Positions 1 to 60,985 of a stretch of DNA of 60,985 nt are shown here, piece by piece. The translations under genes were made by a program, and so were the position numbers. The notes below the pieces were generated by a model that ran no database searches, was not told the origin of the DNA, and saw nothing but the letters and a program-made list of their open reading frames with translations. Numbering within the stretch: position 1 is the first letter of the stretch; each line of letters begins with the position of its first letter. The DNA is from a virus (lineage: Duplodnaviria; Caudoviricetes): the IMG/VR virus record IMGVR_UViG_3300049043_000348, positions 1 to 60,985 of that record; one strand, given 5' to 3'.

Positions 1-237
1 ATGAAAAAAGAACAACTTCTAAACCTTGCAAAAATGAAAAGCGAACACTTAACGGCAAATTCAATGATCCGATTAACCGCCGAAAATAACTCTTTATGGC
101 TGTATAATTTTGGCGGGTTTATTTTTGTAGGTTACCAGATAGAAGAACCCGCAAATCTTTTATTTGATAAAAAAGAAATTTTTGAAATATCAGATAAAAG
201 AGGGAAGACCACCGCAATCGTTCAAAGATTATATTAA
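1..237 (+). CDS. Hypothetical early protein
   Basis: 78-aa ORF co-oriented with the early array; no recognisable motif. Confidence 0.6.
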   Translation: MKKEQLLNLAKMKSEHLTANSMIRLTAENNSLWLYNFGGFIFVGYQIEEPANLLFDKKEIFEISDKRGKTTAIVQRLY

Positions 238-245
238 ACAATAAC

Positions 246-264
246 GCGGGGGCAACACCCCCGC
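246..264 (+). repeat. Intergenic GC-rich hairpin, early-array copy 1
   Basis: GCGGGGG-CAACA-CCCCCGC perfect 7-bp stem, then ACATTTT and a C/A-rich leader. Confidence 0.8.
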
Positions 265-297
265 ACATTTTCCCCCAACACATAAAAACCCCAAACA

Positions 298-531
298 ATG
301 AACACACAACACACCACAGAAATTGATACCCAGACAATGAAGGAAACATTTTTGGAGTATATTAACGGCGATTTGACCATATCAGAAATGGCGAATAAAT
401 ACGGAATAAATACCGACTATTTAGAGGCACTAATCAAATACGGGGGAAGTCAATTTGAAGCCGAACAGATGACAAAAGTAAATACCCTTATCTGGGAAAA
501 AATTTCTCTTTTACAATTAGCAAAACATTAA
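298..531 (+). CDS. Hypothetical protein, possible HTH
   Basis: LTISEMANKYGINTDYLEALI resembles an HTH; A-rich leader. Confidence 0.55.
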   Translation: MNTQHTTEIDTQTMKETFLEYINGDLTISEMANKYGINTDYLEALIKYGGSQFEAEQMTKVNTLIWEKISLLQLAKH

Positions 532-544
532 CACCTATTTTATG

Positions 545-565
545 GCGCGGGGGAAGTCCTCGCGC
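545..565 (+). repeat. Intergenic hairpin copy 2, contains GGGAAGTC
   Basis: GCGCGGGG-GAAGT-CCTCGCGC then TATTTTT. Confidence 0.8.
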
Positions 566-597
566 TATTTTTACCACACACAAAAACCCCCTATTTT

Positions 598-1124
598 ATG
601 ACACACACACAAACCCCCGCAGATTTTCGCACACAATTACAGGAAGAAAGAAAAGCAAAAAGAGAGCAGAAGAAAAAGAAAGACAAGAGGCGAAAGAGTT
701 GGCAAAGGTTGAGGCAATGAAAAACCAAAAGCCTGTTAGCAAAATTGTGATATCTATTGAATGGAAAAAATCAAGAATGTGGGGAAGTAACCCACACGCA
801 GACGCGACAATTTACCACAAAGACGGATCAGTATCTTACGGCTTTGCCAAATGTTCGGGGTGCGGATATGACAAGGAAAGCACCGTCATTGCTGATATTT
901 TCAACAATTTTTTGAGATATAAACTATTCGGGCAACTGATACCCGTTGAAAGATTTGCGGACAATGGCACACCTTACGGGATATATTTGGACACTAAATA
1001 CCCGCACTATTCTGGCGGGATTGGTGCAGATTGTTACCGCGATATATCAAAAGCCATTGGCGGGAAATTTGAACACACCGCGCGGGGCAAGTCCTTTGAT
1101 GTGTTTACCTATACGGAAGAATAA
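598..1124 (+). CDS. Hypothetical protein (probable start 598, indel near 665)
   Basis: ATG 598 after the leader; joins ORF 699-1124 (GCGYDKES motif) after a frameshift. Confidence 0.6.
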
Positions 1125-1131
1125 TGATGAG

Positions 1132-1158
1132 GCGGGGGAAGTCATAAGACACCCCCGC
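1132..1158 (+). repeat. Intergenic hairpin copy 3
   Basis: GCGGGGG-AA-GTC-ATAA-GAC-A-CCCCCGC. Confidence 0.8.
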
Positions 1159-1193
1159 ACCTTTCACAAAGTTTTAACACCCTCTTTTATCTT

Positions 1194-1211
1194 TATTAGT
1201 TGTCAATTAAC
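1194..1211. promoter_or_regulatory. 18-nt near-palindromic repeat (operator-like), copy 1
   Basis: TATTAGTTGTCAATTAAC identical at 3440-3457; 14-nt core also at 7259. Confidence 0.5.
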
Positions 1212-1241
1212 TACATTTACCAAACACTAAAACCCCTACCA

Positions 1242-1418
1242 ATGAAAAAGAAACTTGAAAAAAAGGCAATTCAATTATTCAATGACCTTGTAAAATTAGG
1301 TATTTATACAAATTATAGAAGTGTATTAAATACAATGTATGAAACAGCCACAGAGAAAAAAAACTACATAGAGGCGCACTATATTAACGAATTAATCGCG
1401 GAAGATATAAACGCATAA
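1242..1418 (+). CDS. Hypothetical protein
   Basis: ATG 1242 follows leader AAACACTAAAACCCCTACCA, which is repeated at 1422. Confidence 0.6.
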   Translation: MKKKLEKKAIQLFNDLVKLGIYTNYRSVLNTMYETATEKKNYIEAHYINELIAEDINA

Positions 1419-1441
1419 AATAAACACTAAAACCCCTACCA

Positions 1442-1909
1442 ATGGACACCAAAAAACAAAAAACACCGAAAACGATTAAGCAGTACACCATTAAAAAGCT
1501 AACAGAGGCGGAAGGCATACCCCAAATAAAAATAACAAGTAGCGAAACCGCCTACAATGTTATCCGCCAATTTTGGCACGAAGATATTGAAATTTATGAG
1601 AGCTTTTTTATCTTGTTATTAAACCGCGCCAATGTAACAATAGGTTGGGCAAAAATCAGTCAAGGCGGAATAACGGGAACAGTTGCCGATCCTAAACTCA
1701 TTTTGAAATATGCAGTTGATAGCCTTGCGTCTGGCATAATTCTGGCGCACAATCACCCTTCAGGTACTTTACAGGTATCCCCCGCTGATAAGAGCATAAC
1801 CGAAAAAATAAAACAGGCAGTGAGCTATATTGACACCAATGTTATTGACCACCTTATATTGACACCAGATAATAAATTTTTATCCTTTGCTGATGAAGGA
1901 TTACTATAA
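1442..1909 (+). CDS. radC: RadC-like JAB/MPN domain protein (UPF0758)
   Basis: ESFFILLLNRAN...GGITGTVADP...AHNHPSG...SPAD...DHLI. Confidence 0.92.
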   Translation: MDTKKQKTPKTIKQYTIKKLTEAEGIPQIKITSSETAYNVIRQFWHEDIEIYESFFILLLNRANVTIGWAKISQGGITGTVADPKLILKYAVDSLASGIILAHNHPSGTLQVSPADKSITEKIKQAVSYIDTNVIDHLILTPDNKFLSFADEGLL

Positions 1910-1924
1910 AAACCCCATAACCCA

Positions 1925-2053
1925 ATGAAAAAGACACTACTTTTTGCCCTCTTTATTTGCTTATTGCTTACCTCTTGCGCTACTTATAGACAAGCGGGGA
2001 AGGGGGATGTTACTTTGCAAAGAGGAATTTTAATACAAGTAAATCAGTTGTGA
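1925..2053 (+). CDS. Small lipoprotein
   Basis: MKKTLLFALFICLLLTS-C lipoprotein signal; 42 aa as read; absent from the ORF track. Confidence 0.6.
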   Translation: MKKTLLFALFICLLLTSCATYRQAGKGDVTLQRGILIQVNQL

Positions 2054-2066
2054 GAATTAGATAATT

Positions 2067-2097
2067 ATGCGGGGGAAGTCCTGACACTCCCCCGTAT
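2067..2097 (+). repeat. Intergenic hairpin copy 4
   Basis: ATGCGGGGGA-AGTCCTGACAC-TCCCCCGTAT then TTT. Confidence 0.8.
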
Positions 2098-2151
2098 TTT
2101 CCCCAAACATTAAAACAAAAAAAGTTATGGAAACCCCATAAACAAAACAAA

Positions 2152-2424
2152 ATGAAAAAGACACTAACACCACAAGAAACAAGAGAGGAAGTGAAATCAC
2201 TAAAAGAAATGATTGAGGCCTGTTATACCTATGGCGCAGCCGATAAGACCTCTTACAACTATCAAAGATATCTTTTGCCCTATGCTGAAAAGATTGGTAA
2301 AAGATTATTTAATAGGGTATACAAAGAGCATTTACAGGATCTAATGAAGAATTACACTATAAAATTTGATGTTTATACCGATTGTGAGGGACTTTCTTAC
2401 AATTCATTGGTTAAAAATCATTAA
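2152..2424 (+). CDS. Hypothetical protein
   Basis: 90-aa ORF ending VYTDCEGLSYNSL. Confidence 0.65.
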   Translation: MKKTLTPQETREEVKSLKEMIEACYTYGAADKTSYNYQRYLLPYAEKIGKRLFNRVYKEHLQDLMKNYTIKFDVYTDCEGLSYNSLVKNH

Positions 2425-2446
2425 CAAAAGATTTGCTAAATTATTT

Positions 2447-2470
2447 TGGTGCGGGGAAGTCCTCACACTA
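2447..2470 (+). repeat. Intergenic hairpin copy 5
   Basis: TGGTGCGGGG-AAGT-CCTCACACTA then TTTTT. Confidence 0.7.
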
Positions 2471-2497
2471 TTTTTACACCACACAAAACAAAACACA

Positions 2498-2686
2498 ATG
2501 ACACAGTATTACATTAAATGTTGGGAAACTGAAACAGAAAGAAAACAAGGTAACCCCTTTAAATATGGTCCATACACAGATAAAAATGAATGTTTAAAAG
2601 ACGCAGAACGTATGCACTATTCTGGGTATGCTTTTATTGAAGTTACTGATAAGGAAAATAACCTGTATTGCGAATACGAAAATTAA
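2498..2686 (+). CDS. Hypothetical protein
   Basis: ATG 2498 after a C/A-rich leader. Confidence 0.6.
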   Translation: MTQYYIKCWETETERKQGNPFKYGPYTDKNECLKDAERMHYSGYAFIEVTDKENNLYCEYEN

Positions 2687-2702
2687 TAAGATCAAAGATA
2701 AC

Positions 2703-2743
2703 GAAGGCGCGGGGGAAGTTCTGGGGTTTATACCCCGCCCTTC
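2703..2743 (+). repeat. Intergenic hairpin copy 6
   Basis: GAAGG-C-GCGGGG...CCCCGC-CCTTC enclosing GGGAAGTT. Confidence 0.7.
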
Positions 2744-2771
2744 ATTTACCAAACCCCTAAAATTTAAACCA

Positions 2772-2954
2772 ATGGAAACAAGAATTAAATCTTTGGAATG
2801 GTGGAAGTCATTACCAAAAGAAAAGCAAATAGAAACAATAGACAAATGGAAATTAGTTACTGAGGATAGAAGAAAAAATTGGGAATTTGAATTGATCACT
2901 ACCTCATCAAGCACTATTGAATTTATTTGTAAAGAATTAAACATTTTCCCCTAA
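2772..2954 (+). CDS. Hypothetical protein
   Basis: METRIKSLEWWKSL; in-frame ATG after leader. Confidence 0.6.
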   Translation: METRIKSLEWWKSLPKEKQIETIDKWKLVTEDRRKNWEFELITTSSSTIEFICKELNIFP

Positions 2955-2970
2955 CATTAAAACAAAACAA

Positions 2971-3147
2971 ATGGAAACACAAACAATTTATTGTACTATT
3001 TGCGAACACGCGTGGATTGAAACCACCGAACAAAGAAAGGATATATTCTATTGTTGTAGTATGTGTAGAGACTTTGAGGAAGATAATGGGGTAGCAATAC
3101 ACGATAATACCTTTGAAGATGATAAAGTAATTGATAGCGGAAATTAA
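2971..3147 (+). CDS. Small zinc-ribbon protein
   Basis: 58 aa, CTIC...CSMC; read manually. Confidence 0.55.
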   Translation: METQTIYCTICEHAWIETTEQRKDIFYCCSMCRDFEEDNGVAIHDNTFEDDKVIDSGN

Positions 3148-3169
3148 ATAACCTTTAAAACCTTTATTT

Positions 3170-3427
3170 ATGGCAACTTTTAGTTTTTACATTGATCAAA
3201 AATGTAGTGTTTGGCAACGGGGAATGTTTGATATTCAAGCAGAAACCTACGAACAGGCAAAAGAATTGGCTAAAAACCAAAAATTTGATATTGATGAAAT
3301 AAGTTGGGAAACCTTATGGGAAACCCTTACGGACATTGAATTTGATGATAATAACGGGCAACCAACAATGGAAATTTATAGTAATGATAATGCGGGGGAA
3401 CTTGTGATAACCAATGAACGTTTATGA
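3170..3427 (+). CDS. Hypothetical acidic protein
   Basis: 85-aa ORF with IQAETYEQAKELA. Confidence 0.65.
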   Translation: MATFSFYIDQKCSVWQRGMFDIQAETYEQAKELAKNQKFDIDEISWETLWETLTDIEFDDNNGQPTMEIYSNDNAGELVITNERL

Positions 3428-3439
3428 TATTTTTAACAC

Positions 3440-3457
3440 TATTAGTTGTCAATTAAC
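3440..3457. promoter_or_regulatory. 18-nt near-palindromic repeat, copy 2
   Basis: Identical to 1194-1211; intergenic. Confidence 0.5.
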
Positions 3458-3968
3458 AATAATTCCCTTAACTTGCTGATGAAAAACATTAACCCTGTGT
3501 TTTATCCTTTATGGTTTTATACGGGTAATTTTTAAAAATATAAACTATGATAACAGAAAGACAAATGATACACCTTGCCCTGCTTATGGATATTATTGCG
3601 GGGGAAGATACCACTAACACTTTACTTGCTGATTGGCTCGTTGATAACAAAATTCAAATTATCTAACCCACAAATTCCCCCTACATTATGAAAACAACCT
3701 ACCCCCCAAACACCGCAACAAACTCGCAAGGATTGGGAACAACACGCGAAGAAAACAACAGATCAATGGTTCAACCACATAAGCACACAGAACATTGACT
3801 ATGACGCGTTAGAAAGGCAGTTATTCGCCCTTCGTAAAAGATTGGCTAATTGTAGGCAAGAGCATTATTACCCGCTTAAACAAAAGGTAATGAACATACA
3901 AAGGCTACTCGCCACAAGACAAAACTGAAGGTTGGAATAACTATTTAGCAAAATAAAATTTAAAACCT

Positions 3969-4184
3969 ATGCAAACCTATTACAGAGTATTTGACCACCA
4001 GAGGGGTATTTATTTCGCCACAGGATATAATGCCCGAAGTATGGAAGAATTGATTAGCGATTTTCGTTCCTATATGCAAGTGGAAGAAGATGAAAACAAC
4101 CGCACTTGGTCGCAAATTGCAGATAGCCTACAAGATATTACACTTGAAAAAAGTAATACACCTTTTGATGAATTTGATATTTAA
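3969..4184 (+). CDS. Hypothetical protein
   Basis: 71-aa ORF. Confidence 0.6.
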   Translation: MQTYYRVFDHQRGIYFATGYNARSMEELISDFRSYMQVEEDENNRTWSQIADSLQDITLEKSNTPFDEFDI

Positions 4185-4205
4185 AACAAATAAAACTTTA
4201 AACCT

Positions 4206-4784
4206 ATGCAAACCACTAATTTATTCGCCAAGACCACAACAAAGACAAGCGCACCTAAGAAAGCCGACAAAAAGGTATTAACCGCCCACCAATTTAGGGG
4301 ATAAGGTAAAAAGGTATGCCGACCTCAAAAACCAGATTGATGCCCTTACAGGGGAATTAAAGATGATTGAGGGGGATATTAAACTAACAGGTAAGGAACT
4401 CTTTTTAGATCAATATAAGAAAGAAAAGAGGACACCCGATAACTTTAAGATACAAGATGAAACGGGGAGTAGTTGCCTATTTATTGTAATGGATAAATAC
4501 ACTTCTGTTGATGATGATAAGGCAGAACTACTGCGCAATTTTGACGGATTGTTGGGGGAAAATGTAGTGTACAAATTCAACACCGAACTCGTTGAAAAGT
4601 ATGGCGCAATTTTATCCGACCTTATCACTTCTTCCCCGACATTGAAGAAACAGACAAAGGCAACTTAATCAGCGGGGAAAAGACCTACTCCATAGCCAAA
4701 GGAAGTATTGACCGCTTATTGCAGTTTTCAAACCCCGAACAGGTATTGGAACTTATTAACCCTATTTGCTCACTTAAAAAATAA
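4206..4784 (+). CDS. Hypothetical protein (two apparent indels)
   Basis: MQTTNLFAK...YADLKNQIDALTGELKMIEG...ELINPICSLKK reconstructed across frames. Confidence 0.55.
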
Positions 4785-4789
4785 TTATT

Positions 4790-5026
4790 ATGTCTTGGGA
4801 AGTCCTCGCAGACCTGCCCTGTGATATGGCAGTATCGTACAACAAAGAACGCATAACACAAATTGAGGAAGGACACGGAAGGCACGACCTATCCGGTATG
4901 TACTACACCCTCAACTATGTTAAGGTATATTTTGGCGATGAGCCGATTGACATTACCAAAATGCTAACCAAACAAATGGAAGATTTTATCTTTCAACAAA
5001 TAAAAGATATGGAAAATGAACTATAA
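4790..5026 (+). CDS. Hypothetical protein
   Basis: 78-aa ORF overlapping the next start. Confidence 0.55.
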   Translation: MSWEVLADLPCDMAVSYNKERITQIEEGHGRHDLSGMYYTLNYVKVYFGDEPIDITKMLTKQMEDFIFQQIKDMENEL

Positions 5027-5669
5027 TGAATTTAAGTATCTGTACCCGCCTCGCCCTCAGTATAAGATACCACCCGTAGATCTTGACCAGTACGAAGGGG
5101 AATTTGTAGCGCAACCAAAGTACAATGGGACTGCCTGTATAGTATTTACTAACGGGGACGAACTGAAAGTATTTAACAGGCACAAGCTACCCCTTGCAAA
5201 GTATTCGCCCTTTATTCAGTTTAGAGGACTTGCAAAGAGTAATAAATGGGTAGTGTACTGCGGGGAATATCTTAACAAAGGACAAAAGGGAGAGGCGGGA
5301 GAAGTAGAACGAGATAAGTTTATTATCTGGGATTTGCTTGTGTATGACGGGGAATATCTGATAGGGCAAACTCTTATTGATAGGGTTAAGATTGTAGACC
5401 AGAACTTCCCGTGCATACCCTCAAAAGTATCGGATAAAGGACTTGAAATATATGACTACCTCTGTTGCACAGACCTTGAAGGTATCTATAAAGCACCCCT
5501 GTATGGCGCGGGTTTTGAGTACCTCTATAAAGACCTTGTTAAAACACCCCTGTACGAAGGGATAGTCCTTAAAAAGCAGAACGCAAAACTATCGTATGGC
5601 TTTCAAGAGAAGAACAACTCTGAATGGCAACTAAAATGTAGAAAACAGAACGCCTTGTATAACTTTTAA
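5016..5669 (+). CDS. ATP-dependent ligase-type nucleotidyltransferase (adenylation domain only)
   Basis: Motif I QPKYNG, GEYL, FIIWDLL, EGIVLK, WQLKCRK; no OB domain follows. Confidence 0.8.
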   Translation: MNYNEFKYLYPPRPQYKIPPVDLDQYEGEFVAQPKYNGTACIVFTNGDELKVFNRHKLPLAKYSPFIQFRGLAKSNKWVVYCGEYLNKGQKGEAGEVERDKFIIWDLLVYDGEYLIGQTLIDRVKIVDQNFPCIPSKVSDKGLEIYDYLCCTDLEGIYKAPLYGAGFEYLYKDLVKTPLYEGIVLKKQNAKLSYGFQEKNNSEWQLKCRKQNALYNF

Positions 5670-5961
5670 ATTAAAAACTATGTTAATTGAACTAACAAAA
5701 GACAGAGCAGAATACTTCTGCCAAAGAACTAAATGTATGGAGTGTTGAAGCTAAAATCGTGGAGTCCACTGAAAATTGGGCAACGATTGAGATTGATGAT
5801 GACCCACGATCCGGAAGATATAATTGTCTATGCCTTTAATATGGGGGTACAATTTGGTAAACTATGAGGTATGTACTATTTGCCCTTACCAATATGATAA
5901 TACTTTTATATTGGGTATATCTTATATCGGAAATCTATTTAATTATTAAAAACTAAACATT

Positions 5962-6445
5962 ATGAATTACACAATCTATTTAGACGACAACAGCAAGCAA
6001 GTATCTAACCAATGAACTGGATAGGGAGAATATCTCCTATGCCATAACAAAAGAAAAGTTAATCGAAGGGGAGATAAATTGTATATCCTTTGAGGATAAA
6101 CCCTTTGTACTTAACTCTGTATTTATTGCGGGAGTAGCCTATGCAAAAGGGATAGCGGAAAGGCAAGAGGCTGACCTAATTATTTCAAAGGCACTATCAG
6201 AACTTCCCAGACGCAAAGTAATTATCAAAGAAACTAACTCTATTGAAGGGGACGGATCATTTGTTGTATCTACTGCTGACGGGTATTTTATGAGATGTTT
6301 TTCTTTTAGGTTGGGGGAAAATGTGGAGGCAATATGGAGTAAAGAAAGAAACTACGAACTCGCTACCGAATATGCCAAGAGATTAGAAACCTTTTACAGA
6401 GAAGAAAAAACTATCTACGAAACCCCTGAAAATGACATTGTTTAA
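5962..6445 (+). CDS. Hypothetical protein (indel near 5' end)
   Basis: Long open frame LTNELDRENISY...ETPENDIV; ATG 5962 out of frame. Confidence 0.45.
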
Positions 6446-6624
6446 ATTTATATTAGTATTACTACTTAATTGTACGATTTTATCTATTGTTAATTCAATG
6501 ATTAAAAGATGACACTCAAGGAAAAACTATATCATTACCTATTTTGCGTACCCCTTGCCTATTCATTGTGGACGGCAGTATGTATCGCGTTTTATATTCT
6601 ATGATATCTATAAATTTTTTAAAA

Positions 6625-6819
6625 ATGAAAAAGAAATGTAAGACTTGCGGGGAACTAAAACCCCTCAATGAATTTAAAAGGAACGTAACAATGGGACATT
6701 ACCATAATCATTGTCTGCCCTGTTTCCAAAAAAGGCAGAGTGAGAAGTATCAAGAAAAGAGAAGGGAAAAGAAGAAGATGAATGATATGTTTGGCTTTTT
6801 TTTATTTGGAGAGAAATGA
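6625..6819 (+). CDS. Small Zn-finger protein
   Basis: KKCKTCGELKPLNEF...CLPC. Confidence 0.6.
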   Translation: MKKKCKTCGELKPLNEFKRNVTMGHYHNHCLPCFQKRQSEKYQEKRREKKKMNDMFGFFLFGEK

Positions 6820-6891
6820 CATTTATTTTAACGTGGCTTGGGGTGGCTATGCTTACCTCTATTATTAACTGGGTATTTAAACTATTAACCA

Positions 6892-7083
6892 ATGACAACA
6901 ATTAAAAAGGTCTTGATTAAATATATCAAGATGAAACCCGATGATTTTGCTGAATGGATTGGGCATAACGCAGAAGAACTCCTACAAATGGAGAAAGAGG
7001 AGATTGTTAATGCCTTTAATAGAGGACAAAAAGAAGAATGTCGGGGGAAATCGTGGCAAAGGGTGAACTATATTACAAGATAA
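6892..7083 (+). CDS. Hypothetical protein
   Basis: 63-aa ORF with MEKEEIVNAF. Confidence 0.5.
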   Translation: MTTIKKVLIKYIKMKPDDFAEWIGHNAEELLQMEKEEIVNAFNRGQKEECRGKSWQRVNYITR

Positions 7084-7205
7084 TAACTAAAAGCAAATGA
7101 AAAAGAAAAAGGATAGCGGAATATTTATTCCTAAAAAAGAATGGGACAAATGGAAAAAATTACACAAAGAAATAGAAAAGGTAAAATTTAAGATATTATG
7201 GAAAT

Positions 7206-7532
7206 CTAAAACGGAACCCCGCCAATAAAGTCCGGCTTCCATTTATCGTCCATACCCAAGTTGTCAATTAACAAATGACAACCCTCTATATTTATTTGGA
7301 AGTATTTTTCTTTGTCGTGTCCAAAGTATTCGCAAGAGTCCTCTATTCGGCAGATGAGTGGTCTTGACTCGTATATCTTGCACTTGTTATCTTCTCCTAA
7401 GTTTTCACAAACTCCTTCTTTATGGGTGTAGGGGAAGTAATAGGGGTGTGTCGGATTGTCCCTGACAATAATATTATCAGCGTGGTGTATTACCCTACAA
7501 CAAGCACCGCAACCAGTACAAGGGAATGTCAT
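7206..7532 (-). CDS. YkgJ-family CxxCxxCC Zn/Fe-chelating protein
   Basis: FPCTGCGACC...CENL...CKIYESRPLICR. Confidence 0.85.
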   Translation of the reverse strand: MTFPCTGCGACCRVIHHADNIIVRDNPTHPYYFPYTHKEGVCENLGEDNKCKIYESRPLICRIEDSCEYFGHDKEKYFQINIEGCHLLIDNLGMDDKWKPDFIGGVPF

Positions 7533-7984
7533 TTTTTTAATTCGTTTATTGGTCTTAACTCGCTATGCGGAACAAAGTAGCAGACGGGTAAGGTCTTTGT
7601 ATGTTTCCACTTCTCTTGCTTTGCGTCCTCTGCCCTTATCCAACCTTTTATTTCATAAGTGGGACAACTTCCCGTAACAGAAATAATAATACCCTTATCG
7701 TCTGGTCTGACCTTCAGGTCTTCCCTCGGCGACCACCTAATCTCAAAGTTAGTATTTACAATATCCTCAACGTGGAAGGTATTTACCCCAAACCCCCAGT
7801 ATACCCCAAGATATTTACATACCGCAAGTTCGGCGTGTGCGCTCTCAATATGCCTACCCCACAATTCTCCTACGTTTTTTTCCGGAAACCTTGCCTGTCT
7901 GCCCTTAAATAAAGCCTCTGCGTTACGTCTTGATCCAATGTAAGTGGCTACGAGAACCTCGTTAGCGTTTAATTCTACTATCAT
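7529..7984 (-). CDS. Hypothetical protein
   Basis: Probable ATG 7984 after leader; AELAVCKYLG...GW...YFVP. Confidence 0.65.
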   Translation of the reverse strand: MIVELNANEVLVATYIGSRRNAEALFKGRQARFPEKNVGELWGRHIESAHAELAVCKYLGVYWGFGVNTFHVEDIVNTNFEIRWSPREDLKVRPDDKGIIISVTGSCPTYEIKGWIRAEDAKQEKWKHTKTLPVCYFVPHSELRPINELKK

Positions 7985-8033
7985 TTTGTTTGTGTGTTTA
8001 TGCCTCAACCAAAGGAGTCGCTTGGCGTCATAA

Positions 8034-8041
8034 CAAAATTA
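8034..8041 (-). promoter_or_regulatory. Bacteroidota -7 promoter element
   Basis: TAATTTTG on - strand, intergenic. Confidence 0.55.
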
Positions 8042-8079
8042 CAAAAGGCACATACACAGGAAAAAAATTTTTTTGTACA

Positions 8080-8337
8080 TCACTTCGCGCTATCGGTCAA
8101 GTGGTATCCTATCTTCCAGAGTATCTCTGATGTTTCTTTTGAGTACCGAAGGACTGCCTCTTCGGATAGGTCTGGTTGTTGGATATGGGCTATTTCGTGA
8201 AGGATTGTTTCGAGTAACTCAACACCTGTAAGCCTACTATCAATAATTATTTTTCTCTTATCGACATAGGCTAACCCATCAGCTTTGTACTGACCAAGTT
8301 TACTAAACTCAACTGTTATCGGTTTCTTTTTCTTCAT
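8080..8337 (-). CDS. Small HExxH metallopeptidase-like protein
   Basis: IIIDSRL...ETILHEIAH. Confidence 0.7.
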   Translation of the reverse strand: MKKKKPITVEFSKLGQYKADGLAYVDKRKIIIDSRLTGVELLETILHEIAHIQQPDLSEEAVLRYSKETSEILWKIGYHLTDSAK

Positions 8338-8543
8338 CGTAACAATTAGTTTCGTATATCTCTTTTATTCCGGTGTGTATTATTTTTAATGACATCTGAC
8401 GGATTTCCCTGATTAGTTGCTTCTCATCTTCCCCCAACATAACAAAATCAAAATCTTCTAATGCAGACAAGGCACTAAAACAAGCTGTTATGTCTTCGTG
8501 GGGGAAAGGTTGATAGGGATATTATCGTCAAGAAGGTCTTCCA

Positions 8544-10292
8544 TTAGTGTAATTTACCATTTATTATCGTAAAATTCTTGACTGTAAAGTCACCATTTTT
8601 TTCAACAGTTATATGTGCAAACCCGTGTAATGAATTGGAAATCAAGGGACTGTAGTTTGGTCGCAATTCACACAAACAAGAAGTCGACCAAGCTCCAACA
8701 ACTTCGCCATCCAAGTTTACTTCGGGATGAAAACTTGCACGATGTAAGTGACCTACTATTATGTTTTGCTTTGCCTTCATATAAGCACCTCTGGCCGGAG
8801 ACACAGGGGCAAATATGCCTTTGAAAATGTGGTGGCCGTGGGTAATAGATAACTTTCCCGCCTTCACCAGTACTTTATCATCAATTAGGTGTACTCTTTC
8901 CTCATTCAGTTTTAATCGTTCCTCTAAATGGAAATAAGGATCATCCCAAATCTCTTGCACTTTCTGAAGTAAGAATTTTTCCCAACGGACGCAGTTACCA
9001 CTAAAGGCAGACTTACCTTCATAGCGGGTTACAATGGTTCCGTTTGGCATTTCAAGACAATAAACAAAGCCGTCATAGTCTTGCGCCTTAATTGATTTAG
9101 TGTGATTAACGGAAAATGTTTTACGGAATTTAGCCTTGTATTGAATTTTCCCGTTTGCAAAACCGGACTTATTTATAAAAGCTCCATAAGAAATAAAGTA
9201 CAAATCATTTAAAATACACATCTGATGAATAACATCTATATCATTCTTAGAAGTAGTATCCCAAAATACTCCATTATCTTTTAAGCTCCCGTCTGTCATC
9301 ATTATCTGCTCATAAACTATTTCAGCTTGTCTCTTTGAAAGTTTGGCAAAGAATTGTGGGAACTCTTTTTTACAACCTAATAAATTGTAAACCTCTTGAG
9401 CTGGATTTCCGTAAAAACGGATATAGTAAGGCTGAAGTTTATTGATGCCAGACTTTTTGCAAATCTTAAACGAGTATTTATACCCTATTTTATCTAATAT
9501 CTCTTTCAGGTTTTCAATCTTCCTTTCCTTTGAAATCTTGAATTGCACCCGCATCTTGTTTGCCCCATACTTCTTATCAAGGACAAAGCAGCCGTCACAG
9601 ACCACGTTAACAAGTAGCTTCAGCATTTCATCTGATATGTCGTAGTCTGGGTTATTAACATTTCCCGTTACAGGAATATGTTTTAAGTCTGCTATGCTCA
9701 AGTCTTGTGCCTTTACCTTATGACTTCCCACGACAACATCGTGTTCATTTGTTACCACTTGTCTGGAAAAGCCAGTCTCAATATCATAAACCAAGCCTTG
9801 ATACTCTCTTTTTAGGAATGATAGTGGACGGGAAAATCTCACGTTCATAGCCTCGTCAAATTCAGCCACCTTATCGTCTGCCGTAAGTTCCCTGAAGTCA
9901 ATAAAACCTCTTTCCGTTAGCACCTCAGTACCTTCCACGTAGCAATGATTACCTTTTATCCAGTATATTTCCGCGTCTGGGAAAATCTGGCGCAACACTC
10001 GTAGGAACTGCTTAGTAGCGTCAAACTCCTGCTTAACACTTCTCTTATGCGGATCTCTCTCAAATCTGCTAACTTGATGATTATCAATGAGGTCGCCATT
10101 AATTATGATAGTATTAACCTTATGTTCTACTCCATACTCAAGGGCAATAGTTAAAGCATCTATATCGTGATAGGGTATGTGTAAGTCTGATATTAGGAGT
10201 ATGTTGTTGCACGTTAGGGGAAGTTGTAGTGGTTCCCGTTTCTCCTGATAGCTCTCAGGCAGATTGTAAGGGTTTTTAGGACGCTCTGGCAT
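8544..10292 (-). CDS. Calcineurin-like metallophosphoesterase with intein (N-terminus probably extends to about 10483)
   Basis: SDLH, NGDLID, GNH, HGH, GHLH motifs. Confidence 0.88.
   Translation of the reverse strand: MPERPKNPYNLPESYQEKREPLQLPLTCNNILLISDLHIPYHDIDALTIALEYGVEHKVNTIIINGDLIDNHQVSRFERDPHKRSVKQEFDATKQFLRVLRQIFPDAEIYWIKGNHCYVEGTEVLTERGFIDFRELTADDKVAEFDEAMNVRFSRPLSFLKREYQGLVYDIETGFSRQVVTNEHDVVVGSHKVKAQDLSIADLKHIPVTGNVNNPDYDISDEMLKLLVNVVCDGCFVLDKKYGANKMRVQFKISKERKIENLKEILDKIGYKYSFKICKKSGINKLQPYYIRFYGNPAQEVYNLLGCKKEFPQFFAKLSKRQAEIVYEQIMMTDGSLKDNGVFWDTTSKNDIDVIHQMCILNDLYFISYGAFINKSGFANGKIQYKAKFRKTFSVNHTKSIKAQDYDGFVYCLEMPNGTIVTRYEGKSAFSGNCVRWEKFLLQKVQEIWDDPYFHLEERLKLNEERVHLIDDKVLVKAGKLSITHGHHIFKGIFAPVSPARGAYMKAKQNIIVGHLHRASFHPEVNLDGEVVGAWSTSCLCELRPNYSPLISNSLHGFAHITVEKNGDFTVKNFTIINGKLH
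8994..9944 (-). mobile_element. Intein (317 aa) with LAGLIDADG-like endonuclease domain
   Basis: Starts CYVEGTEVLTERG, block B VTNEH, ends YDGFVYCLEMPNGTIVTR...SGN before Cys+1; central CDG/TDG motifs. Confidence 0.9.
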
Positions 10293-10562
10293 AGGATGAC
10301 TAACTTTATAGTCGTTTATTATATTTTCTTGCCTTCTATGGCCCTTATAGCGTCTCTGCAGTCCTCTACGTTCCTAAATGACAAGCTCTCCTTTGCGTAC
10401 ATAATCCGGGCCAGTTTCAGGGAGGGCATTTCCATTCCGTACTCGTTCCTGTACCTTCGGGCTATGTCTGTTTTTGTCGTCACAGATTGACGTACTTTAT
10501 TCCGTTGTCAATGAAGGTGTCTCCCTTATTCCACTTTTCTAATAACTGCTTTGTTGTGTAAC

Positions 10563-10961
10563 CTAGTGTTTTTTGGATGTGGGGAAGTCCTTGAACTTCC
10601 AGTCTGCTCCCGACTCCCAGCCGTTCTCTTTAAAGATTGAGATGACCTCAAACCAGTCCGGCTTTCCGTCCTTGTCCATATCCTTTGTAACGTCCCACGT
10701 AGCCGTGCGCGACTCCATAATACAAAAGTCAAGGGCGAGCGCGTATTGGTGATAGCTCTGACCGCCTCTTGCCTTTGTAACGATTCCAAGTCTTCTGCCT
10801 TCCGCGTCTACGAGCTTTGTTCTGCCTATCTTGTAAAGCTCCTCTTGCTCTTCAAAGGTGCGTAGGGTATGCGTGAACCGGCAATAAACCCCACCCGTTA
10901 GTGCAGGGGCAATCTTCTCTACATAAATCTTCATCACTTCTTCCCTGACCTTCGGATGCAA
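10563..10961 (-). CDS. Endolysin, M15 L-alanyl-D-glutamate peptidase-like (both ends frameshifted)
   Basis: RTFEEQEELY.IGRT...VTKARGGQSYHQYALALDF...GADW.FKDFP. Confidence 0.85.
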   Translation of the reverse strand: MHPKVREEVMKIYVEKIAPALTGGVYCRFTHTLRTFEEQEELYKIGRTKLVDAEGRRLGIVTKARGGQSYHQYALALDFCIMESRTATWDVTKDMDKDGKPDWFEVISIFKENGWESGADWKFKDFPTSKKH

Positions 10962-10994
10962 GTAATTTTATCCTTGATATCGTGAGCTTATCAA

Positions 10995-11480
10995 TCATAT
11001 CGGGAACTTGCTAATAATTCTTGCTACGGGTTTGCGAACAATATATCCGGCTAATGCACAAGCGACAAGCAGTAGCCAAAAGAATCTTTCTTTCCAGTAC
11101 TTACGCTCTGCGTTAGCAACCTCTAATTTCTGGTTTGCTTCGGCATATCTTCCCTGACACTCTACATAAAGTCTTCTTTGTTCTTCTATCTTTTGAGTAG
11201 GTTCTTTAACTACTTCTTTAATCTTATATACGGTTTTGTATATTGTCTTTGTGGGGGAAGTTATGGTAATGATAGTAGTATCATTTTTGTAAATCGTATC
11301 AATCTCAGTTGGGTTTATCTGCCAGATAGTATCGTACTTTATCTCTTCTTTAATAATCGTTGTATCCTTGCTAGGAAAGTTTGTACCACAGAACTGCGAA
11401 GCCTCTACAGGATGCTTTGCAAGTGTAACCATCGCACGTTGTACGCTATTACAAGCGAACAAAAAAAGACGCAAACCCAT
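10995..11480 (-). CDS. Lipoprotein with C-terminal TM helix (unimolecular-spanin-like)
   Basis: LFAC lipobox, coiled coil, FFWLLLVACALAGYIV; lies between holin and endolysin. Confidence 0.6.
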   Translation of the reverse strand: MGLRLFLFACNSVQRAMVTLAKHPVEASQFCGTNFPSKDTTIIKEEIKYDTIWQINPTEIDTIYKNDTTIITITSPTKTIYKTVYKIKEVVKEPTQKIEEQRRLYVECQGRYAEANQKLEVANAERKYWKERFFWLLLVACALAGYIVRKPVARIISKFPI

Positions 11481-11527
11481 AGGAGTCTGCGCCTAACTAA
11501 TAACCCATACGCCATAAACAAAATTTA

Positions 11528-11773
11528 TTACTCTACTACAGGTGGTTCTTTTGTAGCCATTTCACCTTGAGAGTTAGTAACTAGATTTTTTAATAAGTAT
11601 GCGAGGGAAGCAACGAGACCAGCAAGTGCGCCTGTCTTTACTTGCGCAAGTGTAGGAAGTTGTCCTGCGTCAAGAATCTGAATAATTGAAGTTAATCCAG
11701 TAGTCAAAAACGCAACAACCAATCCATTCACAAGATCGCGTACATTCAATTTTAAAAAGGGTGAATTATTCAT
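11528..11773 (-). CDS. Holin-like membrane protein
   Basis: Two hydrophobic helices, 81 aa, in lysis cluster. Confidence 0.7.
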   Translation of the reverse strand: MNNSPFLKLNVRDLVNGLVVAFLTTGLTSIIQILDAGQLPTLAQVKTGALAGLVASLAYLLKNLVTNSQGEMATKEPPVVE

Positions 11774-11778
11774 AACAT

Positions 11779-11988
11779 TTATTTTTTAGATAACTCAAGA
11801 TAGAGTTCGTGAATTTGCTCGGCAATATTATCTAACTTCTTAAACAAGACATCATCCTTTTTTTCGTTCTGCTCTATGCGGAGTTCAAGTTCCCTCATCT
11901 TTACGGTTACCTGAACATAGATTTTAAAAAGAGCTATAACAAAAGCTACTGTTTGGGTGATGAGGAATAAGATAACTCCGTCTGTCAT
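11779..11988 (-). CDS. Membrane protein with coiled coil (holin/antiholin-like)
   Basis: N-terminal TM, ELELRIEQNEKK. Confidence 0.6.
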   Translation of the reverse strand: MTDGVILFLITQTVAFVIALFKIYVQVTVKMRELELRIEQNEKKDDVLFKKLDNIAEQIHELYLELSKK

Positions 11989-11994
11989 TTTCTG

Positions 11995-12246
11995 TTATTT
12001 TTTAGAGGTTGAGTCTATTGTTAAATTAGCTTGAATATCCTTTTGAAGACTATCAACACTCTGCAAAATGAACAAAACTTGGTTATGAGGAAGGGAGCTT
12101 TGATTTACTACTTGCTTCACGGCCTGTAAGTTTTGCCAATGATAGTTGATTTGGTCTTCTTTAAATTTTACCACAATAAACTTCTCCGCTACAAAGGATA
12201 GTAAGGTTACCGCTACAACTGCTAAGATTAATAGGTTTTTTTTCAT
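11995..12246 (-). CDS. Secreted/membrane hypothetical protein
   Basis: MKKNLLILAVVAVTLLSF signal. Confidence 0.6.
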   Translation of the reverse strand: MKKNLLILAVVAVTLLSFVAEKFIVVKFKEDQINYHWQNLQAVKQVVNQSSLPHNQVLFILQSVDSLQKDIQANLTIDSTSKK

Positions 12247-12277
12247 AAATAAGTTTTTTGTTTTTTTGTTTGTATTA

Positions 12278-12285
12278 CAAATATA
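12278..12285 (-). promoter_or_regulatory. Bacteroidota -7 promoter element for lysis cluster
   Basis: TATATTTG on - strand. Confidence 0.6.
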
Positions 12286-12307
12286 ATTAATTTTTTTAAA
12301 ATGTAAG

Positions 12308-12334
12308 GGGAAGTCCTGACTGCTAAGACTTCCC
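12308..12334. repeat. Inverted pair of GGGAAGTC motifs (hairpin)
   Basis: GGGAAGTC-N11-GACTTCCC, intergenic. Confidence 0.8.
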
Positions 12335-12341
12335 GAAACAC

Positions 12342-12702
12342 CTATAAATTAGAACTCGGAGCAGTCTGCCACGGCAAGGGGGGCGTAATTACGGGAGGCG
12401 TAACTTGATTCTGTAGCTGAGTGGCTATATTAGCGTCTATTGCATAGCCGGACATCATAGCCCTTCATGTCAACCAACCCTCTACTTGGGCCTGTGTCAA
12501 ACTCATGGGTAAGCTGTAAAGTCCTGTAGGAGAAGGAGAGGGGCAGTTGTAGGTGCTATACACCTCTGCCGTAGTAAGTCTTTGCCGTCTACTACTTCGG
12601 CACCTCTGCGGCGCCAATGTACTACTGAAACCACGTTAACTAACGTCCCCTCCTGCGGATCACATCTAAGGATTCTATAATCCACGAGTAAGTAATTGCC
12701 AT
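12342..12702 (-). CDS. Fibre-associated small protein (frameshifted)
   Basis: MAITYSWII...NVVSVVHWR...DFTAY...VEGWL...ITPPLPW reconstructed across frames. Confidence 0.55.
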
Positions 12703-12735
12703 TTTGTTTTGATTTTTATTGTTAATTATTGATTT

Positions 12736-13434
12736 TTATTGTGTTAGGGGAAGTTGTGGGCAATCTTTTAAATATACCCATTTAAAACCATAGGCTTGTT
12801 TGTAAACGCCTTTACAAACCTTTGAAACTAAAGACCTGCCATAAATCGTGTCTCTTTGTATTTGATGGCCAGAATCCCAAATTTTTATAAAATCCCCATC
12901 CATAGATAATCTGCACTATTTTTTTTGAAAGCTTTGCGGCTACTATATGAGCAGGCCCTTTTAATCCCTTCTGAATTTCTTATTCTATTAAATTCAGGAT
13001 TTTGATATACGCTTTTTAAATTATTGCTTACAGCATTTTTTTTGTTCTTCAGACTGAATCACGTTTTGCATAGCCTTTTTAATGCTTATAGACATCTTTC
13101 TTATCGTTTCTGGAGATCTTTTTATGACACATACCTTTCCGTCACCCCCGTCTGTCATATTTACTAAAATAGCCTGTGCCTAAATTAATATCTACCATAC
13201 AATTTTATAAATTCCTTTTCCTTTTGCACAAGCCTGCTAACCAAGTTAAGTTATCCATCAAATATTTCTACCTCATACGCTGTTTTAGAGGCAACCCGTT
13301 TCCAAAATTCACTTCTTTGCGAAGCTTTGGTTTGTTGCTCTTTAATACCTTTCATGCCCGTAGCCAACCCCGATATAAAAGGGTTCGTTTTTATCAAGCC
13401 TAATGTGTCGATACACATACACATTGATTCTCAT
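12736..13434 (-). CDS. GIY-YIG homing endonuclease with C-terminal NUMOD1-like domain (frameshifted)
   Basis: YVYRHIRLDKNEPFYIGVG...VNMTDGGDG...VSKVCKG.YKQAYGFKW. Confidence 0.75.
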
Positions 13435-16400
13435 TGCGCTAAGGGAAGTCTTGTCACGACTTCCCCGAGGCATACTACTTTCTTTTTTTGTTCCATTAAA
13501 ACTTTCATCATTGCTTTTAATTCAGCAACTTCAGCTTCTAACTCTTTGATTTTTTGTGTGTTAGGGGAAGTCTTAACACTTGGTTCCTCAAATTTAGCTT
13601 TGTATGCACTACTTGGCCCTGATGCTGATTCAGGAGCTGGTTCTGGAAGGTATCCTGTCATCAAGTAGTACACCGTTCCGTCAATTTCAACAGGTATGGC
13701 ATAGCCCGTAGATCCACCGATTGCAGTTCCGTAAGTCCCCAATTTCCAGCTTCCGGCGCTTCCCCAGAAGGTGCTGCGGTTTTTATTGAGCCTGCCAAAA
13801 GTTGAATTTCCATCTCCAGTAATGGCTAAATAATGCTTTGGATGTATCTCCAGCATAGTTTCTTAAATCTTATCAGTCATAATCACTTGAATTTGTACCA
13901 TGCCTAAAACTTACTATTATACCATTAACTACTTCCAGATAAGGCTCAGATGCACCAATGTCGCTTTTATGCCATATGCTGACTGTTGTATCTCACGTAG
14001 CAACTATAATTTTGTGCACAAATACCCTGCCCCATTCACTTGTAGCTTATAGTCTCCTGCATCGGAGGTTGTGTTTATTAGTAACTCTCCAGCACTTGTT
14101 ATTCTCATTCGCTCGGTAGCAGCAGTTCCAAATGCAAGAGGGAAGCTATTGTAATTCCAAACATAACTAACATCGCTTACTTGACCTACATAAAAACCAT
14201 CATTAGCACCTGTGCCTGAAGTTGGTGTTTGGTATAAAGTTGCAGCATTAGAATTGTAAACTGTTAGGATTCTCTGTGGGGAAGTCGTACCTATACCTAC
14301 GTTGCCAGAAGCTAAAAATGTTGCTACTGGAGTTGAAAACGTACTACCCCCGTTTGTTGTAGAAGGTGTAATCTCAAAAGCATTTGCGGTATTATATTGT
14401 GCAGCCGCTATCCAGCTTCTATATGATGAATTTACGCTATAATATAATGTGGTATTAGTTGTACCAATTGTAAGTCCGTTGGTTATGCGAGAACTTCCCG
14501 AAACATCCAGCTTATACCCTGCGTCTGTTGTTGTTCCCACAAGTACGTTGCCACCTGATGTGATACGCATTCTTTCGGAGCCATTAGTATAAAATCTTGT
14601 ATTATATGCTCCTTGTGTATTTATATATTGGTCAGTTCCAGTTGAATACATACCATCATAGATATATTCACTATATATAGAGCCACTTACTGCTTTAAAG
14701 TAACTTGCTGTTACACTACTTGAGAATGTAGCTGCACCTGTGGATGCAAGTGTAAAATAAATACTTGCACTTGCTCCTGCACCAAAACTTAATCCTCCAC
14801 TTGAATTACCTTCAATATATCCTCTAAAAGTATTACCACTTCTTAAAGTAATGTTTGGTTGTCCAGTTGTAGGATTAATGTCTAAACTGCTTGCTGAGCC
14901 ATTTATTGCAACATTCCCACTAAACCTACCTGTACCATTTACATCAAGTTTGTATGCTGGGGAAGAAGTGCCTATACCTAATCCAGTAGAGGTAAGACGC
15001 ATTGTTTCAAAGCCATCATTTTCAAATATCATATTTGAAGATGTGTCAACTGATAATTTACCCTTTTCTGTTGAGCCACTTCCAAATCTTAAAATCGCTG
15101 TTCCAGAAGAAGGATATATTCTAAACTCTCCAACATTTTTTGTCAATGATGTAATAGTAACAATGCTACCATCATCCGTTATTGCACTATTCCCTATTGT
15201 ACTTGTACCCGTAAACTTAGGTAGGTAGTTAGTAGTACCTGTGCCTGTTACAGGGTTAGTTAAAACACTTTGATATTGTGGAATGTTTAAAGTATTCCCT
15301 ACAAAGGTTGCAGCACCACTTGTTCCTGTTGTGGTAAGAGTGATTGTAGCTTGTTTGTTGTTAAAGGTATTCCAATCTGTACTACTTAGGTATCCATTAG
15401 AAGCTGTTCCTGCTTGAGATATTGATATTGTCGGGGAAGTCCCGCCACTTGAACTGATAGGAGATGTTCCCCCAACACTACTAACCTTTGTATTAGCAAG
15501 GGCAGCTACCGAATCAATACCTTTTTGTCTCCAAGCTCTTGTTGAAATAAGTAAGGTATCTATAGCGAGTGTCCCTGTAGTAGTGATAGTTCCCCCTGTT
15601 ATACCTGTTCCATTATTGGTAGCTACTGAAGTAACTGTTCCCCCAGCATCTATAAGAGTATCTGTTATACTAAGTCTTCCCGTAGCATCAATACGTAATT
15701 GTTTTGTGCCTGTGCCTGTGGGAAGTCCTGACATACGGACACCACGTTGAAAATAAGCCCCATTTGCTACTTGTAAAGCAGAATCAGGAGAGGAAGTTCC
15801 AATACCAACACTACCCCTTAAATAAGCATTAGCATTAGAATTAGAATATATCGAATACCTGTTTATACCTACATCAATAGAAGAATCAAGGTAAATTCCA
15901 TAAGAATTATTTATAGTTCCTGAGTTTCTCCAGTAATGCGTTCCGCCTGTAGTGGATATAAGGCCTTTACCCACAGAAATCCCGTACACAGCACCGATAG
16001 TAGAAGCTGCATTATTATTGTAAACACTTACTACTTGTCCAAAGGCTGTATCTATAGCACCCCCGTTATTATTCCAAACTTCGATTGTTTGCCCGTGTAG
16101 CTTATTAACTGTTCCTTGCTTGTTTTCAACGCCAGAAACAGAGCCGTAGGCATTAGTTACCGTTCCGGTTGTATTATTAGATACGATGTTATAACTTCCC
16201 CAAGCAATAGGCATTGTTCCAGATCCATTGTGATAGGTCCAAGCTTGCATAGATCGTAAACTTCCTGATGAGTTTTTTGCATTTGCGCTATCCGTACTTG
16301 CAGAAAACATTCCACCCATAGCTCTATTTGCAATAGAATCCCTGACTAAAGTAAGCCCTATGACACCTATAGTACGTGGATCAGCGGCGGCAGTTGTTGT

Positions 16401-19088
16401 AATAGCCTTTCTTCCCATTACATAAGGGTAATAGCTTACAGATTGAAAATCATAAGTTCCGGGGATAGTATCGCCTGCTACAAAAAACCCATTATTAACA
16501 TACGTATTCCCATTTATTTGTAGCTTGGATGTTGGGGAAGTAGTGCCAATGCCAATTCGCCCGAGTTTTGATAAATCTGTGACGTATCAATCGTTCCTGA
16601 TGCTGTCCATTTAGGGATATAGTTAGCAATACCACTTCCCCCTACCTTATTATTAAAGGTAGACCAGTCTGTACTTGATAGTTTACCTGTATTTGTAGCA
16701 GAAGCTACAGGTAGGTTAAAGGTATGTGTGTCTGTGAGGGAAGATATGTTAAAGTCAGTACCACTTGTTCCCGTAGTTAAATACTGAACCTGTGCTGTTA
16801 AGCTATTTAAGGCCGTGATGCCTGTAGTAAAGGTGGTAATAACTTGGCAAAGATGACTATTCTCGGTATGTAAGGTAATAGTTCTGCCTGAGTGAGTGAC
16901 ATAGATTCTTACTGCAAGTCGGTCTGTGAGTGTCAGGGAAGTCGCGGGTACGGCAAGAGCGGTAGTATAAATATCAATAGCCGTACCGCCTGTAATTACT
17001 TCAGGAGATGCACTACTTGAAGCAATTAAAGTAAAAGCTGTCCCATTATATTTATAAAGTTCCACATAAAAGCTGGGACTTCCCCCGCCCGATGAAGCAC
17101 TAAAATACATTTCAAAGTTCCAATTACCCGCAGGGATATTTAGAAGAGCCGGGTTCCCGGCATTGGTAATAAACTGAGTGATGTACCCATCTAGCGGCAA
17201 TACTAAAGTCTGTTCCCGCTCCAATGACAGGCGTATTTGCCATTTGGTAATAGGTGTTGCCAATAAAAGTTCCTTGATTAACAGAGCCATTCAAGTAGTA
17301 AGAAACGGAAGAGCCGCCACCGCCTCCACCCCCGCCGGGGAAGTTAGCAAGGGTTCCATCTCCACTGATATACTGAGAGGCAAGACCTGCTCCCGTTACC
17401 GCAAGGGTTCCTGAGCTTGTGACAGGACTTCCCGCAACAGCAAAAGCAGCAGGCATAGTAAGTCCTACAGAGGTTACTGTTCCTCCTGCGTCTATGAGTG
17501 TATCTGCGTAGCTTATATTGCCAGATGCGTCTATGCGTAAAGCCTTGGTTCCGGGTGCTTGGGGAAGTGATGACATACGCACCCCGCGGTTAAAGTTAGC
17601 TCCGTTCTGAACGGTCAAAGAGGAGTCTGGAGAGGTTGTCTGAACACCAACATTACCTGCGCTACTAATGTATAAATTGGTAGCCAAGACATTGTTTACC
17701 CGATTTCTAATTGCTAAATCTGCACTAAAATTAGCCGCCGTAGAATCTTTTATTCTTGTTGTTAAGGCTGCTACATTTGAACTTGTCTTGTTGTCTTTTT
17801 GCATATTGATCAGAAGACCTGTACCCATATTTATTCTATTCGTGCTATCGGGAAGTCTTCGCTCAATAGTTAAGGGATAATTATTTGAAGCAGGCACAGT
17901 ATCTATTTGTAAGAATCTACCCGCTCCATTGTCGTAACCATAGGCTGTAGCATCAACAGCCCACCCTGTTGTGTAATTGTTTACAGCCTTAATAGTAGTT
18001 CCTGAATTTGCATAAGCATCTATCTTGGCTGCTGGGGAAGTTGTGCCTACTCCAACTAAGCCATTACTTTGATAGATTTGAGAAGTGTCGATAGTGTGAG
18101 TACCGCTGAACTTGGATACATAGCCACTAATTCCCGCAACATTATTATTAATCAAAGCCGCTACACTATCTACCCCCTTTTGTCTCCACGCCCTCGTAGA
18201 AATCAAAGTAGTATCTATAGCAAGCGTTCCTGTGGTTGTAATGGTTCCTCCCGTAATTCCAGAGCCGTTATTGGTAGCAACAGATGTTACCGTTCCTCCT
18301 GCGTCTATAAGTGTGTCTGTATAGGATATTTGCCCTTGTGCGTTGATGCGTAGTTGTTTTGTGCCGACTGCTTGGGGAAGTCCCGGCGCACGTATTCCTC
18401 CGCCAACATAAAATCCTCCATTAACACTTAAAAGACTATCAGGTGTTTCTGTTCCGATACCTACTTTACCTGTGTTTTTAAAGATTACGCGAGCATTTCC
18501 CCCGCCATTCACATTATCATAGAAACGTAAATCTCCTACTTCAAAGCCTACTGTTCCTGTTTTAATAGTCCAATCTCCGTCTGATGCAGTTTTTAATGTC
18601 AGGGAAGATGAGGCAGCGCCACCACTAGCAGTTCCCTCAACACTCAAGTCTCCAAATAAATTCTTTACATTAAATTGAGGTGTATTAAATAGTATACTAT
18701 CAGAAGTATTAACCACAAATTTACTTAAGCTATCAAAGGTTAATCTATAGCCAGCCCCTGTCAAAGTTCTATTTGTAAGAAGTGTTCCGTCAATCGTATA
18801 GATATTATTACCTGAACCCGATGCAATAGGAAGCCATTGGGTAGCCGCCGCATTACGTAGCCACAAGTTCCCTGACGCAGTAGTAATTAAAGCACCGGGA
18901 TACTGACTTATCCTTTGCGTATTAGCATTTGCCGTATCAGTAAATTGCCATACAACAAGGCGTCCCTTTAATCCTCCTTTGCTTAATACAAGGGTAGAAT
19001 CTGATCCCAAATTTTGGGAAATTGGGTACTGAGAGTACGACATCTTCCCCAGCACTAACAAAACAACTAATGCAAATATTTTCTTCAT
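13431..19088 (-). CDS. Giant fibre/adhesin-like protein with Sec signal peptide; ORFs 17124-19088, 16514-17290, 14004-16418 and 13431-13856 probably one gene
   Basis: G/T/S-rich, GNVGIGTTSP and ERMRITS.G fibre repeats, C-terminal coiled coil; fragments abut or overlap. Confidence 0.7.
13443..13465. repeat. Inverted pair of GGGAAGTC motifs
   Basis: GGGAAGTC-TTGTCAC-GACTTCCC at the 3' end of the fibre gene. Confidence 0.8.
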
Positions 19089-19838
19089 ATATCTTTTTTG
19101 TATTTTAACGTTATGCTTAATTTTTTAGGGATGCCTATTCCTCTTAAATATCTTCTTACAGTATGCTCACTTACCCCAAAATACTTTCCAGCCTCATACA
19201 TAAACGAAAATTCTTTAATAATAGTTCCGTTTTCATCAAGTTGAACTATACTTTTACCAGCTTCTTCATTCATTCTTGCGGCTCGTTCTTTACATTTCTT
19301 TTTAAAACCTTCATCTCCCCTTGAATTTATGCGAGCTTGTCTTATTATCTCTTTATGTTCCTCGGTTAATTTTTTGCCACACCCATTTTTATTCCCAATT
19401 TTACCAAGAGCTATTCTTTTCTTGATTCTTCAGATTTTTTTTACCCGTATTTTTTCTTATTATCTCCAATCTGCTTTCTTCTGGTCTTTTCCAGCCAAGA
19501 TTTCCCTCACCCCCATCTGTAAGATTTAATCCATTTTGCTCTGGGAACTTATATATATTACACATATAAGATTTAATCCAAAACATCTCTTTCCCAGAAC
19601 AGTACTTTGAGTCAGAATGAAAAGTATCTATTACCTCTACTTTGTGATCTTCAAATCCATACTTACATAAAGAATGGTATAACATTCTTTGTTTGCTAAC
19701 TTGGTGACAGGTTTTGTAATTTTTGTAGTTATTGTGCCTGCCATACCAATTTGAAGTTTTGCCAATATATACCCTTCCCGATGGGTTTGTTATTTTGTAA
19801 ATAACCCAATCCCTTGTATCTAATTGATTTACAATCAT
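19085..19838 (-). CDS. GIY-YIG homing endonuclease with NUMOD domains (one indel)
   Basis: IYKITNPSGRVYIGKT...GLNLTDGGEG...IVQLDENGTIIKEF. Confidence 0.85.
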
Positions 19839-20359
19839 ATGGGATAAATCTGAAAAATTTCATTTTCAATCGCCGCAGGATGTATAGTTAATAATCCTAA
19901 GTTCTTATTCCAAGAGAAGTAACTATCTCCGTTTAGATTGAGTGTACTTTGTGGTATACCATTTCTTACAAATAAGATATTAAATCCTATGAAGGCTGGA
20001 ATAGTTGCATTTGTTGCGCCTGTGGGAACAAGTGACGTAGCACTTACTTCAAAGATGTAAGGGTTTGGTATTTGAGAAGGATTGACGGGACTAATCGTTC
20101 CGCCTGTTCCTGCAATCTGTTGTGCTTGTAAGTTATACCCTCTGCAAAGAGCATATAAATAATTTGATGTCTCTACTAATGACGGATCATTTGGATTAAG
20201 GTTATACCAATATTCAATACCAAATATTTCATTTGCTAATATCTGTGGCGTATCTGGCACTACTCTTTTGCCCATAAATCTGCCTTTCTCAATATCAAGC
20301 GTTGCTATGTACATTGAGATTTTAGCAATATCTAAAATATTAGCGGTTGTTAGTGGCAT
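19835..20359 (-). CDS. Putative virion structural protein
   Basis: MPLTTANILDIAK start; late-operon position. Confidence 0.6.
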   Translation of the reverse strand: MPLTTANILDIAKISMYIATLDIEKGRFMGKRVVPDTPQILANEIFGIEYWYNLNPNDPSLVETSNYLYALCRGYNLQAQQIAGTGGTISPVNPSQIPNPYIFEVSATSLVPTGATNATIPAFIGFNILFVRNGIPQSTLNLNGDSYFSWNKNLGLLTIHPAAIENEIFQIYPI

Positions 20360-20360
20360 T

Positions 20361-20888
20361 TTAAAAAAGTAGATTTTGGTTCGTAACCATATATGTTGCA
20401 AGGTCGTAACACTCCTGAGCAGAAGTGATATCATACCCAAGTGTTATTGCGTTATTTCCTGAATCGATGAGAGTTTTCAACTTGCTTTTGTTCTGAAAGT
20501 ACGTTGTATCCTGTAGGATAAATGAAGGATTACTAATAGCAGCTTGTCCTTGAGTTAAAGAATAATAGAAGGTCAAATTGTATAGTGTGAAACCTGCGAG
20601 GGAAGTCTTGGTATACAAGGTCACCCCTGCGGAGTTTACCCAGTTTACTGTTACTGATAAGGCACTATCGGCTGTCAAGCAGTTAATAGAGATAGATGTT
20701 TGTGCAAGGGGCCATACGACATAGTTGGTAGTGGTTCCACTCGGTACCACATATTCCCCGGCATAATTAACTAAAAAAACTCTTCTCCCTGTTATGGCTA
20801 CATCTGATCCTGTAGAGGTATCTGTAACTATTACGTTAGAGGGAAGTCCTGCCTGTTGTGACGTACTAAAATTAGGAACAAGTGGCAT
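20361..20888 (-). CDS. Putative virion structural protein
   Basis: Beta-rich TDTSTGSD; late operon. Confidence 0.6.
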   Translation of the reverse strand: MPLVPNFSTSQQAGLPSNVIVTDTSTGSDVAITGRRVFLVNYAGEYVVPSGTTTNYVVWPLAQTSISINCLTADSALSVTVNWVNSAGVTLYTKTSLAGFTLYNLTFYYSLTQGQAAISNPSFILQDTTYFQNKSKLKTLIDSGNNAITLGYDITSAQECYDLATYMVTNQNLLF

Positions 20889-20912
20889 CTCTTAATATAT
20901 TAAATTGTTAAT

Positions 20913-20920
20913 CAAAGTTA
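20913..20920 (-). promoter_or_regulatory. Bacteroidota -7 promoter element
   Basis: TAACTTTG on - strand. Confidence 0.55.
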
Positions 20921-20927
20921 CTAAAAT

Positions 20928-23900
20928 TTACTTGTATTCTTGAAGGGTTTTAAATAAATCAAACTGCAATTCTTCAAGGAAATCTTTAGGCTTTTCCTTG
21001 GGTTTCAAGTCCTTGTATTGATTATAGAATTTCTTTACTCCATCAACTCTACCTTTTTCGTATAAATAATTTAAAACCTTCTTTTTGTTTTCTGGGTTTT
21101 TTAAGTCGCTATATAAAATATTATAGCCTTCTAGTTTTGCACTATCGTTAACAAATGGGGCTATCCTTGCCTTTCTAGCGGCCCCTACAAATTCTTGAAG
21201 GGTTCTTGTTTGATCTGCCGTCAATTGTTTGCCGTTAAGGGAAGAAGTGACGGCTGGAGGGAAGAAATTAATGTCGTTGTACTTTTTAGCATCATCATAT
21301 AAAGGTCTGGCAAACATATCTTTATTAACTCTTGTGATATTAAATAGCTTCTGAATAGTTCCTCCCTGCTTTTGGATAGGCTCTCCCCAAATACTGATTT
21401 TAGAAGGAGGATATTTCCCTGTCAATTCTCTCACAAAAGAAGACCTTGTAAGCATAGAATTTTCAAGCTCTTTTAGAAAAGTGTCTGCTTTTTGAGTAGT
21501 ATAATTGGGTATTTGCGCTCTTGATATTTGAGCAAAAGTGGCTGGGTGAACTATATTAGTAAACATATTCAACGTAGTCGTTAAATATCTATTTGGGTTA
21601 CCCGTGCTTAAATAAGATAACAAAGATGATGTATTAGCAAAAACCCCCTGCTCCAATTCCTGAAGAACGTCTGTCGCTAGTTCCCCAAGCATAAAATCAT
21701 AATAATCCGCTTCTGTCTTTTTTTGCTCGGGAGTCATATTTTCATACTTTCTAGCAATTGCATTTCCAACTGTTCCCCCATTGCCCAAACCACCTATTAG
21801 GAATTAAAAGACCAGTTGTGACTTTTGTTGGATCTTCCCCGCTCAGTACAGCATTTAATTTATCTATGTTAACGGTTCCTTGCCCCTCGTAAAACGCCTT
21901 ACCTTCTCTCTCTCTTTTACTTTCTTCTTCATCAGAGCCAGCATTATAAACGGCTGCCTTAACTAGAGCAATCACAACGGCTTTCATTGCAAATCCTACT
22001 ATAGAATGAGCTAGCCAATATCTTGATTCTCTAAGGGCGAGCTTAGCTTTATTTTCTTCCCCAATTCTATTTAAATAAAAGGCTCTTCCTCCGTGTGCAA
22101 AAGATTGTAAAAAGGCTATTTCTGGATTTACTAAATTGTAATAAGACCAGTATGCGTTAGTTGGAATTTTTATGTAAGGGGAAACTGTGGTAGTCTTAAT
22201 CAAGTTAGCTAATCCCGTTTCTTTTCCTTTCCCAAAAACGGTATTAAACACAGCTGATAAAGCAGTATTTACCAAATTATCTTGCTGGAAAGTAGCCCTT
22301 TGCCCTTCTTTTATAATTACATCTTTTATGTAATCTGCCTTTTTAGCTGCTTCGGCATCACTTAACCCTTTTGATTTATATATTCTATATGCTTCCTCTC
22401 TTGGAAATTCTATAAATATTTTATAATCCAAATCCTTTAACCCGAAAGACTTTGCAAACGCAGCCGCTTGCGCTCCTTCGGCAGCAAATCTTTGCGGTTT
22501 ATCACCAATATTAAGCGCTCTAGCAACAGCCTCAGCGGGTATACCTACTGAAGCCTGAATACGCTTATCCCATTTTTGAGCGGCTGTTAGCTTTTTCTTA
22601 CCTTTAAAAGAAGCCCATAAATCTTTCATAGCTTCTAATGGTTGTATTTGCTGACCGCCAACCTCTTTCTGAAGATAATCTTGCCTATTAAGGCCGGTTA
22701 CTAATTGTTCTACAGATTCTTTAACCCCAAAACCTAATTTTTTGAAGAACTCCTTTTGAGTGCCAATAGTATTATATTCTCTTTGATATTCAGTTCCTGT
22801 TGCTTGAGCGGCAAGAGTTATTCCCCTATCCACCAAATCATTAATTAAGCCAACAGGTAACCTTAAGGTAGCTTGGTTCCAAATGTTATATATTGGGTTA
22901 TTTACAAGGGCTGGGATACCAAGCGTACTCAATTGCATAATAGAAGTGAGTCGTTTTATAATATCAGGCTTATTCCAAACAAGTTTATTAAGCTCCCGAG
23001 CAGCTTTACCTGACTCTATTTCAGCATTTCTAAAATCTTTAAGGCTTTGCTCAGTTCTATCTTCTCTGACTTTTTCCGCCATCCTTTCAACAGCGTTTGT
23101 CTTCGTAACAAGCTCTATAAATCTAGCCTGTTCTTCCTCTGTGAGTTCCGGATACCCCGTAACTTCTGCTATTATTTTTCTAAAATCATCATATTCAAGA
23201 CCTCCCGATTCGATGATTTGGTTAAAAGATTTTCTTACAACCTCGTATTGTTTTTTCTTTGAAAGCTTTTTAAGTTTTTTCCTAATTTTATTAAGAACAG
23301 ATTTTCCTTTCTTTTCTTTAAATACTTTTCTAGCTTCGCCTTCAACTTGTTTCGCGGTTTCTTCGTCAATAGGTTTACCTATGGTATCTTTTAAATCTAA
23401 AAATATTCTTTGAATAATTACTTCAACATTTGCAACCCCCTCTTGAATGTATGTTACTACTAATTCCCCAACATACTCAATACCTTCTTTTGTCAAACCA
23501 CCAGTAGTAAGAGTTAAACCTCCACCTTTCCCTTTTTTATATTTCTCTTTTAAAGCCGCCCTCTTTTGCCTTGCTGCTAGGACTTTTGCCTCGGAAACAC
23601 TGATTGAAGGTTCCGCGTTTTTACCTTGTAATTCTTGCTTAAGAGCATCTAATTCAGTCTTTATAATATCAAACGCTTCTTTCCAAGATTGTTCTTGGTT
23701 TTTAGAAAACTTACTAAACTCTTCTTCTCTTTTCGTATTCTCCATTATTACAATACCTAATGGAGATTTTTCATAAAAGTAATTTATGGCAGCATTAAAC
23801 CTACCGCCGTACTGGCTCTTTTCTCCGTATTGTATTCCTACTTCGGCAAATTTTTTAGCAAGAGCTTGTTTCTCTTCTGAAGTTTTAGCACTTTTCTCCA

Positions 23901-26900
23901 TCTTAGCTAATCTATTTAAAGATTCTGCGTAGATCAAAGAGTTTACGTCTCCATCAAATTCAAAGGAATTAGCAAGATTTAAAGCTTCATCAATACCCAC
24001 TTCATCAATAACCCCTTTAGCTATTAATTCTGCCTCTTTTTGGCTCTTGGTTTGGTATCTTAAACCCTCTTTCTCAAAGCCAATTCTTGCTTCTTCTGGA
24101 ATATTCTTGGCCGTATAAAGCCTGTTTAGTAATGCTTTTTTCTTTTCTTTTGGGACATATTCTTCTTCTCCTTCGGTTTTGGTGGGTGTTGGGGGAACAG
24201 GTGGTACTACTTCTTTAAGCTTCGGGCCACCTTCTGCTGTAGGAGGGCGCCTTCTAACCGGAGGTACAGCCCCTCTTTCTGCTTCTCTGATAGCTTGTTC
24301 ACGCGTTGCAGCAGTCTCGGGTTCTTTTCCACCCTCTGCTTCAGGTTCTTCTGTAGTTGGTTCATATTCTTCTTTTTCAAATGATTGTTCATCAGCCATT
24401 TCCTCAACCCATTTCACAAGGTCTTTTTCTGGTAGCGTATCTAATTCCCTAGCAAGAGCAAGATCTAAATCTCTTTGCTTTGCCTCTTTTTCTAATTCTT
24501 GGAAATACTCATCTACGGAAACTCTTGTTACGTCTTGGCCAACTCTAACCTCTACGTAACCAGTCTCAGCCATATCCTCAAGTGAATTAAGAATAGCATT
24601 TGCTCCTTTGCTTGGGATTCCTTCGTTAAGGTCTTTTAGGGCATTTTTAATTTGCCTTGCATCCATCTTTCTCCCGTCAGCGCCGATTATGACGTTCGGC
24701 ATAAAAAATCCAAAATCATACCCATAAGCATCTGCTACTCCATTGATTCTATCAAATAAGTTATTTAGCTTTTCCCCTCTTTGTTTAAGTGGTACAAATT
24801 TTTTATCAATAGCCATATTGCTGTATGACTTATCAATAGCTTTAGCACCTTTCACTCTAATTCTGCCCTCTCTATCTACTCTTGTTTCAAAGCCAAGTCT
24901 TTTTGCCTCAATTAATAATTGATTTCTTTTTGCAAGACCTTCTGAAGATTTTAAGCCTAATCGACCCCTGCGTTGATTATTAAATTTAGAAACCTCATTA
25001 ACAAGCTTATTTACTTCGGTTTGCTTTCCTTCTGGAGCTGCGTAATTTCTAAGCCTTTTGTCTATTTCTTTTTGCGTAGCTTCAGCTTTACTTTTTTGGG
25101 CAGCCGCAATCCTTTCGACTGGCGGTTCCACTCCTCTACGTTCACCCCCTTCTTCTCTAACTCCTTCTTGTGCAGGTTGAAGTAAGCCCTCTGGGCCTTG
25201 CTCTGGTACGGCATATTCTTTAGTTTTAATTTCTTCTTCTGTTATGGGTGCTTCTTCTTTGTATTTGCCAGCTTTTATATCTTCAACTACCTTATCTAAT
25301 AAAACTGCTTCTGGAACTCCATTGGGGTAAAGCCTGCTTAATGTTTTACCAACCTCAACAGCTTCTTCTGGAGTATTAAATTCTATATTAGCAATTGTAC
25401 CAGTATCCCCAACTCCTGAAACATTTAATAAAGTTTTATCTTTAAAATCATTAACCCTATACTTATCTGTTTCAAAATAAACATTAGAGCCAGTTCCTAA
25501 TTGTCTTATCGGTTCAGCTTTTTCGGGTGCTGCGGGAACTTGTGGAATCGCTTTAGTCCCCTTGTTTAATGCCTCTACGGATAATTCTGGACCTTTAATA
25601 AAATTTATGTTTGGAAAAGCAAGTTTTAATTTATCGTACAAGTATATACTTCTACCATTTAAAACGACAGAAAATTCGTTTAGATTATTTCGGTCACCTT
25701 TAAGGGTTTTCCCGGGTTTAGCGATAAGCATAAAATCACCATCATTATAAGCGTCTACAATATGTGCGCCAGTTTCCATAGATCCGCTTAATAAGGCTTC
25801 ATCTCCGATTAATTTCCCTGTGCTTAAAATATTTAATAAAGCCTTTAATTGTTGTTTATGGCCTCCTCTTGTGATTCCGTGACCAGCCGTGCTTCTTAGT
25901 ATATCTTTTGGTAAATTATTGTACCCAATTCTGCCTATTATAAGATTTGGCTCAGTTTCATAAAAGTCAAATACTTCTGGGAATTCACCTCCGGTATCTA
26001 ATATGGGCTTTATCAATTCTTGATTTTCATCTACCCATTTTTTTATTTTTTCCTCAGATGCAAAATCTTCAATTTCTTTTATTAATTTTTTTTGTTCGGC
26101 TGCAGGTGCCACTTCTTCCCCGACCTCCTCAATCTTAATCTGTTCTCTTAATTGAGCTGCTCTTTCTTTAGGTATTCTAGGTGTAGGGGGAACTTGTGGT
26201 GCTTTACCTAATTCGTAATCCGCTAATGATTGAGCTACTCTAACCCTAACAGAAGGCTTACCATTTATAACCCCTTCTCCAACTATTTTATCTTTAAACA
26301 CTTCAGGCACTTCCTCTCTTGAGCTATATTCAAAAGAGGCTATTTTACCCTCTTTAATATCTTTTGCTTGTTGCTCTATGCTTGGTTTTTCTGTTGGGAG
26401 AACTTGTGGTGCAGCTTCTTCTCCAAAGGAAGGCTCTGTAGTTTCCTCAAAATAAGCCTTAACACCTTTTGATTTTTGCGCATCCGTAAGTTGTGACCAA
26501 AACGTATCTCCTTCTAATCTTGAATCAAAGTAAGAGTGAGTCATTTCACCTTTTTCAGGATCAAAGTATTCTACTCTATATTTTTCTTTTGCTTCAGGAA
26601 CTTGTGGCGTTTCGGTAGCTCTATCAATGATAGCATCTTGTTCGGCTATCTGAGCGTCTATTTTTTTAGCAAATACAGGATCTAACCCTTTCTTCTGTAG
26701 TTCTAATTCTTTTTCTTTTGTATAGCCTCGAGTACCTCTGCGTTCTTTTTGTATTGTTCGGGAACAACTGACCGTACTTCTTGAACTTTTGTGTATTCAT
26801 TTTTAATCTCATCGGCTTGCGCGTCAGTAAGTTCTCCAGTCGCTTCAGATACATCAAGCATATCTTGCAACTCTTCGGGTTTAATATCTAATTTAGCAAT

Positions 26901-28000
26901 CTCTTGAATGGTTGGTTTACCTTGTTTCTTATTTTCAATAGCTGTTCCAACAATAATATCAGGCGCACCACCACCAACTTCACCTACCATTTCAGCAAAA
27001 ACTGCTGTAGGATTAAACTTTTGTCCTGATACTTTCTGTGCCGTTGCTTCCCCTGCACCAGCAAGACCAGCTTGAATACCAACTTCTGCTGCACCTCTTC
27101 CAACCTTTTGTAGCATCGTTTTTGCTGGCTTGCCTAATAATTTACCGCCCATTCCTGCGGAAAACATATCAAATAAAGCAATTGGAATAGCTCTTTTATT
27201 AGCAAATTCTCTTGCTTTTCTTAATGTTTCTGGGTTATCAAATCCTTTTTGTAAAGATTTTTCATTAGAAATATCTACTCCAGCTTCTCTAAAAGAATCT
27301 AAAATAGATGAAGCCATTTCAAGATTATAACCCGCGACTCCACTTCCTGCAAGATATCCTAATCCAGCACCTGCTGCTGTACCAAATCCCGGAACTACAC
27401 TACCTAACGCAGCCCCCATACCAGCACCAGCACCAGCCCTTGTAGCACCGTGTCTAATTAAGGCGGAAAGACTTTCTCCTATTAATTGAGAGCTAATCTC
27501 AATAGGGTTTTTAATAAATTCTTTTACAGATGTACCTAAGTCAGGAGCGCTATTAAACTTATTATACGCATCAGACGCGGGAAGTGCTTGCTGTTCTCTT
27601 GTTAATCTTGCAATTTCTTTTAAATCCTCTCTGCTTGGCATTTGGCCTAACGCCATCATATCTGCAATAGCTCCCTGCTTTACACCTCTTTGTAAAGAGT
27701 TAAAAAATGCTTCTACTTCTCCTATTTCTTTTTTTGCCTTGGGAAGTTTTGGGGCAGCAGCTCTTTCAATAGCCTTTTCTTCTGCTAAATCAAGTCCAAC
27801 AACGGGTTTAACGGCTGTGCTTACTGCAACTTCTCTTTTGGGGCGACCAAGTCCCACATCTTCCCCAACACCCTTAACCTCTACAGGCTGTACTTTAGCT
27901 GGCTTTAGTCCCTCGAATCCCGATGGGACTTCTGATAGTACCAGCTTTGCCACCAGTTTCTGAAATAGGTTCCGAAACTTCTTTTTTTAAACCAGGAACA
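20928..28000 (-). CDS. Giant internal virion/ejection protein (ORFs 26703-27953, 21751-26544 and 20928-21788 probably one gene; 5' end uncertain)
   Basis: Gly/Ala hydrophobic segment, E/K-rich linkers, helical C-terminus; position after pilot-like genes. Confidence 0.65.
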
Positions 28001-28636
28001 GGTTCAAAATCCTTCTTTATCAATAGGTAAACCAGATGTTTGAGGTTATTTGGACAACGTCAAATATGTCTTTATCGGACTTTTACTGGAACTGCATACT
28101 TAATATCATGTTAATCCAAGAGCAATTTGCTAAATAATCTGCAACGACTCATATTATTCTTTAATTGCACCCGCCTCAATATTGACTTCATTGTAAAACT
28201 TTTACCTCCTATTGCTTAATACGTTTTTGCTCTTTTAGGAAGCAGGTAGTTTTAGGTTCAGGAGGTCGCTGTTCCCCCATAATGAAGGCTGTGGCCCTTT
28301 TAAGGCTTCGGTATTATGTTTTATTTGAGCATTAGCAACAGCTTGTCTATATAGTTATAGGTAGTCAGGCTTGAGGAACTCAAGCAATTTTACCATCTTG
28401 TAAAATATTATAAAGAATAGTTCGGGTTTGCTGTCCCGTTGGATTGCTATCGGAGTCTCTATTACACTCCATATCCGCAAGCGTTAATTTGCATGTCATA
28501 TCTTCATATTCGATATCAACATCACTTGTTCAGCAAGCATAGACTCTCCTTTAAGAACTCTGGTTACCATTAACTCCTTGAAATATGTCCAGACATAACA
28601 GTCTTTGCTTTCTCCTATATCGTCAATAGAGTGGCC

Positions 28637-29599
28637 TTAAATCTGATATATTAGCTCGATCACCGCCGTAATCCATCCACCTCCTCCAAGATTCCAAGTA
28701 CTGCCTCTTGAGATAGCCCTCAAGTCAGTAGATATTCTTCTTTCTGCTTCTTCAATAGCTTCGGCCATAGCTAAACTTACTGGATTGTCATCATCTACTT
28801 CCATTTTAGGGAAGTATTTTTTTAATCGAATATTTTGTTCAGCTAATTTTTCTGGAGTTAAATTATTAAATCTTACTTTATAATAAGATTCTTTTTCGCC
28901 ATCAGCTTCTACATCCTTTGCAAAATTGGAAGCAATGCTTTTTATTGCCGATTCCCCAAATCCTTTCTTAATTTCATCGTATCCCTTAGTTTTACTTGGA
29001 CCAACACCTAATTCTGAAATTTCAATCCCGGGACCTTTTGCAGATTCATCAAAAGTTTTTTGAAAATCAAAAGGCTTAGGTATGTAATAATTTGGGTTAA
29101 ATTCTTTGTCTTCTCTAACAATTCCAAGATAAGGAGCATTAAAATCAAGAGGTAAATCGTGAATTTCTTTGTCAAGCATCAGCTTTTGAATGTCAACAGA
29201 TTTTCTTTTTTCAGGATTGGTAGAAATATCTAAAATAAAATTATTAAAAGATTTTGTTCCTTCTTTTGCTTCTTTACTTCTTGAAACAAATAATTTCAAC
29301 TGATCAGCAGCTTGTTCAAGCTGTAATCTTTTTTCTAAATTTTTTGGCGATTTTCTAAACTCATTACTTAATAACCTAAAATCGTCTACCTTTTTAGCAA
29401 ACTCTTTTTTGTCAATATTTCTCATCCCATAAGATTCTGGGATTTTTGACATTTCTTTTAAATAAGTATCAAGAGCTTCTTGTTCAGCAGCTTGCTTTTT
29501 TGCCCTTCTATCGGCAATTTTTTGTTGAAGGTCAAATAGTCCCTTATTATCAAAGACTACCGCCTCTGCGCTATATATGTTTGGGGAAATCGGAACCAT
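28637..29599 (-). CDS. Putative internal virion protein (3' end degraded)
   Basis: Helical charged 320-aa ORF in ejection cluster. Confidence 0.55.
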   Translation of the reverse strand: MVPISPNIYSAEAVVFDNKGLFDLQQKIADRRAKKQAAEQEALDTYLKEMSKIPESYGMRNIDKKEFAKKVDDFRLLSNEFRKSPKNLEKRLQLEQAADQLKLFVSRSKEAKEGTKSFNNFILDISTNPEKRKSVDIQKLMLDKEIHDLPLDFNAPYLGIVREDKEFNPNYYIPKPFDFQKTFDESAKGPGIEISELGVGPSKTKGYDEIKKGFGESAIKSIASNFAKDVEADGEKESYYKVRFNNLTPEKLAEQNIRLKKYFPKMEVDDDNPVSLAMAEAIEEAERRISTDLRAISRGSTWNLGGGGWITAVIELIYQI

Positions 29600-29657
29600 A
29601 TTATTAATTAGCTTTATTTATCCGTTTTTTTCTTGAGACATATACGCTTTTCCAATA

Positions 29658-30167
29658 TCAGTCAAGACCGCCATATATATTTGTTAATCCAGACCTTTTA
29701 ATTGCAGCTGTTCCAGCAGCCTTTGCAGCGGCGGCACTAATTTTTTGATTTTGTTTTGCAAGTTCGGCTTGTGTCTTCATTTGCGCAGCAGACGTATATT
29801 GCCCAAAACGACGATTCTTTTCTTCTTCAGCGCGACTCCTTGCGGCAAGAGATGACCTATTGGCAACATCTAAAATAGAAGGAATCCCGGCAAGAACATT
29901 GCCGGATTGTTGAAGCTTTCTTAATCCACTTGCTTGAGAGCGCTCAATATTTTGCATTTGTTCTTTATAAAAGGCAGACTGCTCTGGAGCTGCTCCATAT
30001 CTTCTTTTCGTTTCAGCATAGATATTAAGAAGACTTGGGAACTGGATAGCTTCAATTTCTTTACCTAAAGCTTTTTCTGCTTTTTTTTGACCGCTAAAAA
30101 TTGCTTGTCCTAATCCTCCTAACGCTTTAATCCCTCCGGCTAATGCCATTATAGTTGCTGGTTCCAT
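29658..30167 (-). CDS. Putative ejection/pilot protein
   Basis: Ala/Gly-rich amphipathic N-terminus, Q/A-rich helix. Confidence 0.6.
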   Translation of the reverse strand: MEPATIMALAGGIKALGGLGQAIFSGQKKAEKALGKEIEAIQFPSLLNIYAETKRRYGAAPEQSAFYKEQMQNIERSQASGLRKLQQSGNVLAGIPSILDVANRSSLAARSRAEEEKNRRFGQYTSAAQMKTQAELAKQNQKISAAAAKAAGTAAIKRSGLTNIYGGLD

Positions 30168-30190
30168 ATTTTAATTTTACTATTTAAAAA

Positions 30191-33100
30191 TTAACTTTTT
30201 ATAGTAAGAGGACTATCGGTAAATCTTACACTTACCTCTGTCAAATTTACTAAATTATTTGCATTTGATTTTTGAAATTTTGCCACTAACCAGTTCCCCT
30301 TCATAAAGTTACCATTTATTTTACCTCCAGATGAATTGGCGTCCCTTTTTATGGCCGAAGAAGGGTTGCCCTCAAGTAACTTAAATTCAGCATCTACAAG
30401 ACTGCTTTGCTGTTTTGTTGTTCCGTAAGAATAGGTATTGGTATACATTGAAGGAACTGCCCAGATGGCGCTTGCGATTTCGGCTACACTATTCCAAGAC
30501 TTTTTAGCGTGAATAACAGAATTAAATACTACCGTAATTTCGGCGTTATAGTCATTTCCGTAAAACCGGCAATAGTAATTGGTATTATTATGCTTATAAA
30601 TATTTCCATTTAACCAAGTATAAACCATATCATTAGCTCCCGTTGCCCATTCTGGGTGATAGTCATAAAACGAACAAAATCCGTTTCGGCTTTCATTGAA
30701 ACTGAAATTATAAGCCCCTTCGGCTGCGTGTACTATCGTTGCGGTGTATACCGTAAAGGTGGCGTTAAACAATGAGTTGATTAAAATATATGGGTAGGGG
30801 GAAGATGCGAATACGTTTGCCGCAAAATATTGGCTTGTTAAAAATTGATTACTTATTCCGTTCAATACGTCTAGCGCCGATTCACCTGCGGTACAGGTAT
30901 ATGTGTAAGTTTCGGTATTTGATACATTATCGGTTACGGTTATAATAACCTGATCCCCTTCAGCAGCCGTTCCGCTTAAATAAATACTATACTCTTTCTC
31001 ATTAGGACTAAGTATCTGATCTTCAATAGTTAAAGAACTTTCAGTCCCTTGAAGAATGGTGTGGTATTGATTTTCAAAAAAATCAAAAAATCCCATTACT
31101 TTAGAATTATATCCTCCGGGGCCAATTATTGCTTGATTATAAGGGGTGACTAATTGAGAAAGATAGTACTGCCCTTTATAAATCAAACCAAGATCAGTTA
31201 ATCCATCCCTACTTAATCTAATAGCTCTTCCCGTAACAACATCAACAAAATAGTCTGCTGAAGCCGAAGACGCTAAATTTGTTGGATATCCCGAAACCCC
31301 ATATACGCCAGCATAATACTGAATGTTATTGGTTGTAATAATAGTATTGGTAGTAACAAGTTCTGATTGCCCTTGATTGTTCTGGATAAACCTTGCGTAT
31401 ATTCCATACTGCCCTGTGCCTCTATCCTGAAACACTCTTAGTATCCTGTCTCTCGCCTTAAATCTTCTAATATCCCCTTTTGCCAAGTCTATTGTATCTA
31501 TGTCTTGGGGGAAGAAGCGGTTTAGCTCATTAACATTACTATCTTGAAAATATCCACCTCCCCATCTAACCGTAACAGGCAAATATTTTCTTTTAGCATT
31601 AACATTTATCGGCCATCCTTTTGAATTACTATTAGCTTGGCTTGACTGAAAATCATTATAATTCCTATCTATTACGCCGCAAGAGCCAATGCCATAATTT
31701 TCATAGAGGGGGTAATTTCTTAATTTGCAATACAGATACCCTTCGTCAAAAGAAAACAAAGCGGGTTGAGATGCTGTCTGATTCTGTGTTTGACCAGCGT
31801 GATACTTTACTCCACTTATTTCATAAATATCATATTTTTTACCCCATTCATAAAATATAACCTCTTCATCTTTTACCACGGGTGCTGGCGTATAAAGTTC
31901 TATAAGGGTTGTCTTTGAGTAAGACGGGATAACAAAACTTGGCTTTTTTACTTTAATAAAAGAACCTTTAGTAAGCTTATTTGGCGCAGTCATATCCCTT
32001 TCCTCAACGCCTAGGACTTGAAAATCGTATTGATTTAAATAAGCTGTAACATTTCCGGAAGTAAGCATCCCCGTAGAGACAAACTCTCCTAATATCTTAA
32101 CTCTATCTCCGGGGCTAAATTCATAACTTGGTATAAAATTATTTGCCGTGTTGTTATAAACAAGACCTTCAATGCAAAAATATAAATATTGAGAATCTGT
32201 CTGATAGTCGCTTGTTACATACTGAAGAAAAAATTGCGGAGACGCATCTTGTCTTACCCACTGATAAGAAACAGCCCAGTCAGGAGGCAAGTGATTTATT
32301 GAAGCGGCTATTCTTGGGAATGGGAGGCTTCCACCAATTTGCCCGGGATATTGAGGAGAAAAAACATCAAAATTTGTATTATCTGTAGCATTATTTAAAT
32401 AAGATATGACGCCATTCGTTTTCCCATATTTATCGAAATAAATAAGTCCAAATCTTTCTATTTGATCCCATTTCCACACCTTAGATACAATAGGGAAAGA
32501 ACTAGCTCCTGCCTGAAGAGTTGAGGTTATTTGGACATCTACATCTTCCCTAGCAAGATTATCATACCCTTCTGTAATACCACCGTATATAATTACATTT
32601 CCATTTAATAGTTCCATCGTATTAGCAACATCTGGAAGATAATCAAACCTAAGACCTGATTCTGCTATACTTATTGGAGTGTATATAGCGTCATTGTAAA
32701 AATTAAAAGTTTGAGTATATGGCAATAAACCAGCCACTCTATCTAAGTTTGTAACAAGAAAAAAATCACCCCACGTTGTTCCATTATACTCTTGTCCGTA
32801 AACTTCTATAGATTTAAAGTCATTTGTAGATGGCGTAGATATATCAAATATTGATATATAATTCCCATTAACGGGAAATTGAGGATCTTGCGGCTGAGAG
32901 ACAGCTAAAACTGGGCAAATTGAACTTGGAGAAAATGTAGACTTCTCTCCATTCTCATACACCCATCGGTAAGCAAATCTAAAATACCTATTTACAACAT
33001 TATTATATGTAATGTTAATATCCGTTCCATAACCAGCTCCGGGAGGGGCAAGTGGTGGTATTTTTGCCGCATTAAGCATATCTTCTGTAAAGGGTGCGAG

Positions 33101-33568
33101 GGAAGATACGGTATCGACATTTAAATATCTTGGTCTATTATATGCGTCAGTCCAGTATAAAAGGTTTCCGTCTCCAGCCTCCCTATAAACCATAACCACA
33201 GAATGAACTGGATAATTTGGATCAAAATTTAAAACATCTGTCGCACTATCTGTTCCGCAGATAAATACAGGAGAGATGGCTTCCGTTTCCGTATCTAAGA
33301 CATAAATACCATTATCTCCGTTGCTATTCCAGTTAAACCAATAAATCTTACTATTTAACGAATCAAAAAATGAACCTATGCAAATATTGTCACCAGCAGG
33401 TAAATCTTGGTTATTAATGACATAATTTCCCCTAACATTCTCAGCAGTAAGACCATTACCTCCACCATAAAAACGTAAATTTTTTGCGTATATATGCTGT
33501 GGCGCAAGTACGTTTTCTGGCAGGTCGTCTGTATTTAAGACTCCTGAAAATCTTTTTACCTCAATCAT
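30191..33568 (-). CDS. Tail stabilisation/muzzle-like protein (P22 gp10/crAss-type)
   Basis: FSGVLNTD start, LLYWTD.NRPRYLN, FAYRWVYENGE.STFS, beta-rich 1125 aa. Confidence 0.75.
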   Translation of the reverse strand: MIEVKRFSGVLNTDDLPENVLAPQHIYAKNLRFYGGGNGLTAENVRGNYVINNQDLPAGDNICIGSFFDSLNSKIYWFNWNSNGDNGIYVLDTETEAISPVFICGTDSATDVLNFDPNYPVHSVVMVYREAGDGNLLYWTDAYNRPRYLNVDTVSSLAPFTEDMLNAAKIPPLAPPGAGYGTDINITYNNVVNRYFRFAYRWVYENGEKSTFSPSSICPVLAVSQPQDPQFPVNGNYISIFDISTPSTNDFKSIEVYGQEYNGTTWGDFFLVTNLDRVAGLLPYTQTFNFYNDAIYTPISIAESGLRFDYLPDVANTMELLNGNVIIYGGITEGYDNLAREDVDVQITSTLQAGASSFPIVSKVWKWDQIERFGLIYFDKYGKTNGVISYLNNATDNTNFDVFSPQYPGQIGGSLPFPRIAASINHLPPDWAVSYQWVRQDASPQFFLQYVTSDYQTDSQYLYFCIEGLVYNNTANNFIPSYEFSPGDRVKILGEFVSTGMLTSGNVTAYLNQYDFQVLGVEERDMTAPNKLTKGSFIKVKKPSFVIPSYSKTTLIELYTPAPVVKDEEVIFYEWGKKYDIYEISGVKYHAGQTQNQTASQPALFSFDEGYLYCKLRNYPLYENYGIGSCGVIDRNYNDFQSSQANSNSKGWPINVNAKRKYLPVTVRWGGGYFQDSNVNELNRFFPQDIDTIDLAKGDIRRFKARDRILRVFQDRGTGQYGIYARFIQNNQGQSELVTTNTIITTNNIQYYAGVYGVSGYPTNLASSASADYFVDVVTGRAIRLSRDGLTDLGLIYKGQYYLSQLVTPYNQAIIGPGGYNSKVMGFFDFFENQYHTILQGTESSLTIEDQILSPNEKEYSIYLSGTAAEGDQVIITVTDNVSNTETYTYTCTAGESALDVLNGISNQFLTSQYFAANVFASSPYPYILINSLFNATFTVYTATIVHAAEGAYNFSFNESRNGFCSFYDYHPEWATGANDMVYTWLNGNIYKHNNTNYYCRFYGNDYNAEITVVFNSVIHAKKSWNSVAEIASAIWAVPSMYTNTYSYGTTKQQSSLVDAEFKLLEGNPSSAIKRDANSSGGKINGNFMKGNWLVAKFQKSNANNLVNLTEVSVRFTDSPLTIKS

Positions 33569-33849
33569 AGCGCAGCGGATTCGGTTAATATAATTTTGGT
33601 TTCATCTAACAATGTATAAGTCCAATTTAAATAAGACACTCTAGAATTTACGGCTCCATTTGGAAACATTACAGAATCACCTATTGAGTAGGCGCTATAA
33701 ATACTTACTTGGTTAATCTCTCCAAAAAAGATATTTGGGCTTGTTAATAAGCCGCTAACCGTACTAACGCTGTCACCAGCCCCGTATATTGAGACTATGC
33801 CGCTTGCTAATGTTGCCGGAAGAGTAGGGTATGGCATTTCTTTATCCAT
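33565..33849 (-). CDS. Possible divergent GroES-like protein
   Basis: SGLL...GEINQV...SIGDSVMF...YTLLDETKII. Confidence 0.4.
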   Translation of the reverse strand: MDKEMPYPTLPATLASGIVSIYGAGDSVSTVSGLLTSPNIFFGEINQVSIYSAYSIGDSVMFPNGAVNSRVSYLNWTYTLLDETKIILTESAAL

Positions 33850-34616
33850 TTATTCGCTAAGCCGCTGCGATTGCGAAGGTTCCATTCATACAAATCATTC
33901 AATCTAATAGGATCATATCTTGCGATAGCTACTCTACGTTCATTGTAGTATTCTACTCGTCTATCTCTTTTATCGCCAAGATTTCCCCTACGCGAAGAAG
34001 GGATTGATATCAAATCTTTCCAGCGTAAGTATGCGATGATAGCTTCTTTAAATTGTACGGGGAAGAAGTAGTCTTGTCCCTGCTGCGGAACAGAAACGTA
34101 TTCTAACATCACATATTCATATTCAAAATTTTCATCCAGTACAATAACGCCATTTGCATTATCAATCTTAAACGAACCTACAAATGGAGTTCCTGAAGGA
34201 AGACCGTATAAGTTAGAAAGTCCGTAGCCGTTCCAGTAATTCCACCACACAATACCTTGTGGGCTATAGCCTGTGAATACTGTTGGATCTTGTGTTTGAG
34301 AAAGACGGGTAGGCTGCATATCAAAAGCTGTAGTCAAGTTGTTGTTGACTGCAAGGGGTATGATTTCCCCCTGCGCATTTAAGATGCCTACTTTTGAATA
34401 GTTTAGGTAGTCTGCGGGAAGTGTTACCGTTAGGTTTGGATTAACAGGCAGCTTTATAGACTTAATAGCAAAAAAGAAATCAAGTCCTAATTCAGTTAAA
34501 GCTCGGTAAGCAAGATTCCACATCTTAAAATACTTGTGGTTGCCCTGCTCGGACTCATCCAGATAAGCGTAAATCGCTTCATCGAGGCTTACCCATTGTC
34601 TATTTTGCGTTGCCAT
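33807..34616 (-). CDS. Tail ring/adaptor protein
   Basis: VTLPADYLNYSKVG, VMLEYVS, EAIIAYLRW; 3' end probably frameshifted. Confidence 0.65.
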   Translation of the reverse strand: MATQNRQWVSLDEAIYAYLDESEQGNHKYFKMWNLAYRALTELGLDFFFAIKSIKLPVNPNLTVTLPADYLNYSKVGILNAQGEIIPLAVNNNLTTAFDMQPTRLSQTQDPTVFTGYSPQGIVWWNYWNGYGLSNLYGLPSGTPFVGSFKIDNANGVIVLDENFEYEYVMLEYVSVPQQGQDYFFPVQFKEAIIAYLRWKDLISIPSSRRGNLGDKRDRRVEYYNERRVAIARYDPIRLNDLYEWNLRNRSGLANKWIKKCHTLLFRQH

Positions 34617-34617
34617 A

Positions 34618-34882
34618 TTACTCTTTTGCTATAATTGCGTTTTGATCCATTATGTAATGTCTGTCTCCGTGAACATCTACTGGAGTTCCCCATTCCTTTA
34701 CGCGGTACACCACATCTCCAGCTACGAAAGGCATTTTTCTATCTCTAGTTCCTCTTCCCACAGCAACCACAAGAAGCTTGTTGCTTTCTTTTCTTGCTGA
34801 TTCTGGTACGAATATTCCGCCTTCAGAAATTTCGTCTGCTGGGAAAAGGTTTAACGAGAATATTGTTACGTATGGGCTGCAT
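34618..34882 (-). CDS. groES: Co-chaperonin GroES (Cpn10); one indel near 34845, missing from ORF track
   Basis: MQPIRNNILVKP...SEGGIFVPESARKE...VVAVGRG...AGDVV...GTPV.V.GDRHYIMDQNAIIA. Confidence 0.8.
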
Positions 34883-34886
34883 AGTA

Positions 34887-35520
34887 TTAGTTTACAGATA
34901 AATCTTGTCCGTCATTTGCCAAGTCTTTAGGCGTTGACTTCATTAATAGTAATTGTTTCTGAATGTACTCTAACATCACAGGAACATAATCACCCGGTAC
35001 ATTTAATGTGCTATTTAGGTCTGTAGAATCACCGCCTGAAACAAGTGTTACGCTAGCGGTATAGTTGCTCAATGCAAGAGAGCTTATAATAAAGGCACGA
35101 CTTCCCTCAACATAATAAAGAGTCTTAAAGGGAAGATTCTGTAATGATTGGAAATATGTTTTTTGGTTTTCTGTTAGGGGAATAAGTGGTTGTGATAAGT
35201 TTACCTTGACTATCTTTTAAAATAAAAGTAGATATACCTTCATTAGCTCCTATTCCTACAGGTATTTGCGGAAGGGTTACTTTCCATAATCCCGTTTCGT
35301 CATTAGAGATTGCAAGCCCCTTAAAAGTAGTGTAAAAGCTATTATTAACATAAGCAACACCATCTAATCTTAAATTGTCTGTATAGTTATTCTTTGCAGC
35401 AAAAGCAATAGCTTGGTCAATGTACTGATTAACAAGCATAGGCGTAATCGAAGAATCCTCTTGAACGTATCCTCCGTATACTTGCCTAAGAACCTGCTCT
35501 ATAAATTGCGATCTTAGCAT
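34887..35520 (-). CDS. Tail ring/adaptor protein (frameshifted)
   Basis: ORFs 35125-35520 and 34887-35072; C-terminal LNVP...D.AND. Confidence 0.55.
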
Positions 35521-36152
35521 TTTACAAAATTATTTAATAATTGATTTTTTTGCCTAAATAATTTCCTGATATGGCTTATGCACATACCAAAATAATTCTC
35601 AATATCTCTTGTTGCGTAATAAATACCTGTATTAACATTTAAAAAATATACAGTATTAGGATTTCCCTCACCACTATACTTAATAGACCTATCCTTTTTA
35701 AACTTATCAGACATTTTTCTCCCCTTTTTTAAAGCAGACATTTTCATTCTTGTTTCTAAAGAAACTTTATGTCCTTTTAAACTAGAAGAAATTTTTTTAC
35801 TTAAATCATCTCTGTATTTATCGTCTGTTTTTATTTTTTTAATATGGCAAAGCGAAGCCTCTTTTCTTGCTCTGCTTGAATTTCCGCCTACTATAGTATT
35901 ATATTCATAACTACCCGTTTCGGTGCATTCTTCTTCTTTTTTAAGCAGATAATCCAAATCGCCAGTTTCTATTTCGGTAAAAACAAAAGATTTTTCTCCA
36001 TAAAGATTAAAATCGTCTTGAATAACTTGAGGAGCGCTATTTCTTCTTAGCTTATACAAGTGAACAGCTTTTCTTCGATAGAACTTGTCATCGGTTACTC
36101 CAATATACTTCTTATTATTAGCCTTATTTAATATTTGATATAGTATTGCCAT
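35514..36152 (-). CDS. GIY-YIG homing endonuclease (NUMOD3)
   Basis: LYQILNKANNKKYIGVT; VSLETRMKMS. Confidence 0.85.
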   Translation of the reverse strand: MAILYQILNKANNKKYIGVTDDKFYRRKAVHLYKLRRNSAPQVIQDDFNLYGEKSFVFTEIETGDLDYLLKKEEECTETGSYEYNTIVGGNSSRARKEASLCHIKKIKTDDKYRDDLSKKISSSLKGHKVSLETRMKMSALKKGRKMSDKFKKDRSIKYSGEGNPNTVYFLNVNTGIYYATRDIENYFGMCISHIRKLFRQKNQLLNNFVKC

Positions 36153-36856
36153 TATTGACCTTGAAATTCTATTTGATTTGCATAGTTATTTACAGCGTTA
36201 AAGTCCAAGTTAACTCCAATGATACGAAGCGCACGAACTATAATTTCTAAGATTGAAACAATATCCCAAACAGGTTGCACACTTGTCGCTGCATTATATA
36301 CAGGAACTCCGTTTCCATCAAGGGTATATCCCCATATCATATCTGGTGGTTCAATGACATAAGAAATTCTTGCTTGCCCAATATTAAAAGGAGCAAACTG
36401 AAATCCGTTGTTTCGAATCATATAAACAGGCCAGCTTGCTATAGGATCAATCTTGCTGTTGTAGATTGAGTAAAAATAATGCTGCTGCACTTCTCTAATT
36501 CTCTCGTAGCCATACGCACTCCACATCGCATCGGTCTGAAGATAGTCTCCGTTGCTTGGCAATTGAGACGCAGCACTTGGATAAGGAGAGTAGCCGTTTC
36601 CGTCTACAGATAAAAATGCTTCGTAAATAATAGGGGTAAGCCTCTGACGCAGGACAGAATTTTGTCCAAACTCTACTCTTGCGACAGGGCGTCCCGGTTG
36701 ATATTGTTGAAAGTTGCCTAATAAATAAGACACATAGCTTTTTTGAGCTATGTTCATCGTATTATTAAAGTCTTCTGGTGAGACATAGCCTTGTTGAAGA
36801 TTCTTCCCCGTTATGTAGAGGACTAAATTATATACATCATTTACATTGTAGGCCAT
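36152..36856 (-). CDS. Tail ring/adaptor protein
   Basis: NKxQQGYVSPEDFN-like N-terminus; follows capsid genes. Confidence 0.65.
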   Translation of the reverse strand: MAYNVNDVYNLVLYITGKNLQQGYVSPEDFNNTMNIAQKSYVSYLLGNFQQYQPGRPVARVEFGQNSVLRQRLTPIIYEAFLSVDGNGYSPYPSAASQLPSNGDYLQTDAMWSAYGYERIREVQQHYFYSIYNSKIDPIASWPVYMIRNNGFQFAPFNIGQARISYVIEPPDMIWGYTLDGNGVPVYNAATSVQPVWDIVSILEIIVRALRIIGVNLDFNAVNNYANQIEFQGQ

Positions 36857-36873
36857 CTCTTTTTATTTAGTAA

Positions 36874-36902
36874 GGGGAAGATGCGGCTATCACATCTTCC
36901 CC
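36874..36902. repeat. Inverted pair of GGGGAAGATG motifs (10-bp hairpin)
   Basis: GGGGAAGATG-N9-CATCTTCCCC, intergenic. Confidence 0.8.
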
Positions 36903-36912
36903 CACATTAAAA

Positions 36913-37803
36913 TTACGAAATTTGTTGCAGTCTTTCCTTGAATATTCTCCCCTCTTCACTATTAGTCAGCGCAAGGTCAAGCAAATACTTGTCCGCATTT
37001 TCCGATTTAGAGTAAGAACCAATAAGCCCTCCTCCATTTGCCCAGTACACCCTTCCCGGCTCACGACCAATTTCAATCTTTGCATCCAGAATAGCTCGCT
37101 TAATAAACCAAGCCAATTCTACTTCTTTTGACTCTACAGTCTTTTGGAAGTATTCTGGATATCTTTTCGCATAAACAATATATTCCCTTCTAATTCCATC
37201 ATCTGTTTTTGGCATCCCAAGATCATCTATGAGTCTAAGACCAAGGAAGGCTGCGTGCTTGCGCATCTTTTCAGCATCCATTCCTTTAGCGATAATCGCC
37301 ATTTCAATCTCCATCTCCTCACGCTTCAGCGCATCTTCTTGCTCGCGTGCTGGATTGTACTCGTAAAACTCAAAGTGGCTTCCTGTCTTATTAGAAGGAG
37401 AACCAATATTATGTCTTGTGATACGCGCGAACTCAAGTGCAGTTGTATCCCACTCTGGAATCCGCAATATCTTTGTTCCACGAACAAAACTTAAAGAACG
37501 GAGGTTGTTCTTCGCGTATTCTGGCGTAACATCTTTTTGCTCCTTGAGCCATATTGTGTCAACGCCAGAAAGAAGTCTTACCCTTTCCATTCTTTTTGTT
37601 TCTGGATTAATTACGTCATCAATTCCCGGAACGTGAACACCACCTTTTCTTGTATTACTTACGAGTTTAAAGATGTGATACTTTACTCCTTGGTTAACTG
37701 GAGCTTCAAGTACTGGTCTCTGAACTTCGTGTTTTTGACGGTGTTGAGGGACTGCCGGATTTTCCCCCTGCAAACTAAATTGGACATCTGATAATTTTGC
37801 CAT
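36913..37803 (-). CDS. Structural-cluster protein
   Basis: 296 aa, downstream of major capsid gene. Confidence 0.6.
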   Translation of the reverse strand: MAKLSDVQFSLQGENPAVPQHRQKHEVQRPVLEAPVNQGVKYHIFKLVSNTRKGGVHVPGIDDVINPETKRMERVRLLSGVDTIWLKEQKDVTPEYAKNNLRSLSFVRGTKILRIPEWDTTALEFARITRHNIGSPSNKTGSHFEFYEYNPAREQEDALKREEMEIEMAIIAKGMDAEKMRKHAAFLGLRLIDDLGMPKTDDGIRREYIVYAKRYPEYFQKTVESKEVELAWFIKRAILDAKIEIGREPGRVYWANGGGLIGSYSKSENADKYLLDLALTNSEEGRIFKERLQQIS

Positions 37804-37863
37804 TGTTTTAATTTTTAATTGTTATTTTACCATTTAAGCTCAAAGGCCCCATTGTGGGCGGTT

Positions 37864-38730
37864 TTAATTTAGAGAATCTTTATAAACGAATCTGTACCCG
37901 TTACGCAAGGGTTTTCCGAGGTTAGCTGCATCCTTAATGGTTTGGTGCCACAATCCGAGAGCCGCTGCCGCCTCATTAGGATTTGAATACTCTACCACAT
38001 CTTCCCCAACATAACAAAGAACAGCACGTTTTTTAAGTAATAATTTAACTCCTGATATATCAATCTTCATTGGATAACCTTCTTCTCTTCTTCTAAAGAA
38101 ATAACCTTTGGTATGCTTTTGAACGCCATTAACAGTATCGTTTACGCATTTACGATCTAAGCCAAGAGCATCTGCCGCTGCCTTTATGTAAGGATATTCT
38201 CCTATAAAATCGCCATTTCGATCATAAGCAACAACTGGCACATATTGAGCTTCTTTCGCTTTTTTGTGACATTCGGCAGATGGTTTAACCCCATTAGCTT
38301 TATTGTACTCGCTTACACTTTTTGCAATTTTACGTTTTGTTTCCTCTAACAGCTTCTTACCCCAATTCGGAGCTTTTTCTCCTCGTCTTTGTTTGGCCCT
38401 TTCTACCCTGTTTTTATCATTCTTCCAAGACTCACGATAATCGCCTCCTCTTGTAAGATTCATACCTTCAAGGCTATCCTCAACGTAAGTTTTAAATTTA
38501 GCAACCCAATAAATTTCTTTTTCATTTAAAAGTTCTTTTGGAATATTATCCTCAACCACTTCAAAAACGTGGGCATCCCATCCGTATTTACGAATACTTC
38601 TTAGTATAAGACTTTTACCATCTCTTTTTCGTAAACTACGATACTGACGCTGCCTCCCTTTGGAGGTTTGAGCCGTTTGCCCTATATAAATTCTTCCAGT
38701 TGGACTTGTTATTTTATAAATTAATCCCAT
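37864..38730 (-). CDS. GIY-YIG homing endonuclease (NUMOD3/NUMOD1)
   Basis: IYKITSPTGRIYIGQT...GMNLTRGG...EETKRKIA...YIKAAADALG. Confidence 0.88.
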   Translation of the reverse strand: MGLIYKITSPTGRIYIGQTAQTSKGRQRQYRSLRKRDGKSLILRSIRKYGWDAHVFEVVEDNIPKELLNEKEIYWVAKFKTYVEDSLEGMNLTRGGDYRESWKNDKNRVERAKQRRGEKAPNWGKKLLEETKRKIAKSVSEYNKANGVKPSAECHKKAKEAQYVPVVAYDRNGDFIGEYPYIKAAADALGLDRKCVNDTVNGVQKHTKGYFFRRREEGYPMKIDISGVKLLLKKRAVLCYVGEDVVEYSNPNEAAAALGLWHQTIKDAANLGKPLRNGYRFVYKDSLN

Positions 38731-38745
38731 ATATTTTTTTTAAAT

Positions 38746-38771
38746 AAGGAGGTGAGTTTCCCCACCTCCTT
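38746..38771 (-). terminator. Probable intrinsic terminator after capsid gene
   Basis: AAGGAGGTG-N8-CACCTCCTT stem with AT-rich flanks. Confidence 0.6.
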
Positions 38772-38795
38772 TTTCGCTATCTCAAAAACACATTA

Positions 38796-40232
38796 TTAAG
38801 AAGCTTGAACTATAACGAATTGATTTGCAGCACATACGCGACTTCCTCGGTATGTAATCATCTCAACATTATCGTTCATTGTTCCAGTTGTGGGGTTCTG
38901 AGAACCGCCACCCCATTGCCATACGCGGATTCCATTACCTATGGTACCTCCCTTAGGTGGTTGTTGCATCATAATGGTAATGTTCTTGTAAAGCTTGCTC
39001 GCATCTTTTGCATCGCGAGTTTCTCCTTGAGGACAGATTAATCCGAAGTTACGGAAGAAGTCTGTAGTTGGAGTAACGCCAGATAAGAACTCGGTATTGA
39101 ACGGACGGTACTTCTTCACCTTAAAGTGGTAGCCATCGATAGAGATTGACTTACAACCGTAGTTGATAGCAGCCTCTTCAGACTTTTCGTTGTTACCCCA
39201 AACCCAAGCACCAGCAGGGAAAGCGGAGAACAATCCATCAGAGAAGTTTTGATTCTGATAGATGTCTTGCAACCACATATTCTCTGAAGTACATCCATTA
39301 ACGTCCATAATACGAGTGATTTCGTGCAACTTAGCAATATCCAAGTTACCCGGAGTGTAACCTACTGTTTCGCCATCAGCAAGTACTTTAGGGATGATAC
39401 CCTCAGAACCTACTGAAGTAGTAGTTGTTAATCCAGAGTTGTTTACGATATTACCACGCATTAACTTCATTTCTACATCATCCTTGAAACGGATATTAGA
39501 CTTTACAAGTCCTTTTAATGTAAATAAAGAAGTTCCAGCTTGCGCTCCACCTGCAGGAACGTCACCAGAGAAACCACCAGTATAGTATACTTCAGTCATC
39601 TCAGCAAGGTCAGTTGCAGAGAAAGTCTCACGCATCTCGGTAATGCTGTTAGTGTACTTCTCATCCAACTGAATCATTGGAGCGTTAGTAGAAGAAGCCT
39701 CACCAGCATCCATAATACCACCAAAGATTAAAACATCAGAAGCAAGGAAGCTTGCGCTACCAGCAGATGCTAAACTTTGAGTAGAGATTTTTGGACGAAC
39801 TGTGAATGTGAAAGCAGAAGGAACTGTGCTGTTGATTGTAAGGATTTCACCTTCTACGTTAGTAGAGGCAACACGTACAGTTTCACCTACGCGAAGTGGA
39901 GACTGAGTTCCGCTATTGTAGTGGAAACCAGCAGCCAAAGTCAACGTGATAGTGTTACCAGCGGTAGCAGCTACGTTAGCAGCAGCCTGTACACCAGTAA
40001 TCAATTTACCACGGTTTTCAAACCAGAAGTAATCACGGTTTTTAACTTCTTCCATTCCTGCGTAAGTAGCTAACCACCAAGTGAAGTCTTCGCTACCATA
40101 CTTTTCAACGTAGTTTTTGTAGTACTGAGGTGTCAATAGTTGAAGATCGGACACCAATTGTCTCGTAACACCACCGGTTAAACTTATATTACCCGGCTGA
40201 AGGATGTTCGAGGTAGGGATTCCAAGAGCCAT
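38796..40232 (-). CDS. Major capsid protein
   Basis: 478 aa after scaffold; DVEMKLMRG, SEGIIP, ending YRGSRVCAANQFVI; high-expression codon style. Confidence 0.8.
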   Translation of the reverse strand: MALGIPTSNILQPGNISLTGGVTRQLVSDLQLLTPQYYKNYVEKYGSEDFTWWLATYAGMEEVKNRDYFWFENRGKLITGVQAAANVAATAGNTITLTLAAGFHYNSGTQSPLRVGETVRVASTNVEGEILTINSTVPSAFTFTVRPKISTQSLASAGSASFLASDVLIFGGIMDAGEASSTNAPMIQLDEKYTNSITEMRETFSATDLAEMTEVYYTGGFSGDVPAGGAQAGTSLFTLKGLVKSNIRFKDDVEMKLMRGNIVNNSGLTTTTSVGSEGIIPKVLADGETVGYTPGNLDIAKLHEITRIMDVNGCTSENMWLQDIYQNQNFSDGLFSAFPAGAWVWGNNEKSEEAAINYGCKSISIDGYHFKVKKYRPFNTEFLSGVTPTTDFFRNFGLICPQGETRDAKDASKLYKNITIMMQQPPKGGTIGNGIRVWQWGGGSQNPTTGTMNDNVEMITYRGSRVCAANQFVIVQAS

Positions 40233-40268
40233 TTTTTTTAATTTTTAATTGTTCTGAAAATTGGTTTT

Positions 40269-41504
40269 TTAGCCATTTTTCCAAATAAACTCGATTTGCT
40301 TTTCCCTATCTGACTTTTGCTCTGGACTGAAGGTTTGTTGGGGTGTCCGGGAAGATACGGTAACGTTACTTGTTTTTTTAATATGCTCGGCAAGCCTTTT
40401 TGCTGCCGCATCATTTACAAACTTTTGATTGATTCTTCCTTCACTTTGAAGGAGCGCGAGGTCGCGCACAATCTGGTTTGTATTAAGTTCGTAACCACCT
40501 CTCCCATCTTCCTTTAACCACCTTTCAGCAAGTACTGCATTAGCGTCAAAGTTCGAATCAGCAAATCTTTCCAATTGTGAAGCCACGACATTCCTCTCTT
40601 CGTCAGACACGGAATAAGATAGCGGTATTTCAACTTCCTCGTCTTTTACCGAAACCGAAAAACCATCAAACGATTTCAACGCCGACTCCACATTTTTCTT
40701 GAACCCGTCAATCATAGCCACTTGAGCATCCAATTCTTCTTGGGTTGGCCCTTGTGCCTGATTTTGTGATTCAAATTGTATATCTGGTAAAACTAGCTCA
40801 CTTTTAAATCTCTCTAATTCGGGCTTTGCAAGCTTTGCCTCAATCATTAGTTCTGTCTCAACATCTCTTGCTCTGCTCTCCCAATTAGAAAGTCTGTCCT
40901 GATATTCCTCGTCTGTCTCGATGTCTTTTTGTACGGGACGATTTGGGATACCAAATTGTTTATTAAACTTATACTCTATTTCATCTCTTGTCAAGTCCTT
41001 ATACTTCTGCGCCATATTCAGCTTAATGATTTCGGCGGCAGTTGTATTATTAAGGTCTGTAGACGTAAGACGGTCTATTTTCTTTTTGTTCTCTAAGAAT
41101 GAGTATAAGTCATCTTCTTTTCCTTCTTGCAAGAGTTTGAAAAACTTCGCGCTCTGCTCGTTGGCAAATTCTATTTCTGATTGGGAAGATGCGGTTTCAC
41201 GTAACTTACGCAGTTCTTCTATTTCTGCTTTTGCTGCGTCTGCGCTTTCCCAATTAAATTCTCTTTTTAACCATTCGTCTGCGTCTACTATTTCTTCTTC
41301 GTATTCTTGTGTGTCGGGGGAAGATGTGGTAGTCGCTTGTTCTGGTTGTTGTTCTGTTGTTTGTTCAGACTGTGAAAGATCAGGTCTTTGCTCCGACCAG
41401 CTGTTATCAGAGAAAGGATTAAACGTCTGTACATTTTCTTGTACAGATTCTTGTACGTTTTCTTGTACTTCTGGTTGTTGTTGTGTGTTTGTTGTTTCTG
41501 ACAT
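40269..41504 (-). CDS. Scaffolding protein
   Basis: Acidic Q/E-rich, directly upstream of capsid. Confidence 0.7.
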   Translation of the reverse strand: MSETTNTQQQPEVQENVQESVQENVQTFNPFSDNSWSEQRPDLSQSEQTTEQQPEQATTTSSPDTQEYEEEIVDADEWLKREFNWESADAAKAEIEELRKLRETASSQSEIEFANEQSAKFFKLLQEGKEDDLYSFLENKKKIDRLTSTDLNNTTAAEIIKLNMAQKYKDLTRDEIEYKFNKQFGIPNRPVQKDIETDEEYQDRLSNWESRARDVETELMIEAKLAKPELERFKSELVLPDIQFESQNQAQGPTQEELDAQVAMIDGFKKNVESALKSFDGFSVSVKDEEVEIPLSYSVSDEERNVVASQLERFADSNFDANAVLAERWLKEDGRGGYELNTNQIVRDLALLQSEGRINQKFVNDAAAKRLAEHIKKTSNVTVSSRTPQQTFSPEQKSDREKQIEFIWKNG

Positions 41505-41525
41505 AACGTCTATTTATATTAACAA

Positions 41526-41960
41526 TTAGCTTAATGTTAAGCGGTAGATTGTCTTTGCACCAAGTCCACTTAGGTCTTGTGCTTTATTTTCAATGCTACA
41601 AAAATGCTTTTCTCCGCCATACTCGTATAGCTCGTAAGCAAAGTCCATAAGGTCTTTAACAAGCTTTACGGATGATTCGTGGCCGCCATACTTAGGTACA
41701 GGGATTCTAGTAAGTCCTGCAAGGCGTTTACCATCTAAATAACCCATTAGCTCTTCGGTAATATCATCAGCAAATTCGTCAAGTGCTTCGTACAACTTAC
41801 CGAGTGCATCGTGTTCCCATCCACCTTTAGTTTGATGATGGAAGTCGTGCGCAGCATCGCGGAAATAGAATAATCTGTCACGGATTTCTTCGGGTGTGAG
41901 GGAAGTCTTGGCCTTCACATCTTCCCCAGACATTCTAATTTTAGCAGTAATAGCCATCAC
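41526..41960 (-). CDS. Dps/ferritin-like protein
   Basis: HDFHHQTKG.WEHDALGKLYEALDEFADDITEELMG. Confidence 0.7.
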   Translation of the reverse strand: MMAITAKIRMSGEDVKAKTSLTPEEIRDRLFYFRDAAHDFHHQTKGGWEHDALGKLYEALDEFADDITEELMGYLDGKRLAGLTRIPVPKYGGHESSVKLVKDLMDFAYELYEYGGEKHFCSIENKAQDLSGLGAKTIYRLTLS

Positions 41961-42132
41961 TTTTTCTTTTTAGTTTTTAACTTAATTCTTTTTTCTTGCT
42001 TGAGCATCGCTTGAGTAGGAGCTTCTGGCGTAGCGCCTGTGCGTTTATTCTCTGCCGCCTTTCTTCTCAAATTATCCCAAAGTCCCCTTTCTGAGAATAG
42101 CTTCCGTCAGCTCTTTTAATCATTTCTTTCAT
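41957..42132 (-). CDS. Small basic protein (indel)
   Basis: MKEMIKRADGSYSQ.GLWDNLR...PTQAMLKQEKRIK. Confidence 0.5.
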
Positions 42133-42360
42133 TTCTATTGGATTTTCTTTATGCCATTTTTTAGTAGCCGCCACACCTTCTTTTACCGTCTTTGCTCCTG
42201 ACTTTTCAGTAAGATCTATTGTATCCCATTTCCCTTTGTCGGTAGTTGGATGATTGACCATAATATGGCCTTTTACTCCTTTACCGAGTCCGGTAGGACT
42301 TGTTTTTTTATAAACAACGTGGTTTTCGCCACCTGACTTAAATCTTACTTTAACTTTCAT
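42067..42360 (-). CDS. Hypothetical basic protein (true stop probably near 42130)
   Basis: IMVNHP...KWDTIDLT...VKEGVAATKKWH. Confidence 0.55.
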   Translation of the reverse strand: MKVKVRFKSGGENHVVYKKTSPTGLGKGVKGHIMVNHPTTDKGKWDTIDLTEKSGAKTVKEGVAATKKWHKENPIEMKEMIKRADGSYSQKGDFGII

Positions 42361-42713
42361 TAACAGATTTTGTAAAGTCTTACTAATACTTTTGTTGCAG
42401 TTACAGAAGTCCCTGAAAGTTTCAGATAACGTCCGTAATAAGAAAAACGAACAAGACCTGAAGCGCCCAAAGATGTTACACCTGATCCGCTAGCCAGATT
42501 TGTCCCTTGTAAAGTTACAAAATTTGTAGAAGAAACGGCTGAACCATCAGACACGCTCTGAATATCACCAGAATCGTTTGAGTGTTCGAAGTTTACTGTT
42601 CCGCTTGGGCTAACAAGTTGCACTACGGTATAGTCAAAACCGCCTGTATCAATTTTTACAGCAGAATCCGCATTAAAATCTGCGGTTACGTCTAATACTA
42701 TTTGAACTGACAT
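42360..42713 (-). CDS. Putative small structural protein
   Basis: Beta-rich 117 aa. Confidence 0.6.
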   Translation of the reverse strand: MSVQIVLDVTADFNADSAVKIDTGGFDYTVVQLVSPSGTVNFEHSNDSGDIQSVSDGSAVSSTNFVTLQGTNLASGSGVTSLGASGLVRFSYYGRYLKLSGTSVTATKVLVRLYKIC

Positions 42714-42723
42714 ATTTTTATTT

Positions 42724-42997
42724 TTAGGTTGTTACGATTACTGTTTGGCTTGCGGCAAGATAACCCGGTGTAGATTCAAAAGCCTTGTCGGGTTGAATAG
42801 GAGCCACTTCAAAAGTTGTTCCATAGCTATCTACGCGAGATACGGTTCCGTATACAGCAAGACCAGAAATTTGACAAGCTTGGCCTACTTGTAAAGAAGC
42901 AAGGTTGCTTTGCTTGAGCCGAGCTTAAAGTCACAATAACATCTTCCCCTCTTAGGGCTTGAGATGCTACTTGATTAGTGAGAGATAATGTTGGCAT
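42724..42997 (-). CDS. Hypothetical protein (one indel)
   Basis: MPTLSLTNQVA...GTVSRVDSYGTTFEVAPIQPD. Confidence 0.5.
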
Positions 42998-43008
42998 ATT
43001 TTATTTTT

Positions 43009-45446
43009 TTATTGTTGTTCGGGAAGTTGTGGTTGTTGCTCTTCAGGCATTTCTTCGGGAGGCATTTGTCCTTCTTGTGGCACTTGTTCCCCCGCACCCT
43101 GCATCATAGCCTGTTGCTGTGCTGCTTGCATTTGGGCTGCAATAGCCTGTCTTTGTTCATCTGTAGATACTACAGCAGCAAGACCTACGTTTTCCATTAC
43201 TGCACTAATGAGAGGCTTAATTTCGGCTGGAATAGGTATGCCTGTTTCCATAGACTTCAAGTATGCCTGTGCCGCCATTTGTAAAACAGCGGTTCTATTT
43301 TGAGCTTCTGCTGTCATCTGAGCGCGCTTGATATCCATTAATCCTTCTTGCTCCTTGGTAGCTCTTTTTTCTTGTTCCGCAACCTGAGCAGATTGGATTT
43401 GACCTTGGATAGTAGCCTCCTGATTTTGAGCAGCAGTTGTCTGATTATAGATAATCATCTTCTTTTGCGCTCTTCTAAATAATGCTTCTGCAAGCTTCAC
43501 GTCTTCTTTTGCTACACGCATTAATTGGAAAGGATCTACAAATAGTACAAGGTCTGGGGAAGTCGCGAGAGCCTGTTGCAGCATCGCGTCAAATCTCGAT
43601 AACTCGTACTGGTCAGGAAGCATCTGGATTCTTGCATTAAACATACGACCAGCAATATCATCGGATTTCAAGATATTTCTATAAACACTCGCTCCGTATG
43701 TTACAGATGTCTTAAGAAGGCAAGATACCTTTTTAGCAGTATCTGCCATACAGGCTGTGTAAGCGCTATAAAAATAATCGGTAGCGTTTTGCGCTACCTG
43801 CTCTGCGGTATTTATATTAGATACAGCAACGCGGGGCTGGATAGCTGCCGCGATGAGGTTCGGATCTTCCCTAACTCATCCTTTAAAATCTGGTAATGCT
43901 TATCGTAAAGTAAAATCAAGCCCTGAAGCTGGGACAAAAAGCCAGAATTTGATAATTCTGTGATCGGTACAGGAACAGGATTCCCTTCGGCGTCACGTCC
44001 ACGATAATAAATGTCTCCAGTTTGATCGTATAATTTTTTGACATCTATTCCTTTATTAGCGTCTCCAAGACCGAAGTCTATATTTTGTAGGGCATCCCAG
44101 TTTACTGCGGAACCCGTTGGACGCATCTTTGCCACTAATTGCTGCATCTTAAGACGAGCAATAATCATTTGGTCTACTGGTTCTTGAATTTTTTCTGGTA
44201 CTGCGAGGGAAGTCATATCATAGTTCTGTACCATATAAAATGTATACGAGAACTCTGCGTTTCCGATTTCCTTTGGATCTTGAGGGCGAATCATATTTTT
44301 CTTAATCCCCCACTCAAGCATTGTATTTGTAGGACGACAAAAAACGCCACGATAAATATTCCACTTGGTATCAGAAACAATCTCTTCGTTTTCTCCAAGC
44401 TTTTCAGGCTTTCCTCTTTTAACGATTGTTGACTTATTTTTCTTTGTTGTAACAACCGTATACGGATCGCTATCTACTGTCTTTAATTCAAATTCTAAAA
44501 CGTCAATATTCCATTCATCATAAGGACGAAGGAAAGTTACATTCCATTCTGTAAGCCAAGTAATGTTATCGTAAAGTTGGAACTCTTTTGAAAACTGAGC
44601 CATCTTCCATATCTCCTCTTCGCTAATCTTTCCTCCAAATTCAACTCCATATTTTCTACGAAGCTCACTAATCTTATAAGTACGAATAACACCACGCCAA
44701 GTGGTATCTCTAAAGTCAGGATAGTTGGAATAAGAATAAAAACAGTTTTCTGGTTTCAGCCACTCTACGTGAATCACTCCGTTATCATCCATCCAAGTAT
44801 ACGTTGCTACAAATCCTGTTTCGGCAGAATCGTGCAACATCTTTTCTTTTAGAACATCGAACCATCCGTTAGCAGCAAGAACATCATTACAGCCAAGCTC
44901 ATACTGAATTTCTTCAGGAAGACGCTGAAATTGTGACTGCCAAAGTTTTAGTTCTTCTTTATCTTCTGGAAGCTCTTGATTCTGTGGAAGAATTTGAACT
45001 CCTGATTCTGCTTGAAGTGTTTCAAGTAGTTGTCTGTTCTCTAAAATAAATTCAAGGTTTTCGTACTCTTCTTGTTTTTGTTTTGTGCTGAGGGAATCTG
45101 TGGCTGTCACTTTAATCTTTTCTCCGCGCTGCATCCAGCGACCAACAAGACCAGAGACAATTCTATTGACGATATTAATAGATTGCCAGTTAATATTTAA
45201 ATAATTAACTTTCCCATTAAATTCAAGAAGGTCTTGAAATTTACTCATTGGAACACGACCATTTGCATAACCGCGATTTGTTCTCCAACGAGCATTTCGA
45301 ACCCAGAAATAACTTGATATACCTCCGGTAATAGTTCCGTTGATATGCTGCGCTAATTGTTTTCCGTATGACCAATCAGACTTTTCTTTGATACTTAACT
45401 TATCAAGTTGAAACGTCTTTAATGGTTGAGCAGAGTAATCCTGCAT
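43009..45446 (-). CDS. Portal protein (indel near 43860)
   Basis: YANGR...YLNINW...IVSGLVG; follows terminase; Q-rich tail. Confidence 0.82.
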
Positions 45447-45466
45447 TGTTGCATTTTTATCTACAA

Positions 45467-45474
45467 CAAATATA
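45467..45474 (-). promoter_or_regulatory. Bacteroidota -7 promoter element upstream of portal
   Basis: TATATTTG on - strand. Confidence 0.55.
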
Positions 45475-45495
45475 CTTAATTTTTCACAATTTTTT

Positions 45496-47575
45496 TTATC
45501 TTGCTAATACCCCGCTATTTGGGTAAATTTTTACGAGCGGTGTTTGGGGAGGAGCTGGCTTGTAAATTGGTTCAAGACCGCCAACAAGAGCAATCATAGC
45601 GCTTACACTTCGGTCAAATGCGGTACGCTTATTGGGATCAAAATTCTTCAGGTCTTCTAGTAGTTCAATGAAGTATATTTTTTCGCAGTAATGCTCGATA
45701 TAGCTAATCATCGCATCGTTCTGTTTGGTCATCGCAAAGTCGGTGACGGGGAATCCGTAATGCCTTTCTACATCCTTTTTCTCTTGGTTGGATCTATTGC
45801 GTTGAGGGGAAAACGTGCCAGATAGCCGAGCTTGCCCCTATTCTTAAAATAGGTGTAGTAGTCGTCTGATACAAACTCGTAATAGACCTGATAACCAAGG
45901 TATTCTGCGGCAAGCATTATCTGGTTATGCAAGTCCTCTTTCTCGCTTGGTCGCCCGTAAAGATGCCCTGTAAATAGGCCCGTATTCTCCGGATCACGAA
46001 TATCGTACTTTACAAAAACCCAAGCCGAAGCCTTTGAGCCGTATCTTTTACCGCCTTGCGAGTTAGAGTATCCGTCCACCCCAATTACTCCAATGTCTGT
46101 TCTGGATGGCTTTTTTAATCCCGTGTCGTAGTAGTGCTTATTTGTTTCCCCTTTAAGGTTTAGGTCGCCTACGAACTGCCAGCAAAATGACTCTTCATTA
46201 CTGCTTATATCTCGCCACCTAACGAGCTGCGTCATCTCGTCTCTGTAGAAAAGAACCTTTCTTTTATAGACGTCCTGCTCTTTTAATTTTTCTATCTGGT
46301 CGTTAATATTAACCACGTTAAAGATGCAGTCAGCGTTTGCCGACATAAAGGCTTCCACCTCCGTACAGGGGTTCATACGGATTTCTTCCTCTAGGTCATC
46401 ACCAGTTCTTCCCTCACGCCTCTTTAATATATACGCCTTTGCACCAAGTTCAATGTCTTCTTCACTAATCTCTGATATGGTGTTTCCTTCTTCGTCTTTT
46501 ACTACCCACTTATCTACAAGGTATTGCTTTTGTTCGGGTGTCGGGGAAGACATAACACTAAACCCGTACTTGTCAATAAAACCTTCGTACCCGTCATAGG
46601 CAGGAGCAAAATATCTTACGAGGCGGTTTATCGTTGGGCTTCTTTTATTGAGATCCGCGTTTTCCCACAACAACTTAAACTCAGCACCTCCCTTAGTCAT
46701 CTTATTACAAGTAGAAGGCATTTCCACGAAACCGACTCTCTTAACACCCTTTACAAGTGTCTTGGAGATAATCGCAAATAATTGTGAAGCCTGAATTTCT
46801 TTTTCTAATTTACCAAACTCATCCAGTAGTAGCCTACTCATACGACCTCGGTCATAGGCGTTTAGAACAGGAGCGCGGTAATTGATTTTAGACCTATTAC
46901 CTTCATCCTCTTTTTGACCAGCCGCACTACCTTCTTTCACGCTTGCCGCCTTTTGAGCAAAGACAAGCTCAGTTACGGTATCCTCTCTATTTAACTGCTT
47001 TGGTTTTAGGAAAGCTGGAAGCTGTCTATATCCATAGGCGACCATCTCCGTAAAGGTGGAACGCCCGTCCTCATTAGACTTAGATACAAGACCGCAGTTA
47101 GAATTTTTAAAGAATATTGCCTCGTAGACAAGATTTGATGTTGCTTGGGAAGACGCACCCTCACGGCGCTTCTTACTTCTTATGATTCCCAAACTCCACG
47201 GCACATTTTCCCAATGCTCCAAGAAAGTAAAATATCTCCTATCGGTATCTCGATATTCTGGACGTGAGCCATCCTCTAGTGTCCACCATTGAAGATAGAA
47301 GTAATACTTCTTGGTAATGTAATAAGGATTGCCATTTATGTAAATCCAAAGACCTTTCTTACATCTTTGAAGTTCTCTAATTGCGAACTCTTCTTGTTCT
47401 TCTGTAAGTATTAAATCTCCAGCCTTTGTATATTGAACCTTATCAAAAAATTCGGGCAGTTCTTCCCGAACCCACATCTGCTCTTCTTTTGGTTTATTCC
47501 AATTAAGAATTTGTTTATGCGGGGAAGTTCTGGTAGCCTACAATTTGTCCCGTATATTATTTCGGTATTGGGCAT
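45496..47575 (-). CDS. terL: Terminase large subunit (indels near both ends)
   Basis: KKRREGAS Walker A variant, LLLDEFGK Walker B, IGVDGY nuclease, FD.SVSA. Confidence 0.88.
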
Positions 47576-47713
47576 ATTATTTCTTACCGCCTTGTCCTCT
47601 ACTTATCACAGACCTTTTGTCTCTTTTGTTTCTGGACTTCTGCGCTTTGCCTCCTTTTGTCTTAAAGAAGACAACTTTTCTTGCGTCTGACGCTCCTTTT
47701 GATTTTGCCATAA

Positions 47714-48040
47714 CTAATCTCTTATATCTGCAATTCTATCTAAGAATGGTTTTTTTTCTTCTTTCTTTGTTCCGGGTATACTTTCACTTAATGACCTTAT
47801 AGAGTCACTAACTGCGCTACTCTTTTCAAGAATCTTAAAGATACGCTCAAAGCTTTTATCTTTTGCGTCATCGATGTTTACATTCTTGAGGTTAACACTA
47901 TTAAGAAGGTCGGCCATTTCATTAGCTTTACGCTGTAGGCTAAAATATAGCTTACCAACCCCGCTTTCTCTATACCCTTCTAATTCTTTTTCAAGTTCTG
48001 CAATTCTGTTCTCAAGGATTTTTTTTGCTGCATCTGTCAT
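47714..48040 (-). CDS. Hypothetical coiled-coil protein (possible small terminase)
   Basis: Position just upstream of terL. Confidence 0.45.
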   Translation of the reverse strand: MTDAAKKILENRIAELEKELEGYRESGVGKLYFSLQRKANEMADLLNSVNLKNVNIDDAKDKSFERIFKILEKSSAVSDSIRSLSESIPGTKKEEKKPFLDRIADIRD

Positions 48041-48695
48041 ACAATAGTTTTTGCGTTTAAGGGGGTAAGTCCGACAAGTAGTTTGCCTTCGTTAACTAGG
48101 TCTGTTAAGTATCCGTCTATGGCTATTACTTCTTCCCTTTCATTGTCTTCGTCTGGGAAGTGTCGAAACCTAATTAATCTTTCTTCTCTCCCTTGTAAGC
48201 CTTGAAACACTATTTCGTAGTCACAGGCTTTTAGTGTTCTCACTACATTTCCTTTCATACTTCCTGTTGTTACATATAATACATCAGGAACAAGCTTGGG
48301 TTCAATACCTTCAAGCATACCCTCATAAGGTCTATAAACGCGAAGCCCAAACTCAAAATTCTTTAATGGCTTCCATTCTTCCTCGTCAAGCCAAGCGAAA
48401 CATTGCTCAATAGGACAAGAATAAATTTTGATATCACTTCCCTCAACACTACCAGAAAGAGGCTTATAGTTTAAAACTTTATAACTTTCGTGTATGATAT
48501 TAGGATGAATAAGAATCTCTGCTCCATCTTTAATACCTTCTCCGTCAATTACAATAGCATTAACAGGTTGGGTTTCTCTTCTGTTAAGGTTATTCCAATC
48601 CCTTTCTAATCTAATGGTAGTGCCATCCTCAAAAGTGTGGCTATTCTTTTTTCGTGGTCTACACTAATAATAACTCTGCCTTCTACAGCTCTCAT
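48037..48695 (-). CDS. Hypothetical protein, possibly GroES-like (indel near 48650)
   Basis: MRAVEGRVIISVD...NAIVIDGEGIKDGAEILIHPN. Confidence 0.45.
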
Positions 48696-48724
48696 AGTGT
48701 TTGTTTGTGTGTGTTCCGTAAAAA

Positions 48725-49051
48725 TTACTTCTTCTTATATCGCATCATTGGTATATTACTTTTGATACGATTAACGATATCTTCTGATCTCTTGTTTTCA
48801 ATAACTTCTTTAATTCTTTTATCTTCAGCAGGTGTTGTTTTTTTGGGCTTTGTTCCGTAAAAATCTTCTTTCTCAAGAGCCTCAATCATTGCACTTTCTC
48901 TTTGCTTATCTGTTAAAGGCTTTTCTGTTTTCTTTATAATAATCGCCTTTTTAACAACTGGCTTTTTACCATAAAAATCTTCTTTCTTTAAGGCATTTAC
49001 CATACCTTTCTCAAGGTCTTTATCTTGTTTTGTAACTCTATCTGGTCTCAT
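48725..49051 (-). CDS. Basic protein with internal duplication
   Basis: ALKKEDFYGKKP / ALEKEDFYGTKP. Confidence 0.6.
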   Translation of the reverse strand: MRPDRVTKQDKDLEKGMVNALKKEDFYGKKPVVKKAIIIKKTEKPLTDKQRESAMIEALEKEDFYGTKPKKTTPAEDKRIKEVIENKRSEDIVNRIKSNIPMMRYKKK

Positions 49052-49368
49052 TATTTTTTATTTTTGTTACGTTCAGAAATGTTTTTAGCTTTTGCTTTAG
49101 CATCTGCCTTTGATGATGCTCCCCACGCTCTCAGGGAAAGAAGAAGGCGTGTTGGTTTCCCGTCTTTATATTCAGGCCCCGGCATACCGCCCATACGAGC
49201 AAGGAAACTTGCTCTACGAGGGTTATCTCCAGACTTAACGGGAGCCTTTAAGGTTCCGCCTGTTTCTGCTTTATAAGAAGCTCGGCCTTTCTGATTCAAG
49301 CCACCGCCTGTTAAGTTCTTACCCTCTTTGCGAGACCAAGCGGCTGTTTTAAATCTTAACTTAGGCAT
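49051..49368 (-). CDS. Basic phage protein (DUF6321-like)
   Basis: AW.RKEGKN..GGLNQKGRASY...LKAPV...RRASFLARMGG...LSLRAW. Confidence 0.7.
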   Translation of the reverse strand: MPKLRFKTAAWSRKEGKNLTGGGLNQKGRASYKAETGGTLKAPVKSGDNPRRASFLARMGGMPGPEYKDGKPTRLLLSLRAWGASSKADAKAKAKNISERNKNKK

Positions 49369-50089
49369 TTTGCTTATTTTGGCTGTAATTTACGATTTTT
49401 TCTGCAAAATATATTAATTCTTCAGCAGTAAACACACTTTTTATAATATTTGCAAAATAACAAACTAATTGCACATTTCCTTTCAAATAGCCCTTAGAAT
49501 TATTAATTCTATCAATACTAATATTAGTTGCTTTTTTGCCATATTCGTATGTCATCTTAACTCCAGATAAGTTGCATAACCCGTTTTGTTTTTCATACAA
49601 ATCAAGCAAATACCCTATATCTAAATTACACTCTTTGTTTTTTCTTTTAGAACAATGATTAAGTAAAGAAGAGATATAATTTTTAAATGAAGAATGTTTT
49701 TTTCTTATTTTATCGGCATAAGTTTCCGGTTGCCTTTCTTTTGAAATCATCAAAATACAATCTTTACATCTGCTTCTGTATTTTTTCAAACCATCTGAAA
49801 AACAACCATTTGCGTAAAACTGATCTAAAGTTTTTACAATATTACAATATTTACATAATTGCTTTCCTTCAAATATTATTTTTTCATATACGGGTTTTGG
49901 TCTATTTCTTTTTTCTTTTTTTCGGCAAAATTTACATATTTGACGATACCTAATGTAACCATCTCCCCTAACAGAATGTTTGTGGTATTCCGTTGGGATT
50001 CTATCTTGATTACACTTTATACATTTTGCTGTAGTATCATCGCCTTCTTTTCTTAAAATATAAGGCGCGTAAGCAACTCTGTCTTTCAT
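49361..50089 (-). CDS. HNH-type homing endonuclease with Zn fingers
   Basis: CxxC pairs; QNGLCNLSG...SIDRINNSKGYLKGNVQLVC..N. Confidence 0.8.
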   Translation of the reverse strand: MKDRVAYAPYILRKEGDDTTAKCIKCNQDRIPTEYHKHSVRGDGYIRYRQICKFCRKKEKRNRPKPVYEKIIFEGKQLCKYCNIVKTLDQFYANGCFSDGLKKYRSRCKDCILMISKERQPETYADKIRKKHSSFKNYISSLLNHCSKRKNKECNLDIGYLLDLYEKQNGLCNLSGVKMTYEYGKKATNISIDRINNSKGYLKGNVQLVCYFANIIKSVFTAEELIYFAEKIVNYSQNKQNA

Positions 50090-50106
50090 AAAAGGGAAAT
50101 TTTATA

Positions 50107-50114
50107 CAAATATA
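50107..50114 (-). promoter_or_regulatory. Bacteroidota -7 promoter element
   Basis: TATATTTG on - strand. Confidence 0.55.
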
Positions 50115-50143
50115 AATATTTTTCCCTTATAATAAGCCCAAAG

Positions 50144-50665
50144 TTAAAGTTTTTTTGCCACCAAATAAAATGAATACCGATTTTCCCCGACATCCAAGCC
50201 GCTTTCTATAACCTCAAAATAGGGCAGAAAATAAGCGTGGCCTGTAAAGTTTAATGCTTTGCCACAAAATGTTTGCTTGAACCAGAACATAAAGTCCTCA
50301 TATTTTGTATCGTGGAAATGCTCTGGGTTTTGCTTGTTTGGGTAGTAGTCTCCGTCTGGTAGGTATAAAATGAAGTACCCTCCTTGTTTTAGGAGCTTTG
50401 ACCATTCAAGGATAGCTCTAAAGTGATCAGGGAGATGTTCTAAGACGTGAGAGCTGAAGCAGCAATCAAAGGCTTCTACTAATTCAGGGTATTTTGTATC
50501 AAGGTCGTATAATGAAGGGGTTAGTATGCTTACGTGGGGGAAGTTACGGCCATCAATCCCCACAACGCCGTCTTTAACTGGTTCGTCTCCGCAACCGATA
50601 TCCACGACTTCCCCGACCAAATACTTCTCTATCTTGGGTAATATCTTTTTACTTTCTGATGCCAT
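50144..50665 (-). CDS. Class I SAM-dependent methyltransferase
   Basis: VDIGCG, FDCCFSSHVLEH, EW.KLLKQGG. Confidence 0.85.
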   Translation of the reverse strand: MASESKKILPKIEKYLVGEVVDIGCGDEPVKDGVVGIDGRNFPHVSILTPSLYDLDTKYPELVEAFDCCFSSHVLEHLPDHFRAILEWSKLLKQGGYFILYLPDGDYYPNKQNPEHFHDTKYEDFMFWFKQTFCGKALNFTGHAYFLPYFEVIESGLDVGENRYSFYLVAKKL

Positions 50666-50816
50666 TTGTCATAGCTTTTCTATTTCTTTTTTAAATCATT
50701 AAATATGTTACGCCAATAAAATCTTTCATAATTTCTATAAAATTCAATACCACATATAGTATACAAAAAAAATTCTTTAATCCTATACATACTTACATTT
50801 ATAAATTCTAATAATC

Positions 50817-52253
50817 TCATAGCTTTTCTATTTCGTTTATTGCGTTTAGGACTTGACTTGTTGTGTATTTTGCGCAAGGGGGAAGTTCTGAGTCAATATA
50901 ACAAGGCTCACTTTCCACACCAATTTGCTGATGCCAACAAAATGGTTTCATACAGATTGGGTTGTCGGTGGAGTGATTTGTAAGGATAACTTTATCCAAT
51001 AGGTCAGGATGTACCACTTCGGGGTTTGTGTTGCCAAAAAATAGGATTGACGGCACACCAAAGGCTGATGCTACGTGGCTCACGCCTGAATCAATACCTA
51101 TAAATAGGTCAGCACTTCCCACAACATAACAAAGAAAGTTTTCGTTTTGTGTATTAATGTAAATAGCGTTCTTTATTAGAGGTACGTTTCTTTTTCCTAC
51201 TTGAAATACCGAATAACCTTTTGCTTGCAGGCTCGCTACCACATTTTCCCAGTCCACCCCAAATACTCCTCTACCAGACTGCCTAATGCCCTCTAAGTGT
51301 ATTACACAGCTCTTTTTAAACAGCTTGGTAGTTTCCATAATTGGAAACCCTACTGATAGCTTAGGATTACGCATTTCCCCGTCCTTGATACCGCAGAATT
51401 GATAGTAGCTCTTTAATCTGTTCTGTAATGGGAAGGCTTCGTAAGCCATATCAAGGTTATATCTTTCTGCTCTTGGTAGTAGTCTTCCGTCTATTTGTTT
51501 TATGTGGTGTACGGGGAAGTAGTGGTTCACAAAAAGCATATAAAAGTTCTCAGGGGTATCAAGCACCACTCTATAACCCTTTTTATGAAAGTAATGTAGA
51601 ACGGGTTCAACCATTATTACGTCACCCATAGCTGCACTTCTTTTGATAATAACCGTAGGCTGATAAGGCTTATGGAATCTTCCGTGAAATCCAAATGTAT
51701 CGTAAATGGGCGCTCTTAATTCATAAGAAAATTTATCTGCTAAATCCTCTGGGGCGTATGTTATTTTATAAAACTTTATTAAGTAATCTCTATAAAGCCT
51801 CCCAATTGCTTGGTCTTCCGGATCGGTAGCAACAATAAAATCATCAAGAGTAAGCGCCGATTGAAGTTTTTTAGACCTAATAGAAAATCCTCCATTACCG
51901 ACATTTTTGCCGTCTGGATAAGTCCAAGGCGCGCCTATGTAATCATAATGCAAAAATTCTGGCAGCCACGACTTCCCGTTCAGCACATACCCATCTGCTT
52001 GAATAACCAATACAAAGTCTGTATCAAAATACTTGTATAGCTCTTTAATCATAAAGTAGCTGTACTCTTCTTTTGACCTAATAGTAGGGATATTTATTAC
52101 CTCAATTCCCTCAAATTCAAAAGGCTTGTCTGTAATAAATTTAACGGCAGCAAAGTCACATTCGGCCATACTTTTTCGTATAGCCGCTACTGCTTCTCCG
52201 TGATTAACACAGTCTACACAGATTAGGGTTACATTACTTAGACTTGTTTTCAT
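50817..52253 (-). CDS. DUF5672-like + GT9 (heptosyltransferase-like) fusion
   Basis: IQADG...YDYIGAPW...GNGGFSIRS; then AMGDVIM...FIGIDSGVSHVASA. Confidence 0.8.
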   Translation of the reverse strand: MKTSLSNVTLICVDCVNHGEAVAAIRKSMAECDFAAVKFITDKPFEFEGIEVINIPTIRSKEEYSYFMIKELYKYFDTDFVLVIQADGYVLNGKSWLPEFLHYDYIGAPWTYPDGKNVGNGGFSIRSKKLQSALTLDDFIVATDPEDQAIGRLYRDYLIKFYKITYAPEDLADKFSYELRAPIYDTFGFHGRFHKPYQPTVIIKRSAAMGDVIMVEPVLHYFHKKGYRVVLDTPENFYMLFVNHYFPVHHIKQIDGRLLPRAERYNLDMAYEAFPLQNRLKSYYQFCGIKDGEMRNPKLSVGFPIMETTKLFKKSCVIHLEGIRQSGRGVFGVDWENVVASLQAKGYSVFQVGKRNVPLIKNAIYINTQNENFLCYVVGSADLFIGIDSGVSHVASAFGVPSILFFGNTNPEVVHPDLLDKVILTNHSTDNPICMKPFCWHQQIGVESEPCYIDSELPPCAKYTTSQVLNAINEIEKL

Positions 52254-52355
52254 TCCAAGTTTTCTTGAGTCTTTTGTATACTTTTTTCATTGTGTCGGGG
52301 GAAGACGCCGTGATGATTTGCGCTAATTTGCGTAGCTTCTTTGCTCTTGTTTTTC

Positions 52356-52574
52356 TCATTGTTTCCAATTTATAGGTACTTGAATATTTTCTCCATTCAT
52401 TCTATTTGGATAAACTCTTATCTCGTCATCGTAAAAATTACGAACTGAACCATCTTCATAAAATACAACCTTCCAAACTGTATTTACATCTGGGCCGTAA
52501 TCTATCCACGCTATAGCCTTTCCGTAACCAAGTGGGGTATGAACGTCTATTCCTGCTTTTAATTCGTGTATCAT
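52356..52574 (-). CDS. Hypothetical protein
   Basis: VHTPLGYGKAIAWIDYGPDVN. Confidence 0.6.
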   Translation of the reverse strand: MIHELKAGIDVHTPLGYGKAIAWIDYGPDVNTVWKVVFYEDGSVRNFYDDEIRVYPNRMNGENIQVPINWKQ

Positions 52575-53365
52575 TGTGTATTCAGTTTACCAAAGTAATA
52601 GTCAAGACTTCCCTGATGATAAAAATCATACCCATTTGGCCCTACTGGTATGCAGTTGGGAAGTTGTGGGCATATTTCCAAGATACGAGGAACTTTCAGA
52701 GCTTCGGCTATCTGATAGCAAAAACTTTGATTGCCAAGAAAAAATTTACACCCCTTAATCCATTGAGCAAGTTCATAAAAGTCATCAACCTGAAGAAGCT
52801 CAAGGTCAAGATCCCACGTCTTGCAAAAGAGATCTCTTTCGGATTGAAGTCCCGCAAAGACAATGTTTTCCTGATGAGCTTTTAAAAAGAAGTAATTGGT
52901 TAGATAGTTTCTGTACCGCTGGGTAAAGTTGATTATGATTTTATTATTCTCTCTTGCCTTAACATCTAAATAAGGAACAGATAGGTCTGATGCCATTTGA
53001 GGGAAAACATAGTTAAACCACCTATTGAGGCTTCCTCTTGGTTGATTGGTATATCTTTCCTGACGTATTAAGTCAAAGTCTATATCTGCTTCTTCCCCCT
53101 TGAATACTAAAAAATCTTCTATGTAGTCTTGGGAAGATATGAGCCTGTGTAAATTATCAAACATATACTGCGACATACAGATAGGCTCGTCATATTCATT
53201 CTTAAACGGATGGATGCTATCAGGAGTTCCCGCACCCTGCATACCTATCCTCTGGTAAACGATTCCCTTGCGTCCCGTATCTTCCCACATCTTCTTAATA
53301 CCAGCCATAAAGCTAATCAGGTCTCCAGAAGGGGAAGAAGTCTTATATTTTAAAGGATTTTGCAT
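52571..53365 (-). CDS. GT-B/GT9-like glycosyltransferase
   Basis: SGDLI...ELAQWIKGCKFFLGNQSF..IAEALKVPR. Confidence 0.6.
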   Translation of the reverse strand: MQNPLKYKTSSPSGDLISFMAGIKKMWEDTGRKGIVYQRIGMQGAGTPDSIHPFKNEYDEPICMSQYMFDNLHRLISSQDYIEDFLVFKGEEADIDFDLIRQERYTNQPRGSLNRWFNYVFPQMASDLSVPYLDVKARENNKIIINFTQRYRNYLTNYFFLKAHQENIVFAGLQSERDLFCKTWDLDLELLQVDDFYELAQWIKGCKFFLGNQSFCYQIAEALKVPRILEICPQLPNCIPVGPNGYDFYHQGSLDYYFGKLNTQ

Positions 53366-53429
53366 ATCTTTGATACGATATTTTCGCAGCGTTTGCGAAG
53401 AGTTTTCTTCACAGCTAAATTGTTAAACA

Positions 53430-53690
53430 ATGCCTAATTTGTTTTTGGTGCAGGTTTACGGAATTGATGCTCCCGGTGGTGCAACTGAAATTGCTGCCGC
53501 TGGTGGACAAGCAAATCTTTTTGCTGGTCAAAGCCCAATCCACGTTTACCCCACTACTCAGACACGTGGTGTAGCTCAAGTACAATGTAACGCTGTTGTA
53601 GAAGTGCTTCCTCAAGGATTGAATCAAATCTCTACGAAGTACTTTACCGACAGAACTGTTGCTCAAGTACAAGCTTTGGCTAACGCGTAA
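53430..53690 (+). CDS. Lone + strand small protein with own promoter and terminator
   Basis: TATCTTTG at 53365; capsid-like codon usage. Confidence 0.65.
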   Translation: MPNLFLVQVYGIDAPGGATEIAAAGGQANLFAGQSPIHVYPTTQTRGVAQVQCNAVVEVLPQGLNQISTKYFTDRTVAQVQALANA

Positions 53691-53710
53691 TCGAATTTTT
53701 TCGATTAAAG

Positions 53711-53740
53711 AAGTCCGATCCATAGTGGTCGGATTTTTTT
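53711..53740 (+). terminator. Intrinsic terminator
   Basis: AAGTCCGATC-CATAGT-GGTCGGATTT plus T-run. Confidence 0.7.
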
Positions 53741-53894
53741 ATGCCAATTTGTTTCTGAGTTCTTCCAGCTCATTTTTAAGCTGGTCTAAGGATTGTTCCA
53801 CGTGGAGCTTTAAGGCAGCCAATATTTTAACTTGGTCTACCACGTCAGACTTGGAAAGTTCCTTGATAATCTTTTCAATGTTTGCTTTTGCCAT
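53739..53894 (-). CDS. Small coiled-coil protein
   Basis: MAKANIEKII; coupled to upstream stop. Confidence 0.5.
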   Translation of the reverse strand: MAKANIEKIIKELSKSDVVDQVKILAALKLHVEQSLDQLKNELEELRNKLA

Positions 53895-54109
53895 TAGTCT
53901 ATGTATTTGTTTGTGATAAAATAGGATACGAGCTGTGTGGTGTTCTTGCAATTAAACTTTGCTCTTACAAGTTGTAGTTTGTAGGCAAATGTATTTTTGT
54001 TAAGACCGACCTTTTCAGCTACCCCTTTTGCTTTCTCGCCACTCGCCAAGAGGCGAACCCAAAGGATTTCTTCCTCTGTCGGAATGGGCGGTGTGTAGTT
54101 TTCTTCCAT
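53894..54109 (-). CDS. LuxR-type HTH regulator
   Basis: TEEEILWVRLLASGEKAKGVAEKVGLNKNT...KFNCKNTTQLV. Confidence 0.8.
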   Translation of the reverse strand: MEENYTPPIPTEEEILWVRLLASGEKAKGVAEKVGLNKNTFAYKLQLVRAKFNCKNTTQLVSYFITNKYID

Positions 54110-54113
54110 ACTG

Positions 54114-54144
54114 CAAAGATAAGCACCTAAAAGAAATTTACAAA
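54114..54144 (-). promoter_or_regulatory. Bacteroidota sigma promoter (leftward)
   Basis: TTTG-N19-TATCTTTG. Confidence 0.75.
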
Positions 54145-54159
54145 AAAATTTATATTTTA

Positions 54160-54190
54160 TTTGGTAGTCCAATTTTAATTTATATTTTTG
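54160..54190 (+). promoter_or_regulatory. Bacteroidota sigma promoter (rightward)
   Basis: TTTG-N19-TATTTTTG. Confidence 0.75.
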
Positions 54191-54231
54191 TTTAGAAATT
54201 ATTTGAATACGATAAATGATTAATTTACGGT

Positions 54232-54723
54232 ATGGGTATTGAACAGATAAGAGAATTAAAGAAACAGGCAGGACTTCCCAAGACGCCTAAAAAATATACT
54301 ATTCCCAAGAAGTCAAAGAAGAAACTTAAAGAAGAAAAGGAAGAAAGAAAAGAAAGAGCAGGTGATGATACACAGCTTGTAAAATGGTACAAGCATTGTC
54401 AAAGAGAAATGAGTGGTAATTGTTCAGAGTGTGGAAAGCCGACCAATATTAAAGTATACGAGTTGGCCATTCATTCTATTTGCCACTTATTAGCAAAAAG
54501 AAAAACAGTAGCTCCAAGTGTAGCGTGTAATGTAAATAACTGGATAGAGCTGTGTCCTGATTGTCACTATAAGTTTGATAATAGTGCGTGGGAAGATATA
54601 GCGAAGTGGGGATGCTGGCCGGAGATACAAGATAGATTGATTCAGGTTTACCCCGCGATTGCAGAAGATGAGCTTCGTCACTTCCCCGACATCGTACTAA
54701 ACTATATGAATGAAAACTCTTGA
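54232..54723 (+). CDS. HNH/NinG-like nuclease
   Basis: CSECG...CHLLAK...NNWIELCPDCHYKFD. Confidence 0.7.
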   Translation: MGIEQIRELKKQAGLPKTPKKYTIPKKSKKKLKEEKEERKERAGDDTQLVKWYKHCQREMSGNCSECGKPTNIKVYELAIHSICHLLAKRKTVAPSVACNVNNWIELCPDCHYKFDNSAWEDIAKWGCWPEIQDRLIQVYPAIAEDELRHFPDIVLNYMNENS

Positions 54724-54807
54724 CATTATAGCAACGATAGTCGGCATTATCTTTTTATATTTGGTATATAAAGCATTTGTTTATTCATTCTTTGATGATA
54801 AATAATT

Positions 54808-55209
54808 ATGATACGAAAAAAATTGGTCTGGGTAAATGGATGCTTTGATATACTGCATCCGGGCCACTTTGAACTTTTTAGATTTGCCTCTGAATTAGGC
54901 AATCTTCACGTTGGAATAGACGCTGACGTGCGAATTAGAAAGATGAAGGGGCCGGGCCGACCAATTAATGACGAAGGGTTTAGAGCCGATATGCTATCTT
55001 CCCTGACATTCGTAGAAAAGGTTTACATTTTTGAAACAGATCAAGACCTAAGAGCAATAACCAAAAGACTCAAACCTGATATAATGGTTATAGGTGAAGA
55101 ATATAAAGACAAGACTATTATAGGAGCCGAAAATGTAAAAGAGATTATATTCTTTAAAAAGACATTAGACTCTACAACTGAAATTATTAATAAGATTAAG
55201 AATGGATAA
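54808..55209 (+). CDS. Nucleotidyltransferase, RfaE/HldE domain II-like
   Basis: NGCFDILHPGH, GIDAD, KGPGRPIN, STT. Confidence 0.88.
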   Translation: MIRKKLVWVNGCFDILHPGHFELFRFASELGNLHVGIDADVRIRKMKGPGRPINDEGFRADMLSSLTFVEKVYIFETDQDLRAITKRLKPDIMVIGEEYKDKTIIGAENVKEIIFFKKTLDSTTEIINKIKNG

Positions 55210-55567
55210 AAAGCCTATTTGTACAGACGGATGCCATATAAAAAAAGGCTGGGGCAAAGAAATCGTTATCATAAACAACGAGCTTTATTGTGGTAAGATT
55301 CTTGTTTTTAAGTCTGGCTATCAATTTTCGATGCACTTCCATATTATCAAACAAGAAACGTGGTATGTAAATAAAGGCAAGTTTCAATTTAGATGGATTA
55401 ATACTGAAGACGCAAGCATACATTCTATGGAATTGAATGTCGGGGAAGTCGTGACTATCCCTCGCGGTATGCCGCATCAATTAGAAGCACTTGAAGACGG
55501 AGAAATCTTTGAAATATCAACACAACACTTTGATTCAGACTCGTACCGCGTATGGAAAGGAAATTAA
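55202..55567 (+). CDS. Cupin sugar isomerase-like protein
   Basis: KGWGKE, YCGKIL, SMHFH..KQETWYV, PHQLEA, EISTQHFDSDSYR. Confidence 0.8.
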   Translation: MDKKPICTDGCHIKKGWGKEIVIINNELYCGKILVFKSGYQFSMHFHIIKQETWYVNKGKFQFRWINTEDASIHSMELNVGEVVTIPRGMPHQLEALEDGEIFEISTQHFDSDSYRVWKGN

Positions 55568-55743
55568 CCCCTAGCTTAAAAGCTAAAGACCTTACAGTAA
55601 GAGAACACATAGCGATTAACCTATTGCCTATGATGCTTGCTACCGCTTCAGACCTTGATGATCCGAAGGATGTCTGTGATGAGGCTATATCTATTGCTAA
55701 CCTTTTAATTGATAGGCTAAATGATGAAGAAAATATACGTTGA
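55552..55743 (+). CDS. Hypothetical protein
   Basis: LTVREHIA...AISIANLLIDRL. Confidence 0.55.
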   Translation: MERKLTPSLKAKDLTVREHIAINLLPMMLATASDLDDPKDVCDEAISIANLLIDRLNDEENIR

Positions 55744-56014
55744 TATTGATGGAACTATTTGTAATACTGTTGAGGGAAAATATGAGGATAGTACCCCCAT
55801 TCAGGAACACATAGATAAAATTAATAATATGTATGACGCTGGTTGTTACATAGTTTACTATACAGCCAGAGGTCAGCGTAGCGGCAAAGACTATTGGATG
55901 CTTACAAACGACCAACTTGAAAAATGGGGTTGTAAGTTTCATAAGCTTAATATGGGTAAACCTGATTATGATTTAATGATTTGTGATAAAACTAAACGTA
56001 TCGAAGAAATATGA
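55721..56014 (+). CDS. Minimal HAD-family phosphatase
   Basis: YVDIDGTIC, YTARG, GKP..D..ICDK. Confidence 0.8.
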   Translation: MMKKIYVDIDGTICNTVEGKYEDSTPIQEHIDKINNMYDAGCYIVYYTARGQRSGKDYWMLTNDQLEKWGCKFHKLNMGKPDYDLMICDKTKRIEEI

Positions 56015-56759
56015 ACTTCTTAATTATTGGGGAAAAATGTAAAGATGTATTTGTGTACGGGGAAGTCACAAGGCTCAGTCCTGAAGCTCCTGTGCCTGTA
56101 TTCAATCCTACTCGTAAAGTAGAAAATTTAGGAATGGCTGCCAATGTTTACAATAACTTATTTAATCTTATAGAAAAGAAAGCATCTTTAATCGGTCATT
56201 TTTCCAATGATAATATCATAAAAACAAGATACGTTGACGATAAGTCAAACCATTACTTTTTACGCATAGACGAAAACGACAAAACAGAGAGTATCAGGAT
56301 TTCCCCAGCCTAACAAAAGTTATCCATAGTTCAGATTGTATTATTATATCAGACTACGATAAAGGTTTTATATCACTAAACGACATTTGGTCAATTTGCC
56401 AAGAAGCAAAAGAAAGTGCAGTAATTTTCTTAGACACAAAGAAGAAGTTAACACCTGTCATCTTTGATCAGGTTGATTTCGTAAAGTTCAACGAATCAGA
56501 ATACAATCTCAACATAAAAAATTCAGAAGAATTTTCAAATAAGATAATAGTAACGAAAGGAGGAAACGGAGCATACTACGATGGCGAGGACTTCCCCAGC
56601 GAGAAGAAATTAACCATTGATGTATCAGGAGCAGGAGATACGTTTTTAGCCGCATTAGCTTTCTATTTTATGACTTCCCGCGACATAAAAATAGCCATAC
56701 AAGAAGCCAATAAAGCAGCCTGCAAAGTAGTATCAGAAAGAGGAGTTTCGGTTATCTAA
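56011..56759 (+). CDS. PfkB sugar kinase, RfaE/HldE domain I-like (indel near 56305)
   Basis: SPEAPVPV, GMAANV, IISDYDKG, DVSGAGDTF. Confidence 0.85.
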
Positions 56760-56768
56760 AAATATTTT

Positions 56769-56800
56769 TTTGGAAATAGAAAATTGGCGATGTATATTCG
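56769..56800 (+). promoter_or_regulatory. Probable promoter of replication operon
   Basis: TTTG-N20-TATATTCG (one mismatch to consensus). Confidence 0.55.
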
Positions 56801-56804
56801 TGTC

Positions 56805-56917
56805 GCTTAATCTGAATTTAATGAAATCAATTAAAAACATATTTCAAAATACTGGCTCGTCCTGTGACGTTTCCTTCTCTTCATTGAGTTCGGATTAAGC
56901 AGCGTTATAGGCGAGCC
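56805..56917 (+). ncRNA. Structured 5' leader RNA with two long interleaved helices and a uORF
   Basis: 56805-825 pairs with 56880-900 (21 bp, 3 G-U); 56854-871 pairs with 56901-917 (17 bp, 3 G-U, one bulge). Confidence 0.65.
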
Positions 56918-57098
56918 TACTTAATTTTTATTTTATGATACACGAAACAATTTTATTAATTAGGCAAGAAGTGGTTAGAGGTAGAAATTACCTTAAAAGA
57001 TGGTTACATTAATTTCAAACAAGATGAAAAATTAATTTACATCAACCAAATACAATGGGAAACATTAAAAACCTTTATTGACAAAGAAATTGAAAAAA

Positions 57099-57715
57099 AT
57101 GGCTAAGAGATTTATTGCAACTGTAATTTGGGACGAGGACTGGTTTTCTCAAAATGCCGGCAGAATACAAACTTTTTTGGTTTTATATGTTATCAAGTTG
57201 CGACCACGCAGGACTATTTAAGGTCAATTTGAGGTCATTTTCTAGTCTAAATGATAAATTGAGAAACAAGAAGAAGCTTTAAAGTATTTTAATAATGGCA
57301 AAGATAAAATCATGCTTGAAAATCAATCAGTTTGGCTTATTGAAGACTTTTTTGCCTTTCAGTATGGAACTACTTTAACCCGAAAAACAGAGTTCACCAA
57401 AGCATAGAAGACCTCTATATTTTATATGGTAACCATCAATTAGACTCAAATTAGAGGTCTAAAAGACACTAAGGAAAGGGTTAAGGATAAGGATAAGGAT
57501 CTCGATAGTAATCTAATGGATTATCAATCACTTGGAAAAGGGGGTATGGGGAAAAACTTTAAAACAGGGTTATGTTTTGGATTTAGGCAACAACAGGGTT
57601 TATTTCGATCCTGAAAAAACAATTTGGCAAGAACTTGGGCCTGAACAAAAAAAACTTTCGATTTCAAGAGAAATGAAAGTTACCGCGAATCATCGAAGGA
57701 AAAATTTTTTAAAAA
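57099..57715 (+). CDS. Replication initiator-like protein (many indels, end uncertain)
   Basis: MAKRF...W.EDWF...YKLFWFYMLSSCDHAGLFKVN; KDKDKD linker. Confidence 0.55.
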
Positions 57716-59624
57716 ATGTATTTCGACCAACTCACAAAATTAGGATATCGCAGATTGCGCAAGCGCGGCGCGTCAAGAAAAACAACTTGTCCTCAATGCT
57801 CTGCTGGAAGAAAAAAGAAGACCGATCCGTGTTCTTTCGGTGAACATTAACGAGGGAAGTTACAATCGTTTTAATTGACAAACTGGCAGGGTAATGTTAG
57901 GATCTTTTATCCCAAGAGAAACGATAAAAAAATTTGAAAAACCAAGTGAGGTATATGCTGAAAAGCATTGACTTAAACGAAAAAATTAAAAAGTTTTTTA
58001 GCGACCGAGCAATTTCTGAAAAAACTTTAAAAAAATTTTTTATTCACGGCAAAGAAGAGTGGCTGCCTCAGACAAACGAAAAGGTCGCTGCATTGTCTTC
58101 CCTTACATTCGTAATAGTGAAATTGTTAATGCAAAGTATCGGCGACGGTAATAAAAATTTTAAACTTGTAAAGGGAGCAGAATTGGTTTTTTTTGGAATG
58201 CAAACCCTTGAGGGCCGTAGGTGCGCAATTATCGTGGAAGGAGAAATTGATGCTCTTCCTGCCTATGAAGCCGGTTTTGGTCAAGTACTATGAACCAACC
58301 TGTAATCAAGACGGGGAAGTTGTGGAACACGAACTTGGTAGGTTTGCGGTTTTGTCGGTTCCAAATGGCGCAAGTGCAGGGAACAACAGGTTGGAGTATT
58401 TGGATAACTGTGCAGAGTATCTAATCGACATCGAAGAGTTTGTGATAGCAACCGATAACGATACGGTCAAGCCCTTCGGGATGAGTTAATACGCCGTTTC
58501 GGCGTGGAAAAGTGCCGAACTGTCAGGTGGGAAATCCTAAAATCGCACCAGACGCACGGAAACGGCCCAAAAATCGCACCAAAAGATTTCAATGAGGTAT
58601 TGTGCCACTTTGGAAAGAGGGCCTTAAATCGCTTGTATTGAGTTCGCAGGAAGTTCCGGTGGATGGAATTTTTTATGTGGAAGACCTGGAGGATACAATG
58701 TTGAGAAAAAATTCAATAAAAGGTGTTCAGCTCGGGGATACGACTTCGTTTCCAAGAACTCGATACGATTTTTAGATGGAGAAAAGGTGATATAAATGTG
58801 TTTATAGGTTATGCGAATGGGGTAAAACTTTTTTTGCTCTTCAATTAATGTTAATTAAAAAAACTATTTCGGGATGGGTGGAGGTGGGCGGTATTTAGTC
58901 CAGAAAATTATCCCAGCAGATGATTTTTATGACGATATGGTAGAAATGTATGTTGGCAAGTGGATTAAAAATATGTCAAGAGAAGAATATATAGAAGCGA
59001 TTGATTTTATAAATAATCACATTTACTTTATTTACCCAAGTGATGAACATTCCATAGAAAATATACACGAAAAATTCAAGTATCTTATTATGAAAAAAGG
59101 ATTAAATGATGATTCAATAAATTTAATCAATTAGATAAAACACAAAGAGCATACGAAAGGGATGACCAATATATGAGTGTTGTATTTAAGGATATAAAAG
59201 GTTTGCGCTTATGAATAGAGTTTGCTATAACGTAGTTATGCATCCTAAAAATCCACCAGCTCCAAATGGTAATGCTTTACCAGTTGTTGGCCCTTATGAT
59301 ATTGCTCAGGGTGCTATGACAAATAATAAAGCAGACCAAATATTATCTTACTATAGACCAAACTATCACATAAATCCAGATGATACAAGAGTGGAACTAT
59401 ACTAAAAAAGTGAAAAGACGTAAAACTGGCGGGAAAATAGGAATGGTAGAATTGAATCTTAATTGGAACATAAAAAGATTCTTTGATCCTATTACTCAAA
59501 TGCCTTTCAACCAAAAAGAGGCTAAGAGAACCACATCTTCCCACAACCCAATAACATAACACAAGGAGAGATATCCAATAACTGGCTACCCTCTAAAGAT
59601 GATAGTACTGAAGCACCTTTTTAA
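57716..59624 (+). CDS. TOPRIM primase-SF4 helicase (Twinkle/T7 gp4-like; many indels)
   Basis: IIVEGEIDAL, VLSVPNGA, IATDND, KD.NE, VVMHP, YDI..GA..NKAD. Confidence 0.75.
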
Positions 59625-59658
59625 TGTAGGGGAAGATATCACACAGTAAAAATTTATT

Positions 59659-60325
59659 ATGGTTACTATTATAAACAAAGATTTTCAGAGAGTGTGTTTT
59701 ACCCGACGGCTTGGTTATTACCGATACCTCCGTATAATCAAGGTTATTCTTATAACTCTTACAAGGATAGAATTAGCGAAGAATCTTATATAGAATTATT
59801 TGTCAAAAATACCAAAGCCTTTGCGTTATTGTTCATTATCCAGAAGAAACCATAAACTTATCTACCTAAAGCGTTAAATATAAAATGCGAACAAAGCCTG
59901 TTTCTTGGGTTTATGATCGGGATATGCAGGCGAACAAAGTGGCGATTTAATTGGTTTGGTGAGGACTGTGAGCCGGATCCGAGAAAAGTTAGACAAGAGT
60001 CTAAAAATTTAAAAGACAAAAGAATACAAGCTAGAATTGCTGCTGGTAACTCGGGGTGCTACGCTTTATGATTGGTGGGAAATTAATCAAGTGAAAAATG
60101 TAAGCAAAGAAAAAACAAGTCACCCTTTGTCAAATACCGGAAGAGATAATTAAAAGAATTATATTAACAACGGCTAATAAAGGTCAAATTCTTATTGATA
60201 CCATTCTGGGGGAAGTGGGACAACGGCAAAGAGTTGCAAATGATTTAGGGTTTAATAGTTTCATCTATGAAGTCGATGAAAAGTATATTCAAATAATAAA
60301 CAATAGAATAAACACTAACCAATGA
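59659..60325 (+). CDS. N6A/N4C DNA methyltransferase (many indels)
   Basis: D-PPYN near 59725; DPF.GSGTT near 60200. Confidence 0.65.
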
Positions 60326-60787
60326 TAATTCACAAAAACACACACGCACCTAAGACTTCCCCGACTACTAATTAAACCCAAGCTATTAGCTTATAGAGTA
60401 GGATTTACAGAATCTTGTAGGTATGATTTAGGAATGAGAGACCAAGGAGATATTAATAAACTATTTGGAGTAGGATATTTTCCCTCACACCACGAAAACT
60501 CTGTACGAGTAGGATGGAACTATGACATAGTATCAGGAAGGATGAACATCCTTGCTTATTGGTATGTAGGGGGAAAACGCGACTGGCAATACCTAAGAAA
60601 GCGTAGATGTTGGAGTAATGTATTATTTTAAAATGTATATTGACGATGAGTATGCACAGATTAGATATTGCAGGGAAGAAACTACCCATTAGATGTCGAC
60701 AGTACACCTGTTTGCTTTTTATTAAGACCTTACTTTGGGTGGGAATAGAACTGCGCCACACGATATTATAATTGACTTAAATAAATT
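60322..60787 (+). CDS. Hypothetical protein (indels)
   Basis: DINKLFGVG...HHENSVRVGW. Confidence 0.45.
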
Positions 60788-60985
60788 ATGAAACCACTAC
60801 AAAGATCTGTAACAGGAGAATTTAAAGAAGTTAAAAGAGTACTTGCGTCTGGCGTTAGTATTCGCGAAGCTGCGAGACTATGCAAGGTGAGTTATTATTT
60901 AGCTTGGCACGTCCGTAAGGGAAGTTATGACGGAGTAGCTATCTGTCTGAAACATTTAAAAAAAAGGAAAATGAAAAATATTTAG
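60788..60985 (+). CDS. Small HTH protein
   Basis: LASGVSIREAARLCKVS. Confidence 0.6.
   Translation: MKPLQRSVTGEFKEVKRVLASGVSIREAARLCKVSYYLAWHVRKGSYDGVAICLKHLKKRKMKNI

Follow-up and report, generated by a model that had tools for sequence, protein, structure and literature searches.

A dispersed GGGAA element in a phage genome

The window analyzed here is the whole genome of a freshwater Bacteroidota phage (60,985 bp; G+C 38.0%). Sites of the element, taken individually or as pairs from the site list, and three genes bearing on their possible readers lie as follows.

202..60925, both strands: dispersed set of 131 GGGAAG sites (76 plus, 55 minus)
545..575, plus strand: terminator-like hairpin and T-run, intergenic in the early region, core in the 5' arm or loop
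1128-1160, 2066-2100, 2448-2475, 2706-2745: similar early terminator-like hairpins (families D10, D18 and D19 for the group)
12308..12334, both strands: hairpin-forming convergent pair GGGAAGTC...GACTTCCC
13443-13465, 36875-36901, 41900-41926: more convergent pairs
12727..12759, plus strand: near-consensus full element (T-rich tract, GTGTTAG, GGGAAG, TTGTGG), core at 12748; families D3, D5, D7
13546..13578, plus strand: near-consensus full element, core at 13565; family D5
14942..14974, plus strand: tail-fibre site of the 33-nt family D13 (three members; others 16517-16549, 18017-18049)
24172..24204, plus strand: GGGAAC variant element within a 1597-aa gene; family D3
25513-25545, 26167-26199: further variant elements
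37992..38017, minus strand: full element within a minus-strand gene, hence in sense orientation, CTTCCC at 38001; family D6
48132..48160, both strands: divergent pair CTTCCC-N17-GGGAAG
35101-35135, 53092-53136: more divergent pairs
49051..49368, minus strand: very basic 105-aa DUF6321 protein, a candidate DNA-binding protein
53894..54109, minus strand: 71-aa GerE/LuxR-type (sigma region 4-like) HTH protein, a candidate binder only
57716..59526, plus strand: remnant of a T7 gp4-like primase-helicase gene, homologous to intact relatives through at least seven frame segments

On the plus strand we counted 76 GGGAAG and 55 CTTCCC, close to the approximately 75 and 50 of the initial annotation. Its chance expectation of 13-15 was, if anything, too high, as base composition (zero-order) predicts 5.2 and 11.0. 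With an observed/expected ratio of 14.6, GGGAAG is at the top of all 6-mers. Markov-1 and Markov-3 simulations (n = 30 each) gave 8.7/17.5 and 28.6/28.9 GGGAAG/CTTCCC, respectively, and a Markov-5 null yields the observed counts by construction. Enrichment is 8-fold for the 6-mer and 3.3-fold for the 5-mer GGGAA, of which there are 269 sites in total (135 plus, 134 minus), including the 131 GGGAAG sites. The mean spacing of GGGAAG is 467 bp. Per-orientation GGGAA gaps in three genomes have medians of 206-353 bp, 90th percentiles of at most 963 bp and maxima of at most 2,342 bp.

The excess does not vanish when codons are preserved. In 71 ORFs of at least 60 aa (47,022 bp), we observed 41 sense sites compared with 20.3±3.7 in 100 synonymous shuffles (shuffle maximum 31), and 53 antisense sites compared with 8.9±2.9 (shuffle maximum 17); permutation of codons gave 17.2 sense and 5.1 antisense sites. 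Codon-shuffle z values for sense/antisense sites were 6.0/12.3 in the window, and 14.6/21.0 and 13.5/18.7 in its relatives G001 and G002. All six frames are occupied (sense frames 0/1/2, 5/18/18 sites; antisense frames, 12/26/15), in line with the earlier statement that no single peptide explains the sites, and 37 of the 131 are intergenic or within small ORFs. The 1597-aa gene, in which variant elements lie, is devoid of GGGAAG across 4,059 bp. Repeats, RNA families, promoters and, for most sites, terminators were considered as the identity of the sites and rejected.

Core, flanking context and conservation

The strict core is GGGAA, which corrects the earlier wording GGGAAG. Variants at core positions 1-5 lack the flank signature, and flank scores above the 99th percentile of random flanks are found at 20 GGGAAA, 14 GGGAAC and 7 GGGAAT sites. 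The asymmetric context extends over approximately 34 bp (-17..+16), with a T-rich, C-poor stretch at -16..-6, then KKYNG, GGGAA and GWNNTGRY, and is identical across intergenic, sense and antisense sites. Its strongest signal is on the 3' side of the core at +5..+12, with W at +6, T-G/A at +9/+10, and C or G disfavoured; A or T is present 3' of the core in 123 of 131 sites. The proposed upstream TGY is borne out: TGY plus 2-3 nt precedes 64 of 131 sites, compared with 5.8% of all positions (binomial p about 2e-43). All of the example coordinates given earlier for such flanked copies (55438; 11600/20595/33095/44202; 34054/51508/56054; 2073/12308/15720) are in our site list. Close neighbours are avoided, with 21 tandem pairs less than 20 bp apart compared with about 56 expected and 17 divergent pairs less than 30 bp apart compared with about 42 expected, an exclusion that follows partly from flank composition itself.

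Of the aligned sites, 50-79% are retained in relatives, two- to threefold better than other 6-mers (21-30%), and each relative has 6-16 sites that are missing from the window. Selection thus acts on site density rather than exact place. Relatives with a terminase identity of at least 80% carry the GGGAA motif, and more distant ones have no motif or a different one: G003 is marked by GGCGG/CCGCC instead, and G005 is not enriched for GGGAA. The elemoA phage, which encodes Erf and an exonuclease, is likewise unenriched for GGGAA. The terminase itself had no family match in Pfam. Based on the codon shuffles, the equal flanks in coding and non-coding sites, conservation with turnover, and clade specificity, our results support GGGAA(G) as a positively selected DNA-level recognition code, as the initial annotation had proposed, and not a peptide or codon effect.

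Sampling of 552 Bacteroidota genomes (401 + 151) revealed no enrichment of the motif in any of them. The frequency of GGGGAAGT was at most 0.07 per kb in the 401 genomes, compared with 0.62 per kb in the phage, and that of CGGGGAAGT at most 0.022 per kb in the 151 genomes of the family of the one metagenome-assembled genome (MAG) holding a related terminase contig. That MAG contained 995 GGGAAG compared with 937 for the reversed control, and in 400 kb of G440 GGGAA was unremarkable among its ten permutations. Host enrichment of the DUS type and polarity of the KOPS/SRS type, both raised earlier as parallels, were tested and neither was found: no end-directed polarity was detected (p = 0.80 in the window, 0.54 in G001), and no strand switch suggestive of replichores.

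Candidate functions of the element

The favoured, still tentative reading takes the element for a Chi-like signal to the AddAB helicase-nuclease of the host. Linear duplex phage DNA would enter the cell or arise by breakage, and AddAB would load at its ends and degrade until it met a correctly oriented GGGAA(G) on the 3'-ended strand. It would then spare that strand, leaving a T-rich 3' tail for RecA, and the spared genome could cyclise or form concatemers via host recombination. Ends of a permuted genome and restriction breaks might occur at any position, so sites would be needed everywhere, in both orientations and in every gene frame. We infer AddAB as the reader, permutation of the genome, and an action of the flanks on nuclease cutting and RecA loading. 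The GGGAA gap coverage suits an end-processing signal, and the lineage-specific motifs, GGGAA in one clade and GGCGG/CCGCC in G003, are as a host-specific Chi would behave. Bacteroidota use AddAB, and the AddAB Chi of Bacteroides was not known in 2010 (PMC2887965), so no known sequence speaks against GGGAA.

Several observations bear on the Chi-like reading. No recombinase or nuclease inhibitor was recognised among the window ORFs scanned, and the elemoA phage with its Erf and exonuclease is unenriched, both of which favour it. The pairing of many Chi with no Rec module is blurred by G001 and G002, which encode an exonuclease homologue that motif-free G005 has as well. Also against it are the lack of an enriched host among the genomes sampled; the context of approximately 34 bp with neighbour exclusion, longer than any described Chi; the missing polarity, which is strong in LLS and MD8; the site density, several times that of P1; and the ends of 44 perfect-identity tracts common to relatives, which are no closer to sites than random positions. 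Host enrichment is not required of a 5-nt Chi, so its absence from the genomes sampled weakens the Chi-like reading and does not refute it.

The element could also serve as the priming site of a T7 gp4-like primase-helicase, either as TTCCC (primer pppGGGAA/pppGGAA) or as the GGGAA strand with a second contact a few nt away; chance alone would supply too few copies of so long a recognition sequence in an AT-rich genome, which would account for its enrichment on both strands. We consider this unlikely. In relatives the gene is intact and specifies a 615-638-aa protein carrying CHC2 zinc ribbon, Toprim and DnaB_C domains, per-strand spacing fits Okazaki priming, and the T7 site architecture (PMC12839067) resembles the strict pentanucleotide with W at +6 and T-G/A at +9/+10. 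Yet the zinc-binding domain of unenriched G005 is almost identical to that of strongly enriched G001, G407-G409 carry the motif despite a more divergent domain, and the window retains full motif density with its own gene broken into segments. GGGAA contains no pyrimidine to template a purine start, which to our knowledge all known primases use. No strand switch hints at replichores. A better fit for that primase is GACC(C), whose enrichment in G001, G002 and G005 (z 6-9) is confined to the sense strand. Similarly improbable is a sequence-specific, IHF-like bending or coating protein of phage or host, whose role would be to order the genome during replication or packaging or to protect it. Three patches about a helical turn apart (T-tract near -11, core at 0-4, TGR at +9..+11), the same in coding and non-coding sites, a core-N4-T-K-R spacing equal to that of the IHF consensus, neighbour avoidance and a near-equal excess in both orientations would fit a duplex-binding protein. 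Candidates are the GerE-type HTH protein, common to motif-bearing relatives and not detected in motif-free ones, and the basic DUF6321 protein, with 93% mean identity across 21 motif-bearing loci but a homologue also in motif-free G005. These gene-motif correlations amount to no more than shared ancestry, the scanned window ORFs yielded no DNABII, HU, IHF or Dps-like gene, and the exclusion of neighbours is in part a product of flank composition. There is no evident selective reason for such site density, and we know of no phage that requires hundreds of specific architectural sites.

Protective DNA modification at the element, for example by a sugar added via phage glycosyltransferase and heptose-nucleotide genes, is very unlikely. 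The phage encodes a DUF5672 and GT9-like protein, a 264-aa GT9-like protein, a cytidylyltransferase-like enzyme, a cupin, a HAD-like protein and a SAM methyltransferase; the 478-aa transferase has matches at 18 of the 29 enriched loci and at 5 of the 19 without enrichment; and GGGTC/GACCC occurs twice compared with about 49 expected, a mark of the strong restriction-type pressure on these genomes. Nothing ties these enzymes to DNA, however, genes of this kind also act in the glycosylation of virions or host surfaces, and we know of no earlier case in which a modification target is enriched. It is hardly credible that the motif is functionless in itself and arises from biased mutation or repair, codon-pair bias, repeated peptides, or transcription signals such as promoters and terminators. 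Eight of 131 sites are terminator-like, 21% form stable hairpins compared with 7% of shuffled controls, the GGGAA baseline tracks gene orientation, and a repeated peptide may account for part of the likeness of the three tail-fibre sites. This reading is largely refuted by the excess outlasting both synonymous and codon-order shuffles. The use of six frames, the flanks shared by intergenic, sense and antisense sites, the near-equal sense and antisense counts in G001 late genes (57/52) and the lack of depletion of one-mismatch neighbours of the core also argue against it, as do the absence of a downstream -10-like signal, of base-pairing covariation among sites (maximum mutual information 0.055 bit) and of any Rfam match.

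Among the three options of the initial annotation, the Chi-like shield is the best-fitting candidate, given the phage precedent (PMC12315714) and the both-strand sites of P1. The results speak neither for nor against a role in packaging or entry or a condensing protein. Should the element prove Chi-like, calling it an undescribed system would go too far, as Chi-enriched phages have already been published.

Comparison with known systems

DNA uptake sequences abound in host genomes, KOPS show polarity, and cluster A mycobacteriophage stoperators, about 30 per genome, are intergenic and oriented with transcription. Like these and SRS, the element is a dispersed, asymmetric, lineage-specific word; unlike them, its sites are mostly genic, in both orientations, and neither enriched in the Bacteroidota genomes sampled nor polar. 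The IHF consensus is WATCAA-N4-TTR with an upstream A/T tract. Like IHF sites, the element is asymmetric and spans about 34 bp, with an A/T tract ahead of a 5-6-bp core that ends in AA and is followed by N4 and T-K-R. The two differ in core sequence, the window ORFs scanned gave no DNABII gene, and IHF sites are not known to be enriched genome-wide. Firmicutes AddAB-type Chi sequences are 5-7 nt long. The G-rich, asymmetric core of 5-6 nt is similar; no host-genome enrichment or special skew was seen in the genomes sampled. The B. subtilis AddAB Chi is 5 bp (PMC2887965), and Chi has a position-specific 3' flank at nucleotides 4-7 on its 3' side (PMC5041463); the strongest flank signal here also lies 3' of the core, at +5..+12.

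In a T7 primase site, an 8-nt A/T-rich spacer separates a pentanucleotide from a TA/TG/GA/GG dinucleotide, where C abolishes binding; 177 pentanucleotide sites lie on the lagging templates (PMC12839067). The element resembles such sites in pentanucleotide, A/T-rich spacer, T/G-A/G dinucleotide and disfavoured C (PMC12839067, PMC6136900). It differs in that it does not track the zinc-binding domain across relatives and its core lacks a pyrimidine, and T7 sites are only mildly over-represented.

Chi-enriched phages in print are P1, LLS and Pseudomonas phage MD8, which lack a recombination or inhibitor module of their own (PMC12315714). As in these phages, the top over-represented word of the window is short, asymmetric and located within genes; like Chi relative to their hosts, it is far denser than in the Bacteroidota genomes sampled. 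In the host of MD8, the Chi word ranks only 43rd (PMC12315714). Their reader, RecBCD, and 8-nt sequence are established, unlike the putative AddAB reader here, and the sites of LLS and MD8 are polar and clustered near one end, unlike those of the window. P1 has both-strand, interspersed sites as in the window: its first 48 kb contain 26 GCTGGTGG (14 plus, 12 minus) compared with 1.3 expected, about 20-fold on both strands. At one site per 230-470 bp, the element is 4-8 times as dense as Chi in P1, and its context reaches approximately 34 bp.

The GGGAAG element and its excess over null models

On the plus strand of the window, GGGAAG has the highest observed-to-expected ratio of all 6-mers, with 76 copies alongside 55 of its complement CTTCCC. 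The expected counts of the two words are 5.2 and 11.0 under a zero-order model, 8.7 and 17.5 under a first-order Markov model, and 28.6 and 28.9 under a third-order Markov model; the 131 sites together compare with about 16 expected at zero order. ORFs contain 94 of the 131 sites, the other 37 being intergenic or in small ORFs, and all six frames are occupied. Synonymous shuffling of 71 ORFs gave 20.3±3.7 sense and 8.9±2.9 antisense copies compared with 41 and 53 observed, counts that no shuffle reached. Since the motif has itself raised part of the codon usage that the shuffle retains, this test is conservative. Compared with synonymous shuffles, the over-representation reaches z values of 5-21 in either orientation, beyond what codons and composition account for. 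Synonymous and codon-order shuffles, together with the six-frame usage, rule out an origin in peptides or codons. The initial annotation had proposed a selected DNA-level code; the underlying observation is real and strong, the excess survives codon shuffles, and the interpretation is sound. Every site position it reported is correct in our site list, and the upstream TGY that it described is found at 64 of the 131 sites, compared with 5.8% in the background. The core is followed by A or T at 123 of the 131 sites.

GGGAA is the strict core of the element: sites with one change within core positions 1-5 lack the flank signature, and the variants GGGAAA, GGGAAC, and GGGAAT have it. About 170 strong element sites are contained within the 269 GGGAA. 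Numbered from the first G of the core as position 0, significant base preferences span -17 to +16. On the 5' side, -16 to -6 is T-rich and C-poor, followed by G/T at -5 and -4, T/C at -3, and G at -1; on the 3' side the preferred bases are G (+5), A/T with G never found (+6), T (+9), G (+10), a purine (+11), and a pyrimidine (+12). This pattern is identical across intergenic, sense, and antisense sites, and it recurs in the sub-lineage of the related genomes G001 and G002 with a weaker -5 to -1 part. No covarying positions were found (maximum mutual information 0.055 bit), and thus no fixed helix is encoded. A repeat search independently retrieved the element as loose 23-33-nt families with copies 64-93% alike, including GGGAAC copies inside a 1597-aa gene in which GGGAAG is absent for 4 kb. 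Overlap between neighboring sites is avoided. Hairpins hold a minority of sites. Convergent pairs number four, and several hairpins between early genes are accompanied by T-runs.

Several conventional explanations were rejected. A dispersed, MITE, REP, or mobile repeat does not fit unique flanks and sites that are gained and lost in ungapped alignments of relatives, and a structured RNA element does not fit the lack of Rfam matches and of base-pairing covariation. Promoters or terminators were discarded given no orientation rule, no -10-like element downstream, and merely 8 terminator-like sites among the 131. A polar sequence of the KOPS/SRS type would require a strand skew switching at origin and terminus, which is not seen, and one-mismatch neighbors of the motif are not depleted as a bias of the mismatch-repair type would have it. 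For 44 perfect tracts of at least 45 bp shared with relatives, the ends lie no closer to sites than random positions do (14.6% versus 10.3% within 20 bp of a site, in a weak test), and the motif is not visibly tied to mosaic or recombination junctions.

Genome setting, relatives, and host

The window comprises the entire record, a single contig of 60,985 bp with 38.0% G+C. Its gene content is that of a tailed phage, with large terminase, portal, virion protein, and tail-fibre genes (minus strand), and small plus-strand genes flank the minus-strand virion block. Features of the window referred to in the text are as follows.

Window features (coordinates, strand, description)
282-300, 580-600, 1222-1244, 1422-1444, 1900-1927, 2121-2155, 2750-2774 (+): conserved box AAAACCCC(T/A)A(C/T)C(A)ATG directly upstream of early-gene start codons (repeat families D4, D8, D12)
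8544-10495 (-): metallophosphoesterase gene with an intein-like insert (weak Intein_splicing, LAGLIDADG, and Hint matches); its first ~58 codons (10328-10495) are in a different frame
15483-18381 (-): two tail-fibre genes with common internal repeats of 102-183 nt and 65-75% identity (repeat families D1, D2)
38796-40232: best-conserved virion protein gene
49051-49368 (-): DUF6321 protein of 105 aa, very basic and glycine-rich
50144-53365 (-) and 54808-56313 (+): sugar-nucleotide/transferase cluster with a SAM methyltransferase, DUF5672 plus GT9-like, a GT9-like 264-aa protein, a cytidylyltransferase-like (heptose-1-P adenylyltransferase-like) enzyme, a cupin, and a HAD-like protein
57716-59526 (+): stretch homologous to a primase-helicase, in at least seven frame segments

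The conserved start-codon box may be a signal for early translation or transcription. The metallophosphoesterase insert is missing from the 336-aa homologue of G001, and the different frame of the first codons suggests a further frameshift.

Cultured relatives come no closer than Flavobacterium and Cellulophaga podophages, with just 28% terminase identity. No DNA match to the window was found in the named phage collection, and all near-identical words came from metagenome contigs (Logan contigs) of freshwater or lakes. By means of the terminase, 55 related IMG/VR loci were retrieved, and five relatives (G001-G005) were obtained in full or in their available part; G001, of 70.6 kb, is complete according to CheckV, and G003-G005 are fragments. 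GGGAAG occurs at 1.4-2.4 per kb in all loci with a terminase identity of at least 80%, with the exception of L015, a 9-kb relative that keeps merely 1 of 12 sites. Across 18 close loci, 50-79% of the aligned window-site 6-mers are retained, compared with 21-30% for all other 6-mers; for the five loci whose terminase identity is 80%, the corresponding values are 28-39% and 16-17%. The relatives each carry 6-16 sites absent from the window. Sites are thus conserved above other 6-mers and yet gained and lost, indicating that selection maintains the word and how densely it occurs, and not particular positions.

G001 contains 150 GGGAAG compared with 34 copies of the reversed word, and 395 GGGAA. 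Against codon shuffles, sense-strand GGGAA and TTCCC reach z values of 14.6 and 21.0 in G001 and of 13.5 and 18.7 in G002, with an approximately equal absolute excess in both orientations. By contrast, there is no GGGAA excess in G003 (69% terminase identity), in which GGCGG/CCGCC is enriched in both orientations relative to codon shuffles (z 10.6 and 6.5) without flank preferences. This word pair was counted 108 times in 31.5 kb versus 15 expected in G003, which is the contig of L022, with loci L063 and L064 also noted. Neither G004 nor G005 has a motif of this two-strand kind. Several small genes are common solely to the motif-bearing relatives, as far as the fragments G003-G005 can be compared, a confinement to be read with caution because common descent gives the same pattern. 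The motif is absent from the distant relative elemoA, a Flavobacterium phage (NC_055852.1, L095) that belongs to the nearest cultured group. This phage has 19 ACCCTCT/AGAGGGT in 50 kb versus 2.5 expected, which may be a different dispersed motif. Literature searches found no relevant report on GGGAAG in phages among the matches listed, and none on over-represented phage motifs.

A separate word, GGGTC/GACCC, is nearly absent from the window (2 copies, at 5801 and 24963, versus ~49 expected) and has 0 copies in nine close relatives (L001-L004, L007, L010, L013, L014, L021), with normal counts in sister relatives (L005, L006, L008, L009, and others). Its scarcity looks like restriction-site avoidance tied to the host of this sub-lineage.

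The sole match to the terminase among bacterial assemblies is a 2.4-kb contig at 64% identity, binned with a Ferruginibacter metagenome-assembled genome (MAG), and this match is too weak for naming a host. In the MAG, GGGAAG is found 995 times and the reversed word 937 times; its density is 0.29 per kb in a candidate host genome as against 2.15 per kb in the phage. Among 401 evenly drawn Bacteroidota genomes, none came near the phage density of GGGGAAGT (highest ratio to control 3.4, from 47 copies), and among 151 genomes of the family of the MAG, none came near that of CGGGGAAGT; these large scans counted extended 8-9-mers. Across 400 kb of G440, a closed genome of the same family, GGGAA is ordinary among its own permutations. 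These counts show no more than that the motif is not a general feature of Bacteroidota genomes.

Candidate readers of the element

The reading ranked second takes the sites to be recognition sites of a T7 gp4-like primase-helicase. An intact gene for such an enzyme is present in G001, G002, and G005 and in the related genomes G407-G409 and G411, and the element resembles a T7 primase site, which is reportedly selected by its pentanucleotide along with an A/T-rich spacer and a T/G-A/G dinucleotide (PMC12839067). Yet covariation of the primase zinc finger with the motif across relatives was negative: the zinc-binding domain is nearly identical in motif-free G005 and in G001, and motif-bearing G407-G409 diverge more. 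The GGGAA core, moreover, offers no pyrimidine to template a purine start, and another word, GACC(C), shows enrichment in G001, G002, and G005. It is this domain mismatch, the pyrimidine-free core, and the GACC(C) enrichment that place the primase second. No functional primase is evident in the window, where, compared with G407, 1-nt indels and one deletion of 4 nt disrupt the homologous stretch; this reflects a genuine pseudogene or else local sequencing error. The GACC(C) enrichment concerns the sense strand only, with z values of 6-9 against synonymous shuffles (loci L056-L062 and L067-L069), and could reflect either a codon-pair effect or recognition by the shared primase.

A possible though doubtful alternative is that the element is a lineage-specific phage code of about 34 bp instead of a host Chi, read by a protein at 270-400 places. 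Such marks would tell phage from host DNA or organize replication or packaging, and sister lineages would swap the code for other words (GGCGG). Candidate readers are a clade-restricted sigma-region-4-like HTH protein, the ultra-conserved basic DUF6321 protein, and a virion protein. Across 21 relatives, the mean identity of the DUF6321 protein is 93%, compared with 87% for the best-conserved virion protein gene; its domain also terminates larger phage proteins (PHROG matches), and our literature search found no paper mentioning DUF6321. A duplex-binding architectural protein could explain the IHF-like spacing of the footprint, with its similar bipartite architecture and A/T tract, but the scanned window ORFs gave no match to the DNABII family, and we consider this reading unlikely. 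It is very unlikely that the element is a DNA-modification target served by the sugar-nucleotide and transferase genes of the phage, a cluster for which virion, host surface, and DNA are all candidate targets. That the motif has no function is the least credible of these readings, and mechanisms not listed here share about a fifth of the probability. If the element is not a Chi, a 34-bp code at several hundred copies, maintained at a cost in protein-coding freedom, points to an undescribed genome-wide DNA-protein interaction in phages.

A Chi-like reading and known systems

The likeliest mechanism, which we put forward tentatively, is a new and extreme form of a known phenomenon, the enrichment of Chi in phage genomes, here within a phylum that lacks a known Chi. 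The helicase-nuclease of the host (AddAB) would recognize the element, attenuate its degradation, and load RecA. In three genomes, a correctly oriented GGGAA is found within a median of 206-353 bp and is never more than 2.3 kb away, a dense coverage that matches the need of a permuted genome with short terminal redundancy. Neither a recombinase nor a nuclease inhibitor of its own was recognized among the window ORFs, most small ORFs being without a family. Bacteroides uses AddAB, and the Chi of Bacteroides AddAB was not known in 2010 (PMC2887965). Regarding context, Chi activity depends on the 3' flank (PMC5041463), and titles cited in PMC3763553 indicate a debate over the GT-rich surroundings of Chi. 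Arguing against the Chi-like reading are the context of ~34 bp, the very high site density, an exonuclease homologue present in G001 and G002, the failure to find motif enrichment in the candidate host genomes searched, and the reliance on a presumed permuted packaging mode.

If Chi-like, the element would be the first candidate Chi sequence for Bacteroidota AddAB, revealed by phage genomes. The rule of "no recombination module, many Chi sites" would then apply to uncultured freshwater podophages as well as to P1 and the lambdoid phages, here as an unusually dense, two-stranded, and context-dependent variant. Whatever its mechanism, the motif offers a practical marker separating sub-lineages of these phages, and it may aid host assignment.

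Among known systems, P1 is packaged by headful, and its first 48 kb contain 26 Chi (14 plus and 12 minus, interspersed) versus 1.3 expected. Cyclization of P1 requires host RecA and RecBCD (PMC12315714). Chi in P1 is two-stranded and intragenic, the same pattern as that of the phage GGGAA element. By contrast, Chi is polar in LLS and MD8, whose genomes have fixed ends, whereas the motif of the window is non-polar, end-directed polarity being found neither in the window (p = 0.80) nor in G001 (p = 0.54).
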